A stretch of DNA of 64,000 nucleotides. Origin: a virus. Lineage: Duplodnaviria; Caudoviricetes. The notes beneath the pieces were generated by a model. The model was given only the letters and a program-made list of their open reading frames with translations, was not told where the DNA came from and made no database searches. Positions 1-64,000 of this stretch are shown here, piece by piece. The number at the start of each line of letters is the position of its first letter. Within the stretch, counting starts at the first letter, position 1. The DNA is taken from positions 32,001 through 96,000 of the IMG/VR virus record IMGVR_UViG_3300031993_000033; one strand, 5' to 3'. Both the position numbers and the translations under genes were made by a program.

Positions 1-679
1 GTGACATATAACTGAGCACCTTGTTAATGTTGAAACCACCCTTGCGATTTATCTCGTCAAAAGACAGCCCCGCCATTAAAGTATTCCATCTATCTTCAGT
101 CAAAGCATCTTCTCTTACGCAAACAATCTTATGCTGCCGTATCTGCCCCGCCGAAGCCGTAAAGAATTTGTACTTATAACCTTGATACATAAAACCGTTC
201 TTTATCAATGAATACATGATGTCATAATAGCAAATGGTCACAATGCAAACCTCCGGATTAAACTGATCTACGCCAGCTTTTAAACCCAATGTTCTTGCTA
301 AATTCCCATCTGGTACAGTAACTCGTTTAGTTAATCCAACCTCTCCATACTTATTGAGAACAGAATCTTCTCGCAAAGAACGTATTATGTCTTTGTTACT
401 TTCAATCTCAACTCGTAGGTTATCTTTTAGCCCTTTAATTTTTTCTCTATAAGCTTTCTTAATCTCTACATTTTCTTCGTCCCATAAAGATATGTCCGCA
501 GAATTTAACAGAGTAATTATTCCACTTTCATCTTCTTGATATTTAGGAGTCGGTCTATTTTTTAAGAACTTACTAAGCTGCTCCTCTGTTTCGCGAATAG
601 AATCATTAATTTCTTTTTCTTTATCGGTATAGAAAGATTCTGTTCCTACGCCAAATACATAGAACAATCTGTTTTTCAA
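1..679 (-). CDS. YonO-like single-subunit phage RNA polymerase, N-terminal part (runs off the window)
   Basis: Not in the ORF track; translated by hand from TTG 679 (GAGGAGG SD): ...NGFMYQGYKYKFFTASAGQIRQHK...LMAGLSFDEINRKGGFNINKVLSYMS, which I recognise as the conserved N-terminal motifs of SPbeta YonO homologues. Confidence 0.75.
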   Translation of the reverse strand, partial: MKNRLFYVFGVGTESFYTDKEKEINDSIRETEEQLSKFLKNRPTPKYQEDESGIITLLNSADISLWDEENVEIKKAYREKIKGLKDNLRVEIESNKDIIRSLREDSVLNKYGEVGLTKRVTVPDGNLARTLGLKAGVDQFNPEVCIVTICYYDIMYSLIKNGFMYQGYKYKFFTASAGQIRQHKIVCVREDALTEDRWNTLMAGLSFDEINRKGGFNINKVLSYMS

Positions 680-1641
680 ACCATTTCCTCCTCACTTGAT
701 AATTCACGCGATTTATTATAAGACCATTCGCCAAAATATTTTTCTTCACCCGCCTTACGAGCTGCAATGGCATCTTCTATATTTTCATAAGAGCCAAGAT
801 AATAACATTTCTTTTTCCCGTTCTTAGCATTAATCCCACAAGCAATTTGTGCCACCCACAATTGTCTCGACTTATTCCAATACACGCCTTTATATCCAGA
901 TGTATTAGTAATAGGTTTCTGTGTGTTTCTCATATTTTCTGCTTTAGTGGCTATTCTAAGGTTACTACGTCGATTATCAAATTTAGTAGAGCTACCATGT
1001 TTATGATCTACGTCCATATCATCAGGACAATCCATAATATAACGATGAAGCATAACTATTCTATTATCCCCAGCATTGCCTGTTAAATACCCTGCACCAT
1101 TTTTGCTCCAACAAATATTTTTGACTTTTCCAAAATCCTCAATATCAACAAGAAAAGGTTCATTCTTTGTGGTGTACATGATTACATATTTGTCATTAAT
1201 CACATAATCATTATATTTTTTGTGAGCGTCACCCATTTTCTTTAAAAATTCCTCAGATTTCTTATAACAACCACAACTGGTAGATTCACCGATAATTAAA
1301 GAATAGTTGTCCACTTCTTTTTCTTTACCGCATTTACATCTACACCTACAAACATTATCGGAATAAGAGTCATCAATTACCGTCCAGTAATTAAATGTTG
1401 CTCCAACATAAATTTTATCTCTATTAGGATATTTACATCTAAAACAATAGCATCTTTTCTCATTATGACCAATAAGATTTGTCGCCCTTGTAGTATGTTT
1501 AGTCTCTCCATGTTTGCATTTATAAATGAAATCAATATCATATAAAGAACCTCGATACTCACTAACAATCTCAATACTATCTCCGTATTTTTCATTAATT
1601 CGACGCATAAATTCATCATGACTCATTGCTTTGCCAGCCAC
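676..1641 (-). CDS. HNH homing endonuclease with AP2-like C-terminal domain
   Basis: CxCxCG and SCGC motifs, MLHRYIM..DVDH..DNRRSNLR HNH core, NTSGYKGV..W.AQI..YLG AP2-like tail. Confidence 0.85.
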   Translation of the reverse strand: MAGKAMSHDEFMRRINEKYGDSIEIVSEYRGSLYDIDFIYKCKHGETKHTTRATNLIGHNEKRCYCFRCKYPNRDKIYVGATFNYWTVIDDSYSDNVCRCRCKCGKEKEVDNYSLIIGESTSCGCYKKSEEFLKKMGDAHKKYNDYVINDKYVIMYTTKNEPFLVDIEDFGKVKNICWSKNGAGYLTGNAGDNRIVMLHRYIMDCPDDMDVDHKHGSSTKFDNRRSNLRIATKAENMRNTQKPITNTSGYKGVYWNKSRQLWVAQIACGINAKNGKKKCYYLGSYENIEDAIAARKAGEEKYFGEWSYNKSRELSSEEEMV

Positions 1642-1701
1642 GCTCTCATCACTCCCTTATCGTTAATTTGTTGCTTTGCTTGCACAAAATAATAGCGAGT
1701 C

Positions 1702-1998
1702 TTAGTACCCCTTGCACATTTCCCGAAGATTTTTCTCCACCCGTTCCAATTCCCCAATATAATCCCTGATAGTCTGTATCTGCCCGTCAGCGATTTTCTC
1801 TCTTATCAGTATCTCCGCCAGTCTCCGCAGCATCGCCGTTACTGTTTTGAAGTAGCCAACTTCCTCTCTCTTCTCAACCACTTCACCAGTAGGCTTGCGA
1901 GTCTTGAAATCTTGCTTCTCGCGCATATATGTATGCACAAGAATGTACTGATTTTCGTCAGCCGTAAACGACCAACCGTCCATAATTATTACGTCCAT
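1702..1998 (-). CDS. hypothetical protein
   Basis: ORF with GGAGGA SD before ATG 1998. Confidence 0.7.
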   Translation of the reverse strand: MDVIIMDGWSFTADENQYILVHTYMREKQDFKTRKPTGEVVEKREEVGYFKTVTAMLRRLAEILIREKIADGQIQTIRDYIGELERVEKNLREMCKGY

Positions 1999-2098
1999 CT
2001 TATCCTCCTTTGATTTCAACGGCAAATTAATGCAAATTTGCCACGCTAATTTTTATAGTATAATTTGACCTTGAAATAATTAGAACGCAAAATACACG

Positions 2099-2272
2099 TT
2101 AGTTTATCGTTATTTCTCCGTTCTTTAGCTTCTCCAAAAATGTCAACGCCTGTTCCTCACTGATTTTCATAAGACAATCCTTATGGTAATAGTCCATAAG
2201 TGCTAATAGAGCGTTTGTTTTCTCCCTGTCGGTACTATAATTCTTAATCTCATTTGTTGTATAACTTGTCAT
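2099..2272 (-). CDS. small hypothetical protein (57 aa)
   Basis: Hand translation MTSYTTNEIK...GEITIN; ATGA-coupled to upstream ORF. Confidence 0.5.
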   Translation of the reverse strand: MTSYTTNEIKNYSTDREKTNALLALMDYYHKDCLMKISEEQALTFLEKLKNGEITIN

Positions 2273-2553
2273 CGCTTATCATCCTTTCCGTAAAAGTCGC
2301 ATTTGTTTCTATCTCCCTTACAAGAACAAGGTTCTTTTTCTTTCGTTCCTGTGCAGGTGTCGTATGTTTCTAAAAACCAATGTCCCTTTTGCCAACACTT
2401 GCATTTTTGCCGACTTAGCCATTTTGTCGCCATCTCGTCATCTATATGAGACAAATCATTGTCCTCGATGCCGTAATATGCCAGTATGTCCTTGAATGCA
2501 GATCCGTGTTTATCGCCACAGTCCATAACTTTCATCAACATCTCAAACTTCAT
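2269..2553 (-). CDS. hypothetical Cys-rich protein
   Basis: ORF in tightly packed operon; start reset to ATG with GGTG SD. Confidence 0.6.
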   Translation of the reverse strand: MKFEMLMKVMDCGDKHGSAFKDILAYYGIEDNDLSHIDDEMATKWLSRQKCKCWQKGHWFLETYDTCTGTKEKEPCSCKGDRNKCDFYGKDDKR

Positions 2554-2848
2554 ACCAATCACCTTCGCAAATATTGACGTGAGGTCTGCCAATTAGTTCT
2601 TCCAAGCGCAGATGAGCGGGGAAGGCAAGAGGAACATTGCACTCTCCAATTTTACCAAGCCAGAGAATTAATTCTTTCTTATAGGCATCACGTTGCCTCT
2701 CCAAATCCGACATCTCTTTTGCTGTTTCCTGTGCCATTGTGTCAACGCCTTTCAAATAACCCTCTCGGAATGCTTCTTCTTTTGCCTGTTTTATGAACGC
2801 CACTATTTCAGGCTCGGTCATAAATTTTCCATCAATCCACATTAACAC
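2543..2848 (-). CDS. hypothetical protein
   Basis: ORF with GGAGG SD, overlaps neighbours. Confidence 0.6.
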   Translation of the reverse strand: MLMWIDGKFMTEPEIVAFIKQAKEEAFREGYLKGVDTMAQETAKEMSDLERQRDAYKKELILWLGKIGECNVPLAFPAHLRLEELIGRPHVNICEGDWYEV

Positions 2849-3072
2849 TCACCTCCGGTCTGCGAATTGTACTCCGAAGCCAAGTGTTGCTCTCTGACAA
2901 CAATATAAACGCCATCTCGTAAAACTGCAAAAGCAACAGAACTTCTATTATCGTGATTTATTGCAACTATCATATCGTCCTCTGTCTTGATTTCGTCTAT
3001 CCCATAGCTTTTACACAATCCAGCTAAATCAGATAGAAAGCCTCTGTGCGCTTCTCTCAAAGTTTCTTTCAT
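2842..3072 (-). CDS. hypothetical protein
   Basis: ORF with AGGTG SD. Confidence 0.6.
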   Translation of the reverse strand: MKETLREAHRGFLSDLAGLCKSYGIDEIKTEDDMIVAINHDNRSSVAFAVLRDGVYIVVREQHLASEYNSQTGGEC

Positions 3073-3271
3073 ATTATCACCTACTTAAAAAACTTTCTAT
3101 ATTAGCACCACCTAAGAACATCATCAAAGAACCCCAAATAATCCAAAACGTTATTTGTGATTTGTCATTTTTATTGGTAGCATCAAATCTGCTCCATAAT
3201 ATATTTACAGATAAACCTGAAATAACTTGAATAATACCAAGTATCATACATCTCATTATTATTATTCCTCC

Positions 3272-3745
3272 TTAATCAAATAATATCTCATACATCACGC
3301 TGTCGTGATACTTGCCACCGAAATAATTACAGTCGTGCATATACCCTACAATTCCGCCACCGTAACGTTTTATCAGTCTCTCGTATATTTTATTTGCATG
3401 ATCGTTGTCTGCCACAGCCCACCACTCAGCTCTATGCAGTCCTTCGGAAATGAGCTTGTCAATGTGGCGTATGCAGTCCACCATGAGTGCTCCGCCTTTG
3501 CCAGTAAATGATATGAGTCCAAACTGACTAAGAGACCTTGCAACCTCGTTATAATGATACGAGAAATAACCATCCACTTCTCCATTTTTATCCAGATGAA
3601 CGAAGTCTCTGCGCCAATCGGTGTTGTCTGGCACTGTAAACTCCCGATAATCGCCGAGAAAATAGTAATCATATTCTGGCTTATACCAACAACCGATCAG
3701 CTTGCGTTTTAGTTCCTCTTTATATAACTGCGCTGGGTAAAGCAT
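3272..3745 (-). CDS. putative GNAT-family acetyltransferase
   Basis: LHRAEW..VADN..ANKIY..GG..G....GKYHD...YEI resembles the RimJ/RimL GNAT C-terminal pattern. Confidence 0.55.
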   Translation of the reverse strand: MLYPAQLYKEELKRKLIGCWYKPEYDYYFLGDYREFTVPDNTDWRRDFVHLDKNGEVDGYFSYHYNEVARSLSQFGLISFTGKGGALMVDCIRHIDKLISEGLHRAEWWAVADNDHANKIYERLIKRYGGGIVGYMHDCNYFGGKYHDSVMYEILFD

Positions 3746-3963
3746 TTAGTTCCACTCCTTCTGATATTCGTACCACGACTGACAACCCTGATAGGTGTCG
3801 TAAGCATCGTAGTCGCTCTGTATGTTATCCGTGTACACATCGGTACACGGCTCTGTTAGAGTCTGTCTGTAAGCCATATAATCATCCACTGTTTTCACCA
3901 CCTTATTTATAATTTGTTGCTTTGCGAGGGGACAGAAAAAGATTATCCCCTCTTTTCAATTAC

Positions 3964-3992
3964 ATTATAACATTAATTATTTACTTTGTCAA
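3964..3992 (-). promoter_or_regulatory. sigma-A-type promoter
   Basis: TTGACA-N17-TATAAT, perfect consensus on the - strand. Confidence 0.8.
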
Positions 3993-5830
3993 GAGTTTTT
4001 TGAAATTTTTTCTACAGTATCTCCCATAACCTCTAAAAAGGGGCTTTCCTCACTGCGTCCATCTTGAACAAAGAATAGATTGTCTTTGGCTCTGGTAGCA
4101 GCCACATACAGAATATGAATTTCTTCATAAATGTTGTCATTGCGCTTATGCGGGAACAAGCCGTCATTAAATCCTGCAACAACCACAGTTTTCCATTCTA
4201 ATCCTTTGGCTTTGTGGACGGTACTCAATGCAACACCACCTTCATCGGTAGCATTGATGAAGTCAATATAATTTTTGGCAAATTCACGTATATCATTATA
4301 CTCCCTTGCTTCTTCTACCATAGACTCTATGTTGTCCATAGCATCTAAGTATGCGTCCTCATTACCTTTGTTTTGATCTTTAACGGCTTTCGCTATATTC
4401 ATCTTCTTAATAAGGCTTCTCAAAGCAGTTGCAGCATTTTTATATTTATAATCTCGTATATGTTCTACACCCTCCACAAAATCAATTATATTGCCATAGC
4501 ACCTATCTTTTGGATATACTGCATACATCGCCGCATCAAAGAGTGAAAGCTTGCGCCTTCTTGCTTTTTCTTCAATCTTATTGAGAGTTGCCTTGCCGAT
4601 ATAGCGTAAGGGAGTGTTAATTACCTTTAAGAAAGCCTTATCATCGTTGGTATCAACAACCAACTTTAAATATTCGCACATGAGCTTGATTTCTCTGGGG
4701 ATTCCGTCTTTACCATTAAAATAACATGGTATCTTGTGTTTATAAAGGCTACTCTTTAAACTTAACAAAACGGAGTTGGTACGAGCTAAGACAGCGATTT
4801 CACTCCAATCGCCAACTACATCTTTCTGCTCCATAAGAATTTTGGGGACGTACTTATATCCATTCATTATTACAGGCTTAACCCCACCCTTGCGGGCTGC
4901 AATAGCATCCATATAATTTTCATCCTCTGCTTCTTCGGTTATGCTTGCAATTCTGTTTGACGTTTCCACAATAGCTTCGGAGCAACGATAGTTTATAGGT
5001 AAGTGAATTACATTCAAATTGTCAAAATCTTTATGCGACCTTAAAAGGTATCTTGAATCTCCGCCTTTAAAACTATAAATGTTCTGTAAACCATCACCCA
5101 CCATAAAAATGTTGCACTTAGCTGCCATGAGTTTAACAAACTCATACTGATCTCCCGACAAATCTTGACACTCGTCGATAAAGATATAATCATACTTATT
5201 CTGTACGTAATCTTTCAAATCTTCGTTTGTCTTTAGGAGGTTAGTGGCTTTCCAACACATCATATCATAACTAATAAAATTGTGAGATTCCATGTAGTTG
5301 AGATAGTCTCTATATATCTTATCGAGGTATTTATCCTCAAAATAATCCTCAAAACCCTTGATATGCTTTGAGTTTTTACAGAGCCTTAAACCAACATATC
5401 TTAGCATTGCTTCTGGGAAGTCGTCATTATGGCTATTTGACTCCATGTCATATTTATGAACAATGGGCGTCATTATATCAATCAGCCCGTACTTTTCGGT
5501 TTTGCCTGTATGATAATCTACCTTGCTATATTTTTCAGTAATGACAGTGGGGGACAACCCCGAATGAGTTACGCAACCTAACGCCGCAGAATGAATAGTG
5601 CTCACCACAACTGATTTGAGAGAAATATCCTTATCTACCAATCTCGACTTCATATTGTCTACCGCTGGCTTACTAAAGGCAATGCATAATATTCTATTAG
5701 GCGGAACAACTTTTGAGAGCCTATAAACCCTATCTACCAAAACAGTGGTTTTACCTGAACCTGCCGTAGCAATGCAAGCGGCACTGCTATCACAGTTAAT
5801 TGCATCTAATTGATACTGATTAAACTCCAT
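3989..5830 (-). CDS. UvrD/Rep/PcrA-family (SF1A) helicase
   Basis: ATAGSGKT Walker A, IDECQD, VGDGLQNIYSF, NYRC, STVHKAKGLEW, YVAATRAK. Confidence 0.92.
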   Translation of the reverse strand: MEFNQYQLDAINCDSSAACIATAGSGKTTVLVDRVYRLSKVVPPNRILCIAFSKPAVDNMKSRLVDKDISLKSVVVSTIHSAALGCVTHSGLSPTVITEKYSKVDYHTGKTEKYGLIDIMTPIVHKYDMESNSHNDDFPEAMLRYVGLRLCKNSKHIKGFEDYFEDKYLDKIYRDYLNYMESHNFISYDMMCWKATNLLKTNEDLKDYVQNKYDYIFIDECQDLSGDQYEFVKLMAAKCNIFMVGDGLQNIYSFKGGDSRYLLRSHKDFDNLNVIHLPINYRCSEAIVETSNRIASITEEAEDENYMDAIAARKGGVKPVIMNGYKYVPKILMEQKDVVGDWSEIAVLARTNSVLLSLKSSLYKHKIPCYFNGKDGIPREIKLMCEYLKLVVDTNDDKAFLKVINTPLRYIGKATLNKIEEKARRRKLSLFDAAMYAVYPKDRCYGNIIDFVEGVEHIRDYKYKNAATALRSLIKKMNIAKAVKDQNKGNEDAYLDAMDNIESMVEEAREYNDIREFAKNYIDFINATDEGGVALSTVHKAKGLEWKTVVVAGFNDGLFPHKRNDNIYEEIHILYVAATRAKDNLFFVQDGRSEESPFLEVMGDTVEKISKNS

Positions 5831-6878
5831 GATTTTTTTCCTCCACTTCTATAAGTTTATATTTACCGTCTTTGTTTAGTTCTTCTATCTCATCCATCTT
5901 GGCTAACAGCCTCTTGCCAATACTAAAATTGCCAATGCAGATTTTTGAAAGAAACTCATAAGCCATTAAATAATCAGCTTCTTCAAAATTCATGTTTGGA
6001 TTCTCAATTCTCTTAACGGCATTATCATACACACTTTCCCGCAGTTCCTTGCCAAGCCCCATTACTAATCTATCATAGCTCATAAACTCATTTCTGTAAA
6101 GACGACACTGCTTTTCATTAACAATATAAATCTCATAAATGGGAAACACATTCATCACATTACAAGAGCCAAGCTTTTCATGATAGTATCTATCCCACTC
6201 TCCTGACTTACTACTAAACCGTCTATCCCTGTCTGTCTTAACACCAGTCATTTCATCTGCATACTTTAATGCTTCTGTGTAGATTTTCATATCTTCATCG
6301 GTGGCAATTGTGGTTTTGCCCGATACATTAAATCCCTCCCCGTTAGGAGTTGCCTTGCACCAATAGAATACATAGTTTTTCTTATATACCACCAGATTCA
6401 TCTTAGTCAAGTAGTCTAACGTCTGTCGTATATAGTAATTAATCTTGCCTGTAACATGGTCAAAGTAATCATAGAGTAAACTTATTTGTAACTCCAACAC
6501 ATCAGAAGTTGTGTGCAGATCTTTATTCATTATCGAATAATAACGATTTACCATATCAATGCTATGAGCCAAAGACATCATGCCGAGAATAATCTTACCG
6601 TCCTTTGACTTATCTAAAATATGTTGCATCACCAAAGGACACGTATATTTATACAGCCCCTTTGTAGTCTTGATATAATCTGGTGTCAGTGGAACTTTTT
6701 TAAAATTCGTCAACTTATACTCGCCACCACCCACAGGAACAACCGTACAATACTGCGACGCTCTTTCCATCACTCGCTTCTTATTGTAACCAGATAGTTT
6801 ACCATCGGTTTCAAACTTCTTAATTTGAGCTTCAGTCCCATATCTTTGAACTAACTCTAATTCTGAAATTTTTTCCAT
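5820..6878 (-). CDS. hypothetical protein
   Basis: Long ORF; GAGG SD before MEKISEL start; no motif recognised. Confidence 0.75.
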   Translation of the reverse strand: MEKISELELVQRYGTEAQIKKFETDGKLSGYNKKRVMERASQYCTVVPVGGGEYKLTNFKKVPLTPDYIKTTKGLYKYTCPLVMQHILDKSKDGKIILGMMSLAHSIDMVNRYYSIMNKDLHTTSDVLELQISLLYDYFDHVTGKINYYIRQTLDYLTKMNLVVYKKNYVFYWCKATPNGEGFNVSGKTTIATDEDMKIYTEALKYADEMTGVKTDRDRRFSSKSGEWDRYYHEKLGSCNVMNVFPIYEIYIVNEKQCRLYRNEFMSYDRLVMGLGKELRESVYDNAVKRIENPNMNFEEADYLMAYEFLSKICIGNFSIGKRLLAKMDEIEELNKDGKYKLIEVEEKNHGV

Positions 6879-7154
6879 TAAATCCCTCACTTTTCTGTTA
6901 AACTTTAAAATTTTTGAGCATTTTTTAATTGACATTTTTACCGATATATCGTCATTTGCAAACATTATCGTAGCACCAAACACCACAGTTATTTAGTTTA
7001 CATATACTGAGGTACTTTGTGCTACACACATTTCTCATGAACGCCTATAATTAGCCAAAACACCACCTCATTTTTTATTTGTTTTTTTAGAAGTTATTTC
7101 TAATTTCTTTCTCTGCCAGTGCAGAACTATCCCCACTCTTTTCTTCCCAATCCC

Positions 7155-7183
7155 ATTATAACACTAATTTCTTACTTTGTCAA
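7155..7183 (-). promoter_or_regulatory. sigma-A-type promoter for the leftward operon
   Basis: TTGACA-N17-TATAAT on the - strand, similar to the one at 3964-3992. Confidence 0.8.
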
Positions 7184-7712
7184 GCCCCTAAAAGAAAAAA
7201 GTTGTCCCTACTGTAATAGTAGCCATGACTTCTTCGGTAGCCCATAATAAAAAAAATAATTCTTTTTCTCCTAAAGGTCGCCCCAACTCGTTCTGTAACG
7301 GCAAGAATCAGAGTTGCCACCACCAAAGAAAAAGTCCGCAAAACTCCCCATTCGTCCCAAAGCCCCATATTTCGCAGAGAAGTGGGGATTTTGGTTGGTT
7401 TTGGTCTAAAAATGCTGGGATTCGCATTATCTCTAAAAGGCTATTTACGGGGTTTTGTCCGAAATTGGTGACGATGAAAAGTGACAGTTTTTGTCGGAGG
7501 GTATGAAAATATTCATATGACTGTGATTGAACACCTTATCCCTATCGCTGCGCTGAATCCGGTATCCTAAATGTAAAATATCCCCACGGATTATACATCC
7601 AGTAAACGGCTATAAACAGCTAAAAAATCAAACAATTGAATTGTCCAAATGCAATTGTTTAAAATCTTATTTTATTAATATCTCTTTAATGGTTACAAGC
7701 TCCTAAAAAAAA

Positions 7713-7752
7713 TGAGAATCATTCTCATATTTGAATTTGAGAATCGTTCTCA
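7713..7752. promoter_or_regulatory. tandem Fur-box-like 7-1-7 palindromes
   Basis: TGAGAATCATTCTCA (7713-7727) and TGAGAATCGTTCTCA (7738-7752). Confidence 0.5.
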
Positions 7753-8347
7753 TTTTGTTCGCTATATGCACAAAAGTATACAAAGGTGAATTTTTGTATA
7801 CTATGTATTATAATTTTTAATAGTATTAACTATCATAGTCAATCCATTTTACACTAAACGCCAAAAAATATACTATTGTGCAATATGCACAACTTTCCAC
7901 AACTAAAGCGCGACTTTCAACAGCCTTGAAACGTCGATATATAGCCACAAAACAGTAAAATGCGCTGTAATGCCGTTTGTAACATATGGGTAATATAATA
8001 TCATTGCTTTTTGAAGAACGTCAAAAAAGAGTATTTTGGAGCGTCTGGGAGTGTGCGAGATCAGCGTATTTGATTAACGATTTTTACTTAGAGGCGGAGG
8101 ATGCAATTTGTAGTAAATAAGTTAATAATTAAAAATGATATGATATTATGAAAATAAATTTAACAAAATATCCGTACTGGCTGCGATAAAAAGTAAAATA
8201 TATAACAAACTGTTGGCTCCGATCTGGATGTATGTTAGAATTAACTAACAAATTGCTTCTGTATATATAATGTATTATAAAGGCAGCATATAATTAACAA
8301 ATAATATTTATTCACAAAACAAATACAAAACATTCATAAAATATTCA

Positions 8348-8376
8348 TTGACATTATTCTAATTATGTGGTATTAT
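8348..8376 (+). promoter_or_regulatory. sigma-A-type early promoter
   Basis: TTGACA-N17-TATTAT with extended -10 TG. Confidence 0.75.
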
Positions 8377-8471
8377 ATAATCACAGAAACGAAAACAACA
8401 CAAAAAGCTAAACGATGAAGGTTTAGCAAATATCACAAAAAACTGAATATAAAGTTTGTACAAAATGACTA

Positions 8472-8500
8472 TTGACAAACATTCAGATATGTGATATACT
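8472..8500 (+). promoter_or_regulatory. sigma-A-type early promoter
   Basis: TTGACA-N17-TATACT with extended -10 TG. Confidence 0.75.
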
Positions 8501-8553
8501 AAAGATACAGTAAAACAAAGTCAATCAAACAATAATTTTAAGGAGGCTTTTAT

Positions 8554-8730
8554 ATGAATAATACAAAGGTTTATTTCGATGGTCAGTTAGAGTGCGGAGC
8601 GTTTATAAAATCCGCATCCGTAACACTTCCAAACGATTATACAATGAATCAGCTTGTACAGGCAATAAAAAGCCGCGGATTCATTAATTTTAAGACTGAA
8701 TCAATGAAAATATTAGTTGATATCCGCTAA
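8554..8730 (+). CDS. small hypothetical early protein
   Basis: AAGGAGG SD then MNNTKVYFDGQLECG...LVDIR; below ORF-track cutoff. Confidence 0.6.
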   Translation: MNNTKVYFDGQLECGAFIKSASVTLPNDYTMNQLVQAIKSRGFINFKTESMKILVDIR

Positions 8731-8824
8731 AAGATAACGGTTTTCTAAAGGGTTTTCCGCAAAAAAGCCCTATTCCACATAGGCAAAAAAACAAATCAAA
8801 TTAATATTTTAAGGAGGCATTATT

Positions 8825-9499
8825 ATGATGTACACTAATATTTTAAAGTCTTTACAGGCTGAAAACACAAACCGCATAAACAACGCTATAAAGGCTATAA
8901 ATGATAATAATATAGCTTTACAGCGTTACGCAACACAGGCAAGATGGAGCGCATACTTCAATCAGAATTTAAGCCGTGAAAAGTGTGTGGAATACACCAC
9001 AAACCGCATAAAAAAGGAAGCTGAAAAGAGCTTAAAAGCTGATATAGCAAGCCTTGAAAAGTACGAAAACGCACCTACAATTGAAGCTATTCAGATTAAT
9101 ATTGATTGGAAGCGTTCAAGTGTATGGGGATATAATCCACACGTTACACTCCGCATATGGTATGAAGGTATATTTGACATTGAAGAATATACAGCAAAAG
9201 CAAGCGGCTGTAATTACGACAAAAGATCACACGCTGTAGCAAGCGCACTGAATCAGTGTGCAGCTATAAAGGCTTTACTTTGTAACATGAAGGAAAAAGA
9301 AATTGAAAACGGCACGGAAATAAAAAAGACTGTAAGCGGGCTTGACATAAATCCGCATTCTTCAGGCTATGGAGCTATACCCTTTGTTGATGGTTGCGGA
9401 ATGTCAGCAATTGAAAATTTACTGGACAAATGCGGCTTTAAACTTACAAAAGAGCACGGCACAAAAACGACTGATTATTATTGGTTTGACCGCAAATAA
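8825..9499 (+). CDS. hypothetical early protein
   Basis: ORF with AAGGAGG SD. Confidence 0.8.
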   Translation: MMYTNILKSLQAENTNRINNAIKAINDNNIALQRYATQARWSAYFNQNLSREKCVEYTTNRIKKEAEKSLKADIASLEKYENAPTIEAIQINIDWKRSSVWGYNPHVTLRIWYEGIFDIEEYTAKASGCNYDKRSHAVASALNQCAAIKALLCNMKEKEIENGTEIKKTVSGLDINPHSSGYGAIPFVDGCGMSAIENLLDKCGFKLTKEHGTKTTDYYWFDRK

Positions 9500-9606
9500 A
9501 ATTCAAATTTCAATGCAGAGTGACGCGGGATTTTTCCCGCGGTAATGCAGCCGGAGGCGGTCACAAGCCCGCTGAATCTGTAAATATATCTTTTGGAGGT
9601 CATACT

Positions 9607-10005
9607 ATGAAAAAGTGTAAAATCAGATTGACGGACAACAGCAAAAAGTTAATTTCTATGCTGGAAATTGATGATGTAAAAGCTATGATTCAGGAATTGC
9701 AGAATCAGGAGCTTGAAACAGATATTTTCAATCTCATTCCCGTTGCTATGGGATGTATTAAAAATTCAACATGGAGCTATTATGACGTAACAATGGAAAT
9801 ATGTAGAAATGCAAGAGTACCATATAATTACTACACGGAAAATAGTGCATACTATGATGTATGGGTAAATTTCAAGGCATTCAATGATTTTGACGGTTTT
9901 TATGTTGTTGGTATTTGCTTATCGGATATTTACAGCATATCAGAGGACAACAAACAGGAAATAAGACAGCATATGTATGTAAGAGAATACACGGAAAATA
10001 AATGA
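9607..10005 (+). CDS. hypothetical early protein
   Basis: GGAGG SD before ATG 9607. Confidence 0.75.
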   Translation: MKKCKIRLTDNSKKLISMLEIDDVKAMIQELQNQELETDIFNLIPVAMGCIKNSTWSYYDVTMEICRNARVPYNYYTENSAYYDVWVNFKAFNDFDGFYVVGICLSDIYSISEDNKQEIRQHMYVREYTENK

Positions 10006-10022
10006 AATGGAGGTTTAAAGCT

Positions 10023-10265
10023 ATGGCAAGACAGAAAATTACTATGGAAAAGCAAGTGAGAAATACGGTTATATATAACGATATTCTCAAGGCTATAGGT
10101 GGAAAAGCTAATGATACAATATCCATATACATTGACAGGAAATTTTACGCACATTATTCACGCTATTTAGGGAATGATGTATTTGACGATATTGCAGCAC
10201 ATAGCAACAAATCAGTTGATTTGATTGACGATCAGACAGGGGAAATTTTACGGCATAAAGCATAA
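10023..10265 (+). CDS. hypothetical early protein
   Basis: GGAGG SD before ATG 10023. Confidence 0.7.
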   Translation: MARQKITMEKQVRNTVIYNDILKAIGGKANDTISIYIDRKFYAHYSRYLGNDVFDDIAAHSNKSVDLIDDQTGEILRHKA

Positions 10266-10373
10266 TAAAATCAAAGTTTTAACATTTAGGCGGCTATTTG
10301 AATACGGAAATTTGAATAGCTGTCTATGTGCTAAAACACATAAATCTATTGGAAATTTAAAGGAGGCTATACT

Positions 10374-10718
10374 ATGAAATATCATAAGATACCAAAAATT
10401 GAAAAGTCGGTATGTACCGCGGAGCAGAAAATTGCATATAACTATGCATCCACATATGCGGATAGATACCGCGATACATGGAAAAAGACAGCGGATCAGT
10501 ATTGTGAATTTCAGAAGTCAGAATTTATACATGAAGCTGTTGAATGGTGTATGAAGCTGATGCGGAATAATGCGGAAATTCAGCGGAAATATGACATTGA
10601 CGCTATATTTTGCGCGCTTAATGCTGGAATGCGGAATTACTTTGAAGCTAAATATAGTATACTGTCAAGCTATGAAGAAATAGGAAAAATGTTTCCTGCT
10701 AACTATTTAAATGTATAA
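10374..10718 (+). CDS. hypothetical early protein
   Basis: AAGGAGG SD. Confidence 0.75.
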   Translation: MKYHKIPKIEKSVCTAEQKIAYNYASTYADRYRDTWKKTADQYCEFQKSEFIHEAVEWCMKLMRNNAEIQRKYDIDAIFCALNAGMRNYFEAKYSILSSYEEIGKMFPANYLNV

Positions 10719-10731
10719 AGGAGGTTTAATT

Positions 10732-11019
10732 ATGAATAGACGTGAAATGTTAAACTGGATTAAATCAGAAATTTGTCCTAAACTTGACTTGAGTCAAGAG
10801 CTTGACATAAAATGTATACTTGACGTTGTGGGAAAATTCCGCATAAATCAGCACTACAAAACAGATACACCAATGACCGCAGCCGTTAATGAATATGGTC
10901 ATTTGTTTATCAATGGTATTCACGCCGGACAGATCACAAATAAAATACCTTTTGGAAATTTTGACGAGGAAGGTTATTTCTACGAAGGAAAAATATTAGC
11001 AAGATCAGAAGTCGAATAA
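10732..11019 (+). CDS. hypothetical early protein
   Basis: AAGGAGG SD before ATG 10732. Confidence 0.7.
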   Translation: MNRREMLNWIKSEICPKLDLSQELDIKCILDVVGKFRINQHYKTDTPMTAAVNEYGHLFINGIHAGQITNKIPFGNFDEEGYFYEGKILARSEVE

Positions 11020-11109
11020 ACCTATATACTATGGGCTTGACGGAAATTCAAGCCTATAAATATAAGCTTATTTACCACATAAAACACATATTCTAAAGGA
11101 GGAAAAATT

Positions 11110-11562
11110 ATGAAAACAATGTCAATCTTTTTGGCAATAGCTTTAACGTCAAGTCCTATGCCAGCGGAAAATTATTATTCCTCTACTTCTCCTGAAGTAG
11201 CAACTGAGATTATAGAGCTTGTTATTAATGGAGAATATAGGGAATATTTAGACTTTAATGGTGACGGAAATTTAAACATTGCCGACGTTGTAGGCGTAAG
11301 CAAGCGTTATTCTGATAACTGTAAATACGGCAATGAGATAACATTAACAAGTGATACAGTGTACGATATTGCAACGGAAAATTATAGCGATGAGCTTATT
11401 TACTGGGAGATTGACCGCGTAAACGGAAATTTAACAAGACAGTACGAGCTTGTAGCAAGTGAGATTATGACAGCGGAAATTTACATGGAATTTGAAAACT
11501 ATTCAGAATGTATTACTGTTGAAGTCAATCCCTTTACGGAGACAATAACAGTAATTGATTAA
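11110..11562 (+). CDS. secreted protein with one dockerin/EF-hand-like repeat
   Basis: Signal-peptide-like N-terminus; DFNGDGNLNIADVV Ca-binding loop. Confidence 0.6.
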   Translation: MKTMSIFLAIALTSSPMPAENYYSSTSPEVATEIIELVINGEYREYLDFNGDGNLNIADVVGVSKRYSDNCKYGNEITLTSDTVYDIATENYSDELIYWEIDRVNGNLTRQYELVASEIMTAEIYMEFENYSECITVEVNPFTETITVID

Positions 11563-11740
11563 GGAGGCGTGATTATGTATTGCACATTTAATGGAAAAAT
11601 CTGCTTAATGATGTGGGATATACAAGCGGAAAAATACGTTTATATTCCTGAGTCAGTGTGGTATAGCTTTACAGAAAAAGCAAGATCACGCTATACAGAA
11701 GAACGCACAAATTAAATGATTATAATATATCGGAAAGTTG

Positions 11741-11769
11741 TTGACAAAGTAACAAATGTGTGGTATACT
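11741..11769 (+). promoter_or_regulatory. sigma-A-type promoter
   Basis: TTGACA-N17-TATACT, extended -10. Confidence 0.75.
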
Positions 11770-11851
11770 ATAATCACAGGGAAAATCCCTGAATAGTTAT
11801 ACCCTAACAAGTAAACAAATGAAAAGTGTATTTTAACAGGAGGTCACGATT

Positions 11852-12337
11852 ATGAAAAGAACGTTTAATTTTGGAAAAATAGCCGCTTATGGTACAAGAA
11901 AAATCAATGCTGTTGATATTACCATTGAATTAACGGAAAAAGATGGTAAAAAGGTATTTTCAGCAAGCGGAAATGTATGGAATGCAAGGCATACAGATAT
12001 TATTAGAGGCGGTCAGTGTTTAGATTATATAGCAACAACAGCAAAAGGGCATAATCCTACATTTAAAAAAATATATAGACTTTGGAAAAATTACCACTTA
12101 AATGATATGCACGCAGGTACAAGAGAACAGGAAAATGCACTTAATGAGGCTGTAAAAGCTGGAAAAATTCAGAGCCGATCAGCAAATAACTATACCGAGT
12201 GTTGTGAATATCTAAAATCAATTGGATTATATGAAGTTGAGTTTAACGGAAAAATGTATAAATATGGTCATGGTTGGCTGTATTGGGAAATTCCTACAGA
12301 GGATATAGCAGCCATTGAAGCGTTAATAAAAGAGTGA
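11852..12337 (+). CDS. hypothetical protein
   Basis: AGGAGG SD; W..YHLNDMHAG motif typical of phage early hypotheticals. Confidence 0.75.
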   Translation: MKRTFNFGKIAAYGTRKINAVDITIELTEKDGKKVFSASGNVWNARHTDIIRGGQCLDYIATTAKGHNPTFKKIYRLWKNYHLNDMHAGTREQENALNEAVKAGKIQSRSANNYTECCEYLKSIGLYEVEFNGKMYKYGHGWLYWEIPTEDIAAIEALIKE

Positions 12338-12433
12338 TTCTATCATACGGAAAAAGCTTGACGGGTAGCTTACAATACCCGTCACCATAGACAATAAACC
12401 ATAAACCAACGGAAAATTAAGGAGGTCAAAACT

Positions 12434-12721
12434 ATGAATGAACAGGCTATTATTGACAAGGTAAACAAGATCGTTTCGGAAATTCGCAAAGAATATACCG
12501 AGTACAAAGGACAGTATTATTTACTTACTCATGTTATCAATCTTGAATTTCTTATGGGCAAATACTTTGCACTCATGGAAATTTTACTGAATAACATCGG
12601 AGAAAATCCGCTGAATCCTTTTGACAATGCGTATTGCACAGAGTACGAAAAGAATAAGGCTTTTATTGAAGCCGTTACAACACATATTGACGGTATGTAT
12701 AAGAAGCTGAAGGAGGTTTAA
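12434..12721 (+). CDS. hypothetical protein
   Basis: AAGGAGG SD. Confidence 0.7.
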   Translation: MNEQAIIDKVNKIVSEIRKEYTEYKGQYYLLTHVINLEFLMGKYFALMEILLNNIGENPLNPFDNAYCTEYEKNKAFIEAVTTHIDGMYKKLKEV

Positions 12722-12723
12722 TT

Positions 12724-13044
12724 ATGGCAAATCAGATATTTGCAACACTTGACAAGTCGGAAAAATGGCTGGATAAACAGCGTGAAATTGACGGATATTC
12801 AGTTGACGGATTTACAGTTATTCCTTGCTTTAGAGGAAAATCAGTTGAGATCACATTCTTTAGGTTTGTAAAGCCTTTAGGATATGAGAACAAATGCAGC
12901 TATGAGATACCGACGGAAATTCGATCACAGTGCTATATGAAAATCATTAGCAAGTTAAAGAGATGCAGTTTTGTTGACGGAAAAGTTATCATATCAATAA
13001 GCGGTCAGAAATACTGCATAGGAACGTACACAACGGAAATTTAA
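12724..13044 (+). CDS. hypothetical protein
   Basis: AGGAGG SD. Confidence 0.7.
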   Translation: MANQIFATLDKSEKWLDKQREIDGYSVDGFTVIPCFRGKSVEITFFRFVKPLGYENKCSYEIPTEIRSQCYMKIISKLKRCSFVDGKVIISISGQKYCIGTYTTEI

Positions 13045-13057
13045 GGAGGAAGGAAAA

Positions 13058-13312
13058 ATGAAATACTATGAAATTGAATTTGCTCATAGAGCAGAAATTG
13101 AGGATGAGAGCTTTATCGGTACACCCGATAGATATAGTATCTGTATCTTAGCGGAAAGAGAGCCTTCATATGAAGAAGCGGAAATTTTCTGCAAAGAGGA
13201 TATGAACAATTTAGGTTATGACATGGTAAGTGATGTGTTGGAAATTAGCAAGGAAGAAGCCTACAATTTCTTTGATATGGAAAATGCAGACAACTTTCCG
13301 ATATTCAAGTAA
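13058..13312 (+). CDS. acidic hypothetical protein
   Basis: AAGGAGG SD; D/E-rich. Confidence 0.7.
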   Translation: MKYYEIEFAHRAEIEDESFIGTPDRYSICILAEREPSYEEAEIFCKEDMNNLGYDMVSDVLEISKEEAYNFFDMENADNFPIFK

Positions 13313-13413
13313 ATAAAATGACTGTTTAAACGTGAGCCGAAGCGGTCAGAAATGACCGTTTCCACATACGCTTAAACGGAAAATCAAAACAGCCGAAAGG
13401 CAAGGAGGTCAAT

Positions 13414-13758
13414 ATGTTAGTATTCAATTTCAATCATACGGAAAAGCAGCTTGAATTAGCTTGCAATGAGTTTTCGGAAATTCAGCTTGTAGCGGACAAT
13501 GAAGTATGCAAGGGCTGGGATATGCGACTCGGACACAGTGAGTTGAATATCACAAAGTATGGAGACTTCTACCGTGTAGGTGACTGCTACAATGGAAAAA
13601 TCCTGAGATCATTCAAGTGTAGTTTTGACGGAAATATGATAACAATTTATTCCGCTAATGACAACGGCAGAGAGCTTAAAGCGGAAAAATATTTAAAGAA
13701 ATATGCACAGTGTGCAATGAGAGTATTTGCTCTTGTACAGTGTGGAAAAATTAATTGA
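13414..13758 (+). CDS. hypothetical protein
   Basis: AAGGAGG SD. Confidence 0.7.
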   Translation: MLVFNFNHTEKQLELACNEFSEIQLVADNEVCKGWDMRLGHSELNITKYGDFYRVGDCYNGKILRSFKCSFDGNMITIYSANDNGRELKAEKYLKKYAQCAMRVFALVQCGKIN

Positions 13759-13770
13759 GGAGGTTTAATC

Positions 13771-13983
13771 ATGTACGAATGCAATATCACTATAAAGCAG
13801 CCAACAGGGAAAGTCTCACAGAATAGAATAATGTCAAGGTTTGAGACAACACCTGAAATGATAGCGAGATCGGAAATGTGCTGGTATAGCACAGGAACAA
13901 TAATTGAAGTCAATGGAAAAGCCTTTAGGAAAATTCATGTTGATGATGCCGTTAAAGGCTATGCAGAGTTAGAGGAGGTTTAA
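13771..13983 (+). CDS. hypothetical protein
   Basis: GAGGAGG SD. Confidence 0.7.
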   Translation: MYECNITIKQPTGKVSQNRIMSRFETTPEMIARSEMCWYSTGTIIEVNGKAFRKIHVDDAVKGYAELEEV

Positions 13984-13985
13984 TT

Positions 13986-14360
13986 ATGGGATATGAGAGC
14001 AGAATAATTGTAGCAAAAAGGACTGTGTGGGAAGGATCAGGTCTTGTATGGTTTGAGAAGCTATCGGAAATGTGGTTAAGCAAAGTCGGTTATAACTTCC
14101 CTGAAATCTTCACTACGGAAATTGAATCCAATATCTATGGTGACGGTTTCAAGGAAAATTCAGAAGAAGAATATGAGCTGACCGAGGACAGATACGGAGA
14201 CATCTGCAAGTACACAGACATACAGACGGTCATTGACTGGCTGGAAAATGCAGAAGCAAAAAAGCATTACAGAAGGTTTACTCCTGCTATTGCAATGCTA
14301 AAGGCATATGCAGCGGAGAAATGGGAAGGCGATATAGTGGTGATCCACTATGGATATTAA
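13986..14360 (+). CDS. hypothetical protein
   Basis: GAGGAGG SD. Confidence 0.7.
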   Translation: MGYESRIIVAKRTVWEGSGLVWFEKLSEMWLSKVGYNFPEIFTTEIESNIYGDGFKENSEEEYELTEDRYGDICKYTDIQTVIDWLENAEAKKHYRRFTPAIAMLKAYAAEKWEGDIVVIHYGY

Positions 14361-14366
14361 GGAGGT

Positions 14367-14558
14367 TTGATTATGAACTTAGACGAAGCTATCAAATTAG
14401 TATTAAAAGGTAAAGCTATTAGAGCTAAAGAATGGGAAGAAGGTATGTACTTTAAGATTCGATGGCGTATGTTTGAGACTGAGGGCAGCGTAAGAAGTAA
14501 ACTTTGGAAATGGAAGGATTCAGAGTTTGAAGAAGTGCTGTTTGATTATACCGAATAA
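14367..14558 (+). CDS. hypothetical protein
   Basis: AAGGAGG SD; true start may be ATG 14373. Confidence 0.6.
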   Translation: MIMNLDEAIKLVLKGKAIRAKEWEEGMYFKIRWRMFETEGSVRSKLWKWKDSEFEEVLFDYTE

Positions 14559-14593
14559 AATAACACTTTCATTTAGCAGAGAGGAGTTTTAAT

Positions 14594-14908
14594 ATGCCTT
14601 ACAAATCGGAAAAACAAAAGCTTCCGCCTGAATTAGATCGCAGACGTAAGTTGAATGATGCACAGAAAGACGAGATAAAACATAAATACAGCACTGGACT
14701 TTACAGTCTTAACAGACTTGCTAAAGAGTATAATGTAAGTAAGAAAACAGTATTGCTTATTGTCAATCCTGAAAGCAAACGGAAAAATGATGAACGTATT
14801 AAAGAACATTGGCGTGATTATGTGCCTACAAAAGAAGAACATAATGCCATTATGAGAGAACACAGGGCATACAAACATAGAGTTTTAAAGGAGAAAAATT
14901 ATGTATAA
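14594..14908 (+). CDS. helix-turn-helix DNA-binding protein
   Basis: KL...Q..EI......SLNRLAKEYNVSKKTVLLIV HTH pattern. Confidence 0.7.
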   Translation: MPYKSEKQKLPPELDRRRKLNDAQKDEIKHKYSTGLYSLNRLAKEYNVSKKTVLLIVNPESKRKNDERIKEHWRDYVPTKEEHNAIMREHRAYKHRVLKEKNYV

Positions 14909-15052
14909 AGCAACAATAACTTATATGACAGGCAGAATGAGAGGTATGACGGTATATCGTCTAACTTCTGATAAATTTGAACGTGGAATGATGTATAACG
15001 ATTCGCTTACAAACAATCGGTTTTATGTTGATTACGTTACAAAGATAGGAGA

Positions 15053-15838
15053 ATGATTATTATGACAAAGGAAAAATATCTTACACTTATAAACAAGGCT
15101 ATTGAAAATCTGAAAGATAATGATGACAACTACGGACAGACACCGATAGACTTCATGAGGAAAAACGGAGTTAAGTCTACAGATAATATGACAATATTCC
15201 TTGACAGTGTAGGAGCTTACCTTGAGGAAATCAGGTGCGGACTTCTCGCAGACATGGAAGCAGAAGAAGCAAAGAAGAACGGAAAATCAAGCGTGTTATC
15301 TACTATCAAGAAGTTATGCAACGACAATTACAAGACACAACAAAGTGTAAGACCACAACTTGCATATGCGAATTATGACGAAGCGGAAAAGAAGTATATT
15401 ACGGTTAGCGGTTATTGGCTCATTATGTCGGAAAATCCTGCTGGTATGGTGGAGATGCCTGAGAACGTCAAGAAGGATATAAAAGAACCTTTAAAGTATA
15501 GACAGTGGATTCCTAACAAGTATGAGATGCACAAAGTTGAACTGCCGACACGGGCAAAGATCAGCACTTACTTGAAGGCTCGTAAAGCCACAAGGAATAA
15601 GCACGACAAAACATGGGACAGGCTTGTATTTGAGGACTTTGCCGTTAAGGGAGAATGGCTCGAAGCAGCTATGAAGATAACAGGCTCATCGGAAATTTAT
15701 GTCAAGGACAGTATTCACGCTCTGCTTATGGAAGGCAATGGCTACACTATGGTGCTTATGCCCATAAAGAATAAAGAGACAGACAAGAATACTGGCGAGG
15801 AAAAGCATATGCCGATTACAAATTTTGAGGTGGTATAA
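15053..15838 (+). CDS. hypothetical protein
   Basis: Long ORF with GGAG SD. Confidence 0.75.
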   Translation: MIIMTKEKYLTLINKAIENLKDNDDNYGQTPIDFMRKNGVKSTDNMTIFLDSVGAYLEEIRCGLLADMEAEEAKKNGKSSVLSTIKKLCNDNYKTQQSVRPQLAYANYDEAEKKYITVSGYWLIMSENPAGMVEMPENVKKDIKEPLKYRQWIPNKYEMHKVELPTRAKISTYLKARKATRNKHDKTWDRLVFEDFAVKGEWLEAAMKITGSSEIYVKDSIHALLMEGNGYTMVLMPIKNKETDKNTGEEKHMPITNFEVV

Positions 15839-15839
15839 T

Positions 15840-16121
15840 ATGAACACTCTTACACTTGCAATTGCACTATCGGAAAAATTATACAAGTCACATATTAAAG
15901 TGCTTAAATACTTTTTGGAAAATCCAATCTTTGAAGGCTCGTACAGAGAGCTTTCAAGTATGCTATACGGCAAACCTAATCTGCAAAGCAACGCTCGGAA
16001 ATTCGTCAATGAGCTTGCGGATATGGGAGTGCTTATGGTGGAAATTAATAATGACTGCCCATCAAGAGATCAGAACAGGACGTATATACAGTTAAATCCG
16101 AATTGGTTACAGGCTTTATGA
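15840..16121 (+). CDS. putative winged-helix DNA-binding protein
   Basis: SYRELS...NARKFVNELADMGVL wHTH-like pattern. Confidence 0.5.
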   Translation: MNTLTLAIALSEKLYKSHIKVLKYFLENPIFEGSYRELSSMLYGKPNLQSNARKFVNELADMGVLMVEINNDCPSRDQNRTYIQLNPNWLQAL

Positions 16122-16127
16122 GGAGGG

Positions 16128-16349
16128 ATGATTATGTCTACACCGGAAACTATAGAAGAAATGAGGCGACGCAGAGAGTATGCTGAAAAAGCAAATGAAA
16201 ATCTGCGCAGGTGTAAGTGTTGTAATGTTTGTCGCAATGCAGAAACTGGCTTTAGTGACGAGGCAATTCCATATTATCAGGTGATATGCAAGATTACAGG
16301 GGAAAATCGCAAGGGACGTTCAGGATTTATGTGTCCGCATTGGAAGTGA
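16128..16349 (+). CDS. Cys-rich hypothetical protein
   Basis: ORF with GAGGAGG SD. Confidence 0.6.
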   Translation: MIMSTPETIEEMRRRREYAEKANENLRRCKCCNVCRNAETGFSDEAIPYYQVICKITGENRKGRSGFMCPHWK

Positions 16350-16359
16350 GGAGAAGAAA

Positions 16360-16542
16360 ATGAGAGTTATTATTGATGGAAAAACATATCGCTTAAAAGA
16401 TGGCGTTAAGATACGCTTACAGGGTATTGCATTACTGACACTTGGTATGTTATGCCATAAAGTAAATGCAGACGGAGCAGCGGTATTTATGTGGCTTTTA
16501 GGTGTGACAATGCTGTTTGGAAAAATTGATAGTAAACGCTAA
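16360..16542 (+). CDS. small membrane protein
   Basis: Two hydrophobic segments, GAGGAG SD. Confidence 0.6.
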   Translation: MRVIIDGKTYRLKDGVKIRLQGIALLTLGMLCHKVNADGAAVFMWLLGVTMLFGKIDSKR

Positions 16543-16552
16543 CAATTTATTC

Positions 16553-16581
16553 TTGACAATTGGAAATTTGCGTGACATAAT
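16553..16581 (+). promoter_or_regulatory. sigma-A-type promoter for the recombinase gene
   Basis: TTGACA-N17-CATAAT with TG extension. Confidence 0.6.
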
Positions 16582-16596
16582 ATTAGCATAAGGAGG

Positions 16597-17601
16597 TTGA
16601 TGACCATGTTGGGAAATTTAAAAGAAACTTGTAGAGTAATTGACATCTCACAGAGACAACAGTCGGAAAATTCTTTTGACTTTGATTTTGACAGCCTTAT
16701 TCCAGACGTAGAACAACTCACTCCCGAAGAAGAACAGGCGATAGCCGAAGCCGAGTCAAAACTCAAAGAACGTCAGGGCTTTGACTGTATGCCGATTGGA
16801 ATATTGAATGAGCTTCTGAGATATTTTCTTGACAGGCGTGACTTTCGATCTGTATTCTGGATTGTCTTACAGGCAAATACTGGACTGAGATATTCCGATG
16901 TTATCAAATATCGGCGCATTGATTTGTTGAATGAGCATAATAAATTCAGAGAGTCCATTCTTGAACAAGAACGGAAAACTGGTAAGCAGAGAGTCAACTT
17001 TATAAATGATGCTATCAAAATAGCTACACTAATGCTCATATGGGAAAATCCCAGTATAAAGCCTTTAGACTTGATGATTAGCTCTGAATACAATGATAAG
17101 GCTCACAACAAAGGCTATGAAAAAGAAACTTATATCAACGCCAATGGCGAAGAACGTTGTTTGAGAGTGAACGGAAAATACGTTTATAAGCTCGATGAAA
17201 ACGGAAACAAAATTCCGAAGGCTCTTGGTCGCAGTCGCAGTTGTACTATAATGCGCGATGCTATGGTAGAAGGACTTGGTATATGCCTTAAAAATGATGG
17301 TCGCACTAAGAACAATGACGGAGCTTATTTGAAGCTGGCAAGTCATTCCATTAGAAAAGCATACTCCGCTGGTGTTGTAGAGCAGTTTGAAAAGATGTTT
17401 GACAGCAATGAGGCTTACGCACACGCAGCGGCAATGGAACAGTTGCAGTACGATCTTAACCATTCAAGCAGATCTATGACTTATCATTATATAGGCGATT
17501 ATGCCGAGACAAAACGCAAAACAAACATGAATATGAATCTTGGTTTGGAAATTTTGAAGCCATATTTTGAGGCGGAACGAAAAAGATATTTAGAGAGGTG
17601 A
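16597..17601 (+). CDS. tyrosine recombinase (XerC/D/integrase family)
   Basis: Catalytic set: TGLRYSD (R), ERKTGK (K), SHSIRK (HxxR), LNHSS (H), TYHYIG (Y). Confidence 0.9.
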   Translation: MMTMLGNLKETCRVIDISQRQQSENSFDFDFDSLIPDVEQLTPEEEQAIAEAESKLKERQGFDCMPIGILNELLRYFLDRRDFRSVFWIVLQANTGLRYSDVIKYRRIDLLNEHNKFRESILEQERKTGKQRVNFINDAIKIATLMLIWENPSIKPLDLMISSEYNDKAHNKGYEKETYINANGEERCLRVNGKYVYKLDENGNKIPKALGRSRSCTIMRDAMVEGLGICLKNDGRTKNNDGAYLKLASHSIRKAYSAGVVEQFEKMFDSNEAYAHAAAMEQLQYDLNHSSRSMTYHYIGDYAETKRKTNMNMNLGLEILKPYFEAERKRYLER

Positions 17602-17605
17602 GAAT

Positions 17606-18115
17606 ATGGGAACTACATCATATAAAAAGGCTCATATGAGCGAAGCGATAACAATTCCGGTATCGGAAATTCAGCTTACAGAAGCGGTGCATATTGCCGG
17701 AAATCCACACTACACCTGTGTTGGAAAATCCAGCGAGGACTGTTGCGTGATTGTACGCAGAAAGCGCGGCGGCTATGCGCTTGTGAGTGGCTGGGCTGAC
17801 TATCGGGAGTGTATTATGCAAGGCTATGGTGCTGTAAAGGCTATCGTGATGAATACGAAACGTGGAAATTTCATGAGGCAGTATGGCGACACATATCTGC
17901 CCCTATCGGAAATTTATGTGCCGGAGCATTTTGCGAAGTCTACTCCTCGTGATTGGAAAATCCAAAGAGTAAAACACAGACTCGGAGATAAGAAGAAACT
18001 GGATAAGCCGATAACTATTAATCAGGAACGCTATATCGTAGACGGTTACACACGGTATCTTGTTGCAAGGGAAATCGGTATGCGGTATGTGCCTGTAAGG
18101 CGGATAAATGATTAA
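17606..18115 (+). CDS. ParB/Srx-like domain protein
   Basis: KPITINQERYIVDGYTRYLVA ParB-N motif. Confidence 0.65.
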   Translation: MGTTSYKKAHMSEAITIPVSEIQLTEAVHIAGNPHYTCVGKSSEDCCVIVRRKRGGYALVSGWADYRECIMQGYGAVKAIVMNTKRGNFMRQYGDTYLPLSEIYVPEHFAKSTPRDWKIQRVKHRLGDKKKLDKPITINQERYIVDGYTRYLVAREIGMRYVPVRRIND

Positions 18116-18140
18116 AAGATAAAAATATATCGGAAAAGTA

Positions 18141-18169
18141 TTGACAATTGCAATAGGAAGCAGTATAAT
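18141..18169 (+). promoter_or_regulatory. sigma-A-type promoter upstream of the tRNA cluster
   Basis: TTGACA-N17-TATAAT perfect consensus. Confidence 0.8.
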
Positions 18170-18211
18170 AGATAACAGAGGGGAACGGAAAATTCCCTCT
18201 GGAAGAAATAT

Positions 18212-18286
18212 TGGGGATTCGCCAAGTGGTGAAGGCACAGGACTTTGACTCCTGCATCGTGGTTTCGAGTACCACATCCCCAACCA
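18212..18286 (+). tRNA. tRNA-Gln (TTG)
   Basis: TGGGGAT/ATCCCCA acceptor, CAGGA-CTTTGAC-TCCTG anticodon arm, TTCGAGT T-loop, encoded CCA. Confidence 0.9.
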
Positions 18287-18514
18287 ACGGTTTCATTTCA
18301 TTTGTATGTCCTTTCAAGCCCTGTGGCGAGGCTCTAAACCGCCACAAATATGGGAGCAAACCCGATTGATAAGCAGGCGCAATGCTGCTTTTGTTCCACA
18401 CTTCGCTTTTAATCATCGTAAGGGTGGTAGCCAGTCCACCCTCTCCCACCAAAATCTACGCTATACCTTGTGTATAGTTGACCTCCTAACGCCCGTCATC
18501 GTGGCGGGCAATAT

Positions 18515-18600
18515 GGACTTGTGGCGAAATTGGTAAACGCACTTGGTTCAAACCCAAGCGGTCTTAGACCTTGCAGATTCGAGTTCTGTCAAGTCCACCA
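18515..18600 (+). tRNA. tRNA-Leu (CAA)
   Basis: GGACTTG/CAAGTCC acceptor, CTTGG-TTCAAAC-CCAAG anticodon arm, long variable arm, encoded CCA. Confidence 0.88.
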
Positions 18601-18602
18601 TA

Positions 18603-18687
18603 GGCAAGGGAGATAAAGTAGGTAAGTATCTATGGGTTTAAGCGTAGCACCTATGGAGATCGGTTCAAATCCGGTATCAACCTTGCC
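18603..18687 (+). ncRNA. tRNA-like element or pseudo-tRNA
   Basis: GGCAAGG/CCTTGCC terminal stem, D-like and GGTTCAAATCC T-like arms, but 11-nt central loop and no CCA. Confidence 0.45.
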
Positions 18688-18820
18688 GTTATAATCAAGA
18701 TATTGTGTTTTAAAGGCTAAAAATGCGGATAAAGCACAATATCTTGTGTTTTACGGTCTGAAAATGTGTGTAAGATACAAGATATTGTACGATAGAACTA
18801 ATATTCTATGAGGTGATGAT

Positions 18821-19201
18821 ATGGACGTAAAGATTACTGAACGTGGCTGGGCTGGGCATTTTTGTTGTAGTAAGTCTTGCTTGTTTAGACGTAATACATT
18901 GTTGGAGTATGGCGATAAAAAGTGGATTGTGTCTACTGTTGGCAATATGATTGACACACTTACTGGTAAATTAACAACCGTAGGATATGAAAGATGGTAC
19001 GAAACTATGGCGTTTGAAGCAACAGAAAGTGATGGATATATCGAAGCCGATGTTAGTAAGGATATATACTTTAATTCCGAGTGCGGACTATATGCTAAAA
19101 CAGCAAGAGAACTGCATGAAAAATATCCTTGTGTAGATAACGTTGCTAATGATATGCACGAGGCTGTTGTGTCTGAGTTAGCTGAAAAAATTAAGGAGTG
19201 A
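18821..19201 (+). CDS. hypothetical protein
   Basis: GAGGTG SD; ERGWAGHF..CLFRRNTLL. Confidence 0.75.
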   Translation: MDVKITERGWAGHFCCSKSCLFRRNTLLEYGDKKWIVSTVGNMIDTLTGKLTTVGYERWYETMAFEATESDGYIEADVSKDIYFNSECGLYAKTARELHEKYPCVDNVANDMHEAVVSELAEKIKE

Positions 19202-19206
19202 TAACA

Positions 19207-19635
19207 ATGCGCTTGTGGAGTTACCAACTTTTGCCTTATCTGCCTCGACAGCAATTATTGTCTCAATGGAGAGAGTGCTGTTGCATAGCAAAGAGCATAG
19301 CAGAAAAGGGTACGCCTAATCACATACTGGTAAATAAGATTATGGATTATTCGATAGATCACTTTGTAGAGTATTGTTACAACGTCTGCATAGAGATGGA
19401 ATATAGAGGCTACAGATGTGACTTCTCACGGCTTGACCGATACCTTGAGACAATGAACAGTGTACCACTGAGAAATGGAGAACAGATATTCCCTGATTGG
19501 CATAATGACATTTATCTCAGAGAGTGTTTGTATAATTTGGAAGAAAAATTTAGAGCTAATGGTATTCCTGCTGACGAATGGCAGAGGATATACGATAGGT
19601 TTAAGGACTTTACACCGCTATGGGAGGGTAAATAA
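19207..19635 (+). CDS. pyrimidine-dimer DNA glycosylase / endonuclease V-like protein
   Basis: MRLW....LP.LPRQQLLSQWREC N-terminus characteristic of this family. Confidence 0.75.
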   Translation: MRLWSYQLLPYLPRQQLLSQWRECCCIAKSIAEKGTPNHILVNKIMDYSIDHFVEYCYNVCIEMEYRGYRCDFSRLDRYLETMNSVPLRNGEQIFPDWHNDIYLRECLYNLEEKFRANGIPADEWQRIYDRFKDFTPLWEGK

Positions 19636-19904
19636 TGTATCAGCAAGTCAAGGAACTCCGAGCCTGTATAGATAAAATGTACGATGCTGCTATGAGGCAG
19701 GACGATGAGCGTAGAAAAGAGATTGAAACGCTCAAAGCCTATCTTAGTTTTGCGTTGAGTGCATTTGAAAGCATTAGGAGTTGTAAGTATGCTCCATGTG
19801 GATTTTGCAAGCATCGCAACGAAGATGACACTCCGTTTTGTGGTGAAGGTCATAAATGGGAATGGGAATACGCAGAAGAAGTCAAGAAGTTATTGGCTGA
19901 ATAA
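19635..19904 (+). CDS. hypothetical protein
   Basis: Coupled ORF, CxxC. Confidence 0.65.
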   Translation: MYQQVKELRACIDKMYDAAMRQDDERRKEIETLKAYLSFALSAFESIRSCKYAPCGFCKHRNEDDTPFCGEGHKWEWEYAEEVKKLLAE

Positions 19905-19917
19905 AAGGAGTGATAAT

Positions 19918-20139
19918 ATGATTGACGGATTTACGATGTATTATAACAGTGGTGAACGGTGTGAAAACAGCAAGACGAAGTACGAAGAACTATGTGAGCA
20001 AATGAGAATTTTACAAAATAACTTAGATTCCGAAGATGCACATGGCAAAGCAGATGATATTCTGTGTGAAGCTCTTAAAATGTTTGGCTGTAATGAACTT
20101 GTTGAGCTTTATGAACAAATTGAAAAATGGTATTCATGA
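19918..20139 (+). CDS. hypothetical protein
   Basis: AAGGAG SD before ATG 19918. Confidence 0.65.
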   Translation: MIDGFTMYYNSGERCENSKTKYEELCEQMRILQNNLDSEDAHGKADDILCEALKMFGCNELVELYEQIEKWYS

Positions 20140-20156
20140 TAAAAGGAGGATTTAAA

Positions 20157-20342
20157 ATGGGTTATGAGCATGAAGAAAAATATATCGAAAAAGTAAAAGA
20201 AATACAGAGTATGCAAGATGCTGAAAAGTATAGATTATATATGCAATGGTGTAATGAATGTCCGAAAGCTCATGACTTTACCTGTTCAGGAGCAGATGCT
20301 AAAAAATGTGAACAAGAAAAGCAAAAGTTACTGGCTAAATGA
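20157..20342 (+). CDS. hypothetical protein
   Basis: AAGGAGG SD before ATG 20157. Confidence 0.65.
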   Translation: MGYEHEEKYIEKVKEIQSMQDAEKYRLYMQWCNECPKAHDFTCSGADAKKCEQEKQKLLAK

Positions 20343-20357
20343 AAGGGGAGTTTTATT

Positions 20358-20738
20358 ATGAGTGACTACTGCCACAAAAAAGTCATAAGAATGAAAATAT
20401 CAGAAGAAGAAGCCTGTGAGATATTTGGTGTTGATGACGGTTGGGGTATATCAGACTTGCTTGAGAAAACAGAGTTTGAAATCGCTCCTACATCCGATTT
20501 CTTTATTGACTATGTTCTATTTTCCAGAAATGATGCTGAAGGTGATTGGGGCAGAACAAGACGGTTAGGCAATGCTGAGTATTTAAAGTATGGTAGCAAG
20601 TTTAGAAAACTTCTTAAACGCAGAATCGTTATGCCTAATGAACTAAGACTTGTCGAATACTGTTGGTATGATTGCAGCGAAGCCCCAGATTATTTTGACG
20701 AGCCGACTGATCACGATGACTTTTACGATGAGGTGTAA
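20358..20738 (+). CDS. hypothetical protein
   Basis: GGGGAG SD. Confidence 0.7.
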   Translation: MSDYCHKKVIRMKISEEEACEIFGVDDGWGISDLLEKTEFEIAPTSDFFIDYVLFSRNDAEGDWGRTRRLGNAEYLKYGSKFRKLLKRRIVMPNELRLVEYCWYDCSEAPDYFDEPTDHDDFYDEV

Positions 20739-20741
20739 ACT

Positions 20742-21029
20742 ATGAAACGAGTTTGTCCTTATGATGAGATCACGCCTATGAGTCTTACGGGTTGTCACCA
20801 GTGTGGTTTTAGACTGATTTGCTCGGAATACGAAAAGGCTCTTAGATATATGTACAGTTATATTCGTATGGGCAACTCAGCAAGGATATGTGGTAAACGG
20901 ATAATGGCAGAAGATTTGAGAGACATTTATAGAAATAAGTTAGAAATGATTAGTAATAGCTTTTGGCGATGGACTTCTAATGAAGAATTGCTGAAAGATA
21001 TTGCCGTACATGAGGTGAGATATTTATGA
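20742..21029 (+). CDS. hypothetical protein
   Basis: GAGGTG SD. Confidence 0.65.
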   Translation: MKRVCPYDEITPMSLTGCHQCGFRLICSEYEKALRYMYSYIRMGNSARICGKRIMAEDLRDIYRNKLEMISNSFWRWTSNEELLKDIAVHEVRYL

Positions 21030-21460
21030 GAGTAAATGTTAAAAACTATATGTATAGATGGTTTGATGATATGTTGATTTTGCAGACCGAGGATGACAAC
21101 GTTCTCTATATTTATTGCCCAAGTGAGTGCATATATAATGATGGGATTTCACGTTATTATTGTTACAAAGAAAATCTTCAAGCAAGAGAGTTGTTGGAAA
21201 TTGATTATGTAGATTATCATACGGAATCAGACTCAGATATTTCTTGTGACGGAATTGCTCACTTTATTCAGTATAGGAATAATAAGAAAATCATTATGCG
21301 TGGATATAGATGTTGTAAACATAGAAAACTTCCAGATGATATTCTTAATAAAGCTGGTGGATATTGGTATCACCGAAATGATAATGAAACAGTTGAAAAT
21401 GATAAAAAGAAGCGTCAGTGGTCAGATTTTATATCTGTTATAAGTGATGCAATAAAATGA
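21026..21460 (+). CDS. hypothetical protein
   Basis: ATGA-coupled ORF. Confidence 0.65.
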   Translation: MRVNVKNYMYRWFDDMLILQTEDDNVLYIYCPSECIYNDGISRYYCYKENLQARELLEIDYVDYHTESDSDISCDGIAHFIQYRNNKKIIMRGYRCCKHRKLPDDILNKAGGYWYHRNDNETVENDKKKRQWSDFISVISDAIK

Positions 21461-21488
21461 AAGTCTTGTTTTATTAAGGAGGTTTATT

Positions 21489-22091
21489 GTGGATTACGAC
21501 ACGATTTACAATGGCACAACAATAGATGGTGTTAAAGCCATTACAGATGCTTTAGAACTATCAGCATATGAACATAAAAAATTAGAAAGGCATCAGAAAC
21601 TAAGTCAGCTTGCAGATGAAGATGTAGCTTATACAATCAGAAAGAACGTCAATTATTTATGGGTTGATTATTACTTTGATGATGCAAAAGAATGGCTTGA
21701 TATAAGAACTCAAAAATACGATAAGCGTAAAAAGTATAAGGAAAAAGATGCGTATGAATACCTTGTAAATGAAATCAAAGAAATTTTTCAAGTTGATACT
21801 TGCGAGATAATTAGAATGTGCTATGAAGGATATGAACAGTATTCCAGATGGATAGAATTTACAACCGATAGTGATTATATATTTCATATGACTATCCCAG
21901 TTGTGAAAAGAATCACGCCTAAACTTATGTCTTATGTTTATTATGGCAAGGTTACAATTGGATATTATGTAGGCGAAAATTATAGAAGAATATGTGGGGC
22001 TTCTTATAATACAACAGAATTAAAACCAATTATGGATGAAATTCTAACATCTGAAGAATACAAAAAGCATTTGTCAAAGATGAAAGAATAA
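21489..22091 (+). CDS. hypothetical protein
   Basis: AAGGAGG SD, GTG start; flanked by junction sites 21458 and 22081. Confidence 0.7.
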   Translation: MDYDTIYNGTTIDGVKAITDALELSAYEHKKLERHQKLSQLADEDVAYTIRKNVNYLWVDYYFDDAKEWLDIRTQKYDKRKKYKEKDAYEYLVNEIKEIFQVDTCEIIRMCYEGYEQYSRWIEFTTDSDYIFHMTIPVVKRITPKLMSYVYYGKVTIGYYVGENYRRICGASYNTTELKPIMDEILTSEEYKKHLSKMKE

Positions 22092-22162
22092 TTTTATCGG
22101 TAAAATAACGACGTAGAATAGCCAAAAAGTGGCTCTAAAAATTACATGAAATTTCACTTTTA
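22081..22162. repeat. complete composite element: core site - 14 nt - ACGTAGAATAGCC..TGGCT motif - 12 nt - core site
   Basis: TGAAA-GAATAA-TTTTA (22081-96), ACGTAGAATAGCCAAAAAGTGGCT (22111-34), TGAAA-TTTCAC-TTTTA (22147-62); partial copies with the same spacings elsewhere. Confidence 0.7.
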
Positions 22163-22170
22163 TGAGGAGG

Positions 22171-22578
22171 ATGAAGATGAGTGAACTCACATTGGACGAA
22201 GCCATAAAGCATTGCCTTGAAGTGGCGGAGCAGAATGAAATAGATTCAATAACGTACAAGAACTGCAAAGAAATCAAGACCAATATGTATGAAAAGCTAC
22301 TCGCAGAAAAAGTGGAGAATGACTGCTTAGAGTGTGCCGCAGACCATAGACAGCTTGCAGAGTGGCTTAATGAGCTTAAAGAAGCAAGAAAGCTATTGAC
22401 CGCCACAAAGTACAGGGTGAAGCATGAAGAATGGGATATGCACGGAGAGCATTACATAGGCGATTATGCGTTATGTCCTAACTGCAATAAATGTTTTACA
22501 AATATCTATAACGGCAAAGCAGCTCCAGTTGTTACATTCTGCCCTGACTGCGGTCAGAAGATAGACTGGAATGAATAA
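22171..22578 (+). CDS. zinc-ribbon hypothetical protein
   Basis: CPNC...FCPDCGQKIDW. Confidence 0.7.
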   Translation: MKMSELTLDEAIKHCLEVAEQNEIDSITYKNCKEIKTNMYEKLLAEKVENDCLECAADHRQLAEWLNELKEARKLLTATKYRVKHEEWDMHGEHYIGDYALCPNCNKCFTNIYNGKAAPVVTFCPDCGQKIDWNE

Positions 22579-22621
22579 AACGTGTCTTAGACGGCAAAGA
22601 CGAATTTGAAACAAAGGAGAA

Positions 22622-22888
22622 ATGAAAATGGCTGAAAGTTGGAATGATATATTTGGTGGACAATTTGCCAAACCAGATGTTAAACATGATAAACTAATTG
22701 CAAAAGCAGTTGAGTGTTACACCGAAAAGCTTGAAGAAGAAAATAAGGTGTTGAAAGATATTATAAGGCAGATAGATGATGCTTTTATGTCCTTTAACGG
22801 TAAGAGCAAGTCTACTGATGATATAATTAATGAGATTATTGATATTCTGAAAGTTTATAGAGATGCGTTTAGGGAGGAAGCACCATGA
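22622..22888 (+). CDS. hypothetical protein
   Basis: AAGGAG SD. Confidence 0.65.
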   Translation: MKMAESWNDIFGGQFAKPDVKHDKLIAKAVECYTEKLEEENKVLKDIIRQIDDAFMSFNGKSKSTDDIINEIIDILKVYRDAFREEAP

Positions 22889-23259
22889 AAGAGTACTTAG
22901 AGCTTGAAAGGGTGCTTGATGATAGTCATATCATCACAGTACAAACAAGGGACTATGGCAGTTTAGAGGTTGTGCCTGTTGAATACCTTGCAAATTTACC
23001 AACCGTAGAACTACAAACCATAAAAGATGTAGTTGTACCAAAACTTGAAAAACATAACATAAAACGTGGTTATCCTGATATGACCGAGGGAGAAGTAGCT
23101 GCTTATATATTAGGATTCAACGAGCATGAGAAGCTTAATATGGGGCATTGCTATATTGATAATGAGGGGTACGAAAGATGTTCTGTATGTAATGAGCATG
23201 AAACAGGTATGAGATATGCCTCATTCTGCCCGAGATGCGGCGTCAAGCTGAAACACTGA
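22885..23259 (+). CDS. zinc-ribbon hypothetical protein
   Basis: CSVC...FCPRCG. Confidence 0.65.
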   Translation: MKEYLELERVLDDSHIITVQTRDYGSLEVVPVEYLANLPTVELQTIKDVVVPKLEKHNIKRGYPDMTEGEVAAYILGFNEHEKLNMGHCYIDNEGYERCSVCNEHETGMRYASFCPRCGVKLKH

Positions 23260-23276
23260 AACAAGGAGAACTAACA

Positions 23277-23597
23277 ATGACGCTTGAACAAACTATAAAC
23301 GATTGTGAAAGACTTGCAGATCAGCAAGAAGCAATAATTAAAAATATTAAAAATAATTTGGCGGGTACTCCAATTAAAGAGTATATAGATGAGTGTTCTG
23401 AGTGTTCTGCTTATTCTAGGCAGATTGCAGAATGGCTTACGGAACTTAAAGAGTGGAAGGCAAATCCGTTTAGCCTGATTAAAACAGAGTGCAAAAATAA
23501 TTACTACTGTAATAAGTGTGCTTTTCTCGACCATTGTCCATTTTCAAACGGGAACAGAGTTGCGGCAGAACACCCGATGGACTGGGTTGTATATTAA
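23277..23597 (+). CDS. hypothetical protein
   Basis: AAGGAG SD; shares C.EC....RQ.AEWL.ELKE with the 22171 ORF. Confidence 0.65.
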   Translation: MTLEQTINDCERLADQQEAIIKNIKNNLAGTPIKEYIDECSECSAYSRQIAEWLTELKEWKANPFSLIKTECKNNYYCNKCAFLDHCPFSNGNRVAAEHPMDWVVY

Positions 23598-23626
23598 AGT
23601 TGCATTTTATTGGAGGTGAACAATGA

Positions 23627-23860
23627 ATGACCAATGATAAACTTGATAAGGCTATTGCTACAAGAAAGAAAATGTCAGAGTACGATGATATAATTAAAAT
23701 GCTCAATGACAATCAGTACGACCATTTTAACATACATGGAGTGTGTAGCGATGGTGTGAGCGACTACATAGACCTTTTGCCTGATGATTGTTTAAAGGCT
23801 GTAAAACAATGGTATATAGACGAGTGGATAAAGTTAAAGGAAGAATTTGAAAAGATATGA
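23627..23860 (+). CDS. hypothetical protein
   Basis: GGAGGTG SD; flanked by junction sites. Confidence 0.65.
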   Translation: MTNDKLDKAIATRKKMSEYDDIIKMLNDNQYDHFNIHGVCSDGVSDYIDLLPDDCLKAVKQWYIDEWIKLKEEFEKI

Positions 23861-23886
23861 AAGCTACATTTTATCGGAGGTGAACC

Positions 23887-24084
23887 ATGAGAGACATAAA
23901 CAGACTTGATAAGTTCTACGACGAGCTTAAAGAGATACATAAGAAGAACTTTCCTGATTGGCGTTTCGGTCAGATGATAGTCAATGTGTTGGCTGATTGG
24001 CAAGCTAAGACCAAGAGAGATATTTTCTTTCCCGAAGAAGATGAGATGATACAGATATTCAGGGATTATGTAAACAAAACTTGA
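23887..24084 (+). CDS. hypothetical protein
   Basis: MRD.NR....PDWRFGQ small phage family; flanked by junction sites. Confidence 0.7.
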   Translation: MRDINRLDKFYDELKEIHKKNFPDWRFGQMIVNVLADWQAKTKRDIFFPEEDEMIQIFRDYVNKT

Positions 24085-24111
24085 AACCTACGTTTTATTG
24101 GAGGTGAACAC

Positions 24112-24312
24112 ATGAGTAATCTTGAACATCTAATTGAGAATACGCTGGTAGCTATGGAAGATAATACGTTGTGCTACGAAGATATTTGTAAGCGCATTAA
24201 GAACGATGTTAACTTTCCCTACACTTCATTGTCAGCAGATGATGTGTTAGAGATATGCACATATTTTCTGTATACATGGTGTGGAACTTGCGAAAAGTGC
24301 AATAGGAGATGA
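24112..24312 (+). CDS. hypothetical protein
   Basis: GGAGGTG SD. Confidence 0.65.
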   Translation: MSNLEHLIENTLVAMEDNTLCYEDICKRIKNDVNFPYTSLSADDVLEICTYFLYTWCGTCEKCNRR

Positions 24313-24318
24313 TAAGAG

Positions 24319-24633
24319 ATGACAATTAATATTCAAGAACTGCTTGACAAAGGCTATAAAGAGTTCCCACCAACAAGGTTTGATACTGCGGATAAATGCT
24401 TTCAGAAGCGGTTTACGACAGAGAATGGTGATACGCTGTATTTTATCAACGTTAATATGTATTACTCTTGGGGTTCAGTTCCAGAGAATTTTGAAGTTGA
24501 AACGCAGCTCTATCAGAAAGGAACGCATGAGCCTGTAAATCTGAAGTTCTTCTGTGATTGGACTTTGGCAGATGTCGAGGATTATGTGCAACGAATTTAC
24601 GAAGTGGGGTTTGAGCCGTATGAAGAATCGTGA
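24319..24633 (+). CDS. hypothetical protein
   Basis: ORF in operon. Confidence 0.65.
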   Translation: MTINIQELLDKGYKEFPPTRFDTADKCFQKRFTTENGDTLYFINVNMYYSWGSVPENFEVETQLYQKGTHEPVNLKFFCDWTLADVEDYVQRIYEVGFEPYEES

Positions 24634-24808
24634 TTGGTTAAACAATATGGCACTTATTGATATGCTAAATATAATTAACGAGCGATTTGATGGATGTTTT
24701 GTTTATAGAATGGAAGAACAAGATTTTAATTCCATAGACGGGCGTTGTGAGAAATATAATTGGGACTGTTACAAATGCATCGCAGCGTGGTTAAACGAGG
24801 AGAATTAA
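24620..24808 (+). CDS. hypothetical protein
   Basis: MKNRDWL...C.KCI.AWLNEE. Confidence 0.6.
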   Translation: MKNRDWLNNMALIDMLNIINERFDGCFVYRMEEQDFNSIDGRCEKYNWDCYKCIAAWLNEEN

Positions 24809-24809
24809 T

Positions 24810-25139
24810 ATGACCACATATGAATTATTCAGAACACAAGACAGAGGATTTTTTGAGCCTGTAAATATGATTGATGTCAAGGAAGTCATTGCCAACAATC
24901 CTAACGGAATGTGCCTGTGGGTTCAAACGCCCGATTACTATATGGAAGTTGACTGCCCTGATAGGTATAACATGAACGCAAGGTTTGATGTTGAGGGCAA
25001 GATGTTGGTCAACAAGCTGTTTCCTTATAGCTTTACAGGCTTCATGGACGCTTGCAATTGGTTTGATGAGCAAAGAGCTACTTACCGCTTCGCTGAACTT
25101 ATAGGGAGGAAGAAACCGTGGACATCAGACAGCAGATAG
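24810..25139 (+). CDS. hypothetical protein
   Basis: GAGGAG SD. Confidence 0.65.
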   Translation: MTTYELFRTQDRGFFEPVNMIDVKEVIANNPNGMCLWVQTPDYYMEVDCPDRYNMNARFDVEGKMLVNKLFPYSFTGFMDACNWFDEQRATYRFAELIGRKKPWTSDSR

Positions 25140-25360
25140 TCGAGCTTTGCAAGGAGCGCATAGCCGCCGCTAAAGACAAAAAGGAACTGCGGTTGTACCT
25201 ATATGATATAATCGCGGCTCTTAATGGCGGCGAGAGAAATCCGCTGAAGATAACCAATAAGGCAGTCGCAGAGAATATCCTGTACACTATCCGGCAGTAT
25301 GGGACTGAGGAACAGGCGAGGAAAGCGACTGAGATAAACAATGTTTGGCAAAATCTGTGA
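25118..25360 (+). CDS. hypothetical protein
   Basis: GGAGG SD, GTG start. Confidence 0.6.
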   Translation: MDIRQQIVELCKERIAAAKDKKELRLYLYDIIAALNGGERNPLKITNKAVAENILYTIRQYGTEEQARKATEINNVWQNL

Positions 25361-25397
25361 AAACAGTTTGCATATACTATTAGAAAGGAAGTAAACT

Positions 25398-26120
25398 ATG
25401 TCAGAAACAAAGAAGAAGTCGGTGTTTGAAACGCTGGCGAGCATCGACACAACAAATGATGTGGTGTCTAAGGGCGACGGTAAGTATTCTGTTACTTATG
25501 TTCCGTGGGCGCGTTCAATCGAAAAACTGCGTATGTATTATCCTGATGCCATTATTGAGGAGTGTACTTTTAAGACTCAGAAGTTAGTCTCGGTGCTTGC
25601 CTCTAAAACAGCAGAAGGGGAGACATACCATAGTGAGCTTGTCGAGGTTGAACTTCCCTACGGCACAGACGGTAATACCTGTTGGGTTAAGACCTGCGTT
25701 AAGATACCGTCACAGGGCATTGAGGAATACTGCACCCTGCCTATAATGGACAACCGCAATCAGGCTGTTCCTGCGGCAAACGTAAAGAGCACAGACGTAA
25801 ACAAGGCTCTCAGGCGTTGCGTGGCAAAGAATATAGCGTACCTCGGATATGGCTTATCATCATGGTTAAAGGATGACTACACTGATCTTGCAAAGGATAA
25901 GAAGGTGTTGGACGGACTTGACAGACAGGACGCTATTGGCAAGTTTAAGGCTAAGATTAAGGACGGCTATGACCGCGATAAGCTGGCTGCTTGGTTACAG
26001 GCAAACTTTGGCGGTTGCAAGAACCCGATGAATCTGAGCGATGAGCTTCTTGAAAGGCTTAACGAGGAGCTTGACAAACTGGACATTAAGGACTTTCAGT
26101 CCGAGAAGAAATCTAAGTAA
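25398..26120 (+). CDS. Sak3/DUF1071-like single-strand annealing protein
   Basis: Y.PWA....YPDA, LPIMDNRNQAV, DVNKALRRC.AK..A..G.GL; adjacent to ssb. Confidence 0.75.
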   Translation: MSETKKKSVFETLASIDTTNDVVSKGDGKYSVTYVPWARSIEKLRMYYPDAIIEECTFKTQKLVSVLASKTAEGETYHSELVEVELPYGTDGNTCWVKTCVKIPSQGIEEYCTLPIMDNRNQAVPAANVKSTDVNKALRRCVAKNIAYLGYGLSSWLKDDYTDLAKDKKVLDGLDRQDAIGKFKAKIKDGYDRDKLAAWLQANFGGCKNPMNLSDELLERLNEELDKLDIKDFQSEKKSK

Positions 26121-26137
26121 TGGAGGTTATTTAAGTA

Positions 26138-26542
26138 ATGAATAAGGTAATTCTTATAGGCAGAATCTCAAGCGATATTGACGTAAGACAGACTCAGGGT
26201 GGCACTTCCACGGCTACATTTAACATTGCTGTGGATAGAAATATAGGGGCTGGCAAGGATAAGGCAACCGACTTTATCCGTTGCGTAGCTTGGGGCAAGA
26301 CAAGCGAATTTCTGGCTAAATATTTCAGCAAGGGCAAGCAGATAGCTCTTGAGGGCAATATCAAAACCGGCTCTTACGAGAAGGACGGCACTAAGCATTT
26401 CACAACTGATGTGTGGGTAGACAAGGTGGAGTTTGTCGGCTCTAAGGGCGACGGTGGTGCTAAGACTGAGACACAGGCAGCTCCGGCAAAGGCTGAGACA
26501 CCTGCCGAAACAGAGACAGCTTCAGAAGATATTCCTTTCTAA
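26138..26542 (+). CDS. ssb: single-stranded DNA-binding protein
   Basis: MNKVILIGR..., DFIRCVAWGK, C-terminal DIPF. Confidence 0.95.
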   Translation: MNKVILIGRISSDIDVRQTQGGTSTATFNIAVDRNIGAGKDKATDFIRCVAWGKTSEFLAKYFSKGKQIALEGNIKTGSYEKDGTKHFTTDVWVDKVEFVGSKGDGGAKTETQAAPAKAETPAETETASEDIPF

Positions 26543-26549
26543 TGGTAAA

Positions 26550-26567
26550 GCCGCCCTTCGGGGCGGC
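26550..26567 (+). terminator. GC-rich hairpin after ssb
   Basis: GCCGCCC-TTCG-GGGCGGC; no strong U-tract. Confidence 0.5.
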
Positions 26568-26595
26568 AAGCCTATAATATAAAAGGAGTGGTAAG

Positions 26596-27333
26596 GTGGA
26601 CTTAACTAAAAAAGAGTGGTCGTATAGCTCTCTCAAACTCTACGAGACTTGTCCGTGGGCGTTCTATCTGAAATATGTTGAGGATATAACTGAGGGCGAT
26701 AATGCCTTTGCACAACACGGTTCACTGGCTCACAGCATTTTAGAACGCTGGGCGAAGGGTGAGCTTTACGAGTTTGAGCTTGCGGACACATTTGAACAAG
26801 AATATGATATGTGGGTGACTGAGAAGTTCCCATATTTTAATATGTATAAGGCTTTCTACGACAAGACTCTTGCATACTTCCAGAATTTTGACGGCATTGC
26901 CGGTGAGATAATCGGGGTAGAGCAAGAGCTGAAAGCTGTGATAGGTGGGCATAAGTTTATCGGATTTGCGGACTTAATAGTGCGTGACGAGAACGGAATT
27001 GTGCTCATAGATTACAAGTCGCACGGTGCTTGGAAGTCCAAGAAGGAACGTGCCGACTATATGCGCCAGCTTTATCTGTACGCTTACCGCATAAAGGAAA
27101 TGTACGGCGAGTTTCCGTATAAGTTAGTATTCAATAAGTTCCGGTGCGATGAGCCGTGGGACGAGGAGCTGTTCAAAGAGGGCGACTACACGGCGGCGAT
27201 AGACTGGTTCAAGGTTGGCGTTGATACAATACTGGCTACGACTGACTGGGAGTGCAAGGTTGATAAGTTTTACTGTGAGAGCCTTTGCAGACTGAATTGC
27301 GTTTATAGTGGGGTGGATGAAGATGATAGATAA
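26596..27333 (+). CDS. PD-(D/E)XK exonuclease (RecB/Cas4-like)
   Basis: SYSSL..YETCP, G..AH..LE, GFADL..IDYKS, QLYLY, C-terminal Cys cluster. Confidence 0.85.
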   Translation: MDLTKKEWSYSSLKLYETCPWAFYLKYVEDITEGDNAFAQHGSLAHSILERWAKGELYEFELADTFEQEYDMWVTEKFPYFNMYKAFYDKTLAYFQNFDGIAGEIIGVEQELKAVIGGHKFIGFADLIVRDENGIVLIDYKSHGAWKSKKERADYMRQLYLYAYRIKEMYGEFPYKLVFNKFRCDEPWDEELFKEGDYTAAIDWFKVGVDTILATTDWECKVDKFYCESLCRLNCVYSGVDEDDR

Positions 27334-29203
27334 GGAACTTATAGCGGAGGCAAAAGAGAAAATAGGCATAAATGCCGCCGATATAATGGCTGATGTTCTT
27401 TCTCTTGAGCAGTATGACAGCAAGAATAAAAAAGCATTGTGCTGTTGGCACAGCGAGAAAACTCCGAGTCTGATTTTTGACCAAAAGAGACTGAGGTTTC
27501 ATTGTTTTTCTTGCGGCAAGAGCGTTGATCTCCTCGATTCCTATATACAAGGCAAAGGAATGACGTTCAACGAAGCTGCTACAAAGGTCTTTGAGCTTGC
27601 CGGTATGGATATACCAATGCCGGAGGTCGGCGTAAAAAAGGATAAGACTTATCGCTATCCTACCCTTACTCACGCTGATATGACACCCGCTTACGAATAT
27701 CTGGCAAAGCGTGGCATCAGCAAGGCTGTTGTTGACTATGCCGGACTTTCATGTGACGGTAACGGCAATATTGAGTTTCCATTCATTGACAGCAATGACG
27801 TTCTCAAGACGGTCAAGCTCCGTCCTGCCCATAAAGTAGAAAAGGGCAAAGGTGCAAAATGTTGGGTTCAAAAAGATACTGACCACGAAAGCGTTCTGTT
27901 TTTACAGCATCTTGCCAATCCGTCAGAGCCTTTATTGATAACAGAGGGGGCTATTGACTGTCTCGCTGCTATTGAGTCTGGCTACAAGAACTCAGTCAGC
28001 ATTCCTTTTGGGTGTGCCGATATGTCTTGGATAGACGCTCAGTGGGACTTCCTTGAACAGTTTGACACCATAGTAGTGGCTGGCGATAACGATGCCGCAG
28101 GTCGCAAATTCAATAAGGCTGTTGTGGCGAGATTGGGACAATGGCGATGCCGCGCGGTTCAATACCCAACTTCATTCAAGAAGCCTGATGGCACAGAGAT
28201 TAAAGTCTCAGACACCAACGAAGTTATGTATTGGTACGGCAAAGAAAAGGTGCTGGAATGTGTTTTAGAGGCAATAAATGCGCCTATCCCTACCGTCGTA
28301 GACTTCTCCAACGTCAGAGATTATAACCTCGACGAAGTGGACGGTGTTACCTTTGGACTGAAAGAGCTGGATAAAGTCTTAATGCGTAATTTTTCCGGCT
28401 CTCTAACAACCGTATTTTCTAAAGCAGCGTCAGGTAAAACATCGCTCATGGGACAATTGACTGCGGAAACACTAAATGACGGCAAGTCGTTATTTATGTA
28501 CTCGCAGGAACTCTCAAATCAGCTCCAAGCCAACTGGATTATGTACAGCATAGCAGGTCGTCGCAATATCAATTCTTTTATCAGCAAGGAGGGAACTCCG
28601 TATTATCGTGTTACCCCTGCTGCCCGTAAAGAGATATTGGACTTCTACAAAGGACAGCTTTATCTCTACAAAGACGGAGAAAGCATTGACATAGACGACA
28701 TTCTCAAGACTGCCGAGATATGTGTGCGCCGCTACGGTTGCTCCCTTGTGATACTTGATAACTTGACTTGCATATCCTGTAAAGGCTGTGACTCTGACCT
28801 TATGCGCCAGACAGAGATCGTCCGCAAGTGCGTAAGATTTGCCTTGACGTACAACGTGGCAGTATTCCTCGTGGCACACTCAAGAAAGACCAATGAAAGT
28901 CTCGGTATGGACGATGCCTCCGGCTCAATGAATATCGCTAATCTCTCTTGCCGTATGCTTGGTATGGAGCGCAACGCACAGGGCGGTGCTACCGTTAAGA
29001 TAATTAAGGACAGATACCTCGGCAAAAATGGAGTATCGGTTAATCTGAATTTTGACTATCCAAGCCGCAGATTTTTCACTGACGAGGACGAGTTAAATCG
29101 CGTGTATTCTTGGGATAAGGGCAACTGCTTGGCTGAGAACCCACCTGAATGCGTGGTAATGGAGCAAATAAAAGAAACGGAACAAGAAGTGTTTGGAGCG
29201 TGA
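27323..29203 (+). CDS. primase-helicase (CHC2 Zn finger, TOPRIM, DnaB-like helicase)
   Basis: CCWHSEKTPS..CFSC, ITEGAID, DND, ASGKT, ILDNL, LVAHSRK. Confidence 0.88.
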   Translation: MIDKELIAEAKEKIGINAADIMADVLSLEQYDSKNKKALCCWHSEKTPSLIFDQKRLRFHCFSCGKSVDLLDSYIQGKGMTFNEAATKVFELAGMDIPMPEVGVKKDKTYRYPTLTHADMTPAYEYLAKRGISKAVVDYAGLSCDGNGNIEFPFIDSNDVLKTVKLRPAHKVEKGKGAKCWVQKDTDHESVLFLQHLANPSEPLLITEGAIDCLAAIESGYKNSVSIPFGCADMSWIDAQWDFLEQFDTIVVAGDNDAAGRKFNKAVVARLGQWRCRAVQYPTSFKKPDGTEIKVSDTNEVMYWYGKEKVLECVLEAINAPIPTVVDFSNVRDYNLDEVDGVTFGLKELDKVLMRNFSGSLTTVFSKAASGKTSLMGQLTAETLNDGKSLFMYSQELSNQLQANWIMYSIAGRRNINSFISKEGTPYYRVTPAARKEILDFYKGQLYLYKDGESIDIDDILKTAEICVRRYGCSLVILDNLTCISCKGCDSDLMRQTEIVRKCVRFALTYNVAVFLVAHSRKTNESLGMDDASGSMNIANLSCRMLGMERNAQGGATVKIIKDRYLGKNGVSVNLNFDYPSRRFFTDEDELNRVYSWDKGNCLAENPPECVVMEQIKETEQEVFGA

Positions 29204-29208
29204 TTAAT

Positions 29209-29793
29209 ATGCAGAGAAATGATGTAATTTACGGCAAGAAAACAGATGATTTACAGAAATGCTCATACGTTGAGGTCTGGCTGCGTGACGGTGATAATGG
29301 ATTTGGTGTCTGTTATCACCACGCCGGTCACGGCTGTATTTGGCATTACTTGCTCAAAAATGTTGACAAGTACGATGAGGTCGTTAATACAATACTTGAG
29401 CTTATTTGTGGTGCTGATAGTTTCACAGAGGTCTACGACATACTTGTTGACTATTTCTCGTCGGACGATATATACGAATACTTGGACGATGAGCCGGAGT
29501 ATGAAGAACCGCCTATGAGGTCGGAAGAAGAAATCCGCGAATATGAGTCAGAAGCGTTTGATCGCGTGTGGCTTGTGAGAAAGCAAAATATGTTTGTCAA
29601 TATGCTTGAGGGTACTGAGAGTGTGCAGGTTGACATTCTCGACGGTTGCATAAAGGCTATTGATAAGGTGTGCGAGAAGTATGGGATAGACTTCAAAGAG
29701 CCTGTAAGCGATTGGGACTACGGTTATTGGAGTGGTATACTGGCTGCGCTGAGATGGGTTATGGGTGACGAAAAGGATTTCTTAGATACATAA
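29209..29793 (+). CDS. hypothetical acidic protein
   Basis: GGAG SD; ends G.LAALRWVMGDE..FLDT. Confidence 0.7.
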   Translation: MQRNDVIYGKKTDDLQKCSYVEVWLRDGDNGFGVCYHHAGHGCIWHYLLKNVDKYDEVVNTILELICGADSFTEVYDILVDYFSSDDIYEYLDDEPEYEEPPMRSEEEIREYESEAFDRVWLVRKQNMFVNMLEGTESVQVDILDGCIKAIDKVCEKYGIDFKEPVSDWDYGYWSGILAALRWVMGDEKDFLDT

Positions 29794-29795
29794 GG

Positions 29796-32700
29796 ATGAT
29801 GATTATGCGAAAGTATGTTAATTACCACAAACACGATCATATTTCCTCTTTTCTCACCCCCGACACTCATATAAAGGCAGAAGAATATGTTAAACGTGCA
29901 GTAGAGTTGGGCGATACAATGTATTTCACAACTAATCACGGCACAGGCGGTGATATATTTGAGGCAAAAACCTTGTGCGATAAGTATGGTCTGCGCTGTA
30001 TGTTTGGCATTGAGGGCTATATAGTCGCCAATCCTTTAGAAAAGGACAAATCTAATTACCACATTATCATCATACCGCGCACCGATGTGGCTCGTAAGAA
30101 AGTCAATTATGTTAGCTCTCATGCTCATATTGACGGTTATTATTACAAGCCCCGTATCTTCATTGATGATTTACTGGCATTGGATAAGGACGACATATAT
30201 CTGTCTACAGCCTGTGTCGCCGGTCTTTTAAAGACTGATGATGCTATTGAGAACATATTTCAGCCGTTAGTACGGCACTTTGGTGAGAATATGTTTGTTG
30301 AAGTACAGGCTCATAATGTAGAAGTGCAGAAACAGCATAATATCAAATGTCTTGAAATAGCACAGCAGTACGGGTTAAAACTTATCGCCGCCACAGATAG
30401 CCACTATATTTATCCAGAGCAAGCGATTGAACGTAAGGCTTACTTAGAGGGCAAAGGGCTTAATTATGGCGACGAAGATGAGTTCTTGCTTGACTATCCT
30501 GACGGCAACACTCTCTATCAAAGATTTATAGATCAAGGTGTTTTGTCACCACGACAGATAGACGAAGCTATGAACAGCACTTTTGTCTTTGAGAGTTGTG
30601 AGGATATTCAGCTTGACAAAGAGATTAAAATGCCTACGATATATTCAAATCTTACACCACAAGAGCGAGTTGATGAACTGCGCAAACACGTTTACAAAGC
30701 GTGTGAAAAGACTTGCATAGAAGAAAATATATCCGAAGCCGATAAGCCAAAATATATTGCCGAGATAGAGGATGAGTTAAAAACTGTTGCTGATACAATC
30801 TCTATCAACACGGCAGACTACTTCTTATTTAATGAGAAGAATACAGACCTTGCGGTTAATAAGTACGGTGGTATTCTTACAAGAACAGGCAGAGGCTCAT
30901 GTGGAGCTTATTATTTAAACAAGCTTTTAGGTATGACACAGATTGATATGCTCAAATCACCTGTTAAATTGTACGCGAGCCGCTTCATGTCAACTGCGAG
31001 GCTGTTGGAGAACAGAGCACTCCCAGACATAGATTTTAACGTAGTATCGCAAGAACCGTTTCAGAAAGCCTCTAAAGAGCTACTTGGCGAACACGGTTGT
31101 TATCCTATGATAGCTTACGGCACAATGCAAGAGGGTGAAGCCTTTAGAAATGTTTGCCGATCCCACGGTTTGGCTTTTGATGAGTTCAATGATGTTGCTA
31201 AAAATATTGAGAAGTATGCCGATAACAATAAGTGGAAACCGATAATCGAGGAAAGTAAGCGATATGTAGGTGCGATAGTATCTGCTTCGGTTCACCCTTG
31301 CGCTCATATTCTCGATAACAAAGACTTGCGTTATGAGTATGGTGTCGTAAGAGTAGGTGACAATTTATGTGTTATGATAACATCGTCCGAAGCAGACGAA
31401 TACAAAATTTTGAAAAATGACTACTTGATTGTTTCTGTTTGGAAGTTAATCTCTGAAACCTTTGAGATGATAGGTATGCCTATTATGAGCATACAGCAGC
31501 TCAATGAAGCTCTTGACGATAAGACATTTGAGCTTTTTAAAAAAGGACTGACCGCTACACTTAATCAAGTCGATGGAGATTGGGCAACTTCACTAATGAA
31601 ACAATATCAAGCAACTAACGTGAGAGAGTGTGCAATGTTCACAGCGGCTCTTAGACCGTCATTTGAATCGTGGCGTGATATGTTCATATCAAGAACCAAG
31701 TATGACACGGGCTGTCCACAGTTTGATGAAGTCTTAAAAGAGACTGGCTCGTTCATACTTTTCCAAGAAAACCTTATGCAATACTTTGAATGGCTCGGTG
31801 TATCACCTGCCGAATCAATAGGGCTTATAAAGAAAATCAGCAAGAAGAAAATAAAGCCCGAAGATTTTAGCAAGTTGGAGGATAGGTTGCACGAGAATTG
31901 GATTAAACAGGTCGGCAATGATGATAAGTTCCAAGATATATGGAATCTCGTACAAAGCTGTATGTCATACGGATTTGCCGCGCCTCATGCGGTAGCCACA
32001 GCCTACGATATGTTGTATGGCGCATATCTCAAATCTCATTATCCATTAGAATATTATACGGTTTGCTTTAATAATTACGGCTCGGACGAAGATAAGACAG
32101 CTTCTCTTACAGGCGAATTGCCGAGTTTCGGTATCATCTTATCTCCTATCAAGTTCCGTCATTCCTCAGACCGCTACACCTGTGACAAGTCCACCAACAC
32201 GATCTACAAGTCCGTCAGCTCGGTCAAGTTCCTTAACTCAGCCGTGGCGACTGCGCTCTACGATATGCGAGATCAGCAATTCAGTTCTTTCCTCGACTTT
32301 CTCCGCGTGAACCCTTGCAACACCCGTCAGACTGAAATCCTTATCCGGTTGGACTTCTTCAGCGAATTTGGCGGCAGCGCAAAGCTCCTTGCAATATTCG
32401 ACCTATTCCAAAAGCTGTTCAAACGTGACGGTGGCGAATGGGTAAGCAAGTCGCAGATTAAAAAGACTGCGATAGAACGGTTCACCATAGAGCAACTTAA
32501 CCGACTGGCGACCAAAGAGACAGCAAGCGCGTATCAGTTTGCCGACTTCGGCGTTCTCATAGAGGACTACGCGGCAAGTCTGCCGAATACGGATATACCC
32601 GCCGTGGAGAAGATAGAAGCCCAGCTTGAATACTTGGGCTACATCGCGGCAAGTGGCAAGGAGAGTGAGCGTAGAGTTGGCTACGTCCGCACGGTCTATC

Positions 32701-32915
32701 CCTGCAAGCGCAAGTCTGACGGCAAGCTCTGGGCATACAAAGTCTCAGCGACTTTCCTCGGCAAAGGCAAGGATAGCGACCTCACGGTGATGAAAGCTGT
32801 GTACGAGAAGTGCAAGCTGCAAAAGGGCGACATATTCTACGCGGAGCAAGTCTCAGCACGAGAGTACAACGGCAGAAAATATTGGTATCTAAATTCTTAT
32901 AGAAAGTCTAAATAA
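29796..32915 (+). CDS. dnaE: DNA polymerase III alpha subunit (family C)
   Basis: PHP motifs HKH, TNHG, DSHY; GRGS; PDIDF; FQE; YGFAAPHA; YLKSHYPLEYY. Confidence 0.93.
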   Translation: MMIMRKYVNYHKHDHISSFLTPDTHIKAEEYVKRAVELGDTMYFTTNHGTGGDIFEAKTLCDKYGLRCMFGIEGYIVANPLEKDKSNYHIIIIPRTDVARKKVNYVSSHAHIDGYYYKPRIFIDDLLALDKDDIYLSTACVAGLLKTDDAIENIFQPLVRHFGENMFVEVQAHNVEVQKQHNIKCLEIAQQYGLKLIAATDSHYIYPEQAIERKAYLEGKGLNYGDEDEFLLDYPDGNTLYQRFIDQGVLSPRQIDEAMNSTFVFESCEDIQLDKEIKMPTIYSNLTPQERVDELRKHVYKACEKTCIEENISEADKPKYIAEIEDELKTVADTISINTADYFLFNEKNTDLAVNKYGGILTRTGRGSCGAYYLNKLLGMTQIDMLKSPVKLYASRFMSTARLLENRALPDIDFNVVSQEPFQKASKELLGEHGCYPMIAYGTMQEGEAFRNVCRSHGLAFDEFNDVAKNIEKYADNNKWKPIIEESKRYVGAIVSASVHPCAHILDNKDLRYEYGVVRVGDNLCVMITSSEADEYKILKNDYLIVSVWKLISETFEMIGMPIMSIQQLNEALDDKTFELFKKGLTATLNQVDGDWATSLMKQYQATNVRECAMFTAALRPSFESWRDMFISRTKYDTGCPQFDEVLKETGSFILFQENLMQYFEWLGVSPAESIGLIKKISKKKIKPEDFSKLEDRLHENWIKQVGNDDKFQDIWNLVQSCMSYGFAAPHAVATAYDMLYGAYLKSHYPLEYYTVCFNNYGSDEDKTASLTGELPSFGIILSPIKFRHSSDRYTCDKSTNTIYKSVSSVKFLNSAVATALYDMRDQQFSSFLDFLRVNPCNTRQTEILIRLDFFSEFGGSAKLLAIFDLFQKLFKRDGGEWVSKSQIKKTAIERFTIEQLNRLATKETASAYQFADFGVLIEDYAASLPNTDIPAVEKIEAQLEYLGYIAASGKESERRVGYVRTVYPCKRKSDGKLWAYKVSATFLGKGKDSDLTVMKAVYEKCKLQKGDIFYAEQVSAREYNGRKYWYLNSYRKSK

Positions 32916-32919
32916 GGTA

Positions 32920-32948
32920 TTGACATTCTAATATTTATGTGTTATAAT
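32920..32948 (+). promoter_or_regulatory. sigma-A-type promoter
   Basis: TTGACA-N17-TATAAT with TG extension. Confidence 0.8.
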
Positions 32949-33019
32949 AGTAATCAGAGGGTAAGGCAACTCGCCCTCTGGTATTTTTTTACATTTTAAA
33001 GTCTAAAAGGAGTGTTAAT

Positions 33020-33844
33020 ATGGAGTTTAAAGTTGGAGACAGAGTGCGTTATGTAGTTCAAAGAGACATTGATAATGTCGAAGTTGGTGAAGTAGGCATT
33101 ATTCGTGGCATTTCTTCAGGTGGTGATTATGCAGTTGATTTTGAAGAAAGTGGTTATAAACATAGCTGCGGTGGTCTTTGCCAAAATAATCATGGTTGGT
33201 GGTGTAGGGGAGATACGCTTGAACCAGTAGCTATTAGATCCGTGTTATTCCCGAATGTGGAGTATGTGTTTAATGAAAAACAAGCCGAAGAATATGCAGA
33301 GAGATTAAATAAAGAGTTAGCAGAACATTTTAACGCATTTTCAAACGACGGTATATCGGCAAAAAATGGAGGTAAAAATTCAATGAAATTTACATTTTAT
33401 GTAACAGAAGGAACGAGAGTGGATAAGAGTTGCAACGGCACTATCCCGACAATGACAACAAATATTGAGTTGCTTAGTGGCAATGTTTTTGATAAGGTCA
33501 CTACCGTTAAGGGTTCTGCAACTTGTGATAAGGCAGATTATGATGAAAGACAGGGTGTTCTTGAAGCTCTTGCGAATGCAATTTGTGGAGGTAATTTTTA
33601 CAAAGCATACGCCGAAGCTGTCAAATTGAATAGATGTGAAGATGAATTATCACGCACTTGTATCTACTGTGGCAAGGTTCTTAATACAGTAGAAGAAAAA
33701 CAGGAACACGAAGCATGGCACGTTGAGCGTCGTAAGGCAAGACACGAGCGTTATCTTCTCCGCAAGAGAGCTAAAGAAATTGCCTTTGAAGAAGCAGCTC
33801 AGAAGCTTGCAAAAGAGATAATCGCAGAGGATAACAAGAAGTGA
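33020..33844 (+). CDS. hypothetical protein (SH3-like N-terminus; possible second start at 33383)
   Basis: FKVGDRVR..G.VG...V.F pattern; internal GGAGG + ATG. Confidence 0.7.
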   Translation: MEFKVGDRVRYVVQRDIDNVEVGEVGIIRGISSGGDYAVDFEESGYKHSCGGLCQNNHGWWCRGDTLEPVAIRSVLFPNVEYVFNEKQAEEYAERLNKELAEHFNAFSNDGISAKNGGKNSMKFTFYVTEGTRVDKSCNGTIPTMTTNIELLSGNVFDKVTTVKGSATCDKADYDERQGVLEALANAICGGNFYKAYAEAVKLNRCEDELSRTCIYCGKVLNTVEEKQEHEAWHVERRKARHERYLLRKRAKEIAFEEAAQKLAKEIIAEDNKK

Positions 33845-34149
33845 TAGTCTTAATATTTTCAATTCTCGGCAGCGTATTCAGCTTGGGCGGTAATGTACTT
33901 ATCGCCCATAAGAAACGCTCTGGCTGGTGGATATGGATATTAGGGAACATAGCGTGGTTGGGAGTAAACTTTCTCGGCACTATGAATATTCCTATGGTAG
34001 TAATGTATATATTCTATCTTATCACAAATATTGCAGGGTATATTGAATGGGGTAGGAAGTCCGATCTACACAAAGCCATTGATGAATGCAACGAGAAATT
34101 AAAGAATAAACCTAAGTTTGACTTTTCTGATGTAAAGACAAGACATTAA
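33841..34149 (+). CDS. PnuC-like small membrane protein
   Basis: Three TM segments, GW.IW..GN..W pattern, G...W at the end. Confidence 0.55.
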   Translation: MIVLIFSILGSVFSLGGNVLIAHKKRSGWWIWILGNIAWLGVNFLGTMNIPMVVMYIFYLITNIAGYIEWGRKSDLHKAIDECNEKLKNKPKFDFSDVKTRH

Positions 34150-34358
34150 AGTTTGATTTTATTCGACTTGTAAGGCGTTATCTCAATGCTTAAATCGTCT
34201 GCCACCTTGTATTTATACAGCTTGTGAAGTTCACCATCGGCTGTAAATCCGCAGACGAAGTGGTTTTCAAGCCAATACTTGCCTTCCTCTATCAGCAGAG
34301 GATAACCTAAATCGCTCCACATTTGAATCATCTCTTTGAAGATGGGTTGCATTATCAT
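34146..34358 (-). CDS. 5' part (SD plus 70 codons) of the PAPS-reductase-like gene, currently inverted
   Basis: Lone - strand ORF with AAAGGAG SD in a + operon; inversion at the flanking repeats fuses it in frame to 34418-35485. Confidence 0.8.
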   Translation of the reverse strand: MIMQPIFKEMIQMWSDLGYPLLIEEGKYWLENHFVCGFTADGELHKLYKYKVADDLSIEITPYKSNKIKL

Positions 34359-34418
34359 TCTCCTTTCACTGGGAAATGCCTATTCTACGTTGCTAAATTG
34401 GCAATAAAATCAAACTTT
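34148..34418. other. invertible DNA segment bounded by perfect 16-bp inverted repeats
   Basis: AAAGTTTGATTTTATT (34148-34163) / AATAAAATCAAACTTT (34403-34418). Confidence 0.8.
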
Positions 34419-34492
34419 CGCAACAATTTGAGACTTGGCAGCAGACCATAGCAAGGCTCAGTGGGGAACTTGATGACAGAATTGCAGACTCA

Positions 34493-35485
34493 ATGAGCGT
34501 TATCAACAAGGCGATACAGGACTATCCGAATCACAAGAAAGTAGTATTTACATCTACAGGTAAAGACAGCATGGTAACTCTTGATTTGGTAACTCGTGTT
34601 TTACCTGATGTGGGTGTTCACTTCAATAACACTACTCTTGATACAGGCGATACCTATAAAATGGTAAAAGCTCATAAAGACTGGACAATTATCAATCCCG
34701 ACATTGGGTTCTACAAATACATCTTCAAAGAGCATTTCATTCCCACAAGATTCAGCCGTGGTTGCTGTACAGTATTCAAGGAAGGTAAGAGCATAGAATA
34801 CTTTGATAGTGAACCACAGATGCTTTTCTTTATGGGCGTGAGAAATGACGAATCAGCGCAGAGAGCAGACCGACAGGATATATCGCACAATCCAAAGTGG
34901 GGAGATCGTGATTGGTTTAGTTGCTTGCCTATAAGAAAGTGGAGTGAGCTTGACATATGGCTCTATATTCTTAAAAACGGCATTGAAATAAATCCTAAAT
35001 ACCGTAAGGGATATAGTAGAGTTGGGTGTTCAGTGGCTTGCCCGTATTACACCAAGTACACTTGGGTATTAGATAAGTATTGGTATCGCATGGCGTATGA
35101 CCGATGGCGCAGCATCCTGCGCAAAGTCTTTGCGCAGGAGAATCGCTGGACTAAGCTGAATTGCACTATAGACGAATATGTAAACGGAGCTTGGAATGGT
35201 GGTTTACTTAGACCAGAACCAACAGAAGAAGTTGTGACAGAGTTTATGGAGCACAAAGGACTTGACAACTATGATACGGCTTTGCAATACTTCAACAAGA
35301 CTTGCGAAGTGTGCGGTAGGAACGTAAGACAGAATGATGTGCTTGCAATGAATCTGAAACTTCTCGGCAGAGGAACAAGCAAGATTTACTGCAAGAAGCA
35401 TCTGAAAGAACTTTGTTGCTTAGATAATGAGGCATGGGATAATGCAGTAGCAGACTTTAAGAGGCAAGGCTGTGCTTTGTTTTAA
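34493..35485 (+). CDS. PAPS-reductase family protein (3' part), C-terminal Zn finger
   Basis: STGKDS PP-loop, RGCC..FK, GVR.DES..R, PIRKWS..DIW.YI, Y.KGYSRVGC..CP; no SD at 34493. Confidence 0.85.
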   Translation: MSVINKAIQDYPNHKKVVFTSTGKDSMVTLDLVTRVLPDVGVHFNNTTLDTGDTYKMVKAHKDWTIINPDIGFYKYIFKEHFIPTRFSRGCCTVFKEGKSIEYFDSEPQMLFFMGVRNDESAQRADRQDISHNPKWGDRDWFSCLPIRKWSELDIWLYILKNGIEINPKYRKGYSRVGCSVACPYYTKYTWVLDKYWYRMAYDRWRSILRKVFAQENRWTKLNCTIDEYVNGAWNGGLLRPEPTEEVVTEFMEHKGLDNYDTALQYFNKTCEVCGRNVRQNDVLAMNLKLLGRGTSKIYCKKHLKELCCLDNEAWDNAVADFKRQGCALF

Positions 35486-35553
35486 ATTTACAAGACAACA
35501 AATTAGCGGTAATGATTAACCAAATAAAAGTTGAGTTTTAAGGAGGAATAATA

Positions 35554-36690
35554 GTGAGTATTAAAGGCTACAAAGTGTTCAACCCTGACTGGACTTGCAG
35601 AGGTTTTCAGTACGAGGTTGGCAAAACTTTCAAGCACGATGGCAATATTGAGATGTGTGGTGCAGGATTTCACTTCTGCCGGAAGGTCTCAGATTGCTTC
35701 AATTATTACGGCTTTAACAGCAACAATAAGGTTGCAGAAGTCGAAGCTATCGGTAATGTTGAGACTAAAGGCGATAAATCCGTCACAGATGAAATCGTAA
35801 TTTTAAGGGAGCTTACTTGGCACGAGGTTCTTGATTTAGCCAATACAGGAAAGGACTGTACGGGCAATCGCAACAGCGGTAATCGCAACAGCGGTAATTG
35901 CAACAGCGGTAATCGCAACAGCGGTGATTACAACAGCGGTAATTGCAACAGCGGTAATCGCAACAGCGGTGATTACAACAGCGGTAATTGCAACAGCGGT
36001 GATTACAACAGCGGTGATTACAACAGCGGTAATTGCAACAGCGGTAATCGCAACAGCGGTGATTACAACAGCGGTAATTGCAACAGCGGTAATTGCAACA
36101 GCGGTGATTACAACAGCGGTAATTGCAACAGCGGTAATTGCAACAGCGGTGATTACAACAGCGGTGATTACAACAGCGGTAATCGCAACAGCGGTGATTA
36201 CAACAGCGGTAATTGCAACAGCGGTGATTACAACAGCGGTGATTACAACAGCGGTAATTGGAACAGCGGCAATCGCAACAGCGGTGATTACAACAGCGGT
36301 AATTGCAACAGCGGCAATTGGAACAGCGGTGATTGGAACAGCGGTGATTTCTCTACTGGCTTTTTTAATTCAATTGAGCAACCGTTATGCGCTTTCAACA
36401 AGCCATTAGATATTGACAGAAATGCTTTTAATAGCAACTTAGCTGTAAGAGCTATGGATTGGAAGTATGAGAACGACTGGTGGATTTACAGTGAGAATAT
36501 GACGGCGGAAGAAAAAGAAGCACATCCTGAACACGAAACAACTGGCGGTTATCTCAAATCGGTTGATTTCAAAACAGCTTGTGGTATTATGTGGGATAAT
36601 ATGACAGAAGATGAAAGAGTTGCAGTCAAGGATATTCCTAATTTTGATGCAAGTGTGTTTGAAGAAATTACTGGCATCAAGGTTGTTTGA
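35554..36690 (+). CDS. pentapeptide-repeat protein
   Basis: KGYKVF..DWTCRGFQY..GFHFC domain followed by 32 G(N/D)xNS repeats. Confidence 0.85.
   Translation: MSIKGYKVFNPDWTCRGFQYEVGKTFKHDGNIEMCGAGFHFCRKVSDCFNYYGFNSNNKVAEVEAIGNVETKGDKSVTDEIVILRELTWHEVLDLANTGKDCTGNRNSGNRNSGNCNSGNRNSGDYNSGNCNSGNRNSGDYNSGNCNSGDYNSGDYNSGNCNSGNRNSGDYNSGNCNSGNCNSGDYNSGNCNSGNCNSGDYNSGDYNSGNRNSGDYNSGNCNSGDYNSGDYNSGNWNSGNRNSGDYNSGNCNSGNWNSGDWNSGDFSTGFFNSIEQPLCAFNKPLDIDRNAFNSNLAVRAMDWKYENDWWIYSENMTAEEKEAHPEHETTGGYLKSVDFKTACGIMWDNMTEDERVAVKDIPNFDASVFEEITGIKVV
35863..36342 (+). repeat. 15-bp coding tandem repeat, 32 units
   Basis: GG(T/C)(A/G)AT(CGC/TGC/TAC/TGG)AACAGC units. Confidence 0.95.
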
Positions 36691-36718
36691 AAGACGAATT
36701 TCAAACAGTTAGGAGGAA

Positions 36719-36991
36719 ATGAAAATGGCTGAATATCATGTTGGTATAGGCTTTGCGGGTACTATATACGCTGGAACACTCACCAAGGATAAAAAGCGTT
36801 GGATAAATAAATCTGATGTTACCGATGAAGTTGTTGCCGCTTTTTATGCATGGTTGCAAGAGCAGTATGAAGAAGCCGCAGAAGAAACAGAACTTGAAAG
36901 TGGTCAGAGCTTAGAGAGAACTATTAGTTATCCTAACTCAGAATATGAGATAGTTTTTAGGAAGAAAAGGGACGGTGAACAGAATGACTGA
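36719..36991 (+). CDS. hypothetical protein
   Basis: AGGAGG SD; IYAGTL....W..KSDVT. Confidence 0.7.
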   Translation: MKMAEYHVGIGFAGTIYAGTLTKDKKRWINKSDVTDEVVAAFYAWLQEQYEEAAEETELESGQSLERTISYPNSEYEIVFRKKRDGEQND

Positions 36992-37169
36992 TGAAGAAAC
37001 AAAACTAATGGAGAGCATAGTTGATAAGCTGATAGCGGATAAGAAAGACCGCTCAGCACACAGTTATAACGACTATACCGATGATTCGGAAAGGCTAATA
37101 ATATTAACTATTGCAGAAATCAGATTTTTGTATAGCCATTTTACCGATGAAGATATTGACGAGTATTGA
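36984..37169 (+). CDS. hypothetical protein
   Basis: Coupled ORF. Confidence 0.6.
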   Translation: MTDEETKLMESIVDKLIADKKDRSAHSYNDYTDDSERLIILTIAEIRFLYSHFTDEDIDEY

Positions 37170-37196
37170 ACGAATGAAACGTGTCTTTTATGTGAG

Positions 37197-37412
37197 GTGA
37201 AAAAGATGAGAGATATGTGGTATATAGGTTCTCCACCGCCTGAACGTGAACATTATCTTGTTACAGATGACAGTGGCGAAATACAAATTGGGTATTGGAC
37301 TAATTATTCTCCTATTCTCGGAGATGAGTCTGATGTATATCGTTGGGTAGGATTAAAACAATATACTCACGTTGTAGCATGGCGTTTCCTTCCAGAACCA
37401 TACAAAACTTGA
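37197..37412 (+). CDS. DUF551-like protein
   Basis: YLVT...VVAW..LPEPY. Confidence 0.7.
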   Translation: MKKMRDMWYIGSPPPEREHYLVTDDSGEIQIGYWTNYSPILGDESDVYRWVGLKQYTHVVAWRFLPEPYKT

Positions 37413-37449
37413 AATATGCCTTTTATTAGATTAGAGAGGAGAGATTAAA

Positions 37450-37995
37450 ATGCCTTTAAATGTTGGGTATTTAACTTGTGACCGCACGGCGGCAGGAGAT
37501 GAAGTATACACTCCCTACTATGCGGTTGATCCTCTGCTTGAGTTTATCCCAAAAGATAAGACGATTTGGTGTCCGTTTGACGAGGAATGGTCGGCGTTCT
37601 ACCAGACATTCAAGCGGGGGGGGTATGACGTAGTTAGAAGTTCTCTTGCTGAAGGTCAAGACTTCTTCAATTATGAACCTGAGAAGTGGGACATAATGAT
37701 AAGCAATCCGCCTTTTAGTAAAAAGGACGATGTGTTGCAGAGAGCTTTTGAACTCGGTAAACCTTTTGCAATCCTTCTGCCTTGCAATAGTATACAGGGC
37801 AAGAAGCGGTTTAAAATATTTCAAAACGAGATTCAGATGTTGTGCTTTGATGCAAGAATAGATTATCACACTAATGGCAATATGACTACATACACTAAGG
37901 GCAACCACTTTGGATCGGCATATTTTTGCAGAGACTTCCTTCCGAGCAAATTGGAGATGCGAGAGCTGCACAAATATGAAAAATCACTAACGTAA
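37450..37995 (+). CDS. small adenine methyltransferase-like protein
   Basis: DEVYTP, IWCPFD, GQDFF, ISNPPFS; in-frame G8 at 37616-37623. Confidence 0.8.
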   Translation: MPLNVGYLTCDRTAAGDEVYTPYYAVDPLLEFIPKDKTIWCPFDEEWSAFYQTFKRGGYDVVRSSLAEGQDFFNYEPEKWDIMISNPPFSKKDDVLQRAFELGKPFAILLPCNSIQGKKRFKIFQNEIQMLCFDARIDYHTNGNMTTYTKGNHFGSAYFCRDFLPSKLEMRELHKYEKSLT

Positions 37996-38058
37996 AATAG
38001 CCAAAAACAGGCTATAAAAACTGGATAAAATAAATCTTTTATGCGAAAGGAAGATGTA

Positions 38059-38796
38059 ATGAGTAATATACAGTTATTTCAAGGCGACTGCTTTGAGCAT
38101 CTCAAAGATTTGCCCGACAACAGCGTAGATTTAATCCTTTGTGACCTCCCCTATAAGGAGACAGGCAATAAATGGGATAGGTCATTCGATTTAGAAAGAG
38201 TGTGCCACGAGTTTGAACGTCTGATTAGAGAGGACGGTTGTATTGCTCTTACAGGCACGTTCAGGTTTGGAGTACAGTTGTTCAATCTTATGCCACACCT
38301 CTACAAATATGATTGGGTATGGGAGAAAGACAATGGAACAAATGCTCCTAATGTGAATCTTCAACCATTCAGAATACACGAGTTCGTGTTCATCTTTGGC
38401 AAGGGCAGAGTAACAAATGGCACAAGAACACCTATGAAGTATTTTCCTCAAAAGACAGATGGTACACCGTATTGCCAGAAGTCGGGCAGAATGAGCGACA
38501 ACTGGAAAGGCGGTTTAGGAACTATTGTAACAGACAATAAGGACGGCAAGCGTCACCCTAAGACAATACAGAAGTTCACAAGAGATAAAGGCGGATTTCA
38601 CCCCACACAGAAGCCAGTAGCCTTACTTGAATATCTTATTAAAACTTACACAAGAGAAGGTGACTTGGTTTTGGATTGCGTTATGGGAAGTGGTTCAACT
38701 GGTGTGGCGGCTAAAAGTCTTAACAGAGACTTCATCGGTATGGAGCTTAATGAAAAATATTTTGAGATTGCAAAAAACAGAATCGAAGCAGTCTGA
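38059..38796 (+). CDS. N4-C/N6-A DNA methyltransferase (beta class)
   Basis: GDC, DLILCDLPY, HPTQKPV.LL, VLDC.MGSGSTG. Confidence 0.9.
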   Translation: MSNIQLFQGDCFEHLKDLPDNSVDLILCDLPYKETGNKWDRSFDLERVCHEFERLIREDGCIALTGTFRFGVQLFNLMPHLYKYDWVWEKDNGTNAPNVNLQPFRIHEFVFIFGKGRVTNGTRTPMKYFPQKTDGTPYCQKSGRMSDNWKGGLGTIVTDNKDGKRHPKTIQKFTRDKGGFHPTQKPVALLEYLIKTYTREGDLVLDCVMGSGSTGVAAKSLNRDFIGMELNEKYFEIAKNRIEAV

Positions 38797-38883
38797 ATTT
38801 GCCTATTCTACGTAGGTCAAAACTGAATAAAACGGTTCTTTTATGTGATTGCAAAATAATAAATTAGTGATAAGGAGAGAAAA

Positions 38884-39747
38884 ATGAAAGTATTAAGTCT
38901 TTTTGACGGCATAAGTTGTGGAATGGTGGCACTTGAAAGGGCGGGCATTCCAGTAGAAAAATATGTTGCATATGAAATTGAGCCAAACGCTATAAAAGTA
39001 AGCGAAAAAAATTATCCTCAGATTGAGCACAAAGGAGATGTTACAACAGCGGATTTTAGAGAGTACGCAAATTTTGATTTACTTATTGGCGGTAGTCCGT
39101 GTCAGTCTTTGAGCATCGTACAGAGTAAGACAAGACAGAATCTTGATGGTAAAAGCAAATTATTTTTTGAGTTTGTAAGGGCTTTTGAAGAAATGAAGCC
39201 AAGATATTTCTTGTTTGAAAATGTGGCAAGTATGAAGGATGAATGCAAACAGGTTATATCTGAATGTTTAGGCTGTGAGCCAATCTTCATAGATAGTGCA
39301 GATTTCTCTGCTCAAAGTAGACCTCGCTATTATTGGACAAATATACCTGTAGATATGATGTATGAGAAATCTAATAAGGTTCTTGCAGATATTATGGAAA
39401 CGAATGTTGACGAAAATTTTTTCTACAATTATCCGTTGACGAATATTGATATGAGTAAACAAGTGTGTGCGATAATGGATTTTAAAAATCACGATATTCA
39501 CAAAAGAATTTTTAATCCTGCTTTTAAGTGCCATACTCTTACAACTTGTGGCGGTGGTAATACTCAAAAGAAAGTAATGGATAATGGCAGAGCAAGAAAA
39601 CTCACACCTCTTGAATATGAAAGATTACAAACGCTGCCAGATGAGTATACGAGCTGCGTTTCAAACACAGCAAGATACACAGCCATAGGTAATGGTTGGA
39701 CAGTTGATGTAATCGCTCATATTTTAAAGGGATTGGGTAACGTATAA
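38884..39747 (+). CDS. C5 cytosine DNA methyltransferase
   Basis: LSLFDG, GGSPCQ, ENV, Q.R.R, RKLTP.E.ERLQ, GNGW. Confidence 0.92.
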   Translation: MKVLSLFDGISCGMVALERAGIPVEKYVAYEIEPNAIKVSEKNYPQIEHKGDVTTADFREYANFDLLIGGSPCQSLSIVQSKTRQNLDGKSKLFFEFVRAFEEMKPRYFLFENVASMKDECKQVISECLGCEPIFIDSADFSAQSRPRYYWTNIPVDMMYEKSNKVLADIMETNVDENFFYNYPLTNIDMSKQVCAIMDFKNHDIHKRIFNPAFKCHTLTTCGGGNTQKKVMDNGRARKLTPLEYERLQTLPDEYTSCVSNTARYTAIGNGWTVDVIAHILKGLGNV

Positions 39748-39833
39748 TAGCCGAAAAGTGGCTCTATTTATCCAATAAAACTTTACTTTTATTGACTGAC
39801 AGAGTAACAAATTAGAAACAAGGAGGAATTTAA

Positions 39834-40799
39834 TTGAAGTTGACAATGATTGAATTATTTTCTGGCATAGGTGCTCAGATCAGAGGATTTAAAAACTCTG
39901 GTTTATTTGACACTGAGGTAATAGCAACATCAGAGATTGACAAAGATGCAATCGTGAGCTACGCTGCCGTTCACTGTGGACTTACACCAGAACTTATTGA
40001 GAACTATGATTATCCGCCCGTAGATGAAATGGTGGAGTACCTTGAAAGTCGTAACATTGGCTATGTCTTTGAGAAGAACAAGGCTTATGACTGGCAGAAG
40101 AAACGCAACAGTGCAGACTTAAAGAAGTATTATCTGGCATCAGTTCTTTCTAAGAATATGGGAGACATATCAAAGATAGAAGAATTGCCTTATGCAGACT
40201 TTGTAACATACTCGTTCCCATGCACCGACATCAGCATCGCTGGTCAGATTCAGGGCATTGAACGTGGTAAGACACGAAGCGGTTTGCTTTATGAAGTAGA
40301 ACGCTTACTCGCAAAGGCTAAAGAGACAGACACTCTGCCGAAGTTCTTACTTCTTGAAAATGTAAAGAATCTTGTATCACAGAGATTTAAGCCACAGTTT
40401 AATGAGTGGTGCGATTATCTCAGTGAGATTGGTTATAACACTTATTGGCAGATAGTCAATGCAAAGGATTGTGGCATACCTCAGAACCGGGAACGCGTAT
40501 TTGCTGTAAGTATACGCAAGGATGTAGACACTGGTAAGTTTGAGTTTCCACAGGCATTTGATACGGGCATACGTTTATTCCATGTTCTTGACTTTGATGT
40601 GAATGAGAAGTATATTCTCACATCTGATGCTGCTGGTAAGGCACTTGATGAGATGGCTAATAACGGCACACTCTCAGAGGAAGAAGAACTATGGAATGAG
40701 CTGTATGAGACACGCAATGACTTCCCTAATTACGGCATTATTTGCAATCAGCCTATCTATACATCTAACGATGTCACTATAGGGGGGCAGTTCCGATGA
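39834..40799 (+). CDS. C5 cytosine methyltransferase, N-terminal part (motifs I-VIII)
   Basis: ELFSGIG, SFPCTD, ENVKNL, PQNRERVF; stops just after G6 at 40782-40787. Confidence 0.88.
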   Translation: MKLTMIELFSGIGAQIRGFKNSGLFDTEVIATSEIDKDAIVSYAAVHCGLTPELIENYDYPPVDEMVEYLESRNIGYVFEKNKAYDWQKKRNSADLKKYYLASVLSKNMGDISKIEELPYADFVTYSFPCTDISIAGQIQGIERGKTRSGLLYEVERLLAKAKETDTLPKFLLLENVKNLVSQRFKPQFNEWCDYLSEIGYNTYWQIVNAKDCGIPQNRERVFAVSIRKDVDTGKFEFPQAFDTGIRLFHVLDFDVNEKYILTSDAAGKALDEMANNGTLSEEEELWNELYETRNDFPNYGIICNQPIYTSNDVTIGGQFR

Positions 40800-40895
40800 A
40801 TGACCAGAACGGATATTGTCGCACACTTAAACAGCAGTATGCTAAAACAGCTATTCAGAATTTAAAGGCACATTTGGTGCAACAGGAGTAGTTCA

Positions 40896-41039
40896 ATGGA
40901 AATAAAATATGTGGGACGAGTCCTTCCCTCTACTGGTAAGCAACATCAAAATCAAGAAGTAGCCAGTGGGGGGGGTGCAATGTGGTCACTCAAATCAACA
41001 GACTACAAAGGAGTTCCGAAAGTGTTGGTGAAAAAATGA
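40896..41039 (+). CDS. TRD-like mini-gene M1 (G8, in frame)
   Basis: MEIKYVGRVLPSTGKQHQNQEVASGGGAMWSLKSTDYKGVPKVLVKK; GGAG SD. Confidence 0.65.
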   Translation: MEIKYVGRVLPSTGKQHQNQEVASGGGAMWSLKSTDYKGVPKVLVKK

Positions 41040-41170
41040 ACGTAAAACTGCTAATGACAATGCCTAATATGTATGAACATAATGGGCGGTTGTATTCCGT
41101 AGGGGGGTATGTGTACTCTATCCACGAGAGAACACAAAGATCCCTGTAAGATACTAATAAGAAAGGTAAG
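41036..41170 (+). pseudogene. TRD-like mini-gene M2 (G6, out of frame)
   Basis: MNVKLL...RLYSVGG then shifted frame MCTLSTREHKDPCKILIRKV; G5 or G8 restores; end approximate. Confidence 0.55.
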
Positions 41171-41175
41171 TAAAG

Positions 41176-41341
41176 ATGAAAAATCAGATAAGAGTGGCGG
41201 TGGCATTGCCAACCAATTACAGTGAGCAAGGCATTGTCGTAAGCGGGGGGGGGTATTTCTAAGACAATACTTTCCAGAGATTACAAAGATGCCAAGAAGA
41301 TATTGATAAAGAGGGTTAAGAAATGCCAGACAAATACATAA
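41176..41341 (+). pseudogene. TRD-like mini-gene M3 (G9, out of frame)
   Basis: With G8 reads MKNQIRVAVALPTNYSEQGIVVSGGGISKTILSRDYKDAKKILIKRVKKCQTNT. Confidence 0.6.
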
Positions 41342-41496
41342 CCATAGGGGGGGTGGACATGACTGTGAATAAACCTTGCCCTATGCAGTATGCAAGTTGT
41401 ATTTTAACAAGATATGACAACGGAGTTAGCAATCAACAGAAAGCAAGAACTGGGGTGCTTCTAAAGAAAGTCAGAAAGGAAGATAAAAATGAGTGA
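41323..41496 (+). CDS. TRD-like mini-gene M4 (G7, in frame)
   Basis: MPDKYITIGGVDMTVNKPCPMQYASCILTRYDNGVSNQQKARTGVLLKKVRKEDKNE. Confidence 0.65.
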   Translation: MPDKYITIGGVDMTVNKPCPMQYASCILTRYDNGVSNQQKARTGVLLKKVRKEDKNE

Positions 41497-41981
41497 TGTG
41501 CACGATCTCTTATCTCCCGATGAAAGTAAAGATTACATAAGGGTAAAACAAGCTACGAAGCAAGGATATATCCTTTGTGAGAATGGTGGAGTGGCTGACC
41601 TATCCTATCCAAATTCAAAGCTGCGTCGTGGCAGAGTTCAGAGGGGGGGGGCAAACCTGCCCTACTCTCACCGCAGGTAATTGCAATATATACAGAATTG
41701 AAAGGAATGATAGTATGAACGTTGAAGATTGGGCTATCCGCAAATTAACTCCTACCGAATGTTGGAGACTGATGGGTTTTACTAATGAAGATGTAGAAAA
41801 GTGCAAGGCGGTAGGTATGAGTGATACTCAGCTCTACCGACAGGCTGGCAACAGCATCGTAACAAACTGCATTGAACTGTTAGCAGAACACCTTTATAAA
41901 GCACAGTATGATAATGACTATGAGTGTTATGACGAGAAGTTCTCCAATGTAGACAGACAGCTTGAATTTTCTTTTCAGTAA
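41489..41981 (+). CDS. module M5 plus C5 methyltransferase C-terminal part (motifs IX-X); frameshifted at G9; second start at ATG 41715
   Basis: QATKQGY..ADLSYPNSKLRRGRVQ | G9 41643-51 | QTCPTLT...IRKLTPTECWRLMGF..QLYRQAGNSIV. Confidence 0.8.
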
Positions 41982-41995
41982 CCCCTTTCACTTCC

Positions 41996-42154
41996 TTGCC
42001 AAAACTGGTGGGGGGGGTAGGAGAGAAGAATTATGGCACTCAATACCATCAGCAGCATAGAATATATAGTGGCTGTTGTGTAGGTATGTGTCATTGTTCA
42101 AATATCAGTGGAGGTAGTTATCACTACGCCTTTAAGGAGATAAAAAGTGAATGA
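41996..42154 (+). CDS. TRD-like module M6 (G8, in frame; start uncertain)
   Basis: PKLVGGVGEKNYGTQYHQQHRIYSG..GMCHCSNISGGSYHY; frame open from 41966, no clear SD. Confidence 0.5.
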   Translation: MPKLVGGVGEKNYGTQYHQQHRIYSGCCVGMCHCSNISGGSYHYAFKEIKSE

Positions 42155-42338
42155 ATTAAAACAAATAGCCGAACTCAAAATTCCACAGTGGACGGAGTGT
42201 CGGCGCAGAATATACACTACGGGGGGGGTATCTCCCACATTGAATGGCATAGGCAGAGGTGGCAACACTGAGCCTAAAATGCTTATAAGGAGCAAACATG
42301 AAGAACGAGATAAAAGTGATAGTAAATCTGCCGATTAA
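42147..42338 (+). CDS. TRD-like mini-gene M7 (G8, in frame)
   Basis: RRRIYTTGGVSPTLNGIGRGGNTEPKM; AAGGAG SD. Confidence 0.7.
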   Translation: MNELKQIAELKIPQWTECRRRIYTTGGVSPTLNGIGRGGNTEPKMLIRSKHEERDKSDSKSAD

Positions 42339-42456
42339 AGGCATGGATGTTATCAAGCGTTGTTACAGTGGGGGGGGTATTTCTCCTTCACTCACTACAA
42401 TGCAAGGTGGGCAGCGAGAACCCAAAATTTTACAACGTAGAATAGCCAAAAAGTAG
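42298..42456 (+). CDS. TRD-like mini-gene M8 (G8, in frame)
   Basis: MKNEIKVIVNLPIKGMDVIKRCYSGGGISPSLTTMQGGQREPKILQRRIAKK; AAGGAG SD. Confidence 0.7.
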   Translation: MKNEIKVIVNLPIKGMDVIKRCYSGGGISPSLTTMQGGQREPKILQRRIAKK

Positions 42457-42492
42457 CCCTAAAAAAGCAATAAAAGATTCGTTTTAAGTGAG

Positions 42493-43401
42493 GTGAGTAA
42501 TGTGATTTTCTTTCGAGAACGAGAAGATTACAACAAGGTTATCTCTGTTAAATTGGTGATTCCTTGTGGCTGTAATGCGAAGTGCCCGTTCTGCTACAAC
42601 AAAGATAAGCCTGTAGTACAATATGATATAAAAGGTTTTTTAGATAACTTTATCCCGTCTTTAGAACATCTCTTAAATGAAATAGGAGACAAGAATCCAG
42701 TATCTCTTGATATTACAGGTGGTGAGCCTACACTTGATGTCGATTTGTTATCACTTGTATTGATTAAGCTAAGAGAGTTCCACATAAAGGATAAAGTGTT
42801 GAGAGTTACTATGACAACTAATGGCACTAACCTTTATCAGATACCGATTGAGTTAATGAGAGATGTTGTGGATTATGTAAACATCTCAGTTCACGATTAT
42901 AGACAAGCAGAGCGAGAGAACATAATGCAAATTCATACGCCAGCTTTAGCCTATAAAAGAATTATCTCTCGATTAAACTCTGTTGGTATTACTGTATCGG
43001 CGGTAGCTGTTATTTTTCGTCCGATTGAAAACTTTAATCGGTGGCGAGATAATTTTATCAATTGGGCGCAGCAACAAGGTTTTATTTCAGTAAGGTTTAG
43101 ATGCGATGTATTTTGGCGTTATAAAGGTTATTTCACCAACTATATGTTTGATAGCAAAAAGGAAGATCAATTTGATATTATCAATTACGAGCATACATCT
43201 GATTCATGGTGGTGCAGATTAAGACGTAAAGACAGAATGAGAGTGTTCTTTCTGCAAGGAGTAGCAGATACCACGAAGTATACCAAAGGCATTGAATATG
43301 TCATTCACGATGACGGCAAATGTTATTGTGATTTTTACAAGAGAACGCCTATTGACAAATATGAATATGAGATAGGTAAAATTTATGATGCGATTAATTG
43401 A
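42493..43401 (+). CDS. radical SAM protein
   Basis: CNAKCPFC, ITGGEPT, TTNG. Confidence 0.88.
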   Translation: MSNVIFFREREDYNKVISVKLVIPCGCNAKCPFCYNKDKPVVQYDIKGFLDNFIPSLEHLLNEIGDKNPVSLDITGGEPTLDVDLLSLVLIKLREFHIKDKVLRVTMTTNGTNLYQIPIELMRDVVDYVNISVHDYRQAERENIMQIHTPALAYKRIISRLNSVGITVSAVAVIFRPIENFNRWRDNFINWAQQQGFISVRFRCDVFWRYKGYFTNYMFDSKKEDQFDIINYEHTSDSWWCRLRRKDRMRVFFLQGVADTTKYTKGIEYVIHDDGKCYCDFYKRTPIDKYEYEIGKIYDAIN

Positions 43402-43429
43402 TTAAACCTGTGTTTTATGAGGTGAAATA

Positions 43430-43804
43430 ATGAAAGATTTTTATGAAAGAGAAATCCAAGTGGGAGATATATGTGCTTTTTGGGACGGCGATCATCTTGA
43501 TAGTAGACGAATTTGGGGATATGAAGGCGACTCTGTTGAGATTTCAGACTATCACAAGACTTTAATTAAGAAAGCTAAAGAAGTTATAGACATTACTGCT
43601 ATCGAGAGACAGATACACTCAGAGACTTTTATCAATTCTGTAAAGACTCTTGATGTAAAACCTGATAGTACAGTGGTGGCGTCAATTATACCTAATCAAA
43701 TATCTTACACGGAAGCAACCAAAATGTTTGATGGTTTAAAGGCAATGTTTCCAAACAATGAGGTATCAATGGTTATGGGAGTTGATGTTACGGTTGAAAA
43801 TTAA
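43430..43804 (+). CDS. hypothetical protein
   Basis: GAGGTG SD; flanked by junction sites. Confidence 0.7.
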   Translation: MKDFYEREIQVGDICAFWDGDHLDSRRIWGYEGDSVEISDYHKTLIKKAKEVIDITAIERQIHSETFINSVKTLDVKPDSTVVASIIPNQISYTEATKMFDGLKAMFPNNEVSMVMGVDVTVEN

Positions 43805-43832
43805 ATTCTGCTTTTATGTGAAAGGAGACTGA

Positions 43833-44579
43833 ATGAGCAATATAGAATTATGGCAAGGCGACTGCCTTGAATTAATGGGCGGTATTCCAGATAAGAGTGT
43901 AGACTTGATTCTTTGCGATCTTCCTTATGGTACTACTAAGAATAAATGGGATAGCACCATTAATCTTGAATCTCTATGGGGGGCGTACAAACGCATCATA
44001 AAAGACAATGGTTGTATAGCACTCTTTGCTCAAACGCCATTTGATAAGGTATTAGGGGCAAGCAATCTTGATATGCTGAAGTATGAATGGATATGGGAGA
44101 AACCTATGGCTACTGGCAGATTGAATTGCAACTTTGCTCCTATGAAAGCACACGAGAATATATTAATCTTTTCCAAGAGTGCAGCTTGCTATGTCAAAGA
44201 CAAATCTCACGCAATGAAGTATTATCCTCAGATGACAGAGGGCAAACCTTATACGGCAATATCAGGTAGAGCCAGCACCAATTATGACACGAAATGGTCA
44301 AAGGAACAGTTGACAGTCAATCATGGCACACGTTATCCGAGAGATGTACAGAAGTTCACCCATGATAAAGATAAGTTCCACCCCACACAAAAGCCTGTTG
44401 CTCTGCTTGAATATCTCATTAAGACCTATACAGACGAAGGAGACTTAGTGCTTGACAATTGCATGGGTAGCGGTTCAACAGGCGTGGCAGCAAAGAACAC
44501 CAACAGAGATTTTATAGGCATAGAGCTTGATGAGAACTACTTTGAGATAGCTAAAAAGAGGATTGATGGTGAAAATTAA
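43833..44579 (+). CDS. N4-C/N6-A DNA methyltransferase (beta class), paralogue of 38059
   Basis: DLILCDLPYG, HPTQKPVALLEYLI, DNCMGSGSTG. Confidence 0.92.
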   Translation: MSNIELWQGDCLELMGGIPDKSVDLILCDLPYGTTKNKWDSTINLESLWGAYKRIIKDNGCIALFAQTPFDKVLGASNLDMLKYEWIWEKPMATGRLNCNFAPMKAHENILIFSKSAACYVKDKSHAMKYYPQMTEGKPYTAISGRASTNYDTKWSKEQLTVNHGTRYPRDVQKFTHDKDKFHPTQKPVALLEYLIKTYTDEGDLVLDNCMGSGSTGVAAKNTNRDFIGIELDENYFEIAKKRIDGEN

Positions 44580-44634
44580 CAGCCCGTTTTTGGCTATTTT
44601 ACGTAGGGGTAAATAAAAGGAGATGGTGTAATAT

Positions 44635-45840
44635 ATGATTGCGAACAGAGTAGAACAACAGATTATCCGCAGGACGCATTCGTTGTGGGGTGTCATTGAC
44701 GAAATGTGCTTTAATGCGAAGAATCTTTATAATTATGCTAATTATATTATTAGGCAGGAATATATTAATAACAAACGATATGTCTCATACAAAGAAATGA
44801 ACATCAATCTCAAAACACATCAGCAATATAAAGATTGTATGAGCCAACCTGCGAATTGTGTTCTGCGTTTGCTTGATAAGAATTGGAAGTCATTTTTTAA
44901 AGGTTTGAAAGAGTATGAAAAGAACCCAAAGAAATTTCTCGGCAGACCTCAAATGCCAAAATATCTCAAGAAAGATGGTAGATTCAATTGGATGATACCA
45001 AACAACGCTTGCTATTTTGAGAATGGGGAACTGAAATTTAGAGTGCTCAAATTGCAATCCGTTAGGTGGAAATGCAGATGTGTCGGCAGGTTAATTCAAG
45101 TGAGATTTGTCCCAAAGGGTTGTGTATACGTCATGGAGATAGTATCTCAGATTGAAGTTCCTGATGCTATGTCCGATAACAAGCGTATTGTAGGAATTGA
45201 TTTAGGTGTTAATAATCTTGCTACAACTTCAAATAATATTGGTGAGCAGCCATTTATTATTAACGGTAGAGGATTAAAGAGCATAAACCAATTCTATAAT
45301 AAACGCAGATCTGAACTACAATCTAAATTACCCAAAGGTCAGTTTTGGAGTAAACAACTTGAACAAATAACTTTCAAGCGGTTCAACAGAGTCAAGAATT
45401 ATATGCACCACGCAAGCCATTACATAGTCAAATGGTGTGTACAACATCAGATAGATACTTTAGTTGTAGGACATAACGACGAGTGGAAACAGAACCTTAG
45501 AATGGATAAAGTAAATTCGCAGAACTTTGTTTTTATTCCTTATAAAATGTTGATACAACAGCTTAAATATAAATGTGAAGATGTAGGCATTGAGTTTGTT
45601 GAAACTGAAGAAAGTTATACAAGTGGAACAAGTTTTTTAGATGGAGAACTACCGTGTAAAGAAAATTACAATAAAAGACGGAGAGTTAAAAGAGGGTTGT
45701 TTCAAGCAAATAATACTCTAATCAATTCAGACGTAAACGGCAGTTTGCAGATAATTAGAAAGGTATTTCCAGATGCTTTTAGCTATGGGATAGAGGTGTG
45801 TCTAACACCTACTATAATTAATGTAGTGAATGGGTGCTAA
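44635..45840 (+). mobile_element. tnpB: TnpB (IS200/IS605-family RNA-guided endonuclease), no tnpA
   Basis: AKNLYN, GIDLGVNN (RuvC I), YK....GI...EESYTS, NSDVNGS (RuvC III). Confidence 0.9.
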
Positions 45841-45874
45841 CCCAATAGAAGAAACATTTAATGCGAGGTGACTT

Positions 45875-46057
45875 ATGACCGACGAAACCAAGAAAGCCTT
45901 TAATAACGCCATCGCAAGTGCAAAAATGGAAGGCTTTAATTTTACAGATGAGCAACTTAACGAATTAGCATACTTCATTGAACGAGTATATGATGATAAA
46001 ATGACTTGGCAAGAAGCCGTAGATTCGCTTGTTAAAAAGTTTAGGAGGAATAATTAA
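45875..46057 (+). CDS. VbhA-like antitoxin family protein
   Basis: A..NAIAS..MEG motif. Confidence 0.6.
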   Translation: MTDETKKAFNNAIASAKMEGFNFTDEQLNELAYFIERVYDDKMTWQEAVDSLVKKFRRNN

Positions 46058-46275
46058 TGCTTGCAAGAAAAGAAAAGCCCATAACCGAAGCTCAGTACAA
46101 ACGAGCAATAGCCCGTGGTGGTTATCTCGACCCTGCGGATATGGATGAAATTTTTACTGACGTAGAGCAGTATGACTATGGGATATATGACGTAATGGTA
46201 TATCCTAAACACAATAACGAAACAAAGGAAGTCGCTTATATTGTGCAATATGTAACTTCCACAAACTGCGATTAA
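46057..46275 (+). CDS. hypothetical protein
   Basis: AGGAGG SD. Confidence 0.65.
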   Translation: MLARKEKPITEAQYKRAIARGGYLDPADMDEIFTDVEQYDYGIYDVMVYPKHNNETKEVAYIVQYVTSTNCD

Positions 46276-46286
46276 GGAGATAACTA

Positions 46287-46718
46287 ATGAGGATAATTGA
46301 GAACAACTATCAGGATAAGGAACAGGAATATGAGATTACTTGCCCACATTGTGAGTCAAAACTTGCCTACAAGTTTGATGATATTGTAAGTGATAGATTT
46401 GAGGGAGAATATCTGCATTGCGGTGCTTGCGATAAAGAGATTTATCTCGATGATGAAAACCCAACAGCCGATACCATACAATACCCAAAAGACTTCTTCT
46501 TGTATGCGGACGGTGTGCCAATAAAGGATGCCGAGATTAACAAATGGGTGAAAGAGTGCATAAATAATCTCGATAAAGAGACTGATTTCTCTTACAGGGC
46601 AAGTGGTAATACCATAGTTTTCGCCTATAAATCCGACGAGAACTTGCCCGCCGCTACAGTCATAGTGGCAAAGAATTACCAAGAAACAGACGTGAAAATT
46701 TCTCAAAAAAAATTTTGA
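46287..46718 (+). CDS. zinc-ribbon hypothetical protein
   Basis: CPHC...CGAC. Confidence 0.7.
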   Translation: MRIIENNYQDKEQEYEITCPHCESKLAYKFDDIVSDRFEGEYLHCGACDKEIYLDDENPTADTIQYPKDFFLYADGVPIKDAEINKWVKECINNLDKETDFSYRASGNTIVFAYKSDENLPAATVIVAKNYQETDVKISQKKF

Positions 46719-46725
46719 AAAACAC

Positions 46726-46754
46726 TTGACAAATGCAAGTCGGTGCGGTATAAT
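46726..46754 (+). promoter_or_regulatory. sigma-A-type promoter
   Basis: TTGACA-N17-TATAAT. Confidence 0.8.
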
Positions 46755-46844
46755 AGTATATAAAGGAGCGGTACGGCTTCTCGTAAACCCAGAGAAGTAT
46801 ATCCCTCGTATTTCTCGCAACAAATGAAAGGAATGGTGATAGAA

Positions 46845-47555
46845 ATGAAGTATCGAAAGACTTCACGCTACCGATGTCTCCTCTTAGGAGGAGTCAGAGC
46901 ATTAGCTATCTCACTTCTATTGGCTATTGGAATAGGTTGCCGTGGCAGTAGAAGCACAGACACAGAAGTTATACAACCTATGACCACGGAGGTGACAAGT
47001 ACAGAATGTACTACAACATCCTCTCAGACTACTACTGGTTTGAAATCAACAACGTCGTCTACGACCACAACAAGCACGATAATGACGGAATTGATGACGG
47101 TGGCAACGACAACGACCGAGAAGATTGTTTATCCGACTACTCCTGAGATTGAAACTCAGCCTTATGTGGTTGAGCCACAGACAGAAGCAGAGGTGCAGTC
47201 GGCAGGGGATTTGCCAATAAGCGATAGAGAGTATGAGCTTCTTTGTAAGATCGTTGCGTCTGAATATGGTGGTATGAGCGACGTTGGCGAACGAGCTAAA
47301 ATCGTTGCATCGGTCATGAACCAATCATATCGCACAGGGCAGTCTATCGAAAACTGCTTGTATACATCCTGTGTTCCATGGGGTTTCTGCCCTGACAACA
47401 CTTGGTATTGTAACGGTTCTGTTTATTATGGCGATATGGCAGATGCGGTTGATTATTACTTTGCAAATCAAAACACTATATTTGGTGATTGGCAAGCTGA
47501 TTCGTGGTATGCTTCTGGGTATGGAACTAACGTGTTCCATAGGCAATTATGGTAA
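46845..47555 (+). CDS. membrane-anchored cell-wall-hydrolase-like (SleB-type) protein
   Basis: TM/signal segment, Thr-rich linker, LLCKIVASE.G.....V..VMN. Confidence 0.6.
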   Translation: MKYRKTSRYRCLLLGGVRALAISLLLAIGIGCRGSRSTDTEVIQPMTTEVTSTECTTTSSQTTTGLKSTTSSTTTTSTIMTELMTVATTTTEKIVYPTTPEIETQPYVVEPQTEAEVQSAGDLPISDREYELLCKIVASEYGGMSDVGERAKIVASVMNQSYRTGQSIENCLYTSCVPWGFCPDNTWYCNGSVYYGDMADAVDYYFANQNTIFGDWQADSWYASGYGTNVFHRQLW

Positions 47556-47569
47556 AAAGGAGAAGATTA

Positions 47570-47797
47570 ATGTGTATGACAACGACAGTTAGTTACACAG
47601 CTCGGTGCTATGCCGAGTTACACAAAAATATAAAAGAAATGAACCGGCGAAACTCGCAACAGCCAGTATGGGTCAGAACACTGACCGCCGAAGAATTACA
47701 GGCGATTCGTGAGGATGATGAATACATAAAACATATTGGTCGAGCAATCGACGGCAAAGAATGGAGGCTTTTAAGTGACGAAAAGAATCCAGATTGA
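47570..47797 (+). CDS. hypothetical protein
   Basis: AAGGAG SD. Confidence 0.55.
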   Translation: MCMTTTVSYTARCYAELHKNIKEMNRRNSQQPVWVRTLTAEELQAIREDDEYIKHIGRAIDGKEWRLLSDEKNPD

Positions 47798-48002
47798 CGA
47801 CATCGGCAAGGTCAAAGAGTTTGTGACCTACGCCATGAAGTGTCGCGGAGACGTTACGGCAGTCAGCGGCAAGTACAGAGTTGACGGGCGTAGCATAATG
47901 GGTTTGCTTAGTCTGAATCTCAGTGAGCCTATAGTGATTGAATACGATGAAGAAGATAGCGAGTTGCTTAATGCGCTCGTGGGCAAGTTCTACGTGAGGT
48001 AA
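47775..48002 (+). CDS. HPr-family protein (lacks His15)
   Basis: VDGRSIMGLLSL matches the HPr Ser46 signature. Confidence 0.75.
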   Translation: MTKRIQIDDIGKVKEFVTYAMKCRGDVTAVSGKYRVDGRSIMGLLSLNLSEPIVIEYDEEDSELLNALVGKFYVR

Positions 48003-48005
48003 GAT

Positions 48006-48533
48006 ATGAAGATAACAGTTTTAAGACATCCCACAGAAGAAGATTGGGTAGAAGTAAAACAGAGGGCATTGGTTACTGTCGGGCTGAATGTTAAGAATCC
48101 GCCGACAGAAGAATGGAAGAAGGCAATTTTGAAAGCAAGACATTCACCGATAAGATGTTTGCGGTTCTCCTTCTTGTTAGAGGATATACCCTATTGTGTG
48201 GTAGGTCACTTAGTACGCCACGTTCATTCTCAGCCCTATGTCAGATCGCAAAGAAATGACAGACAGAACGAGTATGATAGAAACAAAGCTCCGCAGGACG
48301 CACCAGTAACGATGATTTGGGACGTTAATGGAGAAGAATTAATGGTTATTGCCAACAAGAGACTGTGTAATCAAGCTGCGGAAGAAACGAGAGCGTGGGT
48401 GCGAGGAATATGCGATAAGGTGTTGGAGACAAATCCTGAGTTTGCAGAGTTTCTTGTCCCAATGTGTGTTTATACTGGCGAGTGCAAAGAGATGTACCCA
48501 TGTGGAGAGAGGGGAGAAAATGATATTAGATAA
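48006..48533 (+). CDS. thyX: FAD-dependent thymidylate synthase
   Basis: HSPIR, HLVRH......SQR, KRLC..A..ETR. Confidence 0.8.
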   Translation: MKITVLRHPTEEDWVEVKQRALVTVGLNVKNPPTEEWKKAILKARHSPIRCLRFSFLLEDIPYCVVGHLVRHVHSQPYVRSQRNDRQNEYDRNKAPQDAPVTMIWDVNGEELMVIANKRLCNQAAEETRAWVRGICDKVLETNPEFAEFLVPMCVYTGECKEMYPCGERGENDIR

Positions 48534-49383
48534 TGACTTTATTGAAAATGAAAAGAAAAAGTTTACAGACATAAAAGCCAAACCAAAGGAAGATTTCACG
48601 GGGATGAAATTTGGGAGATTAACAGTTATATGCAGAGCCAATGACTATCATTATTCTAATGGGCGTGATGTATCGGCAAAATGGCATTGTATATGCGATT
48701 GCGATGAACACAATTTGGTAGACGTAAAACATAGTCACTTAAAAGATGGCACATCAAAATCATGTGGTTGTTGTAGGAGAGAATGTGGTATCAAAATGAT
48801 TAAAAATGCACAAGAAGCCTGCAAAAAGCCACTAAAAGATAATCCGACATTAGAATTAAATCTTACAGATGACAAGCACGAGCCTTTCGGGAAGTTTCGT
48901 TGCGACAACGATGACTCGGTAGAAGTATATTTTTCTATGAGTGATTTTGACACAATTAAAGATGTCTGTTGGCATATCGAACATACGCACAATGGATATG
49001 TTAGGGTTAGAGACAAAAAATCTCAATCAATGCATCAATTGTTTGGGATGAAAGACGCAGATCATATAAGCCGCAATGCGTTAGACAATAGGCGAGAAAA
49101 TTTAGACGATAAAGCAACAAGAATAGATCAATCCCATAACCAAAAATTAAGAGCCGATAATACTTCTGGTGTTAAGGGCGTTGGTTATATAAAAAATTAT
49201 CCTACCAAACCGTGGAAAGCAGAGTTAAAACATTACGGTGAAAGGGTTTTGTTTTGTTATTACGAAACCAAACAAGAAGCAATAATCGCCAGACTCAATG
49301 CAGAAATGCAATACCTCGATGAAAGAGCGTGGCAAAAAGAACTTATGGTACAATACGGGTTAATACAGGAGGAGGGAGCTTAA
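48520..49383 (+). CDS. HNH endonuclease with AP2-like domain
   Basis: FGRLTV, W.C.CDC, SCGC, DHI...LDNRRENL, NTSGVKGV. Confidence 0.8.
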   Translation: MILDNDFIENEKKKFTDIKAKPKEDFTGMKFGRLTVICRANDYHYSNGRDVSAKWHCICDCDEHNLVDVKHSHLKDGTSKSCGCCRRECGIKMIKNAQEACKKPLKDNPTLELNLTDDKHEPFGKFRCDNDDSVEVYFSMSDFDTIKDVCWHIEHTHNGYVRVRDKKSQSMHQLFGMKDADHISRNALDNRRENLDDKATRIDQSHNQKLRADNTSGVKGVGYIKNYPTKPWKAELKHYGERVLFCYYETKQEAIIARLNAEMQYLDERAWQKELMVQYGLIQEEGA

Positions 49384-49932
49384 ATGAAACCATTGATTGC
49401 GTGTTTGGGAGTCTCAGGCTCTGGCAAAACAACCTTAGCTAATAAACTCGCTAAAAAGTATAGCTATTCTGTTTTGAAATCTTATACAACAAGACCACCG
49501 AGGGAGAATGATGAAGCCGATCTGACTTCGCATACATTTTGCTCAATAGAAGAAGCTGCATTTTTTGCCGACCAAAAGCAGATAGTGTGCTCGACTTGGT
49601 TTGCTGGGAACTTCTACTTCAGCACTCAGAGCCAGCTCGACAGTTCCGACCTTTATGTGTGCGACGTGAACGGATTGAAGGACTTATATCGCAACTATCG
49701 TAATCGCCCGATATTGAGTATCTATCTCGACGTTGATAGTTCTATCGTGGCTGACCGTATGAACAAGCGTGGCGACAGTGACGAAGAAATTTTCAAGCGT
49801 TTACAGCACGACGCAGAAGCCTTTAAGGATGCAAGAGATTATGTGGATTTTGTGTGTGACAATAGCACTCAAGACAAGTGCAACGAAATCTGTGAATTTA
49901 TAGATATGTTATTCAGATATTACAGAGGGTAA
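49384..49932 (+). CDS. guanylate-kinase-like nucleotide kinase
   Basis: GVSGSGKTT, SYTTRPPR, RM.KRGD. Confidence 0.85.
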   Translation: MKPLIACLGVSGSGKTTLANKLAKKYSYSVLKSYTTRPPRENDEADLTSHTFCSIEEAAFFADQKQIVCSTWFAGNFYFSTQSQLDSSDLYVCDVNGLKDLYRNYRNRPILSIYLDVDSSIVADRMNKRGDSDEEIFKRLQHDAEAFKDARDYVDFVCDNSTQDKCNEICEFIDMLFRYYRG

Positions 49933-50015
49933 AAGAATGATTAGGATTATATTAGGCAGCGTTATTATTGCAAACGCTTCTATGTTTTGGGCTTGCGCTC
50001 GTGAGGGAGGCAAGT

Positions 50016-50225
50016 ATGAACGTTAAAGTTTATGTAAGCGAAATATTAAACAGTAAAGCCGTTGAACTCTTAAATTTCTTAGATGAAAGAGATATTTCAT
50101 ACGAGGTCGAGAGAGTTGGAACTGAGTGGGTAGGAGCAAATAAAGTGAAGTCTCTGCCTGTAGTCGAGATAGACGGTGAATTAATGGTGGCAAAGAAAGC
50201 AATGAAGAAGTTAAAGAGAGGGTGA
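50016..50225 (+). CDS. glutaredoxin-like protein lacking CxxC
   Basis: SLPVVEIDG; resembles the next gene. Confidence 0.5.
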   Translation: MNVKVYVSEILNSKAVELLNFLDERDISYEVERVGTEWVGANKVKSLPVVEIDGELMVAKKAMKKLKRG

Positions 50226-50229
50226 GAGA

Positions 50230-50430
50230 ATGATAACGTTGTACAGTACATACTGCCCGAAGTGCAAGATTCTGGAGAAAAAATTAGACAACGCTAAGAT
50301 TGAATATACAATCTGTGACGACAAGGAACTTATGATACAAAAGGGGTTTGACTTTATGCCTGTATTAGATGTAGACGGACAGGTTATGAACTTCGGTGAA
50401 GCAGTTAAGTGGGTTAATGAAAGGGGTTAA
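50230..50430 (+). CDS. NrdH/glutaredoxin-like protein
   Basis: CPKC, MPVLDVDG. Confidence 0.8.
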   Translation: MITLYSTYCPKCKILEKKLDNAKIEYTICDDKELMIQKGFDFMPVLDVDGQVMNFGEAVKWVNERG

Positions 50431-50432
50431 TC

Positions 50433-53396
50433 ATGGACGTAAATATCAAAACTGGCAAAAATTTTACTACTGCATTTAATAAAGTAGTAGACAAATACGG
50501 CGAAGAATTTGAAATATTAAACGGTTTTCATAACTCTCAAATGAATTTTTCTGATTTTATAGAAGGCTTTATTGACAAAAATATGGCTGATGTTACAATA
50601 GATGCCAACGCTAACGCAAGCCACAAAGACATAGCAAGTTTGCTTGCAGAGAAAGGCAAGAGCCATGATAAACTCTTTGCTTTTAACAAAATCTTCTATG
50701 AAATGAACAAGAAGTATGGTCTTGCGGACGCAAGAGAATGGCTTGAAGATGAATATTCAGGCGCATATTATCTCCACGATGCTCCATCAGCTACATATAA
50801 GCCCTATTGTTACGCCTACGATTTAACTCGTTTAGCAAAAGAAGGATTGTTCTTCTTAAATAATTATAACTCAGAAGCCCCTAAACATCTTACTACGTTC
50901 CTTGATGATGTAATAGAGTTTGTTTCATACATGTGCAATCGTTCTTCAGGTGCGGTAGGACTCCCAAATGTCCTTGTATGGAGTTTCTACTTTTGGAAGA
51001 AGGATTGCGAGACGGGCTACTACATTAAAGATAAAGATTACTATTTAAAACAGAGCTTTCAAAAGTTAATCTATCGTCTTAATCAACCATTTCTCAGAGT
51101 AGATCAGAGTTCATTTACAAATGTTTCTATTTTTGATCGTAATTATATTGAAGAACTTTTTGGCGGAGTTGAGTTCCCAGATGGTACAATGGCAATTGAT
51201 TATGTAGAGGAAATCATAGAGATTGAAAAGGTCTTTATGCAGGTTGTGTCCGAAATAAGAGAAGCAAATATGTTCACATTTCCCGTACTGACATATTCTC
51301 TGCTTTACAAGAACGGTAAATTTGTTGACGAGAGTTTTGCGAGGTGGTGTTCAGACCATAATGTTAAGTGGAACGACAGCAACTTCTTTATCAGCGACAA
51401 CGTAGGGGTACTCAGTAATTGTTGCTTTTCAGGAGAACAGATGTGTCTTACCAAGTCGTCCGATGGTGTAAATTATATGACGTTTGAAGAACTATATAAT
51501 GCTCCGTACCACGAAAAGAAACGCAACTTTACCATTTTTCATAATGGAAGTTGGGTTAGTGGTAAGGTGATTAGGCTACCAAAGAGAAAAATGTTTAAGG
51601 TTGTGACTGCAAATAAGAAAGAGTTATATGTCACGGACAATCACATATTCCCCACTTTAAAAGGAGATAGAAAAGTAATTGACCTAACCACAGACGACTA
51701 TTTAATGGTTAATTGCAGGGTGCTTGATGCAGTTCCAGAACAAGACAGACATCTCACCTATGAGCAAGGTTTTTTAGTAGGAATGTACTTAGGCGACGGC
51801 AGTACATATCAGAAGAAAGAAAATCATAAGCCATTCGTTGATCTCTCCCTTAATCAAAGCAAGTATCAGTCAACGCTTGGTACTGTTGAAAGAGCTGTAA
51901 AGAGCCTTGATCCCAATGCGGAGTATAAATTGAGCACTCCTTATAACAATGTTTATCCCACAAAAATTGCAAGTTGGGGAGTATACGGTTTTATTAAAGA
52001 ATGGGTTTTAGGCAATTATTGTTATGAAAAAGAACTTAATCTCAATTGTCTACTTCAAAATAGAGACTTCCGCAAGGGTATTTTAGATGGATTCTACGCT
52101 ACGGATGGCGGCAATTCAAACAGAATTTATACAACGTCTGCAAAGTTAGTTCAGCAAATTGAGTGTCTGATTACTTCTCTTGGCATGAATAGTATCATTG
52201 ATATTAGCGACAGAACAGATGAAGCGGTTGTTATTAGAGGTGAAAACTTTAAAAGAAATTATCCTCTGTATTGTATACGTTGGTATAGCCCAATGAACAA
52301 AAGAAAGCATAAAACATCTGGCTTTAAATTTGTTAATAATAGCGAGTATTATAAAATTGCTTCTATTGAGCCTGTTGACTACGATAATGAATATGTGTAT
52401 TGTTTTGAGATGAAGTCTGAAGATGAACCATACTTCACCTTACCCAATGGAGTAATATCTCATAATTGTCGTTTACTCTCAGATACGTCTAAACTCGATG
52501 CTTTCATTAATTCTATAGGTGGAACAGCATTATCAATTGGTTCTGTAAAGGTTAATACTATTAATCTTATGCGTATCTTTTATGAAGTAGGCAAAGACGA
52601 AGAATCTTATCTTAAAAAATTGAAGCATAGAGTAGAACTTTGTTGTAAAACCTTAGATTGTGTACGTCACATAATACAGAGAAACATTGAAAAGGGACTA
52701 CTTCCAAATTACCAAGACGGAGCTATGGAGCTTGCCAAGCAATATTGTACCGTGGGCATTTTAGGTCTTTATGAAGTTGTTAAGGCAATGGGTTACACTG
52801 AGACAGACAACTTCGGTTATATTTCTTACACGAAAAGTGGTATAGAGTTTGCCAAAAAGGTCTTTGATGTTATTAACAGTGTTAAGGATAACTTCACAAC
52901 AGAGTATTCTATAAACGTGGAATCAGTACCCGCAGAACGCTGCGCTGTTATCCTTTGTCAAAAAGATAATGCTCTTTATCATCCAAAGACCGACACCTTT
53001 ATATATTCAAATCAGTGGATTCCGCTTACAGCAAAATGCACTATCTCTGAAAAACTTCACCTATCATCGATTCTTGATAAACTTTGCGGAGGTGGCGCGA
53101 TCGCTCACATCAACCTCGAAAACAATTTCCCTAATACGGATGTAGCATGGGATATGCTCAATCATATAGCTGCTTCGGGGGTTATATACTTTGCCTTTAA
53201 TACAAAAATCAATGCTTGCAAACATCATCACGGTTTTGTCGGTACTGATATATGTCCAGTTTGTGGCGAACCTGTATATGACACATATCAACGAATAGTT
53301 GGATTCATCGTTGGAAGTAAATCATATTCAAAGGATCGGTTCAAGGAGTTTTCAGCAAGACAATGGTATTCTTATGCAGAACTTAAAGGAGACTAA
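50433..53396 (+). CDS. nrdD: anaerobic (class III) ribonucleotide reductase with intein
   Basis: YLHD, PYCY, SNC/CRL, CPVCG, RIVGF glycyl-radical motif; followed by nrdG. Confidence 0.92.
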   Translation: MDVNIKTGKNFTTAFNKVVDKYGEEFEILNGFHNSQMNFSDFIEGFIDKNMADVTIDANANASHKDIASLLAEKGKSHDKLFAFNKIFYEMNKKYGLADAREWLEDEYSGAYYLHDAPSATYKPYCYAYDLTRLAKEGLFFLNNYNSEAPKHLTTFLDDVIEFVSYMCNRSSGAVGLPNVLVWSFYFWKKDCETGYYIKDKDYYLKQSFQKLIYRLNQPFLRVDQSSFTNVSIFDRNYIEELFGGVEFPDGTMAIDYVEEIIEIEKVFMQVVSEIREANMFTFPVLTYSLLYKNGKFVDESFARWCSDHNVKWNDSNFFISDNVGVLSNCCFSGEQMCLTKSSDGVNYMTFEELYNAPYHEKKRNFTIFHNGSWVSGKVIRLPKRKMFKVVTANKKELYVTDNHIFPTLKGDRKVIDLTTDDYLMVNCRVLDAVPEQDRHLTYEQGFLVGMYLGDGSTYQKKENHKPFVDLSLNQSKYQSTLGTVERAVKSLDPNAEYKLSTPYNNVYPTKIASWGVYGFIKEWVLGNYCYEKELNLNCLLQNRDFRKGILDGFYATDGGNSNRIYTTSAKLVQQIECLITSLGMNSIIDISDRTDEAVVIRGENFKRNYPLYCIRWYSPMNKRKHKTSGFKFVNNSEYYKIASIEPVDYDNEYVYCFEMKSEDEPYFTLPNGVISHNCRLLSDTSKLDAFINSIGGTALSIGSVKVNTINLMRIFYEVGKDEESYLKKLKHRVELCCKTLDCVRHIIQRNIEKGLLPNYQDGAMELAKQYCTVGILGLYEVVKAMGYTETDNFGYISYTKSGIEFAKKVFDVINSVKDNFTTEYSINVESVPAERCAVILCQKDNALYHPKTDTFIYSNQWIPLTAKCTISEKLHLSSILDKLCGGGAIAHINLENNFPNTDVAWDMLNHIAASGVIYFAFNTKINACKHHHGFVGTDICPVCGEPVYDTYQRIVGFIVGSKSYSKDRFKEFSARQWYSYAELKGD
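51423..52466 (+). mobile_element. intein with LAGLIDADG homing endonuclease (348 aa)
   Basis: Begins CFSG, block B VTDNH, GMYLGDG and GFYATDG motifs, ends VYCF..SHN before Cys. Confidence 0.9.
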
Positions 53397-53399
53397 TCG

Positions 53400-53876
53400 A
53401 TGAAAATTAAAGACTTGATAGACGAGGATCTTGTCAACTACAAGCTACCATCTATGTTTATTGCTACGTCAAAATGTAGTTTCAAATGTGACGCAGAATG
53501 TGGCAAAGCGGTATGTCAAAACTTACCGCTTGCTACTGCGCCAGTAATAGAGATTAGTTGCAAAGAACTTGTTGATAGATATGTGAGCAACGATATATCT
53601 CAGGCTGTTTGTCTCGGAGGCTTAGAACCATTTGATGATATTGAAGAGTTGATGGCGTTTATCTGTGAATTTCGCAACCGATGCAATGATGATATAGTTA
53701 TCTATACTGGCTATTATGAGGACGAGATACAGCCATACATCAACAAACTAAAGGCAGACTTCAAAAATATAATCGTTAAATTTGGGCGATATATCCCCGA
53801 CCAACAGTCACATTACGATGAAGTGCTTGGTGTAAACTTGGCAAGTGATAATCAAAAAGGAGTGAGAATATGTTGA
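53400..53876 (+). CDS. nrdG: anaerobic RNR activating protein
   Basis: CSFKC...CQN, GGLEP, YTGY, KFGRY, LASDNQ. Confidence 0.85.
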   Translation: MKIKDLIDEDLVNYKLPSMFIATSKCSFKCDAECGKAVCQNLPLATAPVIEISCKELVDRYVSNDISQAVCLGGLEPFDDIEELMAFICEFRNRCNDDIVIYTGYYEDEIQPYINKLKADFKNIIVKFGRYIPDQQSHYDEVLGVNLASDNQKGVRIC

Positions 53877-54064
53877 AGATAATTCCCAACCCAGATAAAG
53901 AGATGTATGAAGCAGTTACTAAGGAAGTCAAAGCAAATGACGGTTACTGTTGTTGTAGACTTGTACGAGATAATCATACTCGCTGTATGTGCAAGGATTT
54001 CAAAGAACAGCAGACCGAGGGGTTGTGCTATTGTGAACGCTTTATGAAAGTGGAGGAGGACTAA
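53870..54064 (+). CDS. ferredoxin-thioredoxin reductase catalytic-subunit-like protein
   Basis: GYCCC..CMC..G.CYC..F. Confidence 0.6.
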   Translation: MLKIIPNPDKEMYEAVTKEVKANDGYCCCRLVRDNHTRCMCKDFKEQQTEGLCYCERFMKVEED

Positions 54065-54065
54065 T

Positions 54066-54323
54066 ATGTGTGAAGAATGTAGACACCACCCCTGTATTTC
54101 AAGCTGCCCTAACTATGAACCAGCGGTTGCTTTCAAATGCGACGGCTGCGGAGGGGACATATATATTGGCGATACGGTGTATGTATTAGGTAAAGATCAT
54201 TATTGTGAGGAGTGTTGCTACAAAACAGAAGCAGAAATTCCAGAACCAGACGAGGACTACAAGTACGACCTTTGGAGAGATCGGCAGCTTATGGCTGAGT
54301 GGGAGCGCGACAACAATGTTTGA
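54066..54323 (+). CDS. zinc-finger hypothetical protein
   Basis: Several CxxC motifs. Confidence 0.65.
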   Translation: MCEECRHHPCISSCPNYEPAVAFKCDGCGGDIYIGDTVYVLGKDHYCEECCYKTEAEIPEPDEDYKYDLWRDRQLMAEWERDNNV

Positions 54324-54513
54324 TTCAGTCATTTACAACGTGTTTCCGTATGATGAAACCATGCTTTTATGGGTGACTGTTATTGGCGAGAGTGGAACTA
54401 CATATTATATAGTAAGCGACACTCTCCGCCAAGAGTATTACTTATATAAAGGCAAAAAGAAAACAGCCAAGAAGTCTACAATCCCAACAGACCTGTACAA
54501 ATATGTCAAGTAA
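54316..54513 (+). CDS. hypothetical protein
   Basis: GGAG SD before ATG 54316. Confidence 0.6.
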   Translation: MFDSVIYNVFPYDETMLLWVTVIGESGTTYYIVSDTLRQEYYLYKGKKKTAKKSTIPTDLYKYVK

Positions 54514-54516
54514 GGA

Positions 54517-54819
54517 GTGCTTATGCAATACAATTCATTTGGCGAGTATCTTGCCACACTTCCGTCTGATACAATCTTCCGTATGTGGGAGTATAAGCGT
54601 ATGTTTACCCCCTATGAACAAGACGAGAAGTTTATAGACGAGAGCCAGTATGTAAATGACGAGTGCGACCACATTCGCATACTTGATGTTATCACGCTTC
54701 CAGACGGCGATCTGCTCTTGGCGACCACATACGCCTATGGTGATGGCAAGTATATCAGCTATTATAAACTCAGTGAAATCTCACTTGGTAAAAGTGAAAA
54801 AGATATGGAGGAAGAATAA
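54517..54819 (+). CDS. hypothetical protein
   Basis: AAGGAG SD. Confidence 0.65.
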   Translation: MLMQYNSFGEYLATLPSDTIFRMWEYKRMFTPYEQDEKFIDESQYVNDECDHIRILDVITLPDGDLLLATTYAYGDGKYISYYKLSEISLGKSEKDMEEE

Positions 54820-55058
54820 TGGAAACAACAGCAGAACAGATTAAGAGACTTGAACAGGAACTTGCAACCCTTAAAGAAAAGGAACGCGCTGAAAAAGAAG
54901 AAGCTCAGAAGAGGGCAGATGCCGAGCGCGATGCAGACCTTTTAGCCATTATGGATAGCCTCAAGAAGTTCAATGAAAAGCATGGCGTGCGTATTACACT
55001 CAATACCGACTCTAAGACAGGCGAAGCATTATACAACCTTTTCTTTCCGTGGCTGTGA
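54819..55058 (+). CDS. coiled-coil hypothetical protein
   Basis: GGAGG SD. Confidence 0.65.
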   Translation: METTAEQIKRLEQELATLKEKERAEKEEAQKRADAERDADLLAIMDSLKKFNEKHGVRITLNTDSKTGEALYNLFFPWL

Positions 55059-55067
55059 GGTGTTTTA

Positions 55068-55664
55068 ATGGCTCTTACGATTGGCTTTGATCTCGATGGC
55101 GTGGTAGTAGACAGCCCACAGCAAGTTGTAAACTATGTGAATGAGAGATTAGGACTTAATCTATGCATGGACGATTTTAAAACGTACAGCATGGAGGACG
55201 CTCTGCCTGACCAGTACAAATGGATTATAGATATGGCGTTTAAAGATCCTGTTATGTGGAAGAAGGTAGGGTTGATAGGCGGCGCATACGAAGTTATCAA
55301 AAAACTTTGGGATGAAGGGCATGATATATACTTTGTCACAAGCAGCTTGCCTCAAAATCTTAAAAAGAAGATAGGTCACTTAGCCCGTAATCTCGATTTT
55401 TTTCCAAAGGATTATGTATGGAGACATACCATTAATACTCAGTGTAAGCAATTAATTAGGCTTGATGTATTGGTAGATGATGCACTTTTTAATCTCATTG
55501 GAGATAAAGAATATGTAAGCATCTGCATGGATATGCCATATAATCAAACAAACAAACCTATTCCTATGTTTTCACGAGTTTATAATTGGAGCGACGTTTA
55601 CAACAAGGTTCATATGATAGCAAATCTCATAAAGGAGAACGAAAACGATGATGTTGCACCCTGA
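55068..55664 (+). CDS. 5'(3')-deoxyribonucleotidase (HAD family)
   Basis: FDLDGVV, FVTS, K..I..DVLVDD, PYN. Confidence 0.85.
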   Translation: MALTIGFDLDGVVVDSPQQVVNYVNERLGLNLCMDDFKTYSMEDALPDQYKWIIDMAFKDPVMWKKVGLIGGAYEVIKKLWDEGHDIYFVTSSLPQNLKKKIGHLARNLDFFPKDYVWRHTINTQCKQLIRLDVLVDDALFNLIGDKEYVSICMDMPYNQTNKPIPMFSRVYNWSDVYNKVHMIANLIKENENDDVAP

Positions 55665-55926
55665 TTTACTCCCAGAAACCGCAGACCCACAAGGCTCAGT
55701 GCGCTATGAGAACGTAAACATTGTGAGACTATTAATTCCTTGTAGAGAAGAAGGAACGCTCACACAGTTCTACAAGAATGATAACTATTTTGTGGTTTAT
55801 GACTGTTCACCAGAATACGGCAACCAAGCCGTAGAGAGTTTTACAGGCACAGTTCTTGAAGAAGCCAACGGAACGCATAGTTGGTGGAGGTCAATAGACC
55901 AGAGAGGAAATGATGAGAATGAATAA
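55648..55926 (+). CDS. hypothetical protein
   Basis: Overlapping ORF in operon. Confidence 0.55.
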   Translation: MMLHPDLLPETADPQGSVRYENVNIVRLLIPCREEGTLTQFYKNDNYFVVYDCSPEYGNQAVESFTGTVLEEANGTHSWWRSIDQRGNDENE

Positions 55927-56428
55927 ATTTGAGAAGATAAGTGAAAGACAGTTTTTCGCTGACTTTGCCGAGTATCTTGATGACGAGTGTTTAGATGCAA
56001 GGGATAGTAGGGCAATCTATAATATGATTAAGTTACCCAAGAGAGCAACAACAGGCTCGGCAGGTCATGATTTCTTCGCTCCATACAATATCGCAATCCC
56101 ACCTAAAGGCACTGTTAAAGTACCTACTGGCATAAGAGTTCTCCTTGACGATGACAAGTTCCTTGCAATCTATCCGAGATCGGGGCTTGGTTTTAAGTAC
56201 AAGATGCAGTTATGGAACTCGGTTGCCGTAATAGACGCAGACTATAGTAATTCTGATAATGAGGGTCATATATGGGTTAAATTCTACAACGACAGCCCAG
56301 ACGGTAAAACAATCAGCATTAGGCAGGGCGAGGCTATGTGTCAGGGAGTCATACAACAGTATTTTAAAACTATAAACGATGAAACAGACGGCATAAGAAA
56401 TGGTGGCATAGGCAGCACCACGAGGTAA
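55919..56428 (+). CDS. dut: dUTPase (trimeric)
   Basis: SAGHD, PRSG, VIDADY, QG, RNGGIGST. Confidence 0.92.
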   Translation: MNKFEKISERQFFADFAEYLDDECLDARDSRAIYNMIKLPKRATTGSAGHDFFAPYNIAIPPKGTVKVPTGIRVLLDDDKFLAIYPRSGLGFKYKMQLWNSVAVIDADYSNSDNEGHIWVKFYNDSPDGKTISIRQGEAMCQGVIQQYFKTINDETDGIRNGGIGSTTR

Positions 56429-56431
56429 AAA

Positions 56432-56476
56432 ATAAGGGTATGTACCAAGTCAATTAAGACCTAATACATACCCTTA
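56432..56476. terminator. bidirectional terminator between convergent operons
   Basis: ATAAGGGTATGTA ... TACATACCCTTAT inverted repeat. Confidence 0.7.
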
Positions 56477-56479
56477 TAA

Positions 56480-56836
56480 TTATTTAGCCAAAGCTACGAT
56501 TATCGCACCTGCAACGCCTGTGGCTATCATTGTTGTAACTGCTGTAATGGCAGCTATTTTTATTTTTTTAATATTATCCAAAGTTTCTTTTGCGGGAGCG
56601 TTTTCTAAGGTAGATACCTTATTACTAAGTTCCTTTTGATTTTCCTTTACCTCTCCAACGTCACCCTCAACTTGCTTAAGAGATTGTGCGATAAGTGCGA
56701 TATTACTATTCATTTCGTAAAGCATTTCCTGCTTCTTTTCCACATCGCTAACTCTTGACTGCAAATTGCTAATTGCCTGTGCATTAGACTGAGAATTTGC
56801 CTTCAGTTCATAAAATTCCTTATCCGATATTGCCAT
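56480..56836 (-). CDS. XhlA-like coiled-coil protein with C-terminal TM (lysis-associated)
   Basis: Coiled coil plus hydrophobic C-terminus next to the endolysin. Confidence 0.6.
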   Translation of the reverse strand: MAISDKEFYELKANSQSNAQAISNLQSRVSDVEKKQEMLYEMNSNIALIAQSLKQVEGDVGEVKENQKELSNKVSTLENAPAKETLDNIKKIKIAAITAVTTMIATGVAGAIIVALAK

Positions 56837-56844
56837 GTCAAACC

Positions 56845-57699
56845 TCACTTTTGCAACCACATTTCACAAAGAGCCTGAAACATGGCATTTTGAGTATGCG
56901 CCCCCATAACACCATCCGCGCTACCGCAATTGAACCCCTTTGCATTAAGGGCGTTCTGAAGCTCTTTTACATCGTCTGAATTATTTATGTTAAATGTCCT
57001 TTTCAGTTTTTCAATCTCAACCCAACCTGCGCCAGATTTGAGTTTGCCGTACTTGACATAATTTACTATCTTTTCCTCCACGATTGTATATTTAGTAGCC
57101 ACAGTGATTTTGCCAGTTGCGGGTTTCCCAATCTCTTTATAAATGGGTGTTCCACTTGTGAGAGTCTTGGTGTAAAGACCAATGACTTCGTTGAGCTGTG
57201 CATTTACCTTGTCGCAAATCTCCTGCGTATGTCCCTTTATCCAAGTTGCGGGACACTGAGTTGCTTGGAACATATAGTGATAGGTCAAAGAGCCATTTTT
57301 ATCGCCTGTAAATTCAAGTTTCTTAATGCCGTTGCGCTTGCAAATATCCACGCAAAGTTTGATTAACGAAGCGTAAACAGTTTGCGAAATAGACCACGGC
57401 TCGCCATAAACATCATTTGAAACCTCGATGGTGATAGAGCGATTGTCATTCCAAGCACTACCACTACACCACGATCTGTCGCTTTCGGGGCAGAATAAAC
57501 CTATACGTCCATCTGAGCCTATACAGTAATTAGCGGACATTTGCCTTGCAGGATTCGCCACAAGATTGCCAAATTGTTCTACAGACATAATACCTGCCAT
57601 ATGATGTATTGTGATTTTAGTAATGGGCTGATTTCTTGGTGAGTTTCTATTTGGTGATATTTGAGTATAAGACACCAAAGATGAATTTGTAAAAGCCAT
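56845..57699 (-). CDS. endolysin, N-acetylmuramoyl-L-alanine amidase with peptidoglycan-binding domain
   Basis: ITIHHMAG, SANYCIG, SITIEV, H..F.AT.CP; C-terminal VKELQ..L...G...G.ADG..G..T. Confidence 0.9.
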   Translation of the reverse strand: MAFTNSSLVSYTQISPNRNSPRNQPITKITIHHMAGIMSVEQFGNLVANPARQMSANYCIGSDGRIGLFCPESDRSWCSGSAWNDNRSITIEVSNDVYGEPWSISQTVYASLIKLCVDICKRNGIKKLEFTGDKNGSLTYHYMFQATQCPATWIKGHTQEICDKVNAQLNEVIGLYTKTLTSGTPIYKEIGKPATGKITVATKYTIVEEKIVNYVKYGKLKSGAGWVEIEKLKRTFNINNSDDVKELQNALNAKGFNCGSADGVMGAHTQNAMFQALCEMWLQK

Positions 57700-57785
57700 A
57701 TTCACACCTCCTCGTCATTTCCTTTTCCATTTGAGAGTTCTTCATCGGCTTCTGCGCTGAGTAAAATATCTTTATCGTCCATTGC

Positions 57786-57986
57786 TTACTCCTCCTTGTC
57801 CGTGTTTGTCTTTTTATTATTCTGATAACTAAAGAAAAACGTAAACGCCATAGTGCAAACCGTAAGATAATCCTTTACATCTACATCTCCGTTCAAAAAG
57901 GCTATCGATAGGCACACCGCAAACAAGAGGCTGATAAGACTTTTAACATCAATTAATTTTGCAATTTTCTTAAATATTTCTCTCAT
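57786..57986 (-). CDS. putative holin
   Basis: 66 aa, two TMs, charged tail, upstream of the amidase. Confidence 0.7.
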   Translation of the reverse strand: MREIFKKIAKLIDVKSLISLLFAVCLSIAFLNGDVDVKDYLTVCTMAFTFFFSYQNNKKTNTDKEE

Positions 57987-58048
57987 AAAACCACCCCTCT
58001 CGTAAAAAAGAAGTGGGGCGATAGCGGTGAACTACCGCCCCTTGTTAG

Positions 58049-58489
58049 TTATCTCATCTCCATCATGAGCTTCTCGAATTTCTTACGAGTTGCTTCATCT
58101 GGAGCTTCGTCCATAAGTTCCTCGAATCTATCCATGAAATCATCGCGGGACTCCATGCGTCCATAGCTTCTACGATTGCTACGTCCACGCTCATATGAGC
58201 CTCTACGAGTATATCCACCACGATTTGATCTGCCACCACGACCACCTCTTGCCATAGACATATCGTCATCGTAGTAGTTGCCAGAATAGCCTTCTTCCTC
58301 ATCTTCCATCATGCCGATAACACATTTGATGTCTTTCAGCACTTCTGTGAGATCTTTGAGGTATTCAACGTGCTGCTCGCCAAGCTGACCGCCAGCGTTT
58401 TCAAGTTCTCTCTTTGTGGACTCCAATTCCTTAAAGGTCATCTCACAAAGGTCATAAAGAGTATCAATCTTCTTATCCATGTTTGCCAC
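58049..58489 (-). CDS. conserved hypothetical protein, RG/Y-rich
   Basis: RGGRGGRS..RRGSY low-complexity segment. Confidence 0.75.
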   Translation of the reverse strand: MANMDKKIDTLYDLCEMTFKELESTKRELENAGGQLGEQHVEYLKDLTEVLKDIKCVIGMMEDEEEGYSGNYYDDDMSMARGGRGGRSNRGGYTRRGSYERGRSNRRSYGRMESRDDFMDRFEELMDEAPDEATRKKFEKLMMEMR

Positions 58490-58494
58490 CTTTC

Positions 58495-58983
58495 TTATCT
58501 AACTCTGCGATAGCCAATATAGTTAAACAAGATATTGGCATTCATTACGTTAATTGCCTGTGTGCTGATATTTCTTACCGAAACACTCTGACAGCCATAA
58601 ATGCTGGGAATTGCCACTATAATAGAAGCACCAACATTATCGCCAAAAGTATCAGATACCAGAGGTACTGTGACAGTCATAATACTGCTTGGGTCAGTTT
58701 CGCCATTAATTGCAATAGCAAGACTTATAGGCTCAACTGTGCCAGCAGGATCGGTAGGAACAGAAATATTTCCGTGGAACTCTACCTGATAAAGTGTTTC
58801 GTAGATTTTTCTGCAACCGCAACTACAAGTGTTAGTAGAAGGCGCATTATTTGCGAGAAGAAAGATACCGCTTTCTTCTCTATGGAATACAAGTCCTCTG
58901 TTGCAAGGAACAGGAGATTCAGTGAATATTACAGGCTGATTTATCTGTACAACCTGCGTTGCATTTGATGAGTATTCGCTCAA
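58495..58983 (-). CDS. BclA-C-terminal-like beta-sandwich protein
   Basis: HREESGIF.L, Y.VEF.GNI, SVSVRNIS. Confidence 0.6.
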   Translation of the reverse strand: MSEYSSNATQVVQINQPVIFTESPVPCNRGLVFHREESGIFLLANNAPSTNTCSCGCRKIYETLYQVEFHGNISVPTDPAGTVEPISLAIAINGETDPSSIMTVTVPLVSDTFGDNVGASIIVAIPSIYGCQSVSVRNISTQAINVMNANILFNYIGYRRVR

Positions 58984-58989
58984 AATTAA

Positions 58990-59613
58990 TCACTCCTTTC
59001 GAGATTGCTCGACAGGAATTTTAATAGCCTCCTCAAAAGTCATCTTATTTCTATACATTCTCGTATAGATTTTAGGATAACTTAACTTTAATTCTTTACA
59101 CCATTGCATAAGATTTTGAGTTTTATCTTGGTAAGTTATCATAATGCAGCTTCGCCTATTGTTTGCCTGTTCGCTCAAAGGAATCCATGTACAATTCTCA
59201 GGACAATAATCCCCATTATAGTCTTTGCGTTCGCAGGTTAAAGACTCATCTGCTCTTGTAAGAAGCGTCCAAGTCTTAAAGACTTCGTAGTTGTGCCATT
59301 CTTTGCACACTTCGATGCCTCTTGCACCATAATACTTATAAGAATGATAATTCTCATCATAACACCTGCGCATCATACATACCCAATGTCTATATAATTT
59401 AGTATTAGATTCTCCATGAGTTTTGTTCCATGGGGTGTGTTTTAAACAACCACAACTCTTAACAAGCCCGTTCTTTAAATTACTTGATTCGACAGATGTA
59501 GTTTTGCCACAATCACATTGGCATATCCAATATGTTTTCTTCTTTGTAAAATCTCGTTCTTTTACGGTAAGCATATTAAATTTTAATCCTGTCAAGTCTA
59601 TGAATTTAGACAT
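58990..59613 (-). CDS. HNH-type homing endonuclease-like protein
   Basis: DLTG.KF..LTV, W.CQCDCG, SCGC, YYGARGI.VC.EW, Y.PENC.W....QANN. Confidence 0.8.
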   Translation of the reverse strand: MSKFIDLTGLKFNMLTVKERDFTKKKTYWICQCDCGKTTSVESSNLKNGLVKSCGCLKHTPWNKTHGESNTKLYRHWVCMMRRCYDENYHSYKYYGARGIEVCKEWHNYEVFKTWTLLTRADESLTCERKDYNGDYCPENCTWIPLSEQANNRRSCIMITYQDKTQNLMQWCKELKLSYPKIYTRMYRNKMTFEEAIKIPVEQSRKE

Positions 59614-59669
59614 AATGAACTCCTTTCAGTTATTAATTTGGAAGTCGCTCATTATACGTTTTGTAAAAC

Positions 59670-60563
59670 TTAGAATGAGCTGTTGCAACCGCAACCATTG
59701 TTGTTAGGGCAGGTGAAGATTGCCTGATTTCCATATACAGGCTGTGCGGGTATCGGGCATGAGCGAAGTTCATTCAGGAGGGCTGTGTTAGCTGCAAGCT
59801 GAGAAGCTCTAAGCTGTGTTGTCTGGTCAACCTGTGAAGCCTGACCTCTTGCATACATAAGTTCACTTCTGAGGTTTGCGTTCTCTCTGCGCTCTGCGTC
59901 AAGTCTGTCCTGACAGAGGTCGTCCTTTATAGACTGGATTCCTGCTGTAAGAGCAGTTATGATGTTCTGAGTGTTCTGAGCTGCCTCATATCTGTCCTGA
60001 CAGTTCTCCTGTGCTACTGTGTAGCGGACATCTGAAAGACCTGCCTGTACGCCGTTGAATCCCTGTGCATTTGCTGTCTGCTCTGCAAAAGAGCGATTAA
60101 GGCTTGCAATTTCGTTTGCGTTCATCTGCTGTGCAAGAGCTGTCTGTGCTCCGAAAATAGAATTATTGACACCGTTGAAACCGTTACACATATCATATCT
60201 CATATCGCCGCAGCACTGACATAACTGAGTTGCGAGAGCCGAGATTGCACTCTGTACAGAGGTAATGCTGTCGTGGAGCTGTGCATCACGGAAACCGTTA
60301 TTCATATTGTTTCCGAGATTGTTCTGACCGTTAAGAAGCCACGGGAAGTCATAGCCAAGCATCATATTGCCATAGCCTCCGCCGAAGCCACCGCCAAAAC
60401 CGAATCCGCCATTACAGAGAGCGATAAGAAACAGTATTCCGAGCCAGCTATCTCCACCGCCGAAAAGACCGTTTCCACCACCGTAACCGCCACCAAACGG
60501 CATACCATAAGAAGGTGTTACGAGCATTGTTGTGTCTGTTCCATTTCCATTGTTAAGAGCCAT
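59670..60563 (-). CDS. conserved Gly-rich TM plus coiled-coil protein
   Basis: GGG-rich N-terminus, WLGILFLIAL TM, QLCQCC, CPIPA.P, terminal CGC. Confidence 0.75.
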   Translation of the reverse strand: MALNNGNGTDTTMLVTPSYGMPFGGGYGGGNGLFGGGDSWLGILFLIALCNGGFGFGGGFGGGYGNMMLGYDFPWLLNGQNNLGNNMNNGFRDAQLHDSITSVQSAISALATQLCQCCGDMRYDMCNGFNGVNNSIFGAQTALAQQMNANEIASLNRSFAEQTANAQGFNGVQAGLSDVRYTVAQENCQDRYEAAQNTQNIITALTAGIQSIKDDLCQDRLDAERRENANLRSELMYARGQASQVDQTTQLRASQLAANTALLNELRSCPIPAQPVYGNQAIFTCPNNNGCGCNSSF

Positions 60564-60678
60564 AATAACTCTCCTTTCTCCCCAAAATTGTTAATGGGGT
60601 GAGCGATTGCATCCATTATGTGCAATCGGTGTGTAAAATGAATGAATTTATATCAAGGCTATTGCCCTAATACCGAAA

Positions 60679-60903
60679 TTACCTCCTATTTAGCATTGAA
60701 TAAACTTGCCTCTGAATAAGTGGAGGTATTTGTCCGTTCTGTGCAAAATACCTAACCGCCTGTTCTGGCGTTTGTATATCTTCCGGTAAATTCTTAAAAT
60801 ACTGTCGCCAATTAGGAGCAAACTGCTGATAAGCCTGACCAAAATCTGGCTGTTGCATCTGCCCTTGCATTGGTTGATTTTGTGACACAAAAGGATTAGC
60901 CAT
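60679..60903 (-). CDS. Q/P-rich hypothetical protein
   Basis: Coupled ORF. Confidence 0.65.
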   Translation of the reverse strand: MANPFVSQNQPMQGQMQQPDFGQAYQQFAPNWRQYFKNLPEDIQTPEQAVRYFAQNGQIPPLIQRQVYSMLNRR

Positions 60904-61271
60904 TAACCTTTCAACTCCTCTACAATTTTCTTCATGTCATCAATCGTTTGTTTATAGGTTTCAAACTCAGACTTCGTTATATAGTCAGACAAATCTATAT
61001 TTGATGTGTTTTGCACTTGTTCCTCATTCTTAGGATTGTTGTCTCCTACTTTTTCAAGGCGATAAACTTCAAACAAAAAGGGTTCAAGAATAGACATTCC
61101 AACAGATTTTTTATAAACAAACCCCTCGTTTTCATTAATGAAATTAACAGAAGTATTAGGGTCAACTCTCCACTTATATGCGACTTCCTCAGAAGGCACA
61201 TTTATAAATGTGGTCATTTGAGGTTGTTGCATACCATAACCATATTGATTCCCCCAAGCCGTTTTAATCAC
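60903..61271 (-). CDS. conserved hypothetical protein
   Basis: YITKSEFE motif. Confidence 0.65.
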   Translation of the reverse strand: MIKTAWGNQYGYGMQQPQMTTFINVPSEEVAYKWRVDPNTSVNFINENEGFVYKKSVGMSILEPFLFEVYRLEKVGDNNPKNEEQVQNTSNIDLSDYITKSEFETYKQTIDDMKKIVEELKG

Positions 61272-61647
61272 CTTCCTTCGTATAATAATATATTGGTGTT
61301 ACTAAGCCACTGTCCCAAGAATCATACCAGTCTCCATTTATAAGTCCAATGGCATGACTGCCAGTAGCGAGGATATACGAGCCATTGGGGTGCTCATTTG
61401 CAAAATCTACAACTGAATAACAATAAGGGCAGTCGTTAGAGCAAATATATCTCTTGAAGCCTCTACGTCTAAGATAAGCATCCCATACCGCATTATTGTT
61501 TCCCCAATCACCCATAAAATATCCTTCGCCACACAGTTCTATATATATCTTTTCCCACGGTTCACCTGTCACAACAGAGATTGCTCTTATAACACAATCC
61601 CCTGCACGATAATTTTCTCGTGGGTTGTTACAGTAATATATATACAT
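61264..61647 (-). CDS. putative cysteine-peptidase-like protein
   Basis: NNP....GDCVIRAI, H.I...NG..YDSWDS (candidate Cys-His-Asp triad). Confidence 0.6.
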   Translation of the reverse strand: MYIYYCNNPRENYRAGDCVIRAISVVTGEPWEKIYIELCGEGYFMGDWGNNNAVWDAYLRRRGFKRYICSNDCPYCYSVVDFANEHPNGSYILATGSHAIGLINGDWYDSWDSGLVTPIYYYTKEGD

Positions 61648-62177
61648 TACCTCTTACCAAATCTTGCCTGTTTGTCATAAATCGTGTCAAGATTCCAATT
61701 AATGCCTTTTCTCACTCTGTAAATCCTCTCTGCTTCTTTAAGTTCAAGGTCTACATCTCTGACAAAACGCGTTATAAATTCTGCTGACGCTACTTCTGAA
61801 ATATCCACAAGGTTGCGGTAGGAGTCCTCATACAATATTTTAGATTGTTTCTCCCATTTAATCCATTCGTTCATACCATATTGTATAAGTCTCATTTTAT
61901 CTTCTGATGTAAGATCATCGGTAGACTTATCTAATAATGGCATATCAAGAATGTCAATCTGTGGTGGGTTATTTGCGACTAAAATATCGTGATGATGTTG
62001 AATGTAGTATTTGCACAACTCAGAATATCCATGAGTTTCTTCTTGTAACTGATTTTCCTGTTTTCTCATATCAGGGAGTAAATCAACGAAGGCAAATATC
62101 TGAATAAGCTGAGAGTGTATCATCATTGCTCCGACCATTCTGTTGCCAAGTGCTGTGTAAATTTCATGTAATGTCAT
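61647..62177 (-). CDS. ferritin-like fold protein
   Basis: H..L, EE..G, W..WE, DVD.EL helical pattern. Confidence 0.5.
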   Translation of the reverse strand: MTLHEIYTALGNRMVGAMMIHSQLIQIFAFVDLLPDMRKQENQLQEETHGYSELCKYYIQHHHDILVANNPPQIDILDMPLLDKSTDDLTSEDKMRLIQYGMNEWIKWEKQSKILYEDSYRNLVDISEVASAEFITRFVRDVDLELKEAERIYRVRKGINWNLDTIYDKQARFGKR

Positions 62178-62256
62178 TAAATTTATCCTTTCCTTAGTTT
62201 TAACGTCTTTTCAGACAAGATTTAGGTTTGTTGCGTATGTTAAAATTACCTTTTTA

Positions 62257-64000
62257 TTAGGACTGTAAAGCCTGTATCATAGCGTACAGTTCTGCGTTAG
62301 ACGGCGCATACTGCTGATATGTTCTATCCATAGTCGATAAACATATCATAGGATAAATCGTCATATCAACATTTACACCTACGCCTTCATTAATTCCGTA
62401 CCAAATGCCGACAGGTGCAGATAAGTCGGACTGTGATACGTCGAATGTTGCGGTTGCGCCTTCATCTGCGCCGTATCTCACACCACTACCACTCACAGTA
62501 CGGTTTGCCGCTAACATTCCTTTACCGCTTTGTACCTTACCGTCAATGCGATAATTGCCAACCTCTTTAAATATCGTTTTACCGTCAGTACGTCGCAAGA
62601 TGTTGAATTCTACTGATTGTGATGTTGTTGTGCCACTAACTGTAATTGATAAATCTGGATTCACAGTAAACGATAAACCGCCGTGATTCGATACTGTATA
62701 ATCTGTCCATATCAAGTTAGGATTTGCCGCTTTTATACTATCACGGGTTACATTTATCAGATTTTTATAGCTGTAATTGTTAGCCCATGAAATATTGTTT
62801 TCATTCGTTTGCTCTTTCGCAGTCAACTCGGCGTTGCTGAGAGCGTAGGGCTGATAATCGGTGAAACCAGCTTCATAGATTTCTGCTGGTACTATCATAA
62901 AGTTGGAAACAGTAACGGTTGCGTTTGAGCTATGATATGAGTTATAACCTTTTGCGGTTTTACCAGTAGGTATTGTTACTTTTGCCGTTTTATGTCCTGA
63001 TGTTGTACCCTCTGTTGTATACGCTGCTGTACCAGAGATTATCTGACCATTTTCATCAGTAAGCTGTATGCTATACTGACCAGCCGTTACTGTATAATCA
63101 AATACTAAATACACGGACGTTCCTGCTGATATATCAATACAATTAGTGTGCTGAAACCAATACGAAGCATTACCAGTATGTTCGCCGCTATTATATGGTG
63201 CAAGATTCTTCGCACCGTTCATTTCTTCTAAAACGGTGGTTTGCTGAGTAAGTGTGGAATTTGGTAAAGCGTAGGGTTCATAGGTGGAGTCTGCATCGTA
63301 GAGAGATTTGGGGGTTATCATAAAATCAGTTACAGTCGCACCGCCGTTTGTATAAAACTGGTATGCCGTTAAGCTCGTATTTGCTGTAATTTCATGTGTA
63401 ATTAATGTATTGTTATACGGAGGTGATGTAGAATTTTTCGCAATAGCGCTTCCGTCGACTGTAACACCTAAACCAAAACTACCTGTTGTTGTTAGCCTAT
63501 AAGATATAACATATGTGCCAGCGGGTAAGTTTACCGATGTGTTGGCAAAATAACCCGTGTTTGGTGTTGTTGCCGCATTTAACGGTGCTAAATTCTTCAC
63601 ACCATTGTTTGTGTTCCAGTTTGCTTGTGTCTTGACGTTGCCCAAATCTGTCTTATCCTGTGCGCTCATAAGTCCAGCAGTTGTTGTGGTTGCTGCGCTG
63701 TATGTGGTATCAGTCCACGGTACATTACAAGCTAAGTCACCGTTGCTATCAACATTAACAGCATACGACTTACCAGAAGTTGTGGAGTTTGTAGCCGCTT
63801 CTGCAAGAGCTGTTGATGATTTGAGCTTTGCTTTAATAGTGCCAGTTGTTGTAATAGGACTACCGCTTGCAGTTGTAAGACCTGTACCAGCGGACACCTG
63901 TGTTACGTCAGTGTCATCACCAGACGGTACATAGCTCCATGTATTTGAGCTTGTTGCCTTTGTGAGACAGATAAACATATCGCCAACCTTTGCCGCCTGT
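62257..64000 (-). CDS. tail fibre / receptor-binding structural protein, C-terminal part
   Basis: Frame open to the window edge; VPWTDTTY..AT...AGLMSA.DK tail-fibre motif; three KNL...Y.PYA..N..L modules. Confidence 0.7.
   Translation of the reverse strand, partial: QAAKVGDMFICLTKATSSNTWSYVPSGDDTDVTQVSAGTGLTTASGSPITTTGTIKAKLKSSTALAEAATNSTTSGKSYAVNVDSNGDLACNVPWTDTTYSAATTTTAGLMSAQDKTDLGNVKTQANWNTNNGVKNLAPLNAATTPNTGYFANTSVNLPAGTYVISYRLTTTGSFGLGVTVDGSAIAKNSTSPPYNNTLITHEITANTSLTAYQFYTNGGATVTDFMITPKSLYDADSTYEPYALPNSTLTQQTTVLEEMNGAKNLAPYNSGEHTGNASYWFQHTNCIDISAGTSVYLVFDYTVTAGQYSIQLTDENGQIISGTAAYTTEGTTSGHKTAKVTIPTGKTAKGYNSYHSSNATVTVSNFMIVPAEIYEAGFTDYQPYALSNAELTAKEQTNENNISWANNYSYKNLINVTRDSIKAANPNLIWTDYTVSNHGGLSFTVNPDLSITVSGTTTSQSVEFNILRRTDGKTIFKEVGNYRIDGKVQSGKGMLAANRTVSGSGVRYGADEGATATFDVSQSDLSAPVGIWYGINEGVGVNVDMTIYPMICLSTMDRTYQQYAPSNAELYAMIQALQS

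Follow-up and report, generated by a model that had tools for sequence, protein, structure and literature searches.

Short palindromic recombination sites with differing centres at the early-gene junctions of a rumen phage

Gene junctions in the early region of a 105-kb rumen phage (G000) repeatedly carry a short quasi-palindrome built around a six-nucleotide centre, which raises the question of what these elements do and why their centres differ. A sequence-only reading had described about 30 TRAAA-N6-TTTYA sites at such junctions and had proposed that promoterless cassettes are shuffled at them in an integron-like manner. The sites were analysed in a 64-kb window, the whole stretch of DNA under study, and with the rumen phage as reference they were compared with two related phages from other samples (G001 and G002). 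They are recombination sites, and their distribution among the relatives probably reflects an orderly, recombinase-driven exchange of cassettes between phages.

A motif with a fixed spacing

The pattern TDAAA-N6-TTTHA, that is T[AGT]AAA-N6-TTT[ACT]A, matches 36 times in the window, compared with 3.59 +/- 1.81 matches (largest 9) in 100 dinucleotide-preserving shuffles, an enrichment of about 10-fold. Only the N6 spacing is enriched, with at most 9 matches at every other spacing from N0 to N20, and the strict form T[AG]AAA-Nk-TTTTA occurs 19 times at N6 and no more than 5 times at other spacings. About 27 matches are intergenic, at junctions of the plus-strand early block, and the entire 104.7-kb genome contains 40, nearly all between 9.5 and 44 kb of the window and hardly any in the structural half. 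The extended consensus is W-TNAAA-B-N4-V-TTTNA-W, with no information past position -1/+17; the arms are symmetric, and the centres differ at every site. The upstream stop codon overlaps or directly adjoins the motif at sixteen sites, where positions 1-3 are TGA or TAA or positions 2-4 are TAA. Most sites end 1-24 nt ahead of the next start, directly 5' of the Shine-Dalgarno sequence (SD). The number of sites and their placement at junctions, between stop codon and SD, are as the sequence-only reading had described them, and the N6-specific, junction-bound enrichment bears out a test that it had proposed; every site that it listed was found, including those that it called degenerate or odd (22576, 22594, 34405 and 45846), and its list lacked 7659 and the TCAAA-arm sites 8525 and 8796. 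Nine regex matches are intragenic (11853, 11947, 33384, 35790, 50084, 51046, 54354, 56990 and 62788), and these are at chance level or conserved merely through lying within homologous genes. The match at 33384 is actually a gene start.

Shared centres and replaced cassettes

Many of the sites recur in the relatives, as can be followed along the window. The leftmost (7659..7674, centre ATCTTA) lies in a divergent intergenic region and has counterparts in G001 and G002 with five of six centre positions, followed by 8525..8540 (CAATAA, identical in G002), 8796..8811 (TTAATA, identical in G001 and G002) and 9497..9512 (TTCAAA, identical in G002), where a TAA stop forms positions 1-3. At 10003..10018 (TGGAGG, which is also the SD, with TGA at positions 1-3) and 10266..10281 (TCAAAG), G001 and G002 have the same centre between unrelated flanks, as does G001 at 13314..13329 (TGACTG). 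Site E (11820..11835, AGTGTA) lies in a 5' leader behind a conserved TTGACA/TATAAT promoter and is present in G001, G006, G007 and, twice, in G002, where the two direct copies flank a 1.4-kb insert of four ORFs. The site at 14556..14571 (TAACAC, TAA stop at positions 1-3) has the same centre in G001 and G002.

Further along, the site-like 20140..20155, with its centre GGAGGA (the SD), is without a counterpart in the relatives and is possibly coincidental; 20340..20355 (GGGGAG, TGA stop at positions 1-3) shares its centre with G001, and 21458..21473 (GTCTTG, TGA at positions 1-3) is present in G001 and partially in G002, with contig joints ending at 21457. The centre of 22081..22096 (GAATAA), which contains the upstream stop, is the same in G002, and 22147..22162 (TTTCAC), 35 nt behind a promoter-like element, is found in G001 and G002 and is adjoined by a joint in run X6 (22163->36724). 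Two adjacent degenerate sites at 22576..22609, with centres CGTGTC and GACGAA, duplicate those of 37175 and 36688 and precede a paralogue of the gene at 36719-36991. Next come 23594..23609 (GTTGCA, TAA stop at positions 2-4; in G001 and G002), 23858..23873 (GCTACA, TGA stop at positions 1-3; run X3 joint 23611->23860) and 24082..24097 (CCTACG, TGA at positions 1-3; in G002; run X6 joint 24098->24319).

Beyond 34 kb, 35525..35540 (GTTGAG) is present in G001 within a homologous block. Homology with G001 stops within the right arm of 36688..36703 (GACGAA, TGA at positions 1-3) and 2 nt past 38026..38041 (TAAATC), which lies 35 nt behind a promoter-like element, as do 39776..39791 (CTTTAC) and site X (42471..42486, GATTCG). 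Between them are 37175..37190 (CGTGTC), 37410..37425 (TATGCC, TGA stop at positions 1-3; CATGCC in G001) and 38828..38843 (CGGTTC), from which a run X3 contig matches onward with unrelated DNA ahead. Site Y (43402..43417, CCTGTG) is followed by 43801..43816 (TTCTGC, TAA stop at positions 2-4), whose centre recurs in contig L201, and by the degenerate 45846..45861 (TAGAA arm, GAAACA), an isolated identity island common to G001 and G002. The membership of a site-like 16-mer at a minus-strand junction (62241..62256) is uncertain, and an identical 16-mer occurs in G007, which lacks the system.

Altogether 21 sites are common to G001 and 15 to G002, in the same order and with nearly all centres identical at six of six positions. 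The segments between sites show tblastx coverage of either about 0 or about 1 in G001 and G002, meaning full homology or none, and tblastn finds no match in G001 for genes between sites. In 35 of the 52 same-centre site pairs neither 80-nt flank is related to its counterpart, and the islands of identity begin and end at the motif edges or extend only into the SD, with perfect identity often spanning 14-17 bp. The left arm is identical in 11 of 12 pairs with a homologous left flank versus 15 of 40 without one, and the right arm in 10 of 10 versus 26 of 42. The arms travel with their flanks, and the centres stay common.

Individual slots hold several alternatives. Three unrelated cassettes occupy the slot from site 23594 to the next site and four that from X to Y (42471->43402); site X displays five left/right flank combinations among six records, and metagenome contig L199 joins a G000-type left flank to a G001-type right cassette at this site. 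The cassette from 39776 to 42471 is common to G002 (96% covered) and missing from G001. Of the 34 contig-joint ends listed, 8 fall within 3 nt of a site edge, against a rough chance estimate of about 1%. Breakpoints of gain, loss and replacement in the relatives do fall at the sites, as the sequence-only reading had predicted for sites of recombination. Since site order is conserved and centres are slot-specific, the main process is cassette replacement within slots, an allelic exchange between phages, rather than the shuffling within a genome that had been envisaged; nor are all cassettes promoterless, some junctions having a promoter-like element. Several observations count against the site-specific recombination favoured below: cassettes are also replaced without any site at 46-56 kb, the gene family of 36719-36991 occupies different slots and in G001 a member is preceded by no site, and the centre differs by 1 nt between genomes at two shared sites, 37410 and 43402 (vs G002).

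The only inverted pair of sites in the genome, matched by a single pair in G001, delimits an invertible segment. Site Q (34146..34161, GTTTGA; also in G001 and G002) and its inverted copy Q' (34403..34420, TCAAAC on the plus strand) correspond to 16-bp inverted repeats with complementary centres (34148-34163 and 34403-34418). These flank 239 bp (34164..34402) that hold a promoter-like element, an SD and the opening 70 codons of a PAPS-reductase-like gene; G000 has the segment in the OFF state. The 3' part of that gene (34493..35485, plus strand, 330 aa) is under the control of the inversion. Flipping the segment fuses the 70-aa ORF to it, with Q' within the coding frame (NKIKL), to give a product of 423 aa that is 95% identical end to end to a natural protein (P0113), and a single cluster at 90% identity contains both 423-aa (ON) and 330-aa (OFF) forms from many contigs. 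Additionally, viral contig L206 and one run X3 contig carry the opposite orientation with the joint within the repeat. The inversion thus occurs in nature in both states, in keeping with the original suggestion that the motif is a recombination site.

Candidate enzymes and alternative readings

The layout of inverted arms around a 6-bp centre, likened earlier to the core sites of tyrosine recombinases, fits a site of that kind, and two such enzymes are encoded in the genome; no serine recombinase is encoded in G000 or G001. YR1, an Xer-like protein of 342 aa, lies outside the window, 8.3 kb ahead of its start (genome 22663-23691, minus strand). It combines PF00589 with a SAM-like N-terminus. 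Among solved structures XerH is its closest relative, and the alignment of the two shows R, HxxR, W and Y; the XerC, XerA, XerD and XerS models score far below their cut-offs. G001 and G002 have YR1 at 89-90% identity and four complete relatives without the motif lack it, a link that is confounded by phylogeny because three close relatives are set against four distant ones. YR2 (16597..17601, plus strand), the enzyme nominated by the sequence-only reading, is a genuine if divergent tyrosine recombinase (R98, K127/130, H250, R253, H289 and Y298 invariant); since the three motif-bearing phages share only about 36% identity in it and complete relatives without the motif have it too, it is the weaker candidate, and YR1 fits better.

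The reading that we favour, at somewhat better than an even chance, is that a phage Xer-like tyrosine recombinase carries out site-specific recombination here and that every 6-bp centre serves it as a slot-specific overlap. The two inverted arms of 5-6 bp (W-TNAAA / TTTNA-W) would bind the recombinase, most plausibly YR1, and strands would be exchanged across the centre. Tyrosine recombinases require matching overlaps. The centre would therefore work as an address that restricts a site to exchange with its own slot in a relative, whether co-infecting or resident. A pair of exchanges would replace the intervening cassette and leave gene order undisturbed; a single exchange with a circular cassette would integrate it, with a direct copy of the site on either side; and DNA lying between two inverted copies would be turned around. 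The cassette would consist of right arm, SD, ORF and stop codon; because the stop codon belongs to the next left arm, every swap would leave genes intact. What we infer is which enzyme acts, that it cuts at the edges of the centre and that centres have to match. A conserved arm of just 5-6 bp, compared with 11-13 bp in dif, lox and FRT, counts against a recombinase, and contigs, the only data of this kind, contained no excised circles or Holliday-type products. The conservation of centres by lineage is unexplained by selection on individuals unless the cassettes are selfish mobile units.

The main rival, which we regard as unlikely, is that co-infecting genomes are recombined at the 14-28-bp islands by a Sak-like annealing protein, an exonuclease and an SSB of the phage itself, in which case the palindromic arms would serve another purpose and the centres would be a mere part of the microhomology. 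The phage does encode a complete module of this type (25398..27333, plus strand), and some islands reach into the SD, to 22-28 bp. Rad52-like phage recombinases drive mosaicism via short, diverged homologies. The repeated PeSL motifs of T4-type phages likewise operate through short-homology recombination (PMC2839356). Many islands, however, comprise just 12-17 bp of perfect identity, and short homology explains neither the single palindromic 5-6-5 layout of nearly all of them nor the importance of the fixed 6-bp spacing; an inversion between inverted repeats of 16 bp, of which both states recur, is an atypical product of annealing, and the Sak proteins of the three phages share only 39-44% identity.

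It is rather improbable that the sites are mini dif-like targets of a host XerS-, XerH- or XerCD-type enzyme, used as IMEX elements use theirs, with the phage recombinases employed elsewhere, for instance in integration or dimer resolution. The exploitation of host Xer by mobile elements is well documented (reviewed in PMC5357621), and the inner arms of the sites resemble those of difH and difSL; against this, the motif is specific to a lineage although the phages compared probably have hosts in common, and because integrases of their own are present in G001 and G002, YR1 is free to play a different part.

A regulatory element, either the operator of a dimeric repressor acting as a roadblock, like a stoperator, or an RNA or translation signal ahead of the SD, would suit sites that lie directly 5' of the SD inside an early operon, the position of site E behind a promoter, and a 5-6-5 palindrome, which is also appropriate for HTH dimers. 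Breakpoints would then coincide with the element since selection retains it while illegitimate recombination replaces genes. We give this explanation a low probability: a protein that reads the arms alone would not account for centres that vary from site to site and are nevertheless kept from phage to phage, random breakage would seldom place the end of every upstream ORF precisely within the left arm, the hairpin formed by the arms is unstable as RNA (dG about 0 to +1.6 kcal/mol), promoter and terminator signals do not exceed those of shuffles, and the inversion shows recombination within the site itself.

Finally, an accident of composition at AT-rich junctions, with a stop codon and A-run followed by a T-run before the SD, would agree with the frequent stop codon in the left arm and with the three centres that are SD sequences, and is refuted by the spacing test (shuffles 3.6) and by the conservation of centres, whole 16-mers being conserved between genomes and the motif lacking at more than 80 loci of similar composition in related phages.

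Comparison with known systems

Among known systems, Xer/dif shares with the phage sites two inverted arms around a central strand-exchange region of at least 6 bp, and the inner arms of XerH and XerS sites end in GAAAA / centre / TTTTC (PMC5357621). The W-TNAAA-N6-TTTNA-W motif, enriched only at N6, has the 6-8-bp centre of that family, whereas dif is a single site per replicon with conserved arms of 10-11 bp that serves dimer resolution; the phage has about 30 junction sites with about 30 centres and nothing conserved beyond its short arms.

Integrons resemble the phage in having cassettes of one or a few ORFs between same-orientation sites in an operon, a tyrosine recombinase, and content that differs between relatives. 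Their attC sites, however, are folded single-strand substrates of 57-141 bp, cassettes enter at a single attI, and their order is free, whereas the phage sites are 16 bp long with arms of 5-6 bp, in fixed order, and with a centre of its own for each slot, so that there is no single entry site. IntI is also defined by an additional domain; on the integron-integrase model TIGR02249 (cut-off 265) YR1 reaches 23.4 bits, and YR2 has no NCBIfam match. The phage system is therefore no integron: its sites do not resemble attC, and both of its recombinases fall outside the integron integrases.

PeSLs are also repeated intergenic motifs in early hyperplastic regions that mark breakpoints of insertion, deletion and replacement. 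They are units of a promoter and a terminator stem-loop, much alike everywhere, which through homologous recombination yield shuffling and mini-circles (PMC2839356, PMC4122927). The 16-bp phage sites have unique centres and are neither promoters nor terminators, with no excess of either signal (51 vs 50.4 and 15 vs 13.4 shuffled) and a hairpin dG of about 0 or higher.

Shufflons and other invertible switches (Rci/sfx, Fim and Bacteroides invertons) use a tyrosine recombinase to flip DNA that holds a promoter and a gene's 5' end between short inverted repeats, with both states in populations. The inverted repeats and the segment found in both orientations at Q/Q' match such switches; unlike them, and unlike the sfx cluster at the 3' end of one gene with its Rci, the phage has one inverted pair among about 30 sites, the rest being single copies at different junctions over 36 kb. 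The stoperators and start-associated sequences of mycobacteriophages are dozens of short conserved sites in small gaps near stops and starts. They are one identical, asymmetric repressor-bound sequence, or include the SD, and are not known as breakpoints with site-specific centres; the phage sites differ at every centre, have symmetric arms, and no repressor was identified for them.

The logic is the same as that of recombinase-mediated cassette exchange (RMCE) with heterospecific lox or FRT sites, in which arms are identical, spacers differ, only like sites recombine and the cassette is replaced in place. Engineered RMCE was devised in the laboratory and uses two sites with arms of 13 bp, and our literature searches found no natural system of this type with dozens of addresses. 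That the phage possesses a natural, genome-wide version, in which some 30 mini dif-like sites with unique addresses and one phage Xer-like recombinase trade cassettes slot for slot and run an ON/OFF inversion, is a proposal we advance tentatively, judging its chances just short of even. If it is true, early-gene (probably anti-defence) cassettes would be traded between related phages with gene order kept, that one enzyme would also run the ON/OFF inversion of a DNA-modification gene, and ordered phage mosaicism would have a dedicated molecular mechanism, the 'linker sequence' idea in enzymatic form.

The palindromic motif at gene junctions

The full record, derived from bovine gut metagenomes, comprises 104,704 bp with direct terminal repeats, of which the window represents bases 32001-96000. 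A + strand gene block spans ~8.5-56.4 kb and is bordered on both sides by - strand genes. It contains small ORFans (8.8-24.6 kb, + strand), a replication and recombination module (25.4-33 kb, + strand) encoding a Sak-like annealing protein, SSB, exonuclease, primase-helicase and DnaE, and a region (34-46 kb, + strand) with a PAPS-reductase-like gene, a pentapeptide-repeat protein, five DNA methyltransferases, a radical SAM protein and TnpB. The DnaE-type polymerase is ~40% identical to the DnaE of large Clostridium, Clostridioides, and Geobacillus phages. Searches of PHROG returned no informative match for ten cassette genes, a cassette being the content between two consecutive sites, and Pfam gave none for eight early genes. 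The TnpB gene (44635-45840), which is absent from the related phage G001, carries an OrfB_IS605 and a Cas12f-like TNB domain, with no TnpA nearby. A perfect sigma-70-type promoter (32920-32948; TTGACA, 17 nt, TG-TATAAT) lies between DnaE and the next gene, the sole 12/12 match within 20 kb. Additionally, a 10/11 palindrome with an 8-nt centre (7774-7803; AAGTATACAAA ... TTTGTATACTA) occupies the divergent region between the - and + strand blocks and may be an operator or origin element.

The sequence-only reading had proposed that a gapped palindrome with a 6-nt centre is enriched at gene junctions, and the counts bear this out. The pattern T[AGT]AAA-N6-TTT[ACT]A matches 36 times in the window, against 3.6 +/- 1.8 in shuffled sequence, and a scan of spacings from N0 to N20 gave 36 matches at N6 and at most nine at any other spacing. 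Genome-wide there are 40 copies, nearly all within 9.5-44 kb of the window. About 27 copies are intergenic; nine regex matches are intragenic and fall outside the set, while the strict pattern overlooked sites with a TCAAA, TAGAA or CGAAA arm. Also as proposed, no site occurs at the junctions within the replication genes (25398-32915). The upstream stop codon is overlapped or abutted by 16 sites, with TGA or TAA at left-arm positions 1-3 or 2-4, so that position 2 is G, A or T because the stop codon forms part of the arm. In most cases 1-24 nt separate the end of the site from the next start codon, the site lying directly 5' of the SD. An information profile adds one symmetric position per side, giving W-TNAAA-B-N4-V-TTTNA-W, and nothing beyond.

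Two locations near the motif deserve separate description. What looks like a site at 33384 is where a gene begins (33383-33844; ATG/TTG AAA TTT ACA ...), and all three phages, namely this phage and its relatives G001 and G002, have a separate SD for it; since homology to G001 starts exactly there, ORF 33020-33844 is probably two units or variable at its front. A canonical early promoter (TTGACA ... TATACT/TATAAT) with a small hairpin, conserved in all three phages, occupies 11740-11820, ~50 nt upstream of site E (11820, centre AGTGTA), which is the only site also present in the more distant relatives G006 and G007.

Conserved centres, replaced genes and rearrangements

More than 80 related-phage loci, retrieved through the pentapeptide protein, a 142-aa early protein, the window's tyrosine recombinase YR2 (16597-17601) and the PAPS-reductase gene, were compared. 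The N6 excess is confined to one lineage among them: G001 (99,373 bp) has 31 sites versus 4 for a control pattern, and G002 (106,087 bp) has 24 versus 7, G003 being a fragment of the same phage as G002 from a different sample. The more distant relatives among these loci showed no N6 enrichment, and a crude search of their loci for other gapped motifs found nothing comparable.

Nearly all junction sites of the window are matched in G001, G002 or both, with the same 6-nt centre and in the same genome order, while the genes around them are largely different. Among 52 same-centre pairs, the 80-nt flanks were unrelated on both sides in 35, homologous on one side in 10 and homologous on both in 7. 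Between consecutive shared sites, tblastx coverage is either ~0 or ~1 and stretch lengths differ; for most window genes in 8.8-24.6 kb and 36.9-45.8 kb, tblastn finds nothing in the whole of G001. Site-by-site alignment places the start of identity at the first T of the motif or the preceding A, and its end at the last A or, at most, within the SD; the breakpoints in relatives fall at the sites. When isolated exact matches between the genomes were sought without regard to the motif, the collinear islands of at least 16 nt again proved to be mainly these sites. Backbone genes share 67-93% DNA identity among these phages, and at ~85% per-base identity a 6-mer is expected to remain unchanged in ~38% of cases; the centres were fully conserved in 19 of 21, which argues that their conservation is not neutral. 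The arms behave differently from the centres. The left arm is identical in 11 of 12 pairs with a homologous left flank versus 15 of 40 without one, and the right arm in 10 of 10 versus 26 of 42. Arms that co-vary with their own flank around a common centre would be expected under a tyrosine-recombinase model.

Recombinant arrangements were also found at individual sites. Site X (42471, centre GATTCG) was traced with a 25-mer (site plus SD) through two collections; a scan of IMG/VR with a single 16-mer gave more than 110 chance matches among the matches listed, 16 nt being too short to inform. Metagenome contig L199 joins a window-type left flank to a G001-type right cassette at site X, and contig L201 joins a G002-type left flank to a fourth cassette, so that four unrelated inserts of 915, 262, 289 and 592 bp occupy the slot from site X to the next site. 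G002 carries a 1.4-kb insert of four ORFs between two direct copies of site E, which is single in the window and in G001. Comparison with sequencing runs (Logan contigs) from two further studies revealed joints at site edges (23611->23860, 24098->24319, 22163->36724, 20736->21457), as well as a loose contig end at a site edge, 38827/38828.

Inversion is seen at site Q, whose perfect inverted 16-bp copies (34148-34163 and 34403-34418) have complementary centres and enclose a promoter-like element, an SD and a 70-codon ORF on the - strand. Flipping this 239-bp segment in silico produces a single 423-aa frame that matches the natural PAPS-reductase-domain protein P0113 along its entire length at 95% identity, and the downstream copy of the site reads as NKIKL within that frame. 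One 90%-identity cluster of 147 members includes both the 423-aa and the 330-aa forms, each on several contigs, some exceeding 100 kb. Viral contig L206, from a different sample, carries the flipped orientation, with 16 bp of overlap where the parts meet. In run X3, one contig connects 34148 with 34419 on opposite strands, 16 letters fitting either side. On these sequences, the inversion is a predicted ON/OFF switch of the PAPS-reductase-domain gene (34146-35485; 423 aa when ON). The more distant homologues P0115 and P0128 are without the internal site, while P0112 (125 aa, on a 107-kb contig) contains the first exon followed, beyond the site, by unrelated sequence. Taken as a whole, the sites are very probably places of DNA exchange and inversion.

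A second repeated element, CGTA[GAT]AAT followed by AGCC-AAAAA-nn-GGCT, resembles a -10 hexamer with a small palindrome and no -35. Copies lie on the + strand at 22112-22146, 37991-38025, 39741-39775 and 42436-42470, and on the - strand at 44603, 38812 and 34389. Four elements begin exactly 35 nt ahead of a site, one is within the invertible segment, and one - strand copy faces tnpB from just upstream; in G002, a forward copy lies 15 nt past site Q, which adds to the evidence that the segment flips in nature. It probably serves as a promoter or operator module that moves along with some cassettes.

Proposed exchange mechanism, candidate enzymes and alternatives

Inverted arms around a 6-bp centre correspond to the core-site layout of tyrosine recombinases. 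For Cre, FLP, lambda Int and Xer, it is established that the two partners must match in sequence across the centre for strands to be exchanged, and to our knowledge this requirement is the only known property that explains centres that differ from junction to junction and yet agree between phages at any one junction. The role of the central region has been described for Xer (PMC5357621). The centres would act as addresses limiting exchange to the same slot, and each cassette would consist of a right arm, SD, ORF(s) and a stop within the next left arm, an arrangement in which exchange in the centre joins complete genes. With moderate confidence, we attribute the exchange to a tyrosine recombinase using the centres as addresses.

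Two tyrosine recombinases are common to all three phages. YR1 (genome 22663-23691, - strand, outside the window) combines PF00589 with a SAM-like N-terminal domain and shows only family-level resemblance to XerC, XerA, XerD and XerS models, its best solved relative being XerH. G001 and G002 carry it at 89-90% identity, and it was not found in four complete motif-less relatives of ~110 kb, making it a candidate enzyme for the sites through a correlative link among few and related genomes. A long dif-like site adjoining YR1 was sought and not found, and 11-bp arms are 9/11 palindromic only at sites 36688 and 39776. G001 encodes an extra tyrosine integrase (406-aa frame; G001:30663-31163, - strand) and G002 a large serine recombinase (526-aa frame; G002:95731-96156, - strand), while the window's phage has neither; lysogeny modules thus vary within the lineage, and the extra integrases suggest that YR1 is not the lysogeny integrase. 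YR2 (+ strand), the enzyme named by the sequence-only reading, is a genuine though divergent tyrosine recombinase whose catalytic residues are all unchanged across 31 homologues; searches of Pfam and of PDB sequences found no match or relative. It is the weaker candidate because the versions in the three phages are only ~36% identical and motif-less relatives also have it, at 42-55% identity. A serine invertase was ruled out, none being encoded in this phage or G001.

The leading alternative is that the phage's own Sak/exonuclease/SSB module recombines short homologies, the process by which PeSL motifs in T4-type phages are thought to act (PMC2839356). It leaves unaccounted for the common palindromic layout with its strict spacing, identities of just 12-17 bp, and a reversible inversion. 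A purely regulatory role, as operator, RNA hairpin, promoter or terminator, leaves the conserved centres unexplained and fails the tests of hairpin stability and of promoter or terminator signals, although the sites may have a secondary regulatory role. A stand-alone RNA hairpin was rejected (arm stem dG ~0 to +1.6 kcal/mol, mean MFE -0.66), consensus scans for promoters and terminators were no different from shuffles, and with TTTTAT as a -10 transcripts would begin inside the SD.

The sites are not the sole route to mosaicism, as genes in 46-56 kb are replaced without them. The replication genes (25398-32915) are swapped alleles relative to G001 and G002 (DnaE 26-40%, Sak 39-44%, SSB 40-50% identity), in phages that share YR1 and many other genes at 80-100% identity. 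The members of one small gene family occupy different slots, at times accompanied by a degenerate version of the site that precedes them. Genes 22628-22888 and 36719-36991 are paralogues, each preceded by a GACGAA site (within 22540-22640 and 36670-37215), with a CGTGTC site directly before one paralogue and behind the other; by its arrangement the pair looks like a past duplication or circle-like junction. The G001 homologue lies before site M, with no site ahead of the gene.

Comparison with known systems

The origin of phage mosaicism is an old open question, attributed either to random illegitimate joining followed by selection or to recombination at special boundary sequences. Here the mosaic boundaries are visible as 16-bp sites that are letter-identical between phages with unrelated intervening genes, and the evidence for exchange and inversion of DNA precisely at them is direct. 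The early cassette genes, including the five DNA methyltransferases, the PAPS-reductase-like gene, the radical SAM gene and many ORFans, probably serve anti-defence.

The system is classed among recombination-site-bounded gene cassettes. An integron, the first likeness drawn from the sequence, was ruled out, there being no IntI, no attC and no single entry site; the second, a shufflon, was set aside on its defining features, as were a PeSL system and a stoperator set. A full-text literature search found PeSLs and phage-borne integrons, and nothing with slot-specific centres. Xer/dif is most alike in its working, here multiplied to ~30 heterospecific sites. Single-recombinase Xer sites have inner arms ...TGAAAA / centre / TTTTC... 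(PMC5357621), close to T(G)AAA / N6 / TTT(T/C)A, while the conserved arms here are much shorter than in known recombinase systems. Engineered heterospecific lox/FRT cassette exchange follows the same logic. If the centres are tyrosine-recombinase addresses, these phages would show how large phages renew early genes at a high rate while the genome still works, would offer a ready-made set of ~30 recombination sites, orthogonal to one another and served by a single small enzyme, and would provide the first natural counterpart of heterospecific-site cassette exchange.

Follow-up and report, generated by a model that had tools for sequence, protein, structure and literature searches.

The AddAB enzyme of Bacillus subtilis has 5'-AGCGG-3' as its Chi. 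KOPS and SRS are octamers that lie kilobases apart on chromosomes and guide FtsK/SpoIIIE by converging on dif/XerCD. The stoperators of cluster A mycobacteriophages are oriented with transcription in both genome arms. The first-step-transfer region of T5 and the terminal early region of SPO1 contain small early genes with strong host-type promoters; we know of no comparable word array in either of them. The nearest known parallel to the locus discussed here seems to be clustered Chi sites, by which the DNA-degrading enzymes of a host are restrained: of the 23 Chi of the lambdoid E. coli phage LLS, 20 have the active orientation and form a cluster at the end free of terminase, and in Pseudomonas phage MD8 the two orientations stand at 32 to 0 (Genome Res 2025, PMC12315714).

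The locus belongs to a rumen phage with a genome of 104.7 kb. It is an array of ~100 co-oriented words GGAAA(A/T) on the + strand of 9292-18192, written through ~23 small genes and their spacers. Unless stated otherwise, positions refer to the window, i.e., the whole stretch of 64,000 nucleotides that was analysed. Like the Chi clusters of LLS and MD8, the array consists of many copies of a short asymmetric word in near-uniform orientation that run through genes, and, as placed solely by synteny with SPbeta, it would be concentrated beside the packaging site on the terminase-free side. Unlike in these phages, the word has 5-7 bases instead of 8, occurs ~100 times, once per 90 bases, instead of 20-32 times, and is purged in the array orientation from the remaining genome. 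Also, the Chi-rich lambdoid phages of the LLS class have no recombination module, whereas this phage has a Sak/nuclease module. With the Chi of Firmicutes the word shares the five-base class, and in SPbeta Chi is the top one-strand-purged pentamer, whatever the direction of the genes (see below). SPbeta, however, has no array, and AGCGG is not polar in the present phage and was discarded as its polar word.

Other similarities are less complete. As with KOPS/SRS, skewed words converge beside a tyrosine recombinase and the opposite orientation is avoided; in contrast to these systems, the arms are extremely unequal (9 kb vs 95 kb) and GGAAA is unskewed on the contig of a candidate host, the host being uncertain. 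The array resembles cluster A stoperators in having dozens of asymmetric sites co-oriented with transcription, yet the purge tracks the DNA strand and the sites are mostly intragenic; no matching repressor was identified. The likeness to T5 and SPO1 is an early block of ~9-13 kb that stands behind strong promoters and is probably first into the cell.

The early block and its surroundings

The phage is considered SPbeta-like because of its gene for a YonO-type single-chain RNA polymerase, the N-terminal part of which lies at 2-679 on the - strand of the window (29932-32679 of the genome for the gene). The YonO homolog shows 38-39% identity across 95-98% of the query; a DnaE-type polymerase with PolIII alpha domains and divergent late and early arms complete the SPbeta-like picture. 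SPbeta practises headful packaging and has its pac site within the divergent region yonP-yonR. By synteny with this interval, the pac site of the present phage would fall into the divergent control region at 7155-8347, which also contains a perfect leftward promoter (7183-7155). The array starts ~0.8 kb to the right of the region equivalent to yonP-yonR.

The rightward early block is opened by two strong sigma-A-type promoters at 8348-8500 (+ strand), TTGACA-17-TATTAT and TTGACA-17-TATACT, both with TG. A self-cleaving ribozyme of the Twister-P5 type (9514-9572, +) stands at the array start. Farther along the + strand we find an internal promoter that belongs to a repeated promoter element (11741-11769), a small HTH_7 protein (14594-14908), which is among the few block genes common to relatives, a tyrosine recombinase (16597-17601) and a small protein with a ParB-like domain (17606-18115). 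The recombinase, in which R, K, HxxR, H and Y are all invariant, is apparently intact and active, and it marks the array end in all six genomes; a recombination site was not found near this end (~18.2 kb). On the right the array is bounded by a perfect promoter, TTGACA-17-TATAAT, and a hairpin behind it (18141-18202, +), in the loop of which lies the last CGGAAA of the array. At three promoters, the internal one and that of the boundary included, a CGGAAA precedes the -35 box by 4 nt. Genes for tRNA-Gln(TTG) and tRNA-Leu(CAA) follow directly (18212-18600, +). Sak is encoded at 25398-26120 and a PD-(D/E)XK nuclease at 26596-27333.

The word array

The original prediction had counted, by hand, about 52 CGGAAA on the + strand of 8.9 kb and had described the word as rare on the - strand and nearly absent past 18.2 kb. 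The exact count for 9315-18191 is indeed 52; the - strand has a single copy, at 13295, and the other 55 kb of the window contain only four more on the + strand. None of 100 shuffles matched the total CGGAAA count. On the + strand of 9292-18192 there are 103 GGAAA, with a spacing of ~90 bases, against 5 on the - strand, which means a short asymmetric word in overwhelmingly one orientation. Of the 103, 98 are GGAAAW, a word found 10 times on the + strand of the remaining window. The informative part of the motif is GGAAA, with A or T behind it and C (52) or T (28) in front; the array sites extend to a consensus of ~10 bases, A-(A/T)-C-G-G-A-A-A-(A/T)-T-(T/C). In every block gene the copies lie on the sense strand. 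The GGAAA arrows diverge at ~8.8 kb and converge at ~18.2 kb. No second GGAAA-enriched region was found across the whole 104.7-kb genome; the enrichment is thus confined to one block and not uniform.

Of course, such an array could be a by-product of codon usage, of amino-acid composition or of a foreign origin of the block, an idea that we regard as practically dead. The sense strands of the block are purine-rich, and the Glu codon GAA supplies half of the coding copies. Yet the word occurs in all three reading frames (52/27/12) and, as had been claimed, also outside genes, with 13 copies in spacers. Nor do synonymous codons account for it: when they were shuffled per gene, 49.7 +/- 4.9 GGAAA and 13.3 +/- 2.9 CGGAAA were obtained, whereas 91 and 44 are observed. 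This null is conservative, since the codon usage it retains is already skewed by the motif. The enrichment therefore survives codon correction, and frame counts and shuffles together led us to reject the artefact. The by-product idea is further contradicted by the host-like contig, which has no comparable word density, by the complementary purge in the remaining genome and by the relatives, in which most block genes are non-homologous, while the word density is unchanged.

The layout recurs, as a test in relatives revealed, in five other mosaic genomes, in the order divergent promoters, twister ribozyme, array, intact tyrosine recombinase and tRNA genes. Each of the five genomes with a strong array (this phage, G001, G008, G009 and C34) has Twister-P5 where the array begins, and tRNA genes come after the array in every array-bearing genome; in G002 the array is weak and altered. 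The array word is identical although terminase, portal, YonO, primase-helicase and polymerase differ between the genomes. In orthologues of a 261-aa gene (80% nucleotide identity), six of eight sites are kept, which is more than neutral decay predicts. Megablast of the sequence against phages and plasmids gave no matches, nor did searches with the UvrD-like helicase against viral contigs, with the primase-helicase against genome contigs, or with TerL, the 261-aa protein and the recombinase against PDB sequences. Nothing relevant on the motif itself was found in the literature.

Purge of one strand outside the array

Outside the block, the + strand of the genome has 22 GGAAA where 81 are expected, and the - strand is near expectation. 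In rightward genes outside the array, the + strand shows 17 vs 57 expected and the - strand 23 vs 28.6; in leftward genes the corresponding figures are 4 vs 22 and 72 vs 95.6. Control words with the same base composition are not purged. That the purge follows the strand in leftward genes too is repeated in G001 and C34. Because it tracks the DNA strand in genes of either direction, a polar signal at the DNA level is indicated rather than a transcript signal. The original prediction, a polar signal overlaid on coding sequence, holds, and is narrowed by these data to the DNA.

An unbiased scan, in which ~1,000 pentamers were ranked by their depletion on one strand only, put GGAAA at rank 1 in this phage (G000), in G001 and in C34, at rank 3 in G009 and at rank 8 in G008; in the array-less relative G012 it reached rank 289. 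The same scan of SPbeta yielded, at rank 1, the complement of the B. subtilis Chi, which occurs 4 times vs 23.4 expected on the depleted strand and 35 times vs 32.5 on the other. In SPP1, a lytic phage of B. subtilis, Chi is enriched on both strands without a polar purge. The one-strand purge of true Chi in SPbeta, a parallel to the present case, is directly testable in B. subtilis; a purge of the active orientation has its sole support in this parallel. With extreme local enrichment and a genome-wide purge of one strand, the pattern is among the cleanest polar DNA words.

What may read the word

Our best explanation, a tentative one that still falls short of being probable, is that the array is a Chi-like control word for an AddAB-type nuclease of the host, concentrated at the exposed, first-injected end. 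The ~100 co-oriented words would be a signal in the DNA itself, and the machine that reads them, in a single orientation, would travel only one way along the phage chromosome. Most likely, this reader would be a host helicase-nuclease of the AddAB/RecBCD class, to which the word or its complement, 5'-WTTTCCG-3', would be Chi-like; the functional word may sit on either strand. The array would be the 9 kb adjoining the presumed pac site on the side free of terminase, would face the free end after the pac cut and would be the first DNA to enter a new cell. With a control word every 90 bases, a nuclease that enters there would have degraded no more than a few hundred bases before it was switched to recombination, whereby the early genes would be protected. 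We infer both the identity of the reader and its protective function, and pac position and packaging direction are adopted from SPbeta. On the basis of this synteny, the earlier proposals of first-injected DNA and of translocase-orienting sites, like that of nuclease-controlling ones, appear viable.

Several observations speak for the Chi-like reading: the signal follows the strand; GGAAA is the top one-strand-depleted pentamer, as Chi is in SPbeta; clustered Chi has precedents in LLS and MD8; the phage is of the SPbeta-like type and has its array close to the pac-equivalent region; sites are retained in orthologues beyond neutral decay; and a bacterial bin with a related phage in it contains an AddB homolog and shares a GAGCTT bias. 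That the word stays constant while the phage's own machinery varies favours a reader of the host over a phage-encoded one. Against the Chi-like reading stand the purge of the active orientation beyond the cluster, which is not expected from known Chi biology, the unpolar Chi of SPP1, the phage's own Sak and PD-(D/E)XK nuclease, as Chi-rich lambdoid phages have no recombination module, the candidate host contig, on which GGAAA is unskewed between leading and lagging strand and CGGAAA exceeds shuffles only 1.5-1.7 times on both strands, and the twister ribozyme together with a CPSF/FttA-like nuclease, which hint at RNA-level biology.

Such RNA-level biology would imply that the polycistronic early transcript carries the signal. 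The transcript would be cut by the twister at the block start, and, guided by its GGAAA(A/T) words, the CPSF73/FttA-like beta-CASP nuclease of the phage or an RNase of the host (RNase Y or J, for example) would cleave it, degrade it 5'-to-3' or terminate its synthesis co-transcriptionally, while middle-gene mRNAs would escape for want of the word. We consider this rather unlikely. It would fit the words on the sense strand of all block genes, their strong depletion in middle-gene mRNAs (GGAAAW 6 vs 33.9, GGAAAA 1 vs 18.3), the Twister-P5 at the start of the five strong arrays, the promoters at both array start and end, and a beta-CASP/RMMBL nuclease, closest to TTHA0252, FttA, CPSF73 and IntS11, which all array-bearing genomes possess and G012 and SPbeta lack. 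The leftward genes, however, are purged on their antisense strand and near normal on the sense strand, here as in G001 and C34, which is not expected of a transcript signal unless the entire + strand is transcribed. Moreover, the motif is not preferentially unpaired in RNA (0.596 vs 0.633 with shuffled flanks, p = 0.18), which is unfavourable to the suggested CsrA-type ANGGA sites; and the nuclease of G002 is 84% identical but goes with a weak, altered array, whereas those of G001 and G009 are 37-38% identical and go with strong ones. The earlier idea of an RNA signal is thus weakened by the strand-following purge, and kept as an option by the twister at the block start and the co-occurring nuclease. 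Operator or stoperator sites, at which the recombinase, the HTH_7 protein or some other DNA-binding protein of the phage would silence or time the block, we deem quite improbable. The extended consensus and the CGGAAA upstream of promoters agree with them, and in SPbeta the master repressor, MrpR, is a protein of recombinase fold with a repeated element as its binding site (PMC10516654). A regulator bound to duplex DNA, however, leaves the single-orientation purge in both gene directions unexplained, and the recombinase, the sole block-encoded DNA-binding protein conserved across all array-bearing genomes, retains all its catalytic residues, unlike MrpR. A ParB-like coating, likewise proposed originally, found no specific support.

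The single-strand polarity of the genome-wide purge would also suit words that stop or steer some other DNA motor in a polar manner. This may be envisaged in three ways: a replication-fork brake, which would lead to effectively one-way replication or a rolling-circle switch; KOPS/SRS-like words, which would steer an FtsK/SpoIIIE-type pump to a site of the adjacent tyrosine recombinase; or a brake on the packaging or ejection machinery. The arrows converge at ~18.2 kb beside the apparently active recombinase, which is the array end in six genomes, and KOPS-type systems likewise purge the non-permissive orientation. Yet one word per 90 bases far exceeds the density of known guide-word systems, a word of 5-6 bases is shorter than their octamers, GGAAA is not skewed between leading and lagging strand on the candidate host contig, and, as regards a motor of the phage, terminase, portal, primase-helicase and polymerase are not common to the genomes that have the identical word. 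We consider a motor of this kind rather unlikely as well. Array and purge could, finally, make up an "address label" system, in which a word of five to six bases sets one labelled segment of 9-16 kb apart from the unlabelled remainder of the chromosome, for a direction-sensitive reader other than a Chi-recognising nuclease or an FtsK-type pump. A programmed brake on forks or translocation may be an example, coupled to the twister, tyrosine recombinase and tRNA module by which the array is always flanked. Such a system, which may be previously undescribed, is a possibility to be taken seriously, if not one to be expected.

Some individual readers were discarded. YonO is absent from G001, which has a strong array and the purge, and is present in SPbeta and G012 without an array. 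The terminase and portal proteins of G000 have no homologs in G001 and G002. Sites for the primase-helicase (a pppGGAAA primer on a TTTCCG template) were rejected because the enzyme is absent in G008, G009 and G002 and because general priming does not predict the purge. For the beta-CASP nuclease or the recombinase as specificity determinant, identity patterns do not track array strength. Evasion of Type III restriction explains the removal of one orientation, but leaves the local enrichment, which is 20-fold, unaccounted for; the genome, besides, contains both orientations.

If the Chi-like reading is true, sequence alone would reveal the AddAB-type recognition word of a lineage of uncultured rumen Clostridia that, to our knowledge, has no known Chi, and phages of Gram-positive hosts would use dense Chi shields at their exposed DNA end. 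This would bear on phage survival, recombination-dependent replication and the uptake of CRISPR spacers from injected ends. If it is wrong, the array indicates a new direction-sensitive process in a family of large gut and rumen phages that is itself widespread.

The candidate host

The bacterial bin G003, which holds a related phage, was taken as the candidate host, with some uncertainty in the assignment. It contains a full-length AddB homolog and has the GAGCTT word bias in common with the phage. On its 380-kb contig G003:C18, with the same reservation as to the host, CGGAAA occurs 113 times vs 72.5 on the leading and 71 times vs 41.9 on the lagging strand, i.e., 1.5-1.7 times over shuffles on both strands (over-representation rank 54/2,079). 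GGAAA has no leading/lagging skew on this contig of the uncertain host (rank 307/1,020, log-ratio 0.13).

GAGCTT and TTGAC were considered as co-signals and rejected. No sense-strand word is more over-represented on the host-like contig than GAGCTT(G), and all phage regions are enriched in it; for these reasons it is regarded as a host "dialect" outside the array signal. The excess of TTGAC is partly due to promoters and to overlaps such as TTGACGGAAA.

A one-strand word array in the early genes

The 9-kb early-gene block of the phage under study (window 9292-18192) is filled with copies of a short word that lie almost exclusively on one strand. The core of the word is GGAAA with A or T after it; the base before it is C in 52 copies and T in 28, and A at -2 and T at +2 and +3 are more weakly preferred. 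In the block the + strand carries 103 GGAAA, 98 of them GGAAAW, so that a copy occurs about every 90 bases; elsewhere in the window this strand contains 10 GGAAAW. The original prediction had put some 52 CGGAAA on the + strand of the early region, few on the - strand and hardly any beyond it. The exact figures agree: between 9315 and 18191 there are 52 copies on the + strand and one on the - strand, and the remaining 55 kb add only four + copies. The enrichment is not uniform genome-wide, as no other region of the single 104,704-base phage contig to which the window belongs is enriched in the word.

The word had been said to occur in genes and intergenic DNA alike, and it does: the coding copies fall into all three reading frames (52/27/12), and 13 copies are intergenic. 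Nor does codon choice account for it. When synonymous codons were shuffled within each block gene, 49.7 ± 4.9 GGAAA and 13.3 ± 2.9 CGGAAA were expected, as compared with 91 and 44 observed. This null is conservative, because shuffling retains a codon usage already distorted by the motif.

The array was also found in relatives, namely in five further complete genomes: G001 (106 kb), G008 (109 kb), G009 (113 kb), C34 (122 kb), which was binned in a Eubacteriales MAG, and G002 (115 kb), in which it is weaker and the word looser (ACGGA, GCGGA, TGGAA). Most block genes of our phage and of G001 are non-homologous, yet each block has about 100 copies. In the few orthologous genes six of eight sites are kept at 80% nucleotide identity, which is above the neutral-decay prediction. 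The order of elements does not vary: divergent promoters come first, followed by a Twister-P5 ribozyme, an array of 9-16 kb, a tyrosine recombinase, a strong promoter and tRNA genes. Among 64 viral loci that encode the single-chain RNA polymerase YonO and have enough upstream flank, only the nearest two (L045, L046) have arrays, always of GGAAA. SPbeta has no array. The array is a real, strongly selected and conserved polar DNA word system. In C34 the late arm and the array are separated by an inserted stretch of about 6 kb (27-33 kb in reverse-complement coordinates) whose GC content is 48-55%, as against about 37% in the rest of the genome.

Purge of the word from one strand

Outside the block, GGAAA is depleted on one DNA strand irrespective of gene direction. 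In the rightward genes (50-88 kb of the whole record) the + strand, here the sense strand, has 17 GGAAA where 57 are expected, and the - strand 23 where 28.6 are expected. In the leftward structural genes the + strand is antisense and has 4 of 22 expected, the - strand 72 of 95.6. In the rightward genes only one of the 1,024 pentamers is more depleted than GGAAA, and GGAAAA is seen once (18.3 expected); in the leftward genes + strand GGAAA ranks ninth, after palindromic restriction-type sites. Other words with this base composition show no such depletion outside the block. If each pentamer is scored, with codon correction, for depletion on one DNA strand versus the other, GGAAA comes out first among about 1,000 (+ strand 22 versus 80.7 expected, - strand 98 versus 124). 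The purge is repeated in G001, C34, G009 and G008; G002 shows it weakly, and G012, a relative that has no array, does not show it.

Such a pattern fits a DNA-level signal with a fixed-direction reader and is not predicted by a signal read on transcripts. Of the polar signal overlaid on coding sequence that had been envisaged, the DNA-level polarity thus finds support in the strand purge; the transcript-borne variant does not predict it. The whole genome also strongly avoids CTAG, GGCC, GATC, TTCGAA, GAAGAC, GAAGAG and GAATGC, palindromic and type IIS restriction-type words, on the sense strands of both gene blocks.

Genome layout and the putative packaging site

A YonO homolog (38-39% identity over nearly the full query, E 1e-120) and the gene content identify the phage as an SPbeta-like phage of a low-GC, Shine-Dalgarno-using host. 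Tape-measure protein, portal and terminase are encoded on the - strand; a DnaE-type polymerase, a primase-helicase, the recombination protein Sak, a PD-(D/E)XK nuclease and an intein-containing NrdD on the + strand. The sequencing runs with this phage come from gut metagenomes of bovine and other animal origin. A UvrD-type helicase and, after it, a 388-aa protein without family match (window 3989-6986, - strand) occupy the interval from yonO to the divergent region; this pair is not conserved in relatives.

The late genes of SPbeta form one operon transcribed by YonO (PMC5467207). Its pac, where the genome is opened, lies between yonP and yonR, and headful packaging proceeds from concatemers (bioRxiv 10.1101/2021.11.22.469490). 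By the SPbeta gene map the late and early arms diverge from this interval. In our phage the equivalent region, which contains strong promoters at window 8348 and 8472, is followed on its right, after about 0.8 kb, by the array. Packaging usually runs toward terminase and late genes. If it does so here, the array would face the free end that results from cutting at pac, and would be packaged last and injected first.

A Chi-like word?

SPbeta, the best-studied relative, though without an array, served as a control (NC_001884; L022+L021+L023). The top match of its strand-depletion scan was CCGCT, with 4 versus 23.4 expected on one strand (4-5 copies where 23-26 are expected) and 35 versus 32.5 on the other. 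Its complement, AGCGG, is the Chi of B. subtilis, to which AddAB responds; what SPbeta has purged from one of its strands, regardless of gene direction, is thus the host Chi. This is not just something that B. subtilis phages do in general, since the lytic phage SPP1 is enriched in AGCGG about 1.6-fold on both strands. We know of no published explanation of the SPbeta purge.

A 2025 study describes lambdoid phages in which many co-oriented Chi sites are gathered at the end that terminase does not close; 20 of 23 are in active orientation in LLS, and the ratio by orientation is 32 to 0 in Pseudomonas phage MD8 (PMC12315714). Such clusters are the nearest known kind of feature to the array, which differs from them in word length, density and genome-wide purge. 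Moreover, the LLS class lacks a recombination module of its own, whereas our phage has one.

Because the SPbeta purge hits Chi and these lambdoid phages cluster Chi, our best explanation, a tentative one, is that the word may control a nuclease of the AddAB class in the manner of Chi, its copies being concentrated next to pac. With a copy every 90 bases, a word that is short and weakly recognised would bring an incoming nuclease to a halt within some hundreds of bases. Whether CGGAAA or TTTCCG is the functional strand would depend on the packaging direction. Chi biology does not explain, however, why the active orientation is purged elsewhere in the genome.

The MAG that contains C34 (G003) encodes AddB. 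It holds this one complete circular relative of 122 kb, many fragments of relatives and ordinary bacterial contigs; the contigs concerned are C2, C3, C5, C10, C12, C16, C19, C33, C34 and C74. The sense strands of this bin have the same strong GAGCTT(G) bias as those of the phage, which makes it a plausible candidate host lineage. In a 380-kb bacterial contig of this bin, a candidate host only, GGAAA shows no skew between leading and lagging strands, and CGGAAA is just 1.5-1.7 times over shuffles.

Other readings have to be weighed. That the word acts on transcripts, as an RNA-level signal, is rather unlikely: a twister ribozyme and a CPSF/FttA-like nuclease are at hand, but the antisense purge in leftward genes is left unexplained and the motif shows no structural preference. 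We rate just as low a signal for another DNA motor, which might block replication forks in one direction or guide a pump of the FtsK/SpoIIIE type toward the recombinase. It matches the polarity, and all arrows converge at about 18.2 kb; however, no reader for it was identified and no host skew was seen. Operator-type binding sites are less probable still, as they do not account for an orientation-specific purge.

Candidate readers of the word

Several candidate readers encoded by the phage do not co-occur with the array. YonO is missing from the array-bearing G001; G001 and G002 contain no homologs of the terminase and portal of our phage; G008, G009 and G002 do not have its primase-helicase; and the polymerases of array-bearing genomes are only 23-40% identical. 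Two proteins are common to all array-bearing genomes, a beta-CASP/RMMBL nuclease (genome 26489-27595, - strand; L006:6489-7595) and the tyrosine recombinase. The former is found neither in G012 nor in SPbeta; the latter is absent from SPbeta and weakly matched in G012 (24% identity). The nearest solved relatives of the nuclease, TTHA0252, FttA/aCPSF1, CPSF73 and IntS11, are transcription-termination and RNA-processing nucleases. The identity patterns of neither protein track array strength. A host factor common to related hosts would be the simplest reader.

Boundaries of the array

The self-cleaving Twister-P5 ribozyme (window 9514-9572, + strand) scores 64 bits, with a gathering score of 37.6. 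It is located at the start of the array or early block in all five strong arrays; copies in relatives lie at L002:2848-2906, L133:18011-18071, L041:13173-13236 (- strand) and L129:778-837. Over 113 bases around it our phage and G001 are 99% identical, and the adjacent genes are different.

At the other end, the tyrosine recombinase (window 16597-17601) has no Pfam match and no PDB sequence match; its catalytic residues R, K, HxxR, H and Y are all invariant in six homologs. No large serine recombinase of the SprA type of SPbeta was seen among the ORFs scanned, a subset of all. Directly after the genes for the recombinase and a ParB-like protein follows a stretch (window 18141-18600) with a perfect sigma-A-type promoter, a 5' hairpin, tRNA-Gln(TTG) and tRNA-Leu(CAA). 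All relatives have tRNA genes at the equivalent place.

Follow-up and report, generated by a model that had tools for sequence, protein, structure and literature searches.

The window, a 64,000-nt stretch of a 104.7-kb phage genome (G000), contains two short repeated elements at its gene junctions. One is an 18-bp junction palindrome, ATRAAA-N6-TTTTAT (the core), and the other is the 13-base word ACGTAnAATAGSC (M). We found seven copies of M in the window against 0.41 expected by chance, a number that was reached in no shuffle, and there was no copy in the remainder of the genome. As a control, M was read backwards, which gave no matches. The first-pass annotation had listed the same seven copies, and all were recovered; the last one, recorded there as 44581-44604, takes in an adjoining repeat half and occupies 44592-44604.

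All seven copies lie in the non-structural region, and every copy of M is intergenic and located 20-75 nt upstream of a start codon. At 22080-22163 (plus strand), an ORF-less junction unit consists of a core (22080-22097), a 13-nt linker, M (22111-22123), a 22-nt tail and a second core (22146-22163), followed by the ribosome-binding site (RBS) of the next gene. At 34378-34421 (minus strand), M (34378-34390) is joined by a 13-nt linker (34391-34403) to a core (34404-34421), which is the right inverted repeat of a 271-bp invertible segment between perfect 16-bp inverted cores (34148-34418). On the minus strand, this M leads into an RBS and then the first exon (68 codons) of a PAPS-reductase-like gene. 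The unit at 37990-38042 (plus strand) comprises M (37990-38002), which contains the stop codon of a truncated methyltransferase (37450-37995), a 22-nt tail with a 6-bp stem, a core (38025-38042) and then an N6/N4 methyltransferase gene. Four nucleotides past the methyltransferase stop codon lies the reverse M at 38801-38813, with a 13-nt linker, a core (38827-38844) and a C5 methyltransferase gene (unit 38801-38844, minus strand). The stop codon of that C5 methyltransferase (38884-39747) is contained in the next M (39740-39752, the TATAAT allele), which is followed by a 22-nt tail and a core at 39775-39792 (unit 39740-39792, plus strand). At 42435-42487 (plus strand), M (42435-42447) has a 22-nt tail that is unable to form a hairpin, a core (42470-42487) and then a radical-SAM gene. 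The last unit (44581-44619, minus strand) contains the reverse M, a small stem (44581-44595), an 8-nt linker and a left core half (44613-44619); the stem and M lie directly 3' of a methyltransferase stop codon. A TnpB (IS605 OrfB) segment (44620-45851, plus strand) is located within the spacer of this core, and the uninterrupted site is present in contigs L142, L151 and L176. In addition, a putative degenerate copy of a variant M allele was found at 33348-33360 (plus strand) inside a 274-codon frame, followed by an A-run, GGAGGT and ATG.

The arrangement of M and core is strict. The core either ends 13 nt before the ACGT end of M or starts 22 nt past its other end, and the 13-nt linker, M at the centre and the 22-nt tail form a 48-bp ORF-less junction module. 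In G000, the ACGT-side core was 13 nt from the copies at 22111, 34378 and 38801 and 8 nt from the copy at 44592, where the linker is 5 nt shorter and the core is cut by the TnpB insertion. The first-pass annotation had measured gaps of 12 and 14 nt to a 16-bp core; these hold and correspond, with the 18-bp core, to 22 nt after and 13 nt before M, and the downstream core was at its fixed distance in all four forward copies. It had also named loss of this spacing in other genomes as one outcome that would refute it. Across 74 distinct contexts, the core-to-M gap was 13 nt in 26 of 31 cases (8 nt in four), and the M-to-core gap was 22 nt in 22 of 26 (23 nt in two). The spacing is conserved, and that test therefore does not refute the tie between M and the cores. 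The core-M-core unit at 22080-22163, already noted as complete and gene-less, recurred in seven other contigs.

The proposed 24-nt extension of M was likewise conserved in sequence. Only about half of the subfamilies have its hairpin, and the copy at 42435 does not: the tail stem measures 4-6 bp in these subfamilies, is absent or broken in the rest, and has weak folding energies. A terminator was rejected because of these short stems, inconsistent T-runs and the stemless half of the subfamilies. No relevant Rfam match was obtained in 20000-47000 at E values up to 1, so a known RNA family was also rejected.

We then collected about 100 further copies of M from related viral and metagenomic contigs, all of them intergenic and all adjoining a core. 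The family consists of ~100-kb gut or rumen phages, and M is restricted to one clade, whose hosts are probably Clostridia. Genomes carry one to seven copies, in an overall ratio of 66 forward to 33 reverse (~2:1), and M is missing from most core junctions. When 1037 core matches were examined at the exact offsets, M was either perfect (42-44 cases) or absent, with at most eight cases showing one to three mismatches. Position 6 is the most variable base (G/A/T), and position 12 also varies (C/G). Rare variant alleles (ACGGTATATAGCC and ACGATATATAGGC) keep ACG and ATAGSC and do not have a good hexamer. Since upstream ORFs run into M in three different frames, its conservation is not at the protein level, and a coding constraint was rejected. 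Restriction-site logic was also rejected, as ACGT is only mildly depleted (0.72 of expectation).

The flanks of M reassort. The results showed 53 left and 41 right flank clusters joined at M in 65 combinations. Homology between G000 and its relative G001 stops at the 37990-38042 unit, where the unit is conserved and the downstream gene differs. The link to methyltransferase and PAPS-reductase genes in the first-pass annotation holds for six of the seven copies here, but the neighbours in relatives also include YopX, TnpB and small ORFs of unknown kind. Comparable elements are the promoter-early stem-loop (PeSL) cassettes of T4-type phages, which have a full host-type early promoter and a terminator-like stem-loop along the transcription direction (Arbiol 2010, PMC2839356; Comeau 2014, PMC4122927). 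Like PeSL, M is a short conserved sequence, presumably regulatory, at variable accessory-gene borders, with lineage-specific variants, and insertions, deletions and replacements that distinguish close relatives have their break points there. In contrast to PeSL, its promoter-like part is limited to a -10-like core, its hairpin is inconsistent, both orientations occur, and a second, palindromic motif lies at a strict distance.

We propose, with a probability of roughly 0.4 and on sequence grounds, that M is a factor-dependent, PeSL-like transcription-control module that doubles as a crossover point. M would be a -10-type initiation site made of TAnAAT, a 4-nt G+C block and an A-run at the expected start site, and the modules are carried at accessory-gene cassette borders in this one clade. 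Every copy contains a hexamer (TAGAAT, TAAAAT or TATAAT) that resembles TATAAT and has A as its second and T as its sixth base, and TAnAAT was calculated to occur in ~2% of random 13-mers of the same base composition. Nearly all copies continue past the hexamer with AGSC and an AAAAA run, which lies at start-site distance. Of the bases in a -10 hexamer, the one that falls on the variable position 6 of M is the least constrained, in favour of this proposal. A fixed block of M, 6 nt, a GAGGTG-type Shine-Dalgarno (SD) sequence, TTAAA and ATG precedes at least five unrelated ORFs. The stretch 30000-47000 contains just two consensus sigma-A promoters, 13.8 kb apart, with four of the G000 copies between them. 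The placement of all copies between genes and shortly upstream of start codons, the perfect-or-absent pattern, the reassorting flanks and the separate 12-14-mers that relatives each repeat also favour this reading. Initiation by M is further supported at the PAPS-reductase gene, where M and its linker form a ~35-nt insert between core and RBS, whereas the RBS directly follows the core in more distant relatives. The copy at 34378 also lies within the invertible segment, as promoters of DNA switches do. The fimS-type switches and gut-bacterial invertons resemble this locus, in which M sits in a 271-bp segment between 16-bp inverted repeats with both states among relatives; here, the segment also includes codons 1-68 of the gene, and the remaining six copies of M are not part of any such switch.

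Several observations count against promoter activity. M has no -35 hexamer at 16-18 nt and no TG extension: ACG precedes the hexamer, and the -35 position is occupied by the T-rich core arm or coding sequence. The recognisable sigma-A promoters of the phage are near-consensus (TTGACA), mostly with a TG extension. Initiation at M would therefore depend on a factor specific to the clade, and the invariance of the bases on either side of the hexamer could be accounted for by such a factor as well. In the phage, no sigma factor was detected and no T7-type RNA polymerase was found, although the control for the polymerase family was uninformative. One third of the copies point against genes and are nevertheless perfectly conserved, and the variant alleles have a poor hexamer. 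A weaker -10-like hexamer that retains the two critical positions (TATTCT, TATTTT or TATTAT) is also present in the reverse complement of M, and the downstream gene could thus be served by M in either orientation. Strict distances of 13 and 22 nt to the cores would not be expected of a plain promoter. Host alternative sigma sites (sigma-H, ECF and sigma-54), compared by eye with consensus sequences, did not fit all alleles or spacings and were rejected. The first-pass annotation contained no reading of M as an expression signal. As for the second role of the module, M is the longest sequence common to otherwise unrelated junctions and may therefore act as a crossover point; crossovers between co-infecting relatives would occur there, as proposed for PeSL cassettes.

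The fixed distances on both sides of M in dozens of independent contexts could instead reflect core-directed cassette recombination, in which M would be an accessory protein-binding site of a bipartite M-core site and core-M-core an attI-like site or an empty cassette. Linkers that diverge in sequence and not in length, tolerance of both orientations, the perfect-or-absent pattern and the reassorting flanks are consistent with this. The cores do recombine: the 271-bp segment is inverted between identical inverted cores, splitting the gene, in G000 and G001, and has the intact-gene orientation in G004, L004/L135 and L188. In two genomes, TnpB segments are inserted after AAAG of the core adjoining M. 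However, M is not needed for this inversion, the one clear core-to-core recombination event, because M-less distant relatives (G007 and G008, with no M genome-wide) keep the PAPS-reductase inverted-repeat pair with co-varying arms. The absence of M from most core junctions and the M-SD-ATG block, which is hard to explain through recombination alone, also argue against such a site, and we consider it less likely than a transcription-control module.

The recombinase itself bears on the more specific claim in the first-pass annotation that M is an arm-type site. The only tyrosine recombinase of the phage likely starts at codon 51 of its ORF, behind an AAAGGAG RBS, and its orthologs align only from residue 46. 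Pfam gave only SAM-like and catalytic domains, and the ~28 residues that precede the former could not accommodate an arm-binding domain. A 62%-identical ortholog is present in M-less G008. M-bearing G002 gave no match to the G000 recombinase as query; its single gene of the Phage_integrase family is far more diverged. An arm-type site should be present wherever its cognate cores recombine, and G007 and G008 show that M is not. The arm-type role was thus not supported. As for the proposed ~80-bp non-autonomous unit, an ORF-less core-M-core unit of ~84 bp does exist and recur, and the tie of M to the cores and the reassortment of flanks at M stand. More generally, no protein co-occurred cleanly with M. 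A profile for a binding protein (in G000, G001 and G002, and not in G006-G008) returned 21 frames, about a dozen distinct genes after merging overlaps, mostly unannotated small ORFs, and no DNA-binding domain was recognised among them. An HNH-AP2 endonuclease as the reader of M was rejected, as its presence does not track M.

ORFs in integrons often end in attC. The M system resembles attI and attC in that a short core marks the cassette borders, upstream ORFs end in the site and ORF-less cassettes occur. It is unlike integrons in that no IntI-type integrase was found, most junctions are M-less and both orientations occur. Single-strand folds of M ranged from -0.6 to -9.3 kcal/mol as small separate hairpins, too weak for attC, and no long attC-type hairpin from an imperfect inverted repeat was found in them. 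It is unlikely that M and the palindrome form the bipartite site of a phage-borne integron-like system, with core-M-core as a promoter-supplying landing platform at which methyltransferases, PAPS reductases, YopX and TnpB would be acquired and exchanged site-specifically and not by chance homology.

The 13-bp asymmetric form of M, in short intergenic gaps beside stop and start codons, also recalls the stoperators of L5-like mycobacteriophages, which reportedly number 20-30 per genome, run along the transcription direction and match the operator of the repressor. M could be the operator of a clade-specific repressor or roadblock that damps transcription through accessory-gene junctions and has no promoter activity of its own. 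Its perfect-or-absent occurrence in one clade and the separate 12-14-mers that relatives each repeat would suit an operator, as would a temperate lifestyle, which is possible because every phage of the group checked has at least one Phage_integrase-family gene. On the other hand, stoperators follow the transcription direction, whereas the orientation of M is mixed 2:1 with few copies per genome, and no repressor candidate or other known binding protein was identified. No prophage of the clade was found in 185,579 species genomes, where the only true family member was a 7.9-kb contig of an Eubacteriales MAG. We regard an operator as improbable. The SAS/ESAS repeats of Cluster K mycobacteriophages are another two-tier system, in which the 13-bp asymmetric repeat includes the RBS and inverted repeats are optional (Pope 2011, PMC3203893). 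Both systems lie in the non-structural half, occur at some but not all gene starts and are shared among relatives; in ours, the palindrome is the common element by the RBS and the 13-mer is optional, and the sequences are unrelated.

Finally, the 48-bp module could be a selfish or relic ORF-less cassette, MITE-like, that spreads with cores and has no function for the phage. A gene-less unit bounded by two cores would fit, and forward/reverse M pairs flank 0.1-2.2-kb blocks in nine contexts, including a 142-bp gene-less pair in L130; a forward M also closes all three reading frames. Reverse-then-forward neighbours occur too, hence the pairs are not special. Comparison of flanks revealed no target-site duplications and only a 10/13 resemblance in G003, and TnpB was the only transposase found, with neither a Y1 transposase nor a serine recombinase detected. 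A relic should decay gradually, and intermediates are nearly absent, which makes this origin very unlikely. The same absence of duplications and transposase, with the reverse-forward pairs, led us to reject a transposon with inverted ends, and an IS605 end was rejected because TnpB itself is inserted into the core and contigs with the empty site exist.

A long-standing question is how phages acquire, lose and swap accessory genes at exact borders; to our knowledge, such junctions are well defined in sequence for only a few phage groups. This clade has a two-part junction code, a palindrome at most borders and an invariant 13-mer at a subset, which makes the question testable with ~100 natural examples, fixed geometry, visible flank reassortment and one inversion in both states. 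As a recombination site, M would indicate that phages possess a cassette system. Should M prove to be a factor-dependent promoter, a new class of promoters would be defined for phages infecting rumen or gut Clostridia, and M would mark a regulon of DNA-modification genes.

Seven copies of the 13-mer ACGTAnAATAGSC (M) were counted in the window, where chance predicts 0.41, and a search of the rest of the 104.7-kb genome (G000, a phage record of IMG/VR bounded by direct terminal repeats) found no further copy. The window spans bases 32001-96000 of this record. All copies lay within the non-structural region, which encodes a Sak annealing protein, a PD-(D/E)XK nuclease, a primase-helicase, the Pol III alpha subunit and a DNA-modification block of two N6/N4, two C5 and one truncated methyltransferase, a PAPS-reductase-like gene, a radical-SAM protein and a TnpB gene. 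The junction palindrome ATRAAA-N6-TTTTAT (core) preceded about 20 genes on the plus strand from 20.3 to 43.8 kb; its right arm adjoined the ribosome-binding site, and the stop codon of the preceding gene often lay inside its left arm. All four forward copies of M in the window were followed by a core at exactly 22 nt past the 13-mer, while in three copies a core ended exactly 13 nt ahead of the ACGT end (8 nt in a fourth). The first-pass annotation had described these fixed distances as 12 and 14 nt, which become 22 and 13 nt after correction for core length, and its core-M-core unit without a gene was recovered at 22080-22163.

Relatives were found by a pattern scan of viral contigs, after which whole records were fetched. 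The related phages G001 (99 kb) and G002 (113 kb) and the fragments G003-G005 carried one to three copies of M each, and a metagenome scan returned 84 loci with 103 copies, about 85 of them belonging to the family and the remainder being chance matches in G+C-rich DNA. In the 74 distinct contexts compared, 26 of 31 core-to-M gaps measured 13 nt and 22 of 26 M-to-core gaps measured 22 nt, so the spacing proposed from G000 held in relatives; about half of the linker bases differed at constant length. About 860 kb of loci of more distant relatives (48-65% protein identity) and three of their whole genomes, G006-G008, contained no M. Among 185,579 species genomes, one true family member was found, on a short contig of an Eubacteriales MAG. 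A Clostridia-type host is suggested by this contig and also by GGAGG ribosome sites and promoters of the TG-extended TTGACA/TATAAT type.

Read on the strand of the genes, the 99 family copies showed four arrangements: gene stop, forward M, 22 nt, core and ribosome-binding site (40 copies); core, 13 nt, forward M, 22 nt, core and ribosome-binding site, as in the unit without a gene (8 copies); core, 13 nt, forward M and at once a ribosome-binding site and ATG (15 copies); and gene stop, about 12 nt, reverse M, 13 (or 8) nt, core and ribosome-binding site (31 copies). Five copies had no core at the expected offsets, and reverse M with a core at 22 nt did not occur among the 99. Upstream ORFs entered the module, which supplied their stop codons in three different frames. 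Folds at the module were weak; about half of the subfamilies had a small stem beside M, and in large subfamilies, that of 42435 among them, it was broken.

Conservation was then measured independently of the M search pattern by scoring the 13-mer at both exact offsets from all 1037 core matches in the fetched DNA. The distribution was bimodal: 42-44 sites matched perfectly, at most eight differed at one to three positions, and the background peaked at eight mismatches, indicating that M is perfect where it occurs and otherwise missing. Variation was confined to position 6 (G 39, A 8, T 1) and position 12 (C 33, G 15). Rare variant alleles (ACGGTATATAGCC, ACGATATATAGGC and ACGCAAAATAGCC) stood at the same core offsets, at junctions in loci L113, L117, L165, L125, L128 and L160 and at G001 60571, and kept ACG and ATAGSC unchanged. 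That M is merely a selfish relic appears improbable. Relatives with one copy or none had repeated 12-14-mers of their own: G002 a 15-mer around GTACAAAATG in up to 10 copies, G007 one 14-mer in 5 copies, some as close pairs, and G006 words that were spacers of conserved sigma-A promoters.

The first-pass annotation had proposed M as a site of the recombination system, and clustering of the flanks (40 nt left and 45 nt right of M, separately) bore this out in part: 53 left and 41 right clusters formed 65 combinations, with a single right cluster paired with seven left ones and a single left cluster with four right ones. The unit at 37990 was common to G000 and G001, which diverged directly past its core, and in G003 a methyltransferase-macro-YopX block lay between forward and reverse M where G000 had seven other genes. 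The frame at 37450-37995 (181 residues) covered only positions 213-365 of a methyltransferase family 458 positions long and is therefore a truncated gene; its stop codon lay inside M, and other contigs showed this gene end and M attached to four different right flanks.

The inversion at the PAPS-reductase-like gene did not support the proposal. Perfect 16-bp inverted cores bound a 271-bp segment (34148-34418) that contains the reverse M at 34378. In G000 and G001 this segment was inverted and the gene split, its 68-codon first exon being undamaged; in G004, L004/L135 and L188 it had the opposite orientation, and one frame, 423 codons long in G004, began after core, 13 nt, M and ribosome-binding site. 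The N-terminal part of about 95 residues was in place in most homologs elsewhere, and the segment looks like a programmed switch at the 5' end of the gene. Three lineages, two of them beyond that of G000 (including L038-L049), retained the inverted-repeat pair, whose sequence co-varied, and in the L039-L043 lineage the ribosome-binding site directly followed the core. Whole genomes of both further lineages lacked M, indicating that M is an addition not needed for this inversion. G000 had a single tyrosine recombinase, whose likely start leaves about 28 residues ahead of the SAM-like domain, and neither a serine recombinase nor a Y1 transposase was found. A search with this recombinase found no match in M-bearing G002, whose single Phage_integrase-family gene was much more diverged, while M-less G008 had a 62% identical ortholog; among the relatives compared, no protein, including an HNH-AP2 endonuclease, tracked M cleanly. 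A dedicated recombination accessory site is a possible but less favored role for M.

Several other features of the genome were recorded. The TnpB segment (44620-45851) was inserted in a core spacer directly after ATAAAAG, with the uninterrupted site in L142 (177-260), L151 and L176; an 82% identical TnpB in L010 (10968-12200) also directly followed the AAAG of a core adjoining M. Because both segments end in ...ATAGAAG, their target looks like the core left arm. Certain palindromes were avoided to an extreme degree throughout G000 (GGCC 0 against 188 expected, CTAG 1 against 161; CCGG, GATC and CGCG at 0.25-0.36 of expectation). At 39834-42435, many short frames containing G6-G9 runs came after a C5 methyltransferase, and the C-terminal motifs lay on a separate piece; the arrangement resembles a multi-specificity enzyme that is broken, or switched, at poly-G tracts. 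Such tracts also open another PAPS-reductase type in L006, L054, L057 and L062. A perfect TTGACA-17-TATAAT promoter with a G+C-rich hairpin and T-run within about 10 nt downstream (32920-33000) could be a leader terminator or yield a very short RNA heading the 33-46-kb gene block. An anaerobic ribonucleotide reductase gene (50433-53396) contained an intein with a LAGLIDADG domain, and the gene for a DUF7666 plus pentapeptide-repeat protein (35554-36690) contained about 44 tandem 15-nt repeats (35758-36417).

Some features of M point to an expression signal. It contains TAnAAT, and its most variable position, 6, is the one at which a -10 hexamer best tolerates change; AGSC and an A-run follow at the distance expected for a transcription start. 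In the third arrangement a fixed block of M, 6 nt, GAGGTG-type SD, TTAAA and ATG preceded at least five unrelated ORFs, and in our own alignment the 22-nt tail of the other arrangements matched this block with the SD spoiled. A -10-like hexamer (position 2 A, position 6 T) is present in the reverse complement as well, which may explain why both orientations are retained. Against an expression signal, M has neither a -35 nor a TG extension, unlike the consensus promoters of the same phage, searches of the phage for a sigma factor or a phage polymerase were negative, the hexamers of the variant alleles are poor, and fixed core distances are not foreseen for a plain promoter. A pure operator of the stoperator kind is a rather unlikely alternative.

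The nearest described systems are the PeSL cassettes of T4-type phages and the two-motif SAS/ESAS repeats of Cluster K mycobacteriophages. In contrast to PeSLs, M lacks a full promoter and a consistent terminator, occurs in both orientations and keeps a strict geometry with a second motif; SAS/ESAS differ in sequence and in the optional element, and a visible part in flank reassortment is M's own feature. Judged from sequence, the reading we tentatively prefer, at a probability of about 0.4, is that M would act in transcription control as a factor-dependent promoter whose operator might be the core, and that crossover at M would be a by-product, as in PeSLs.
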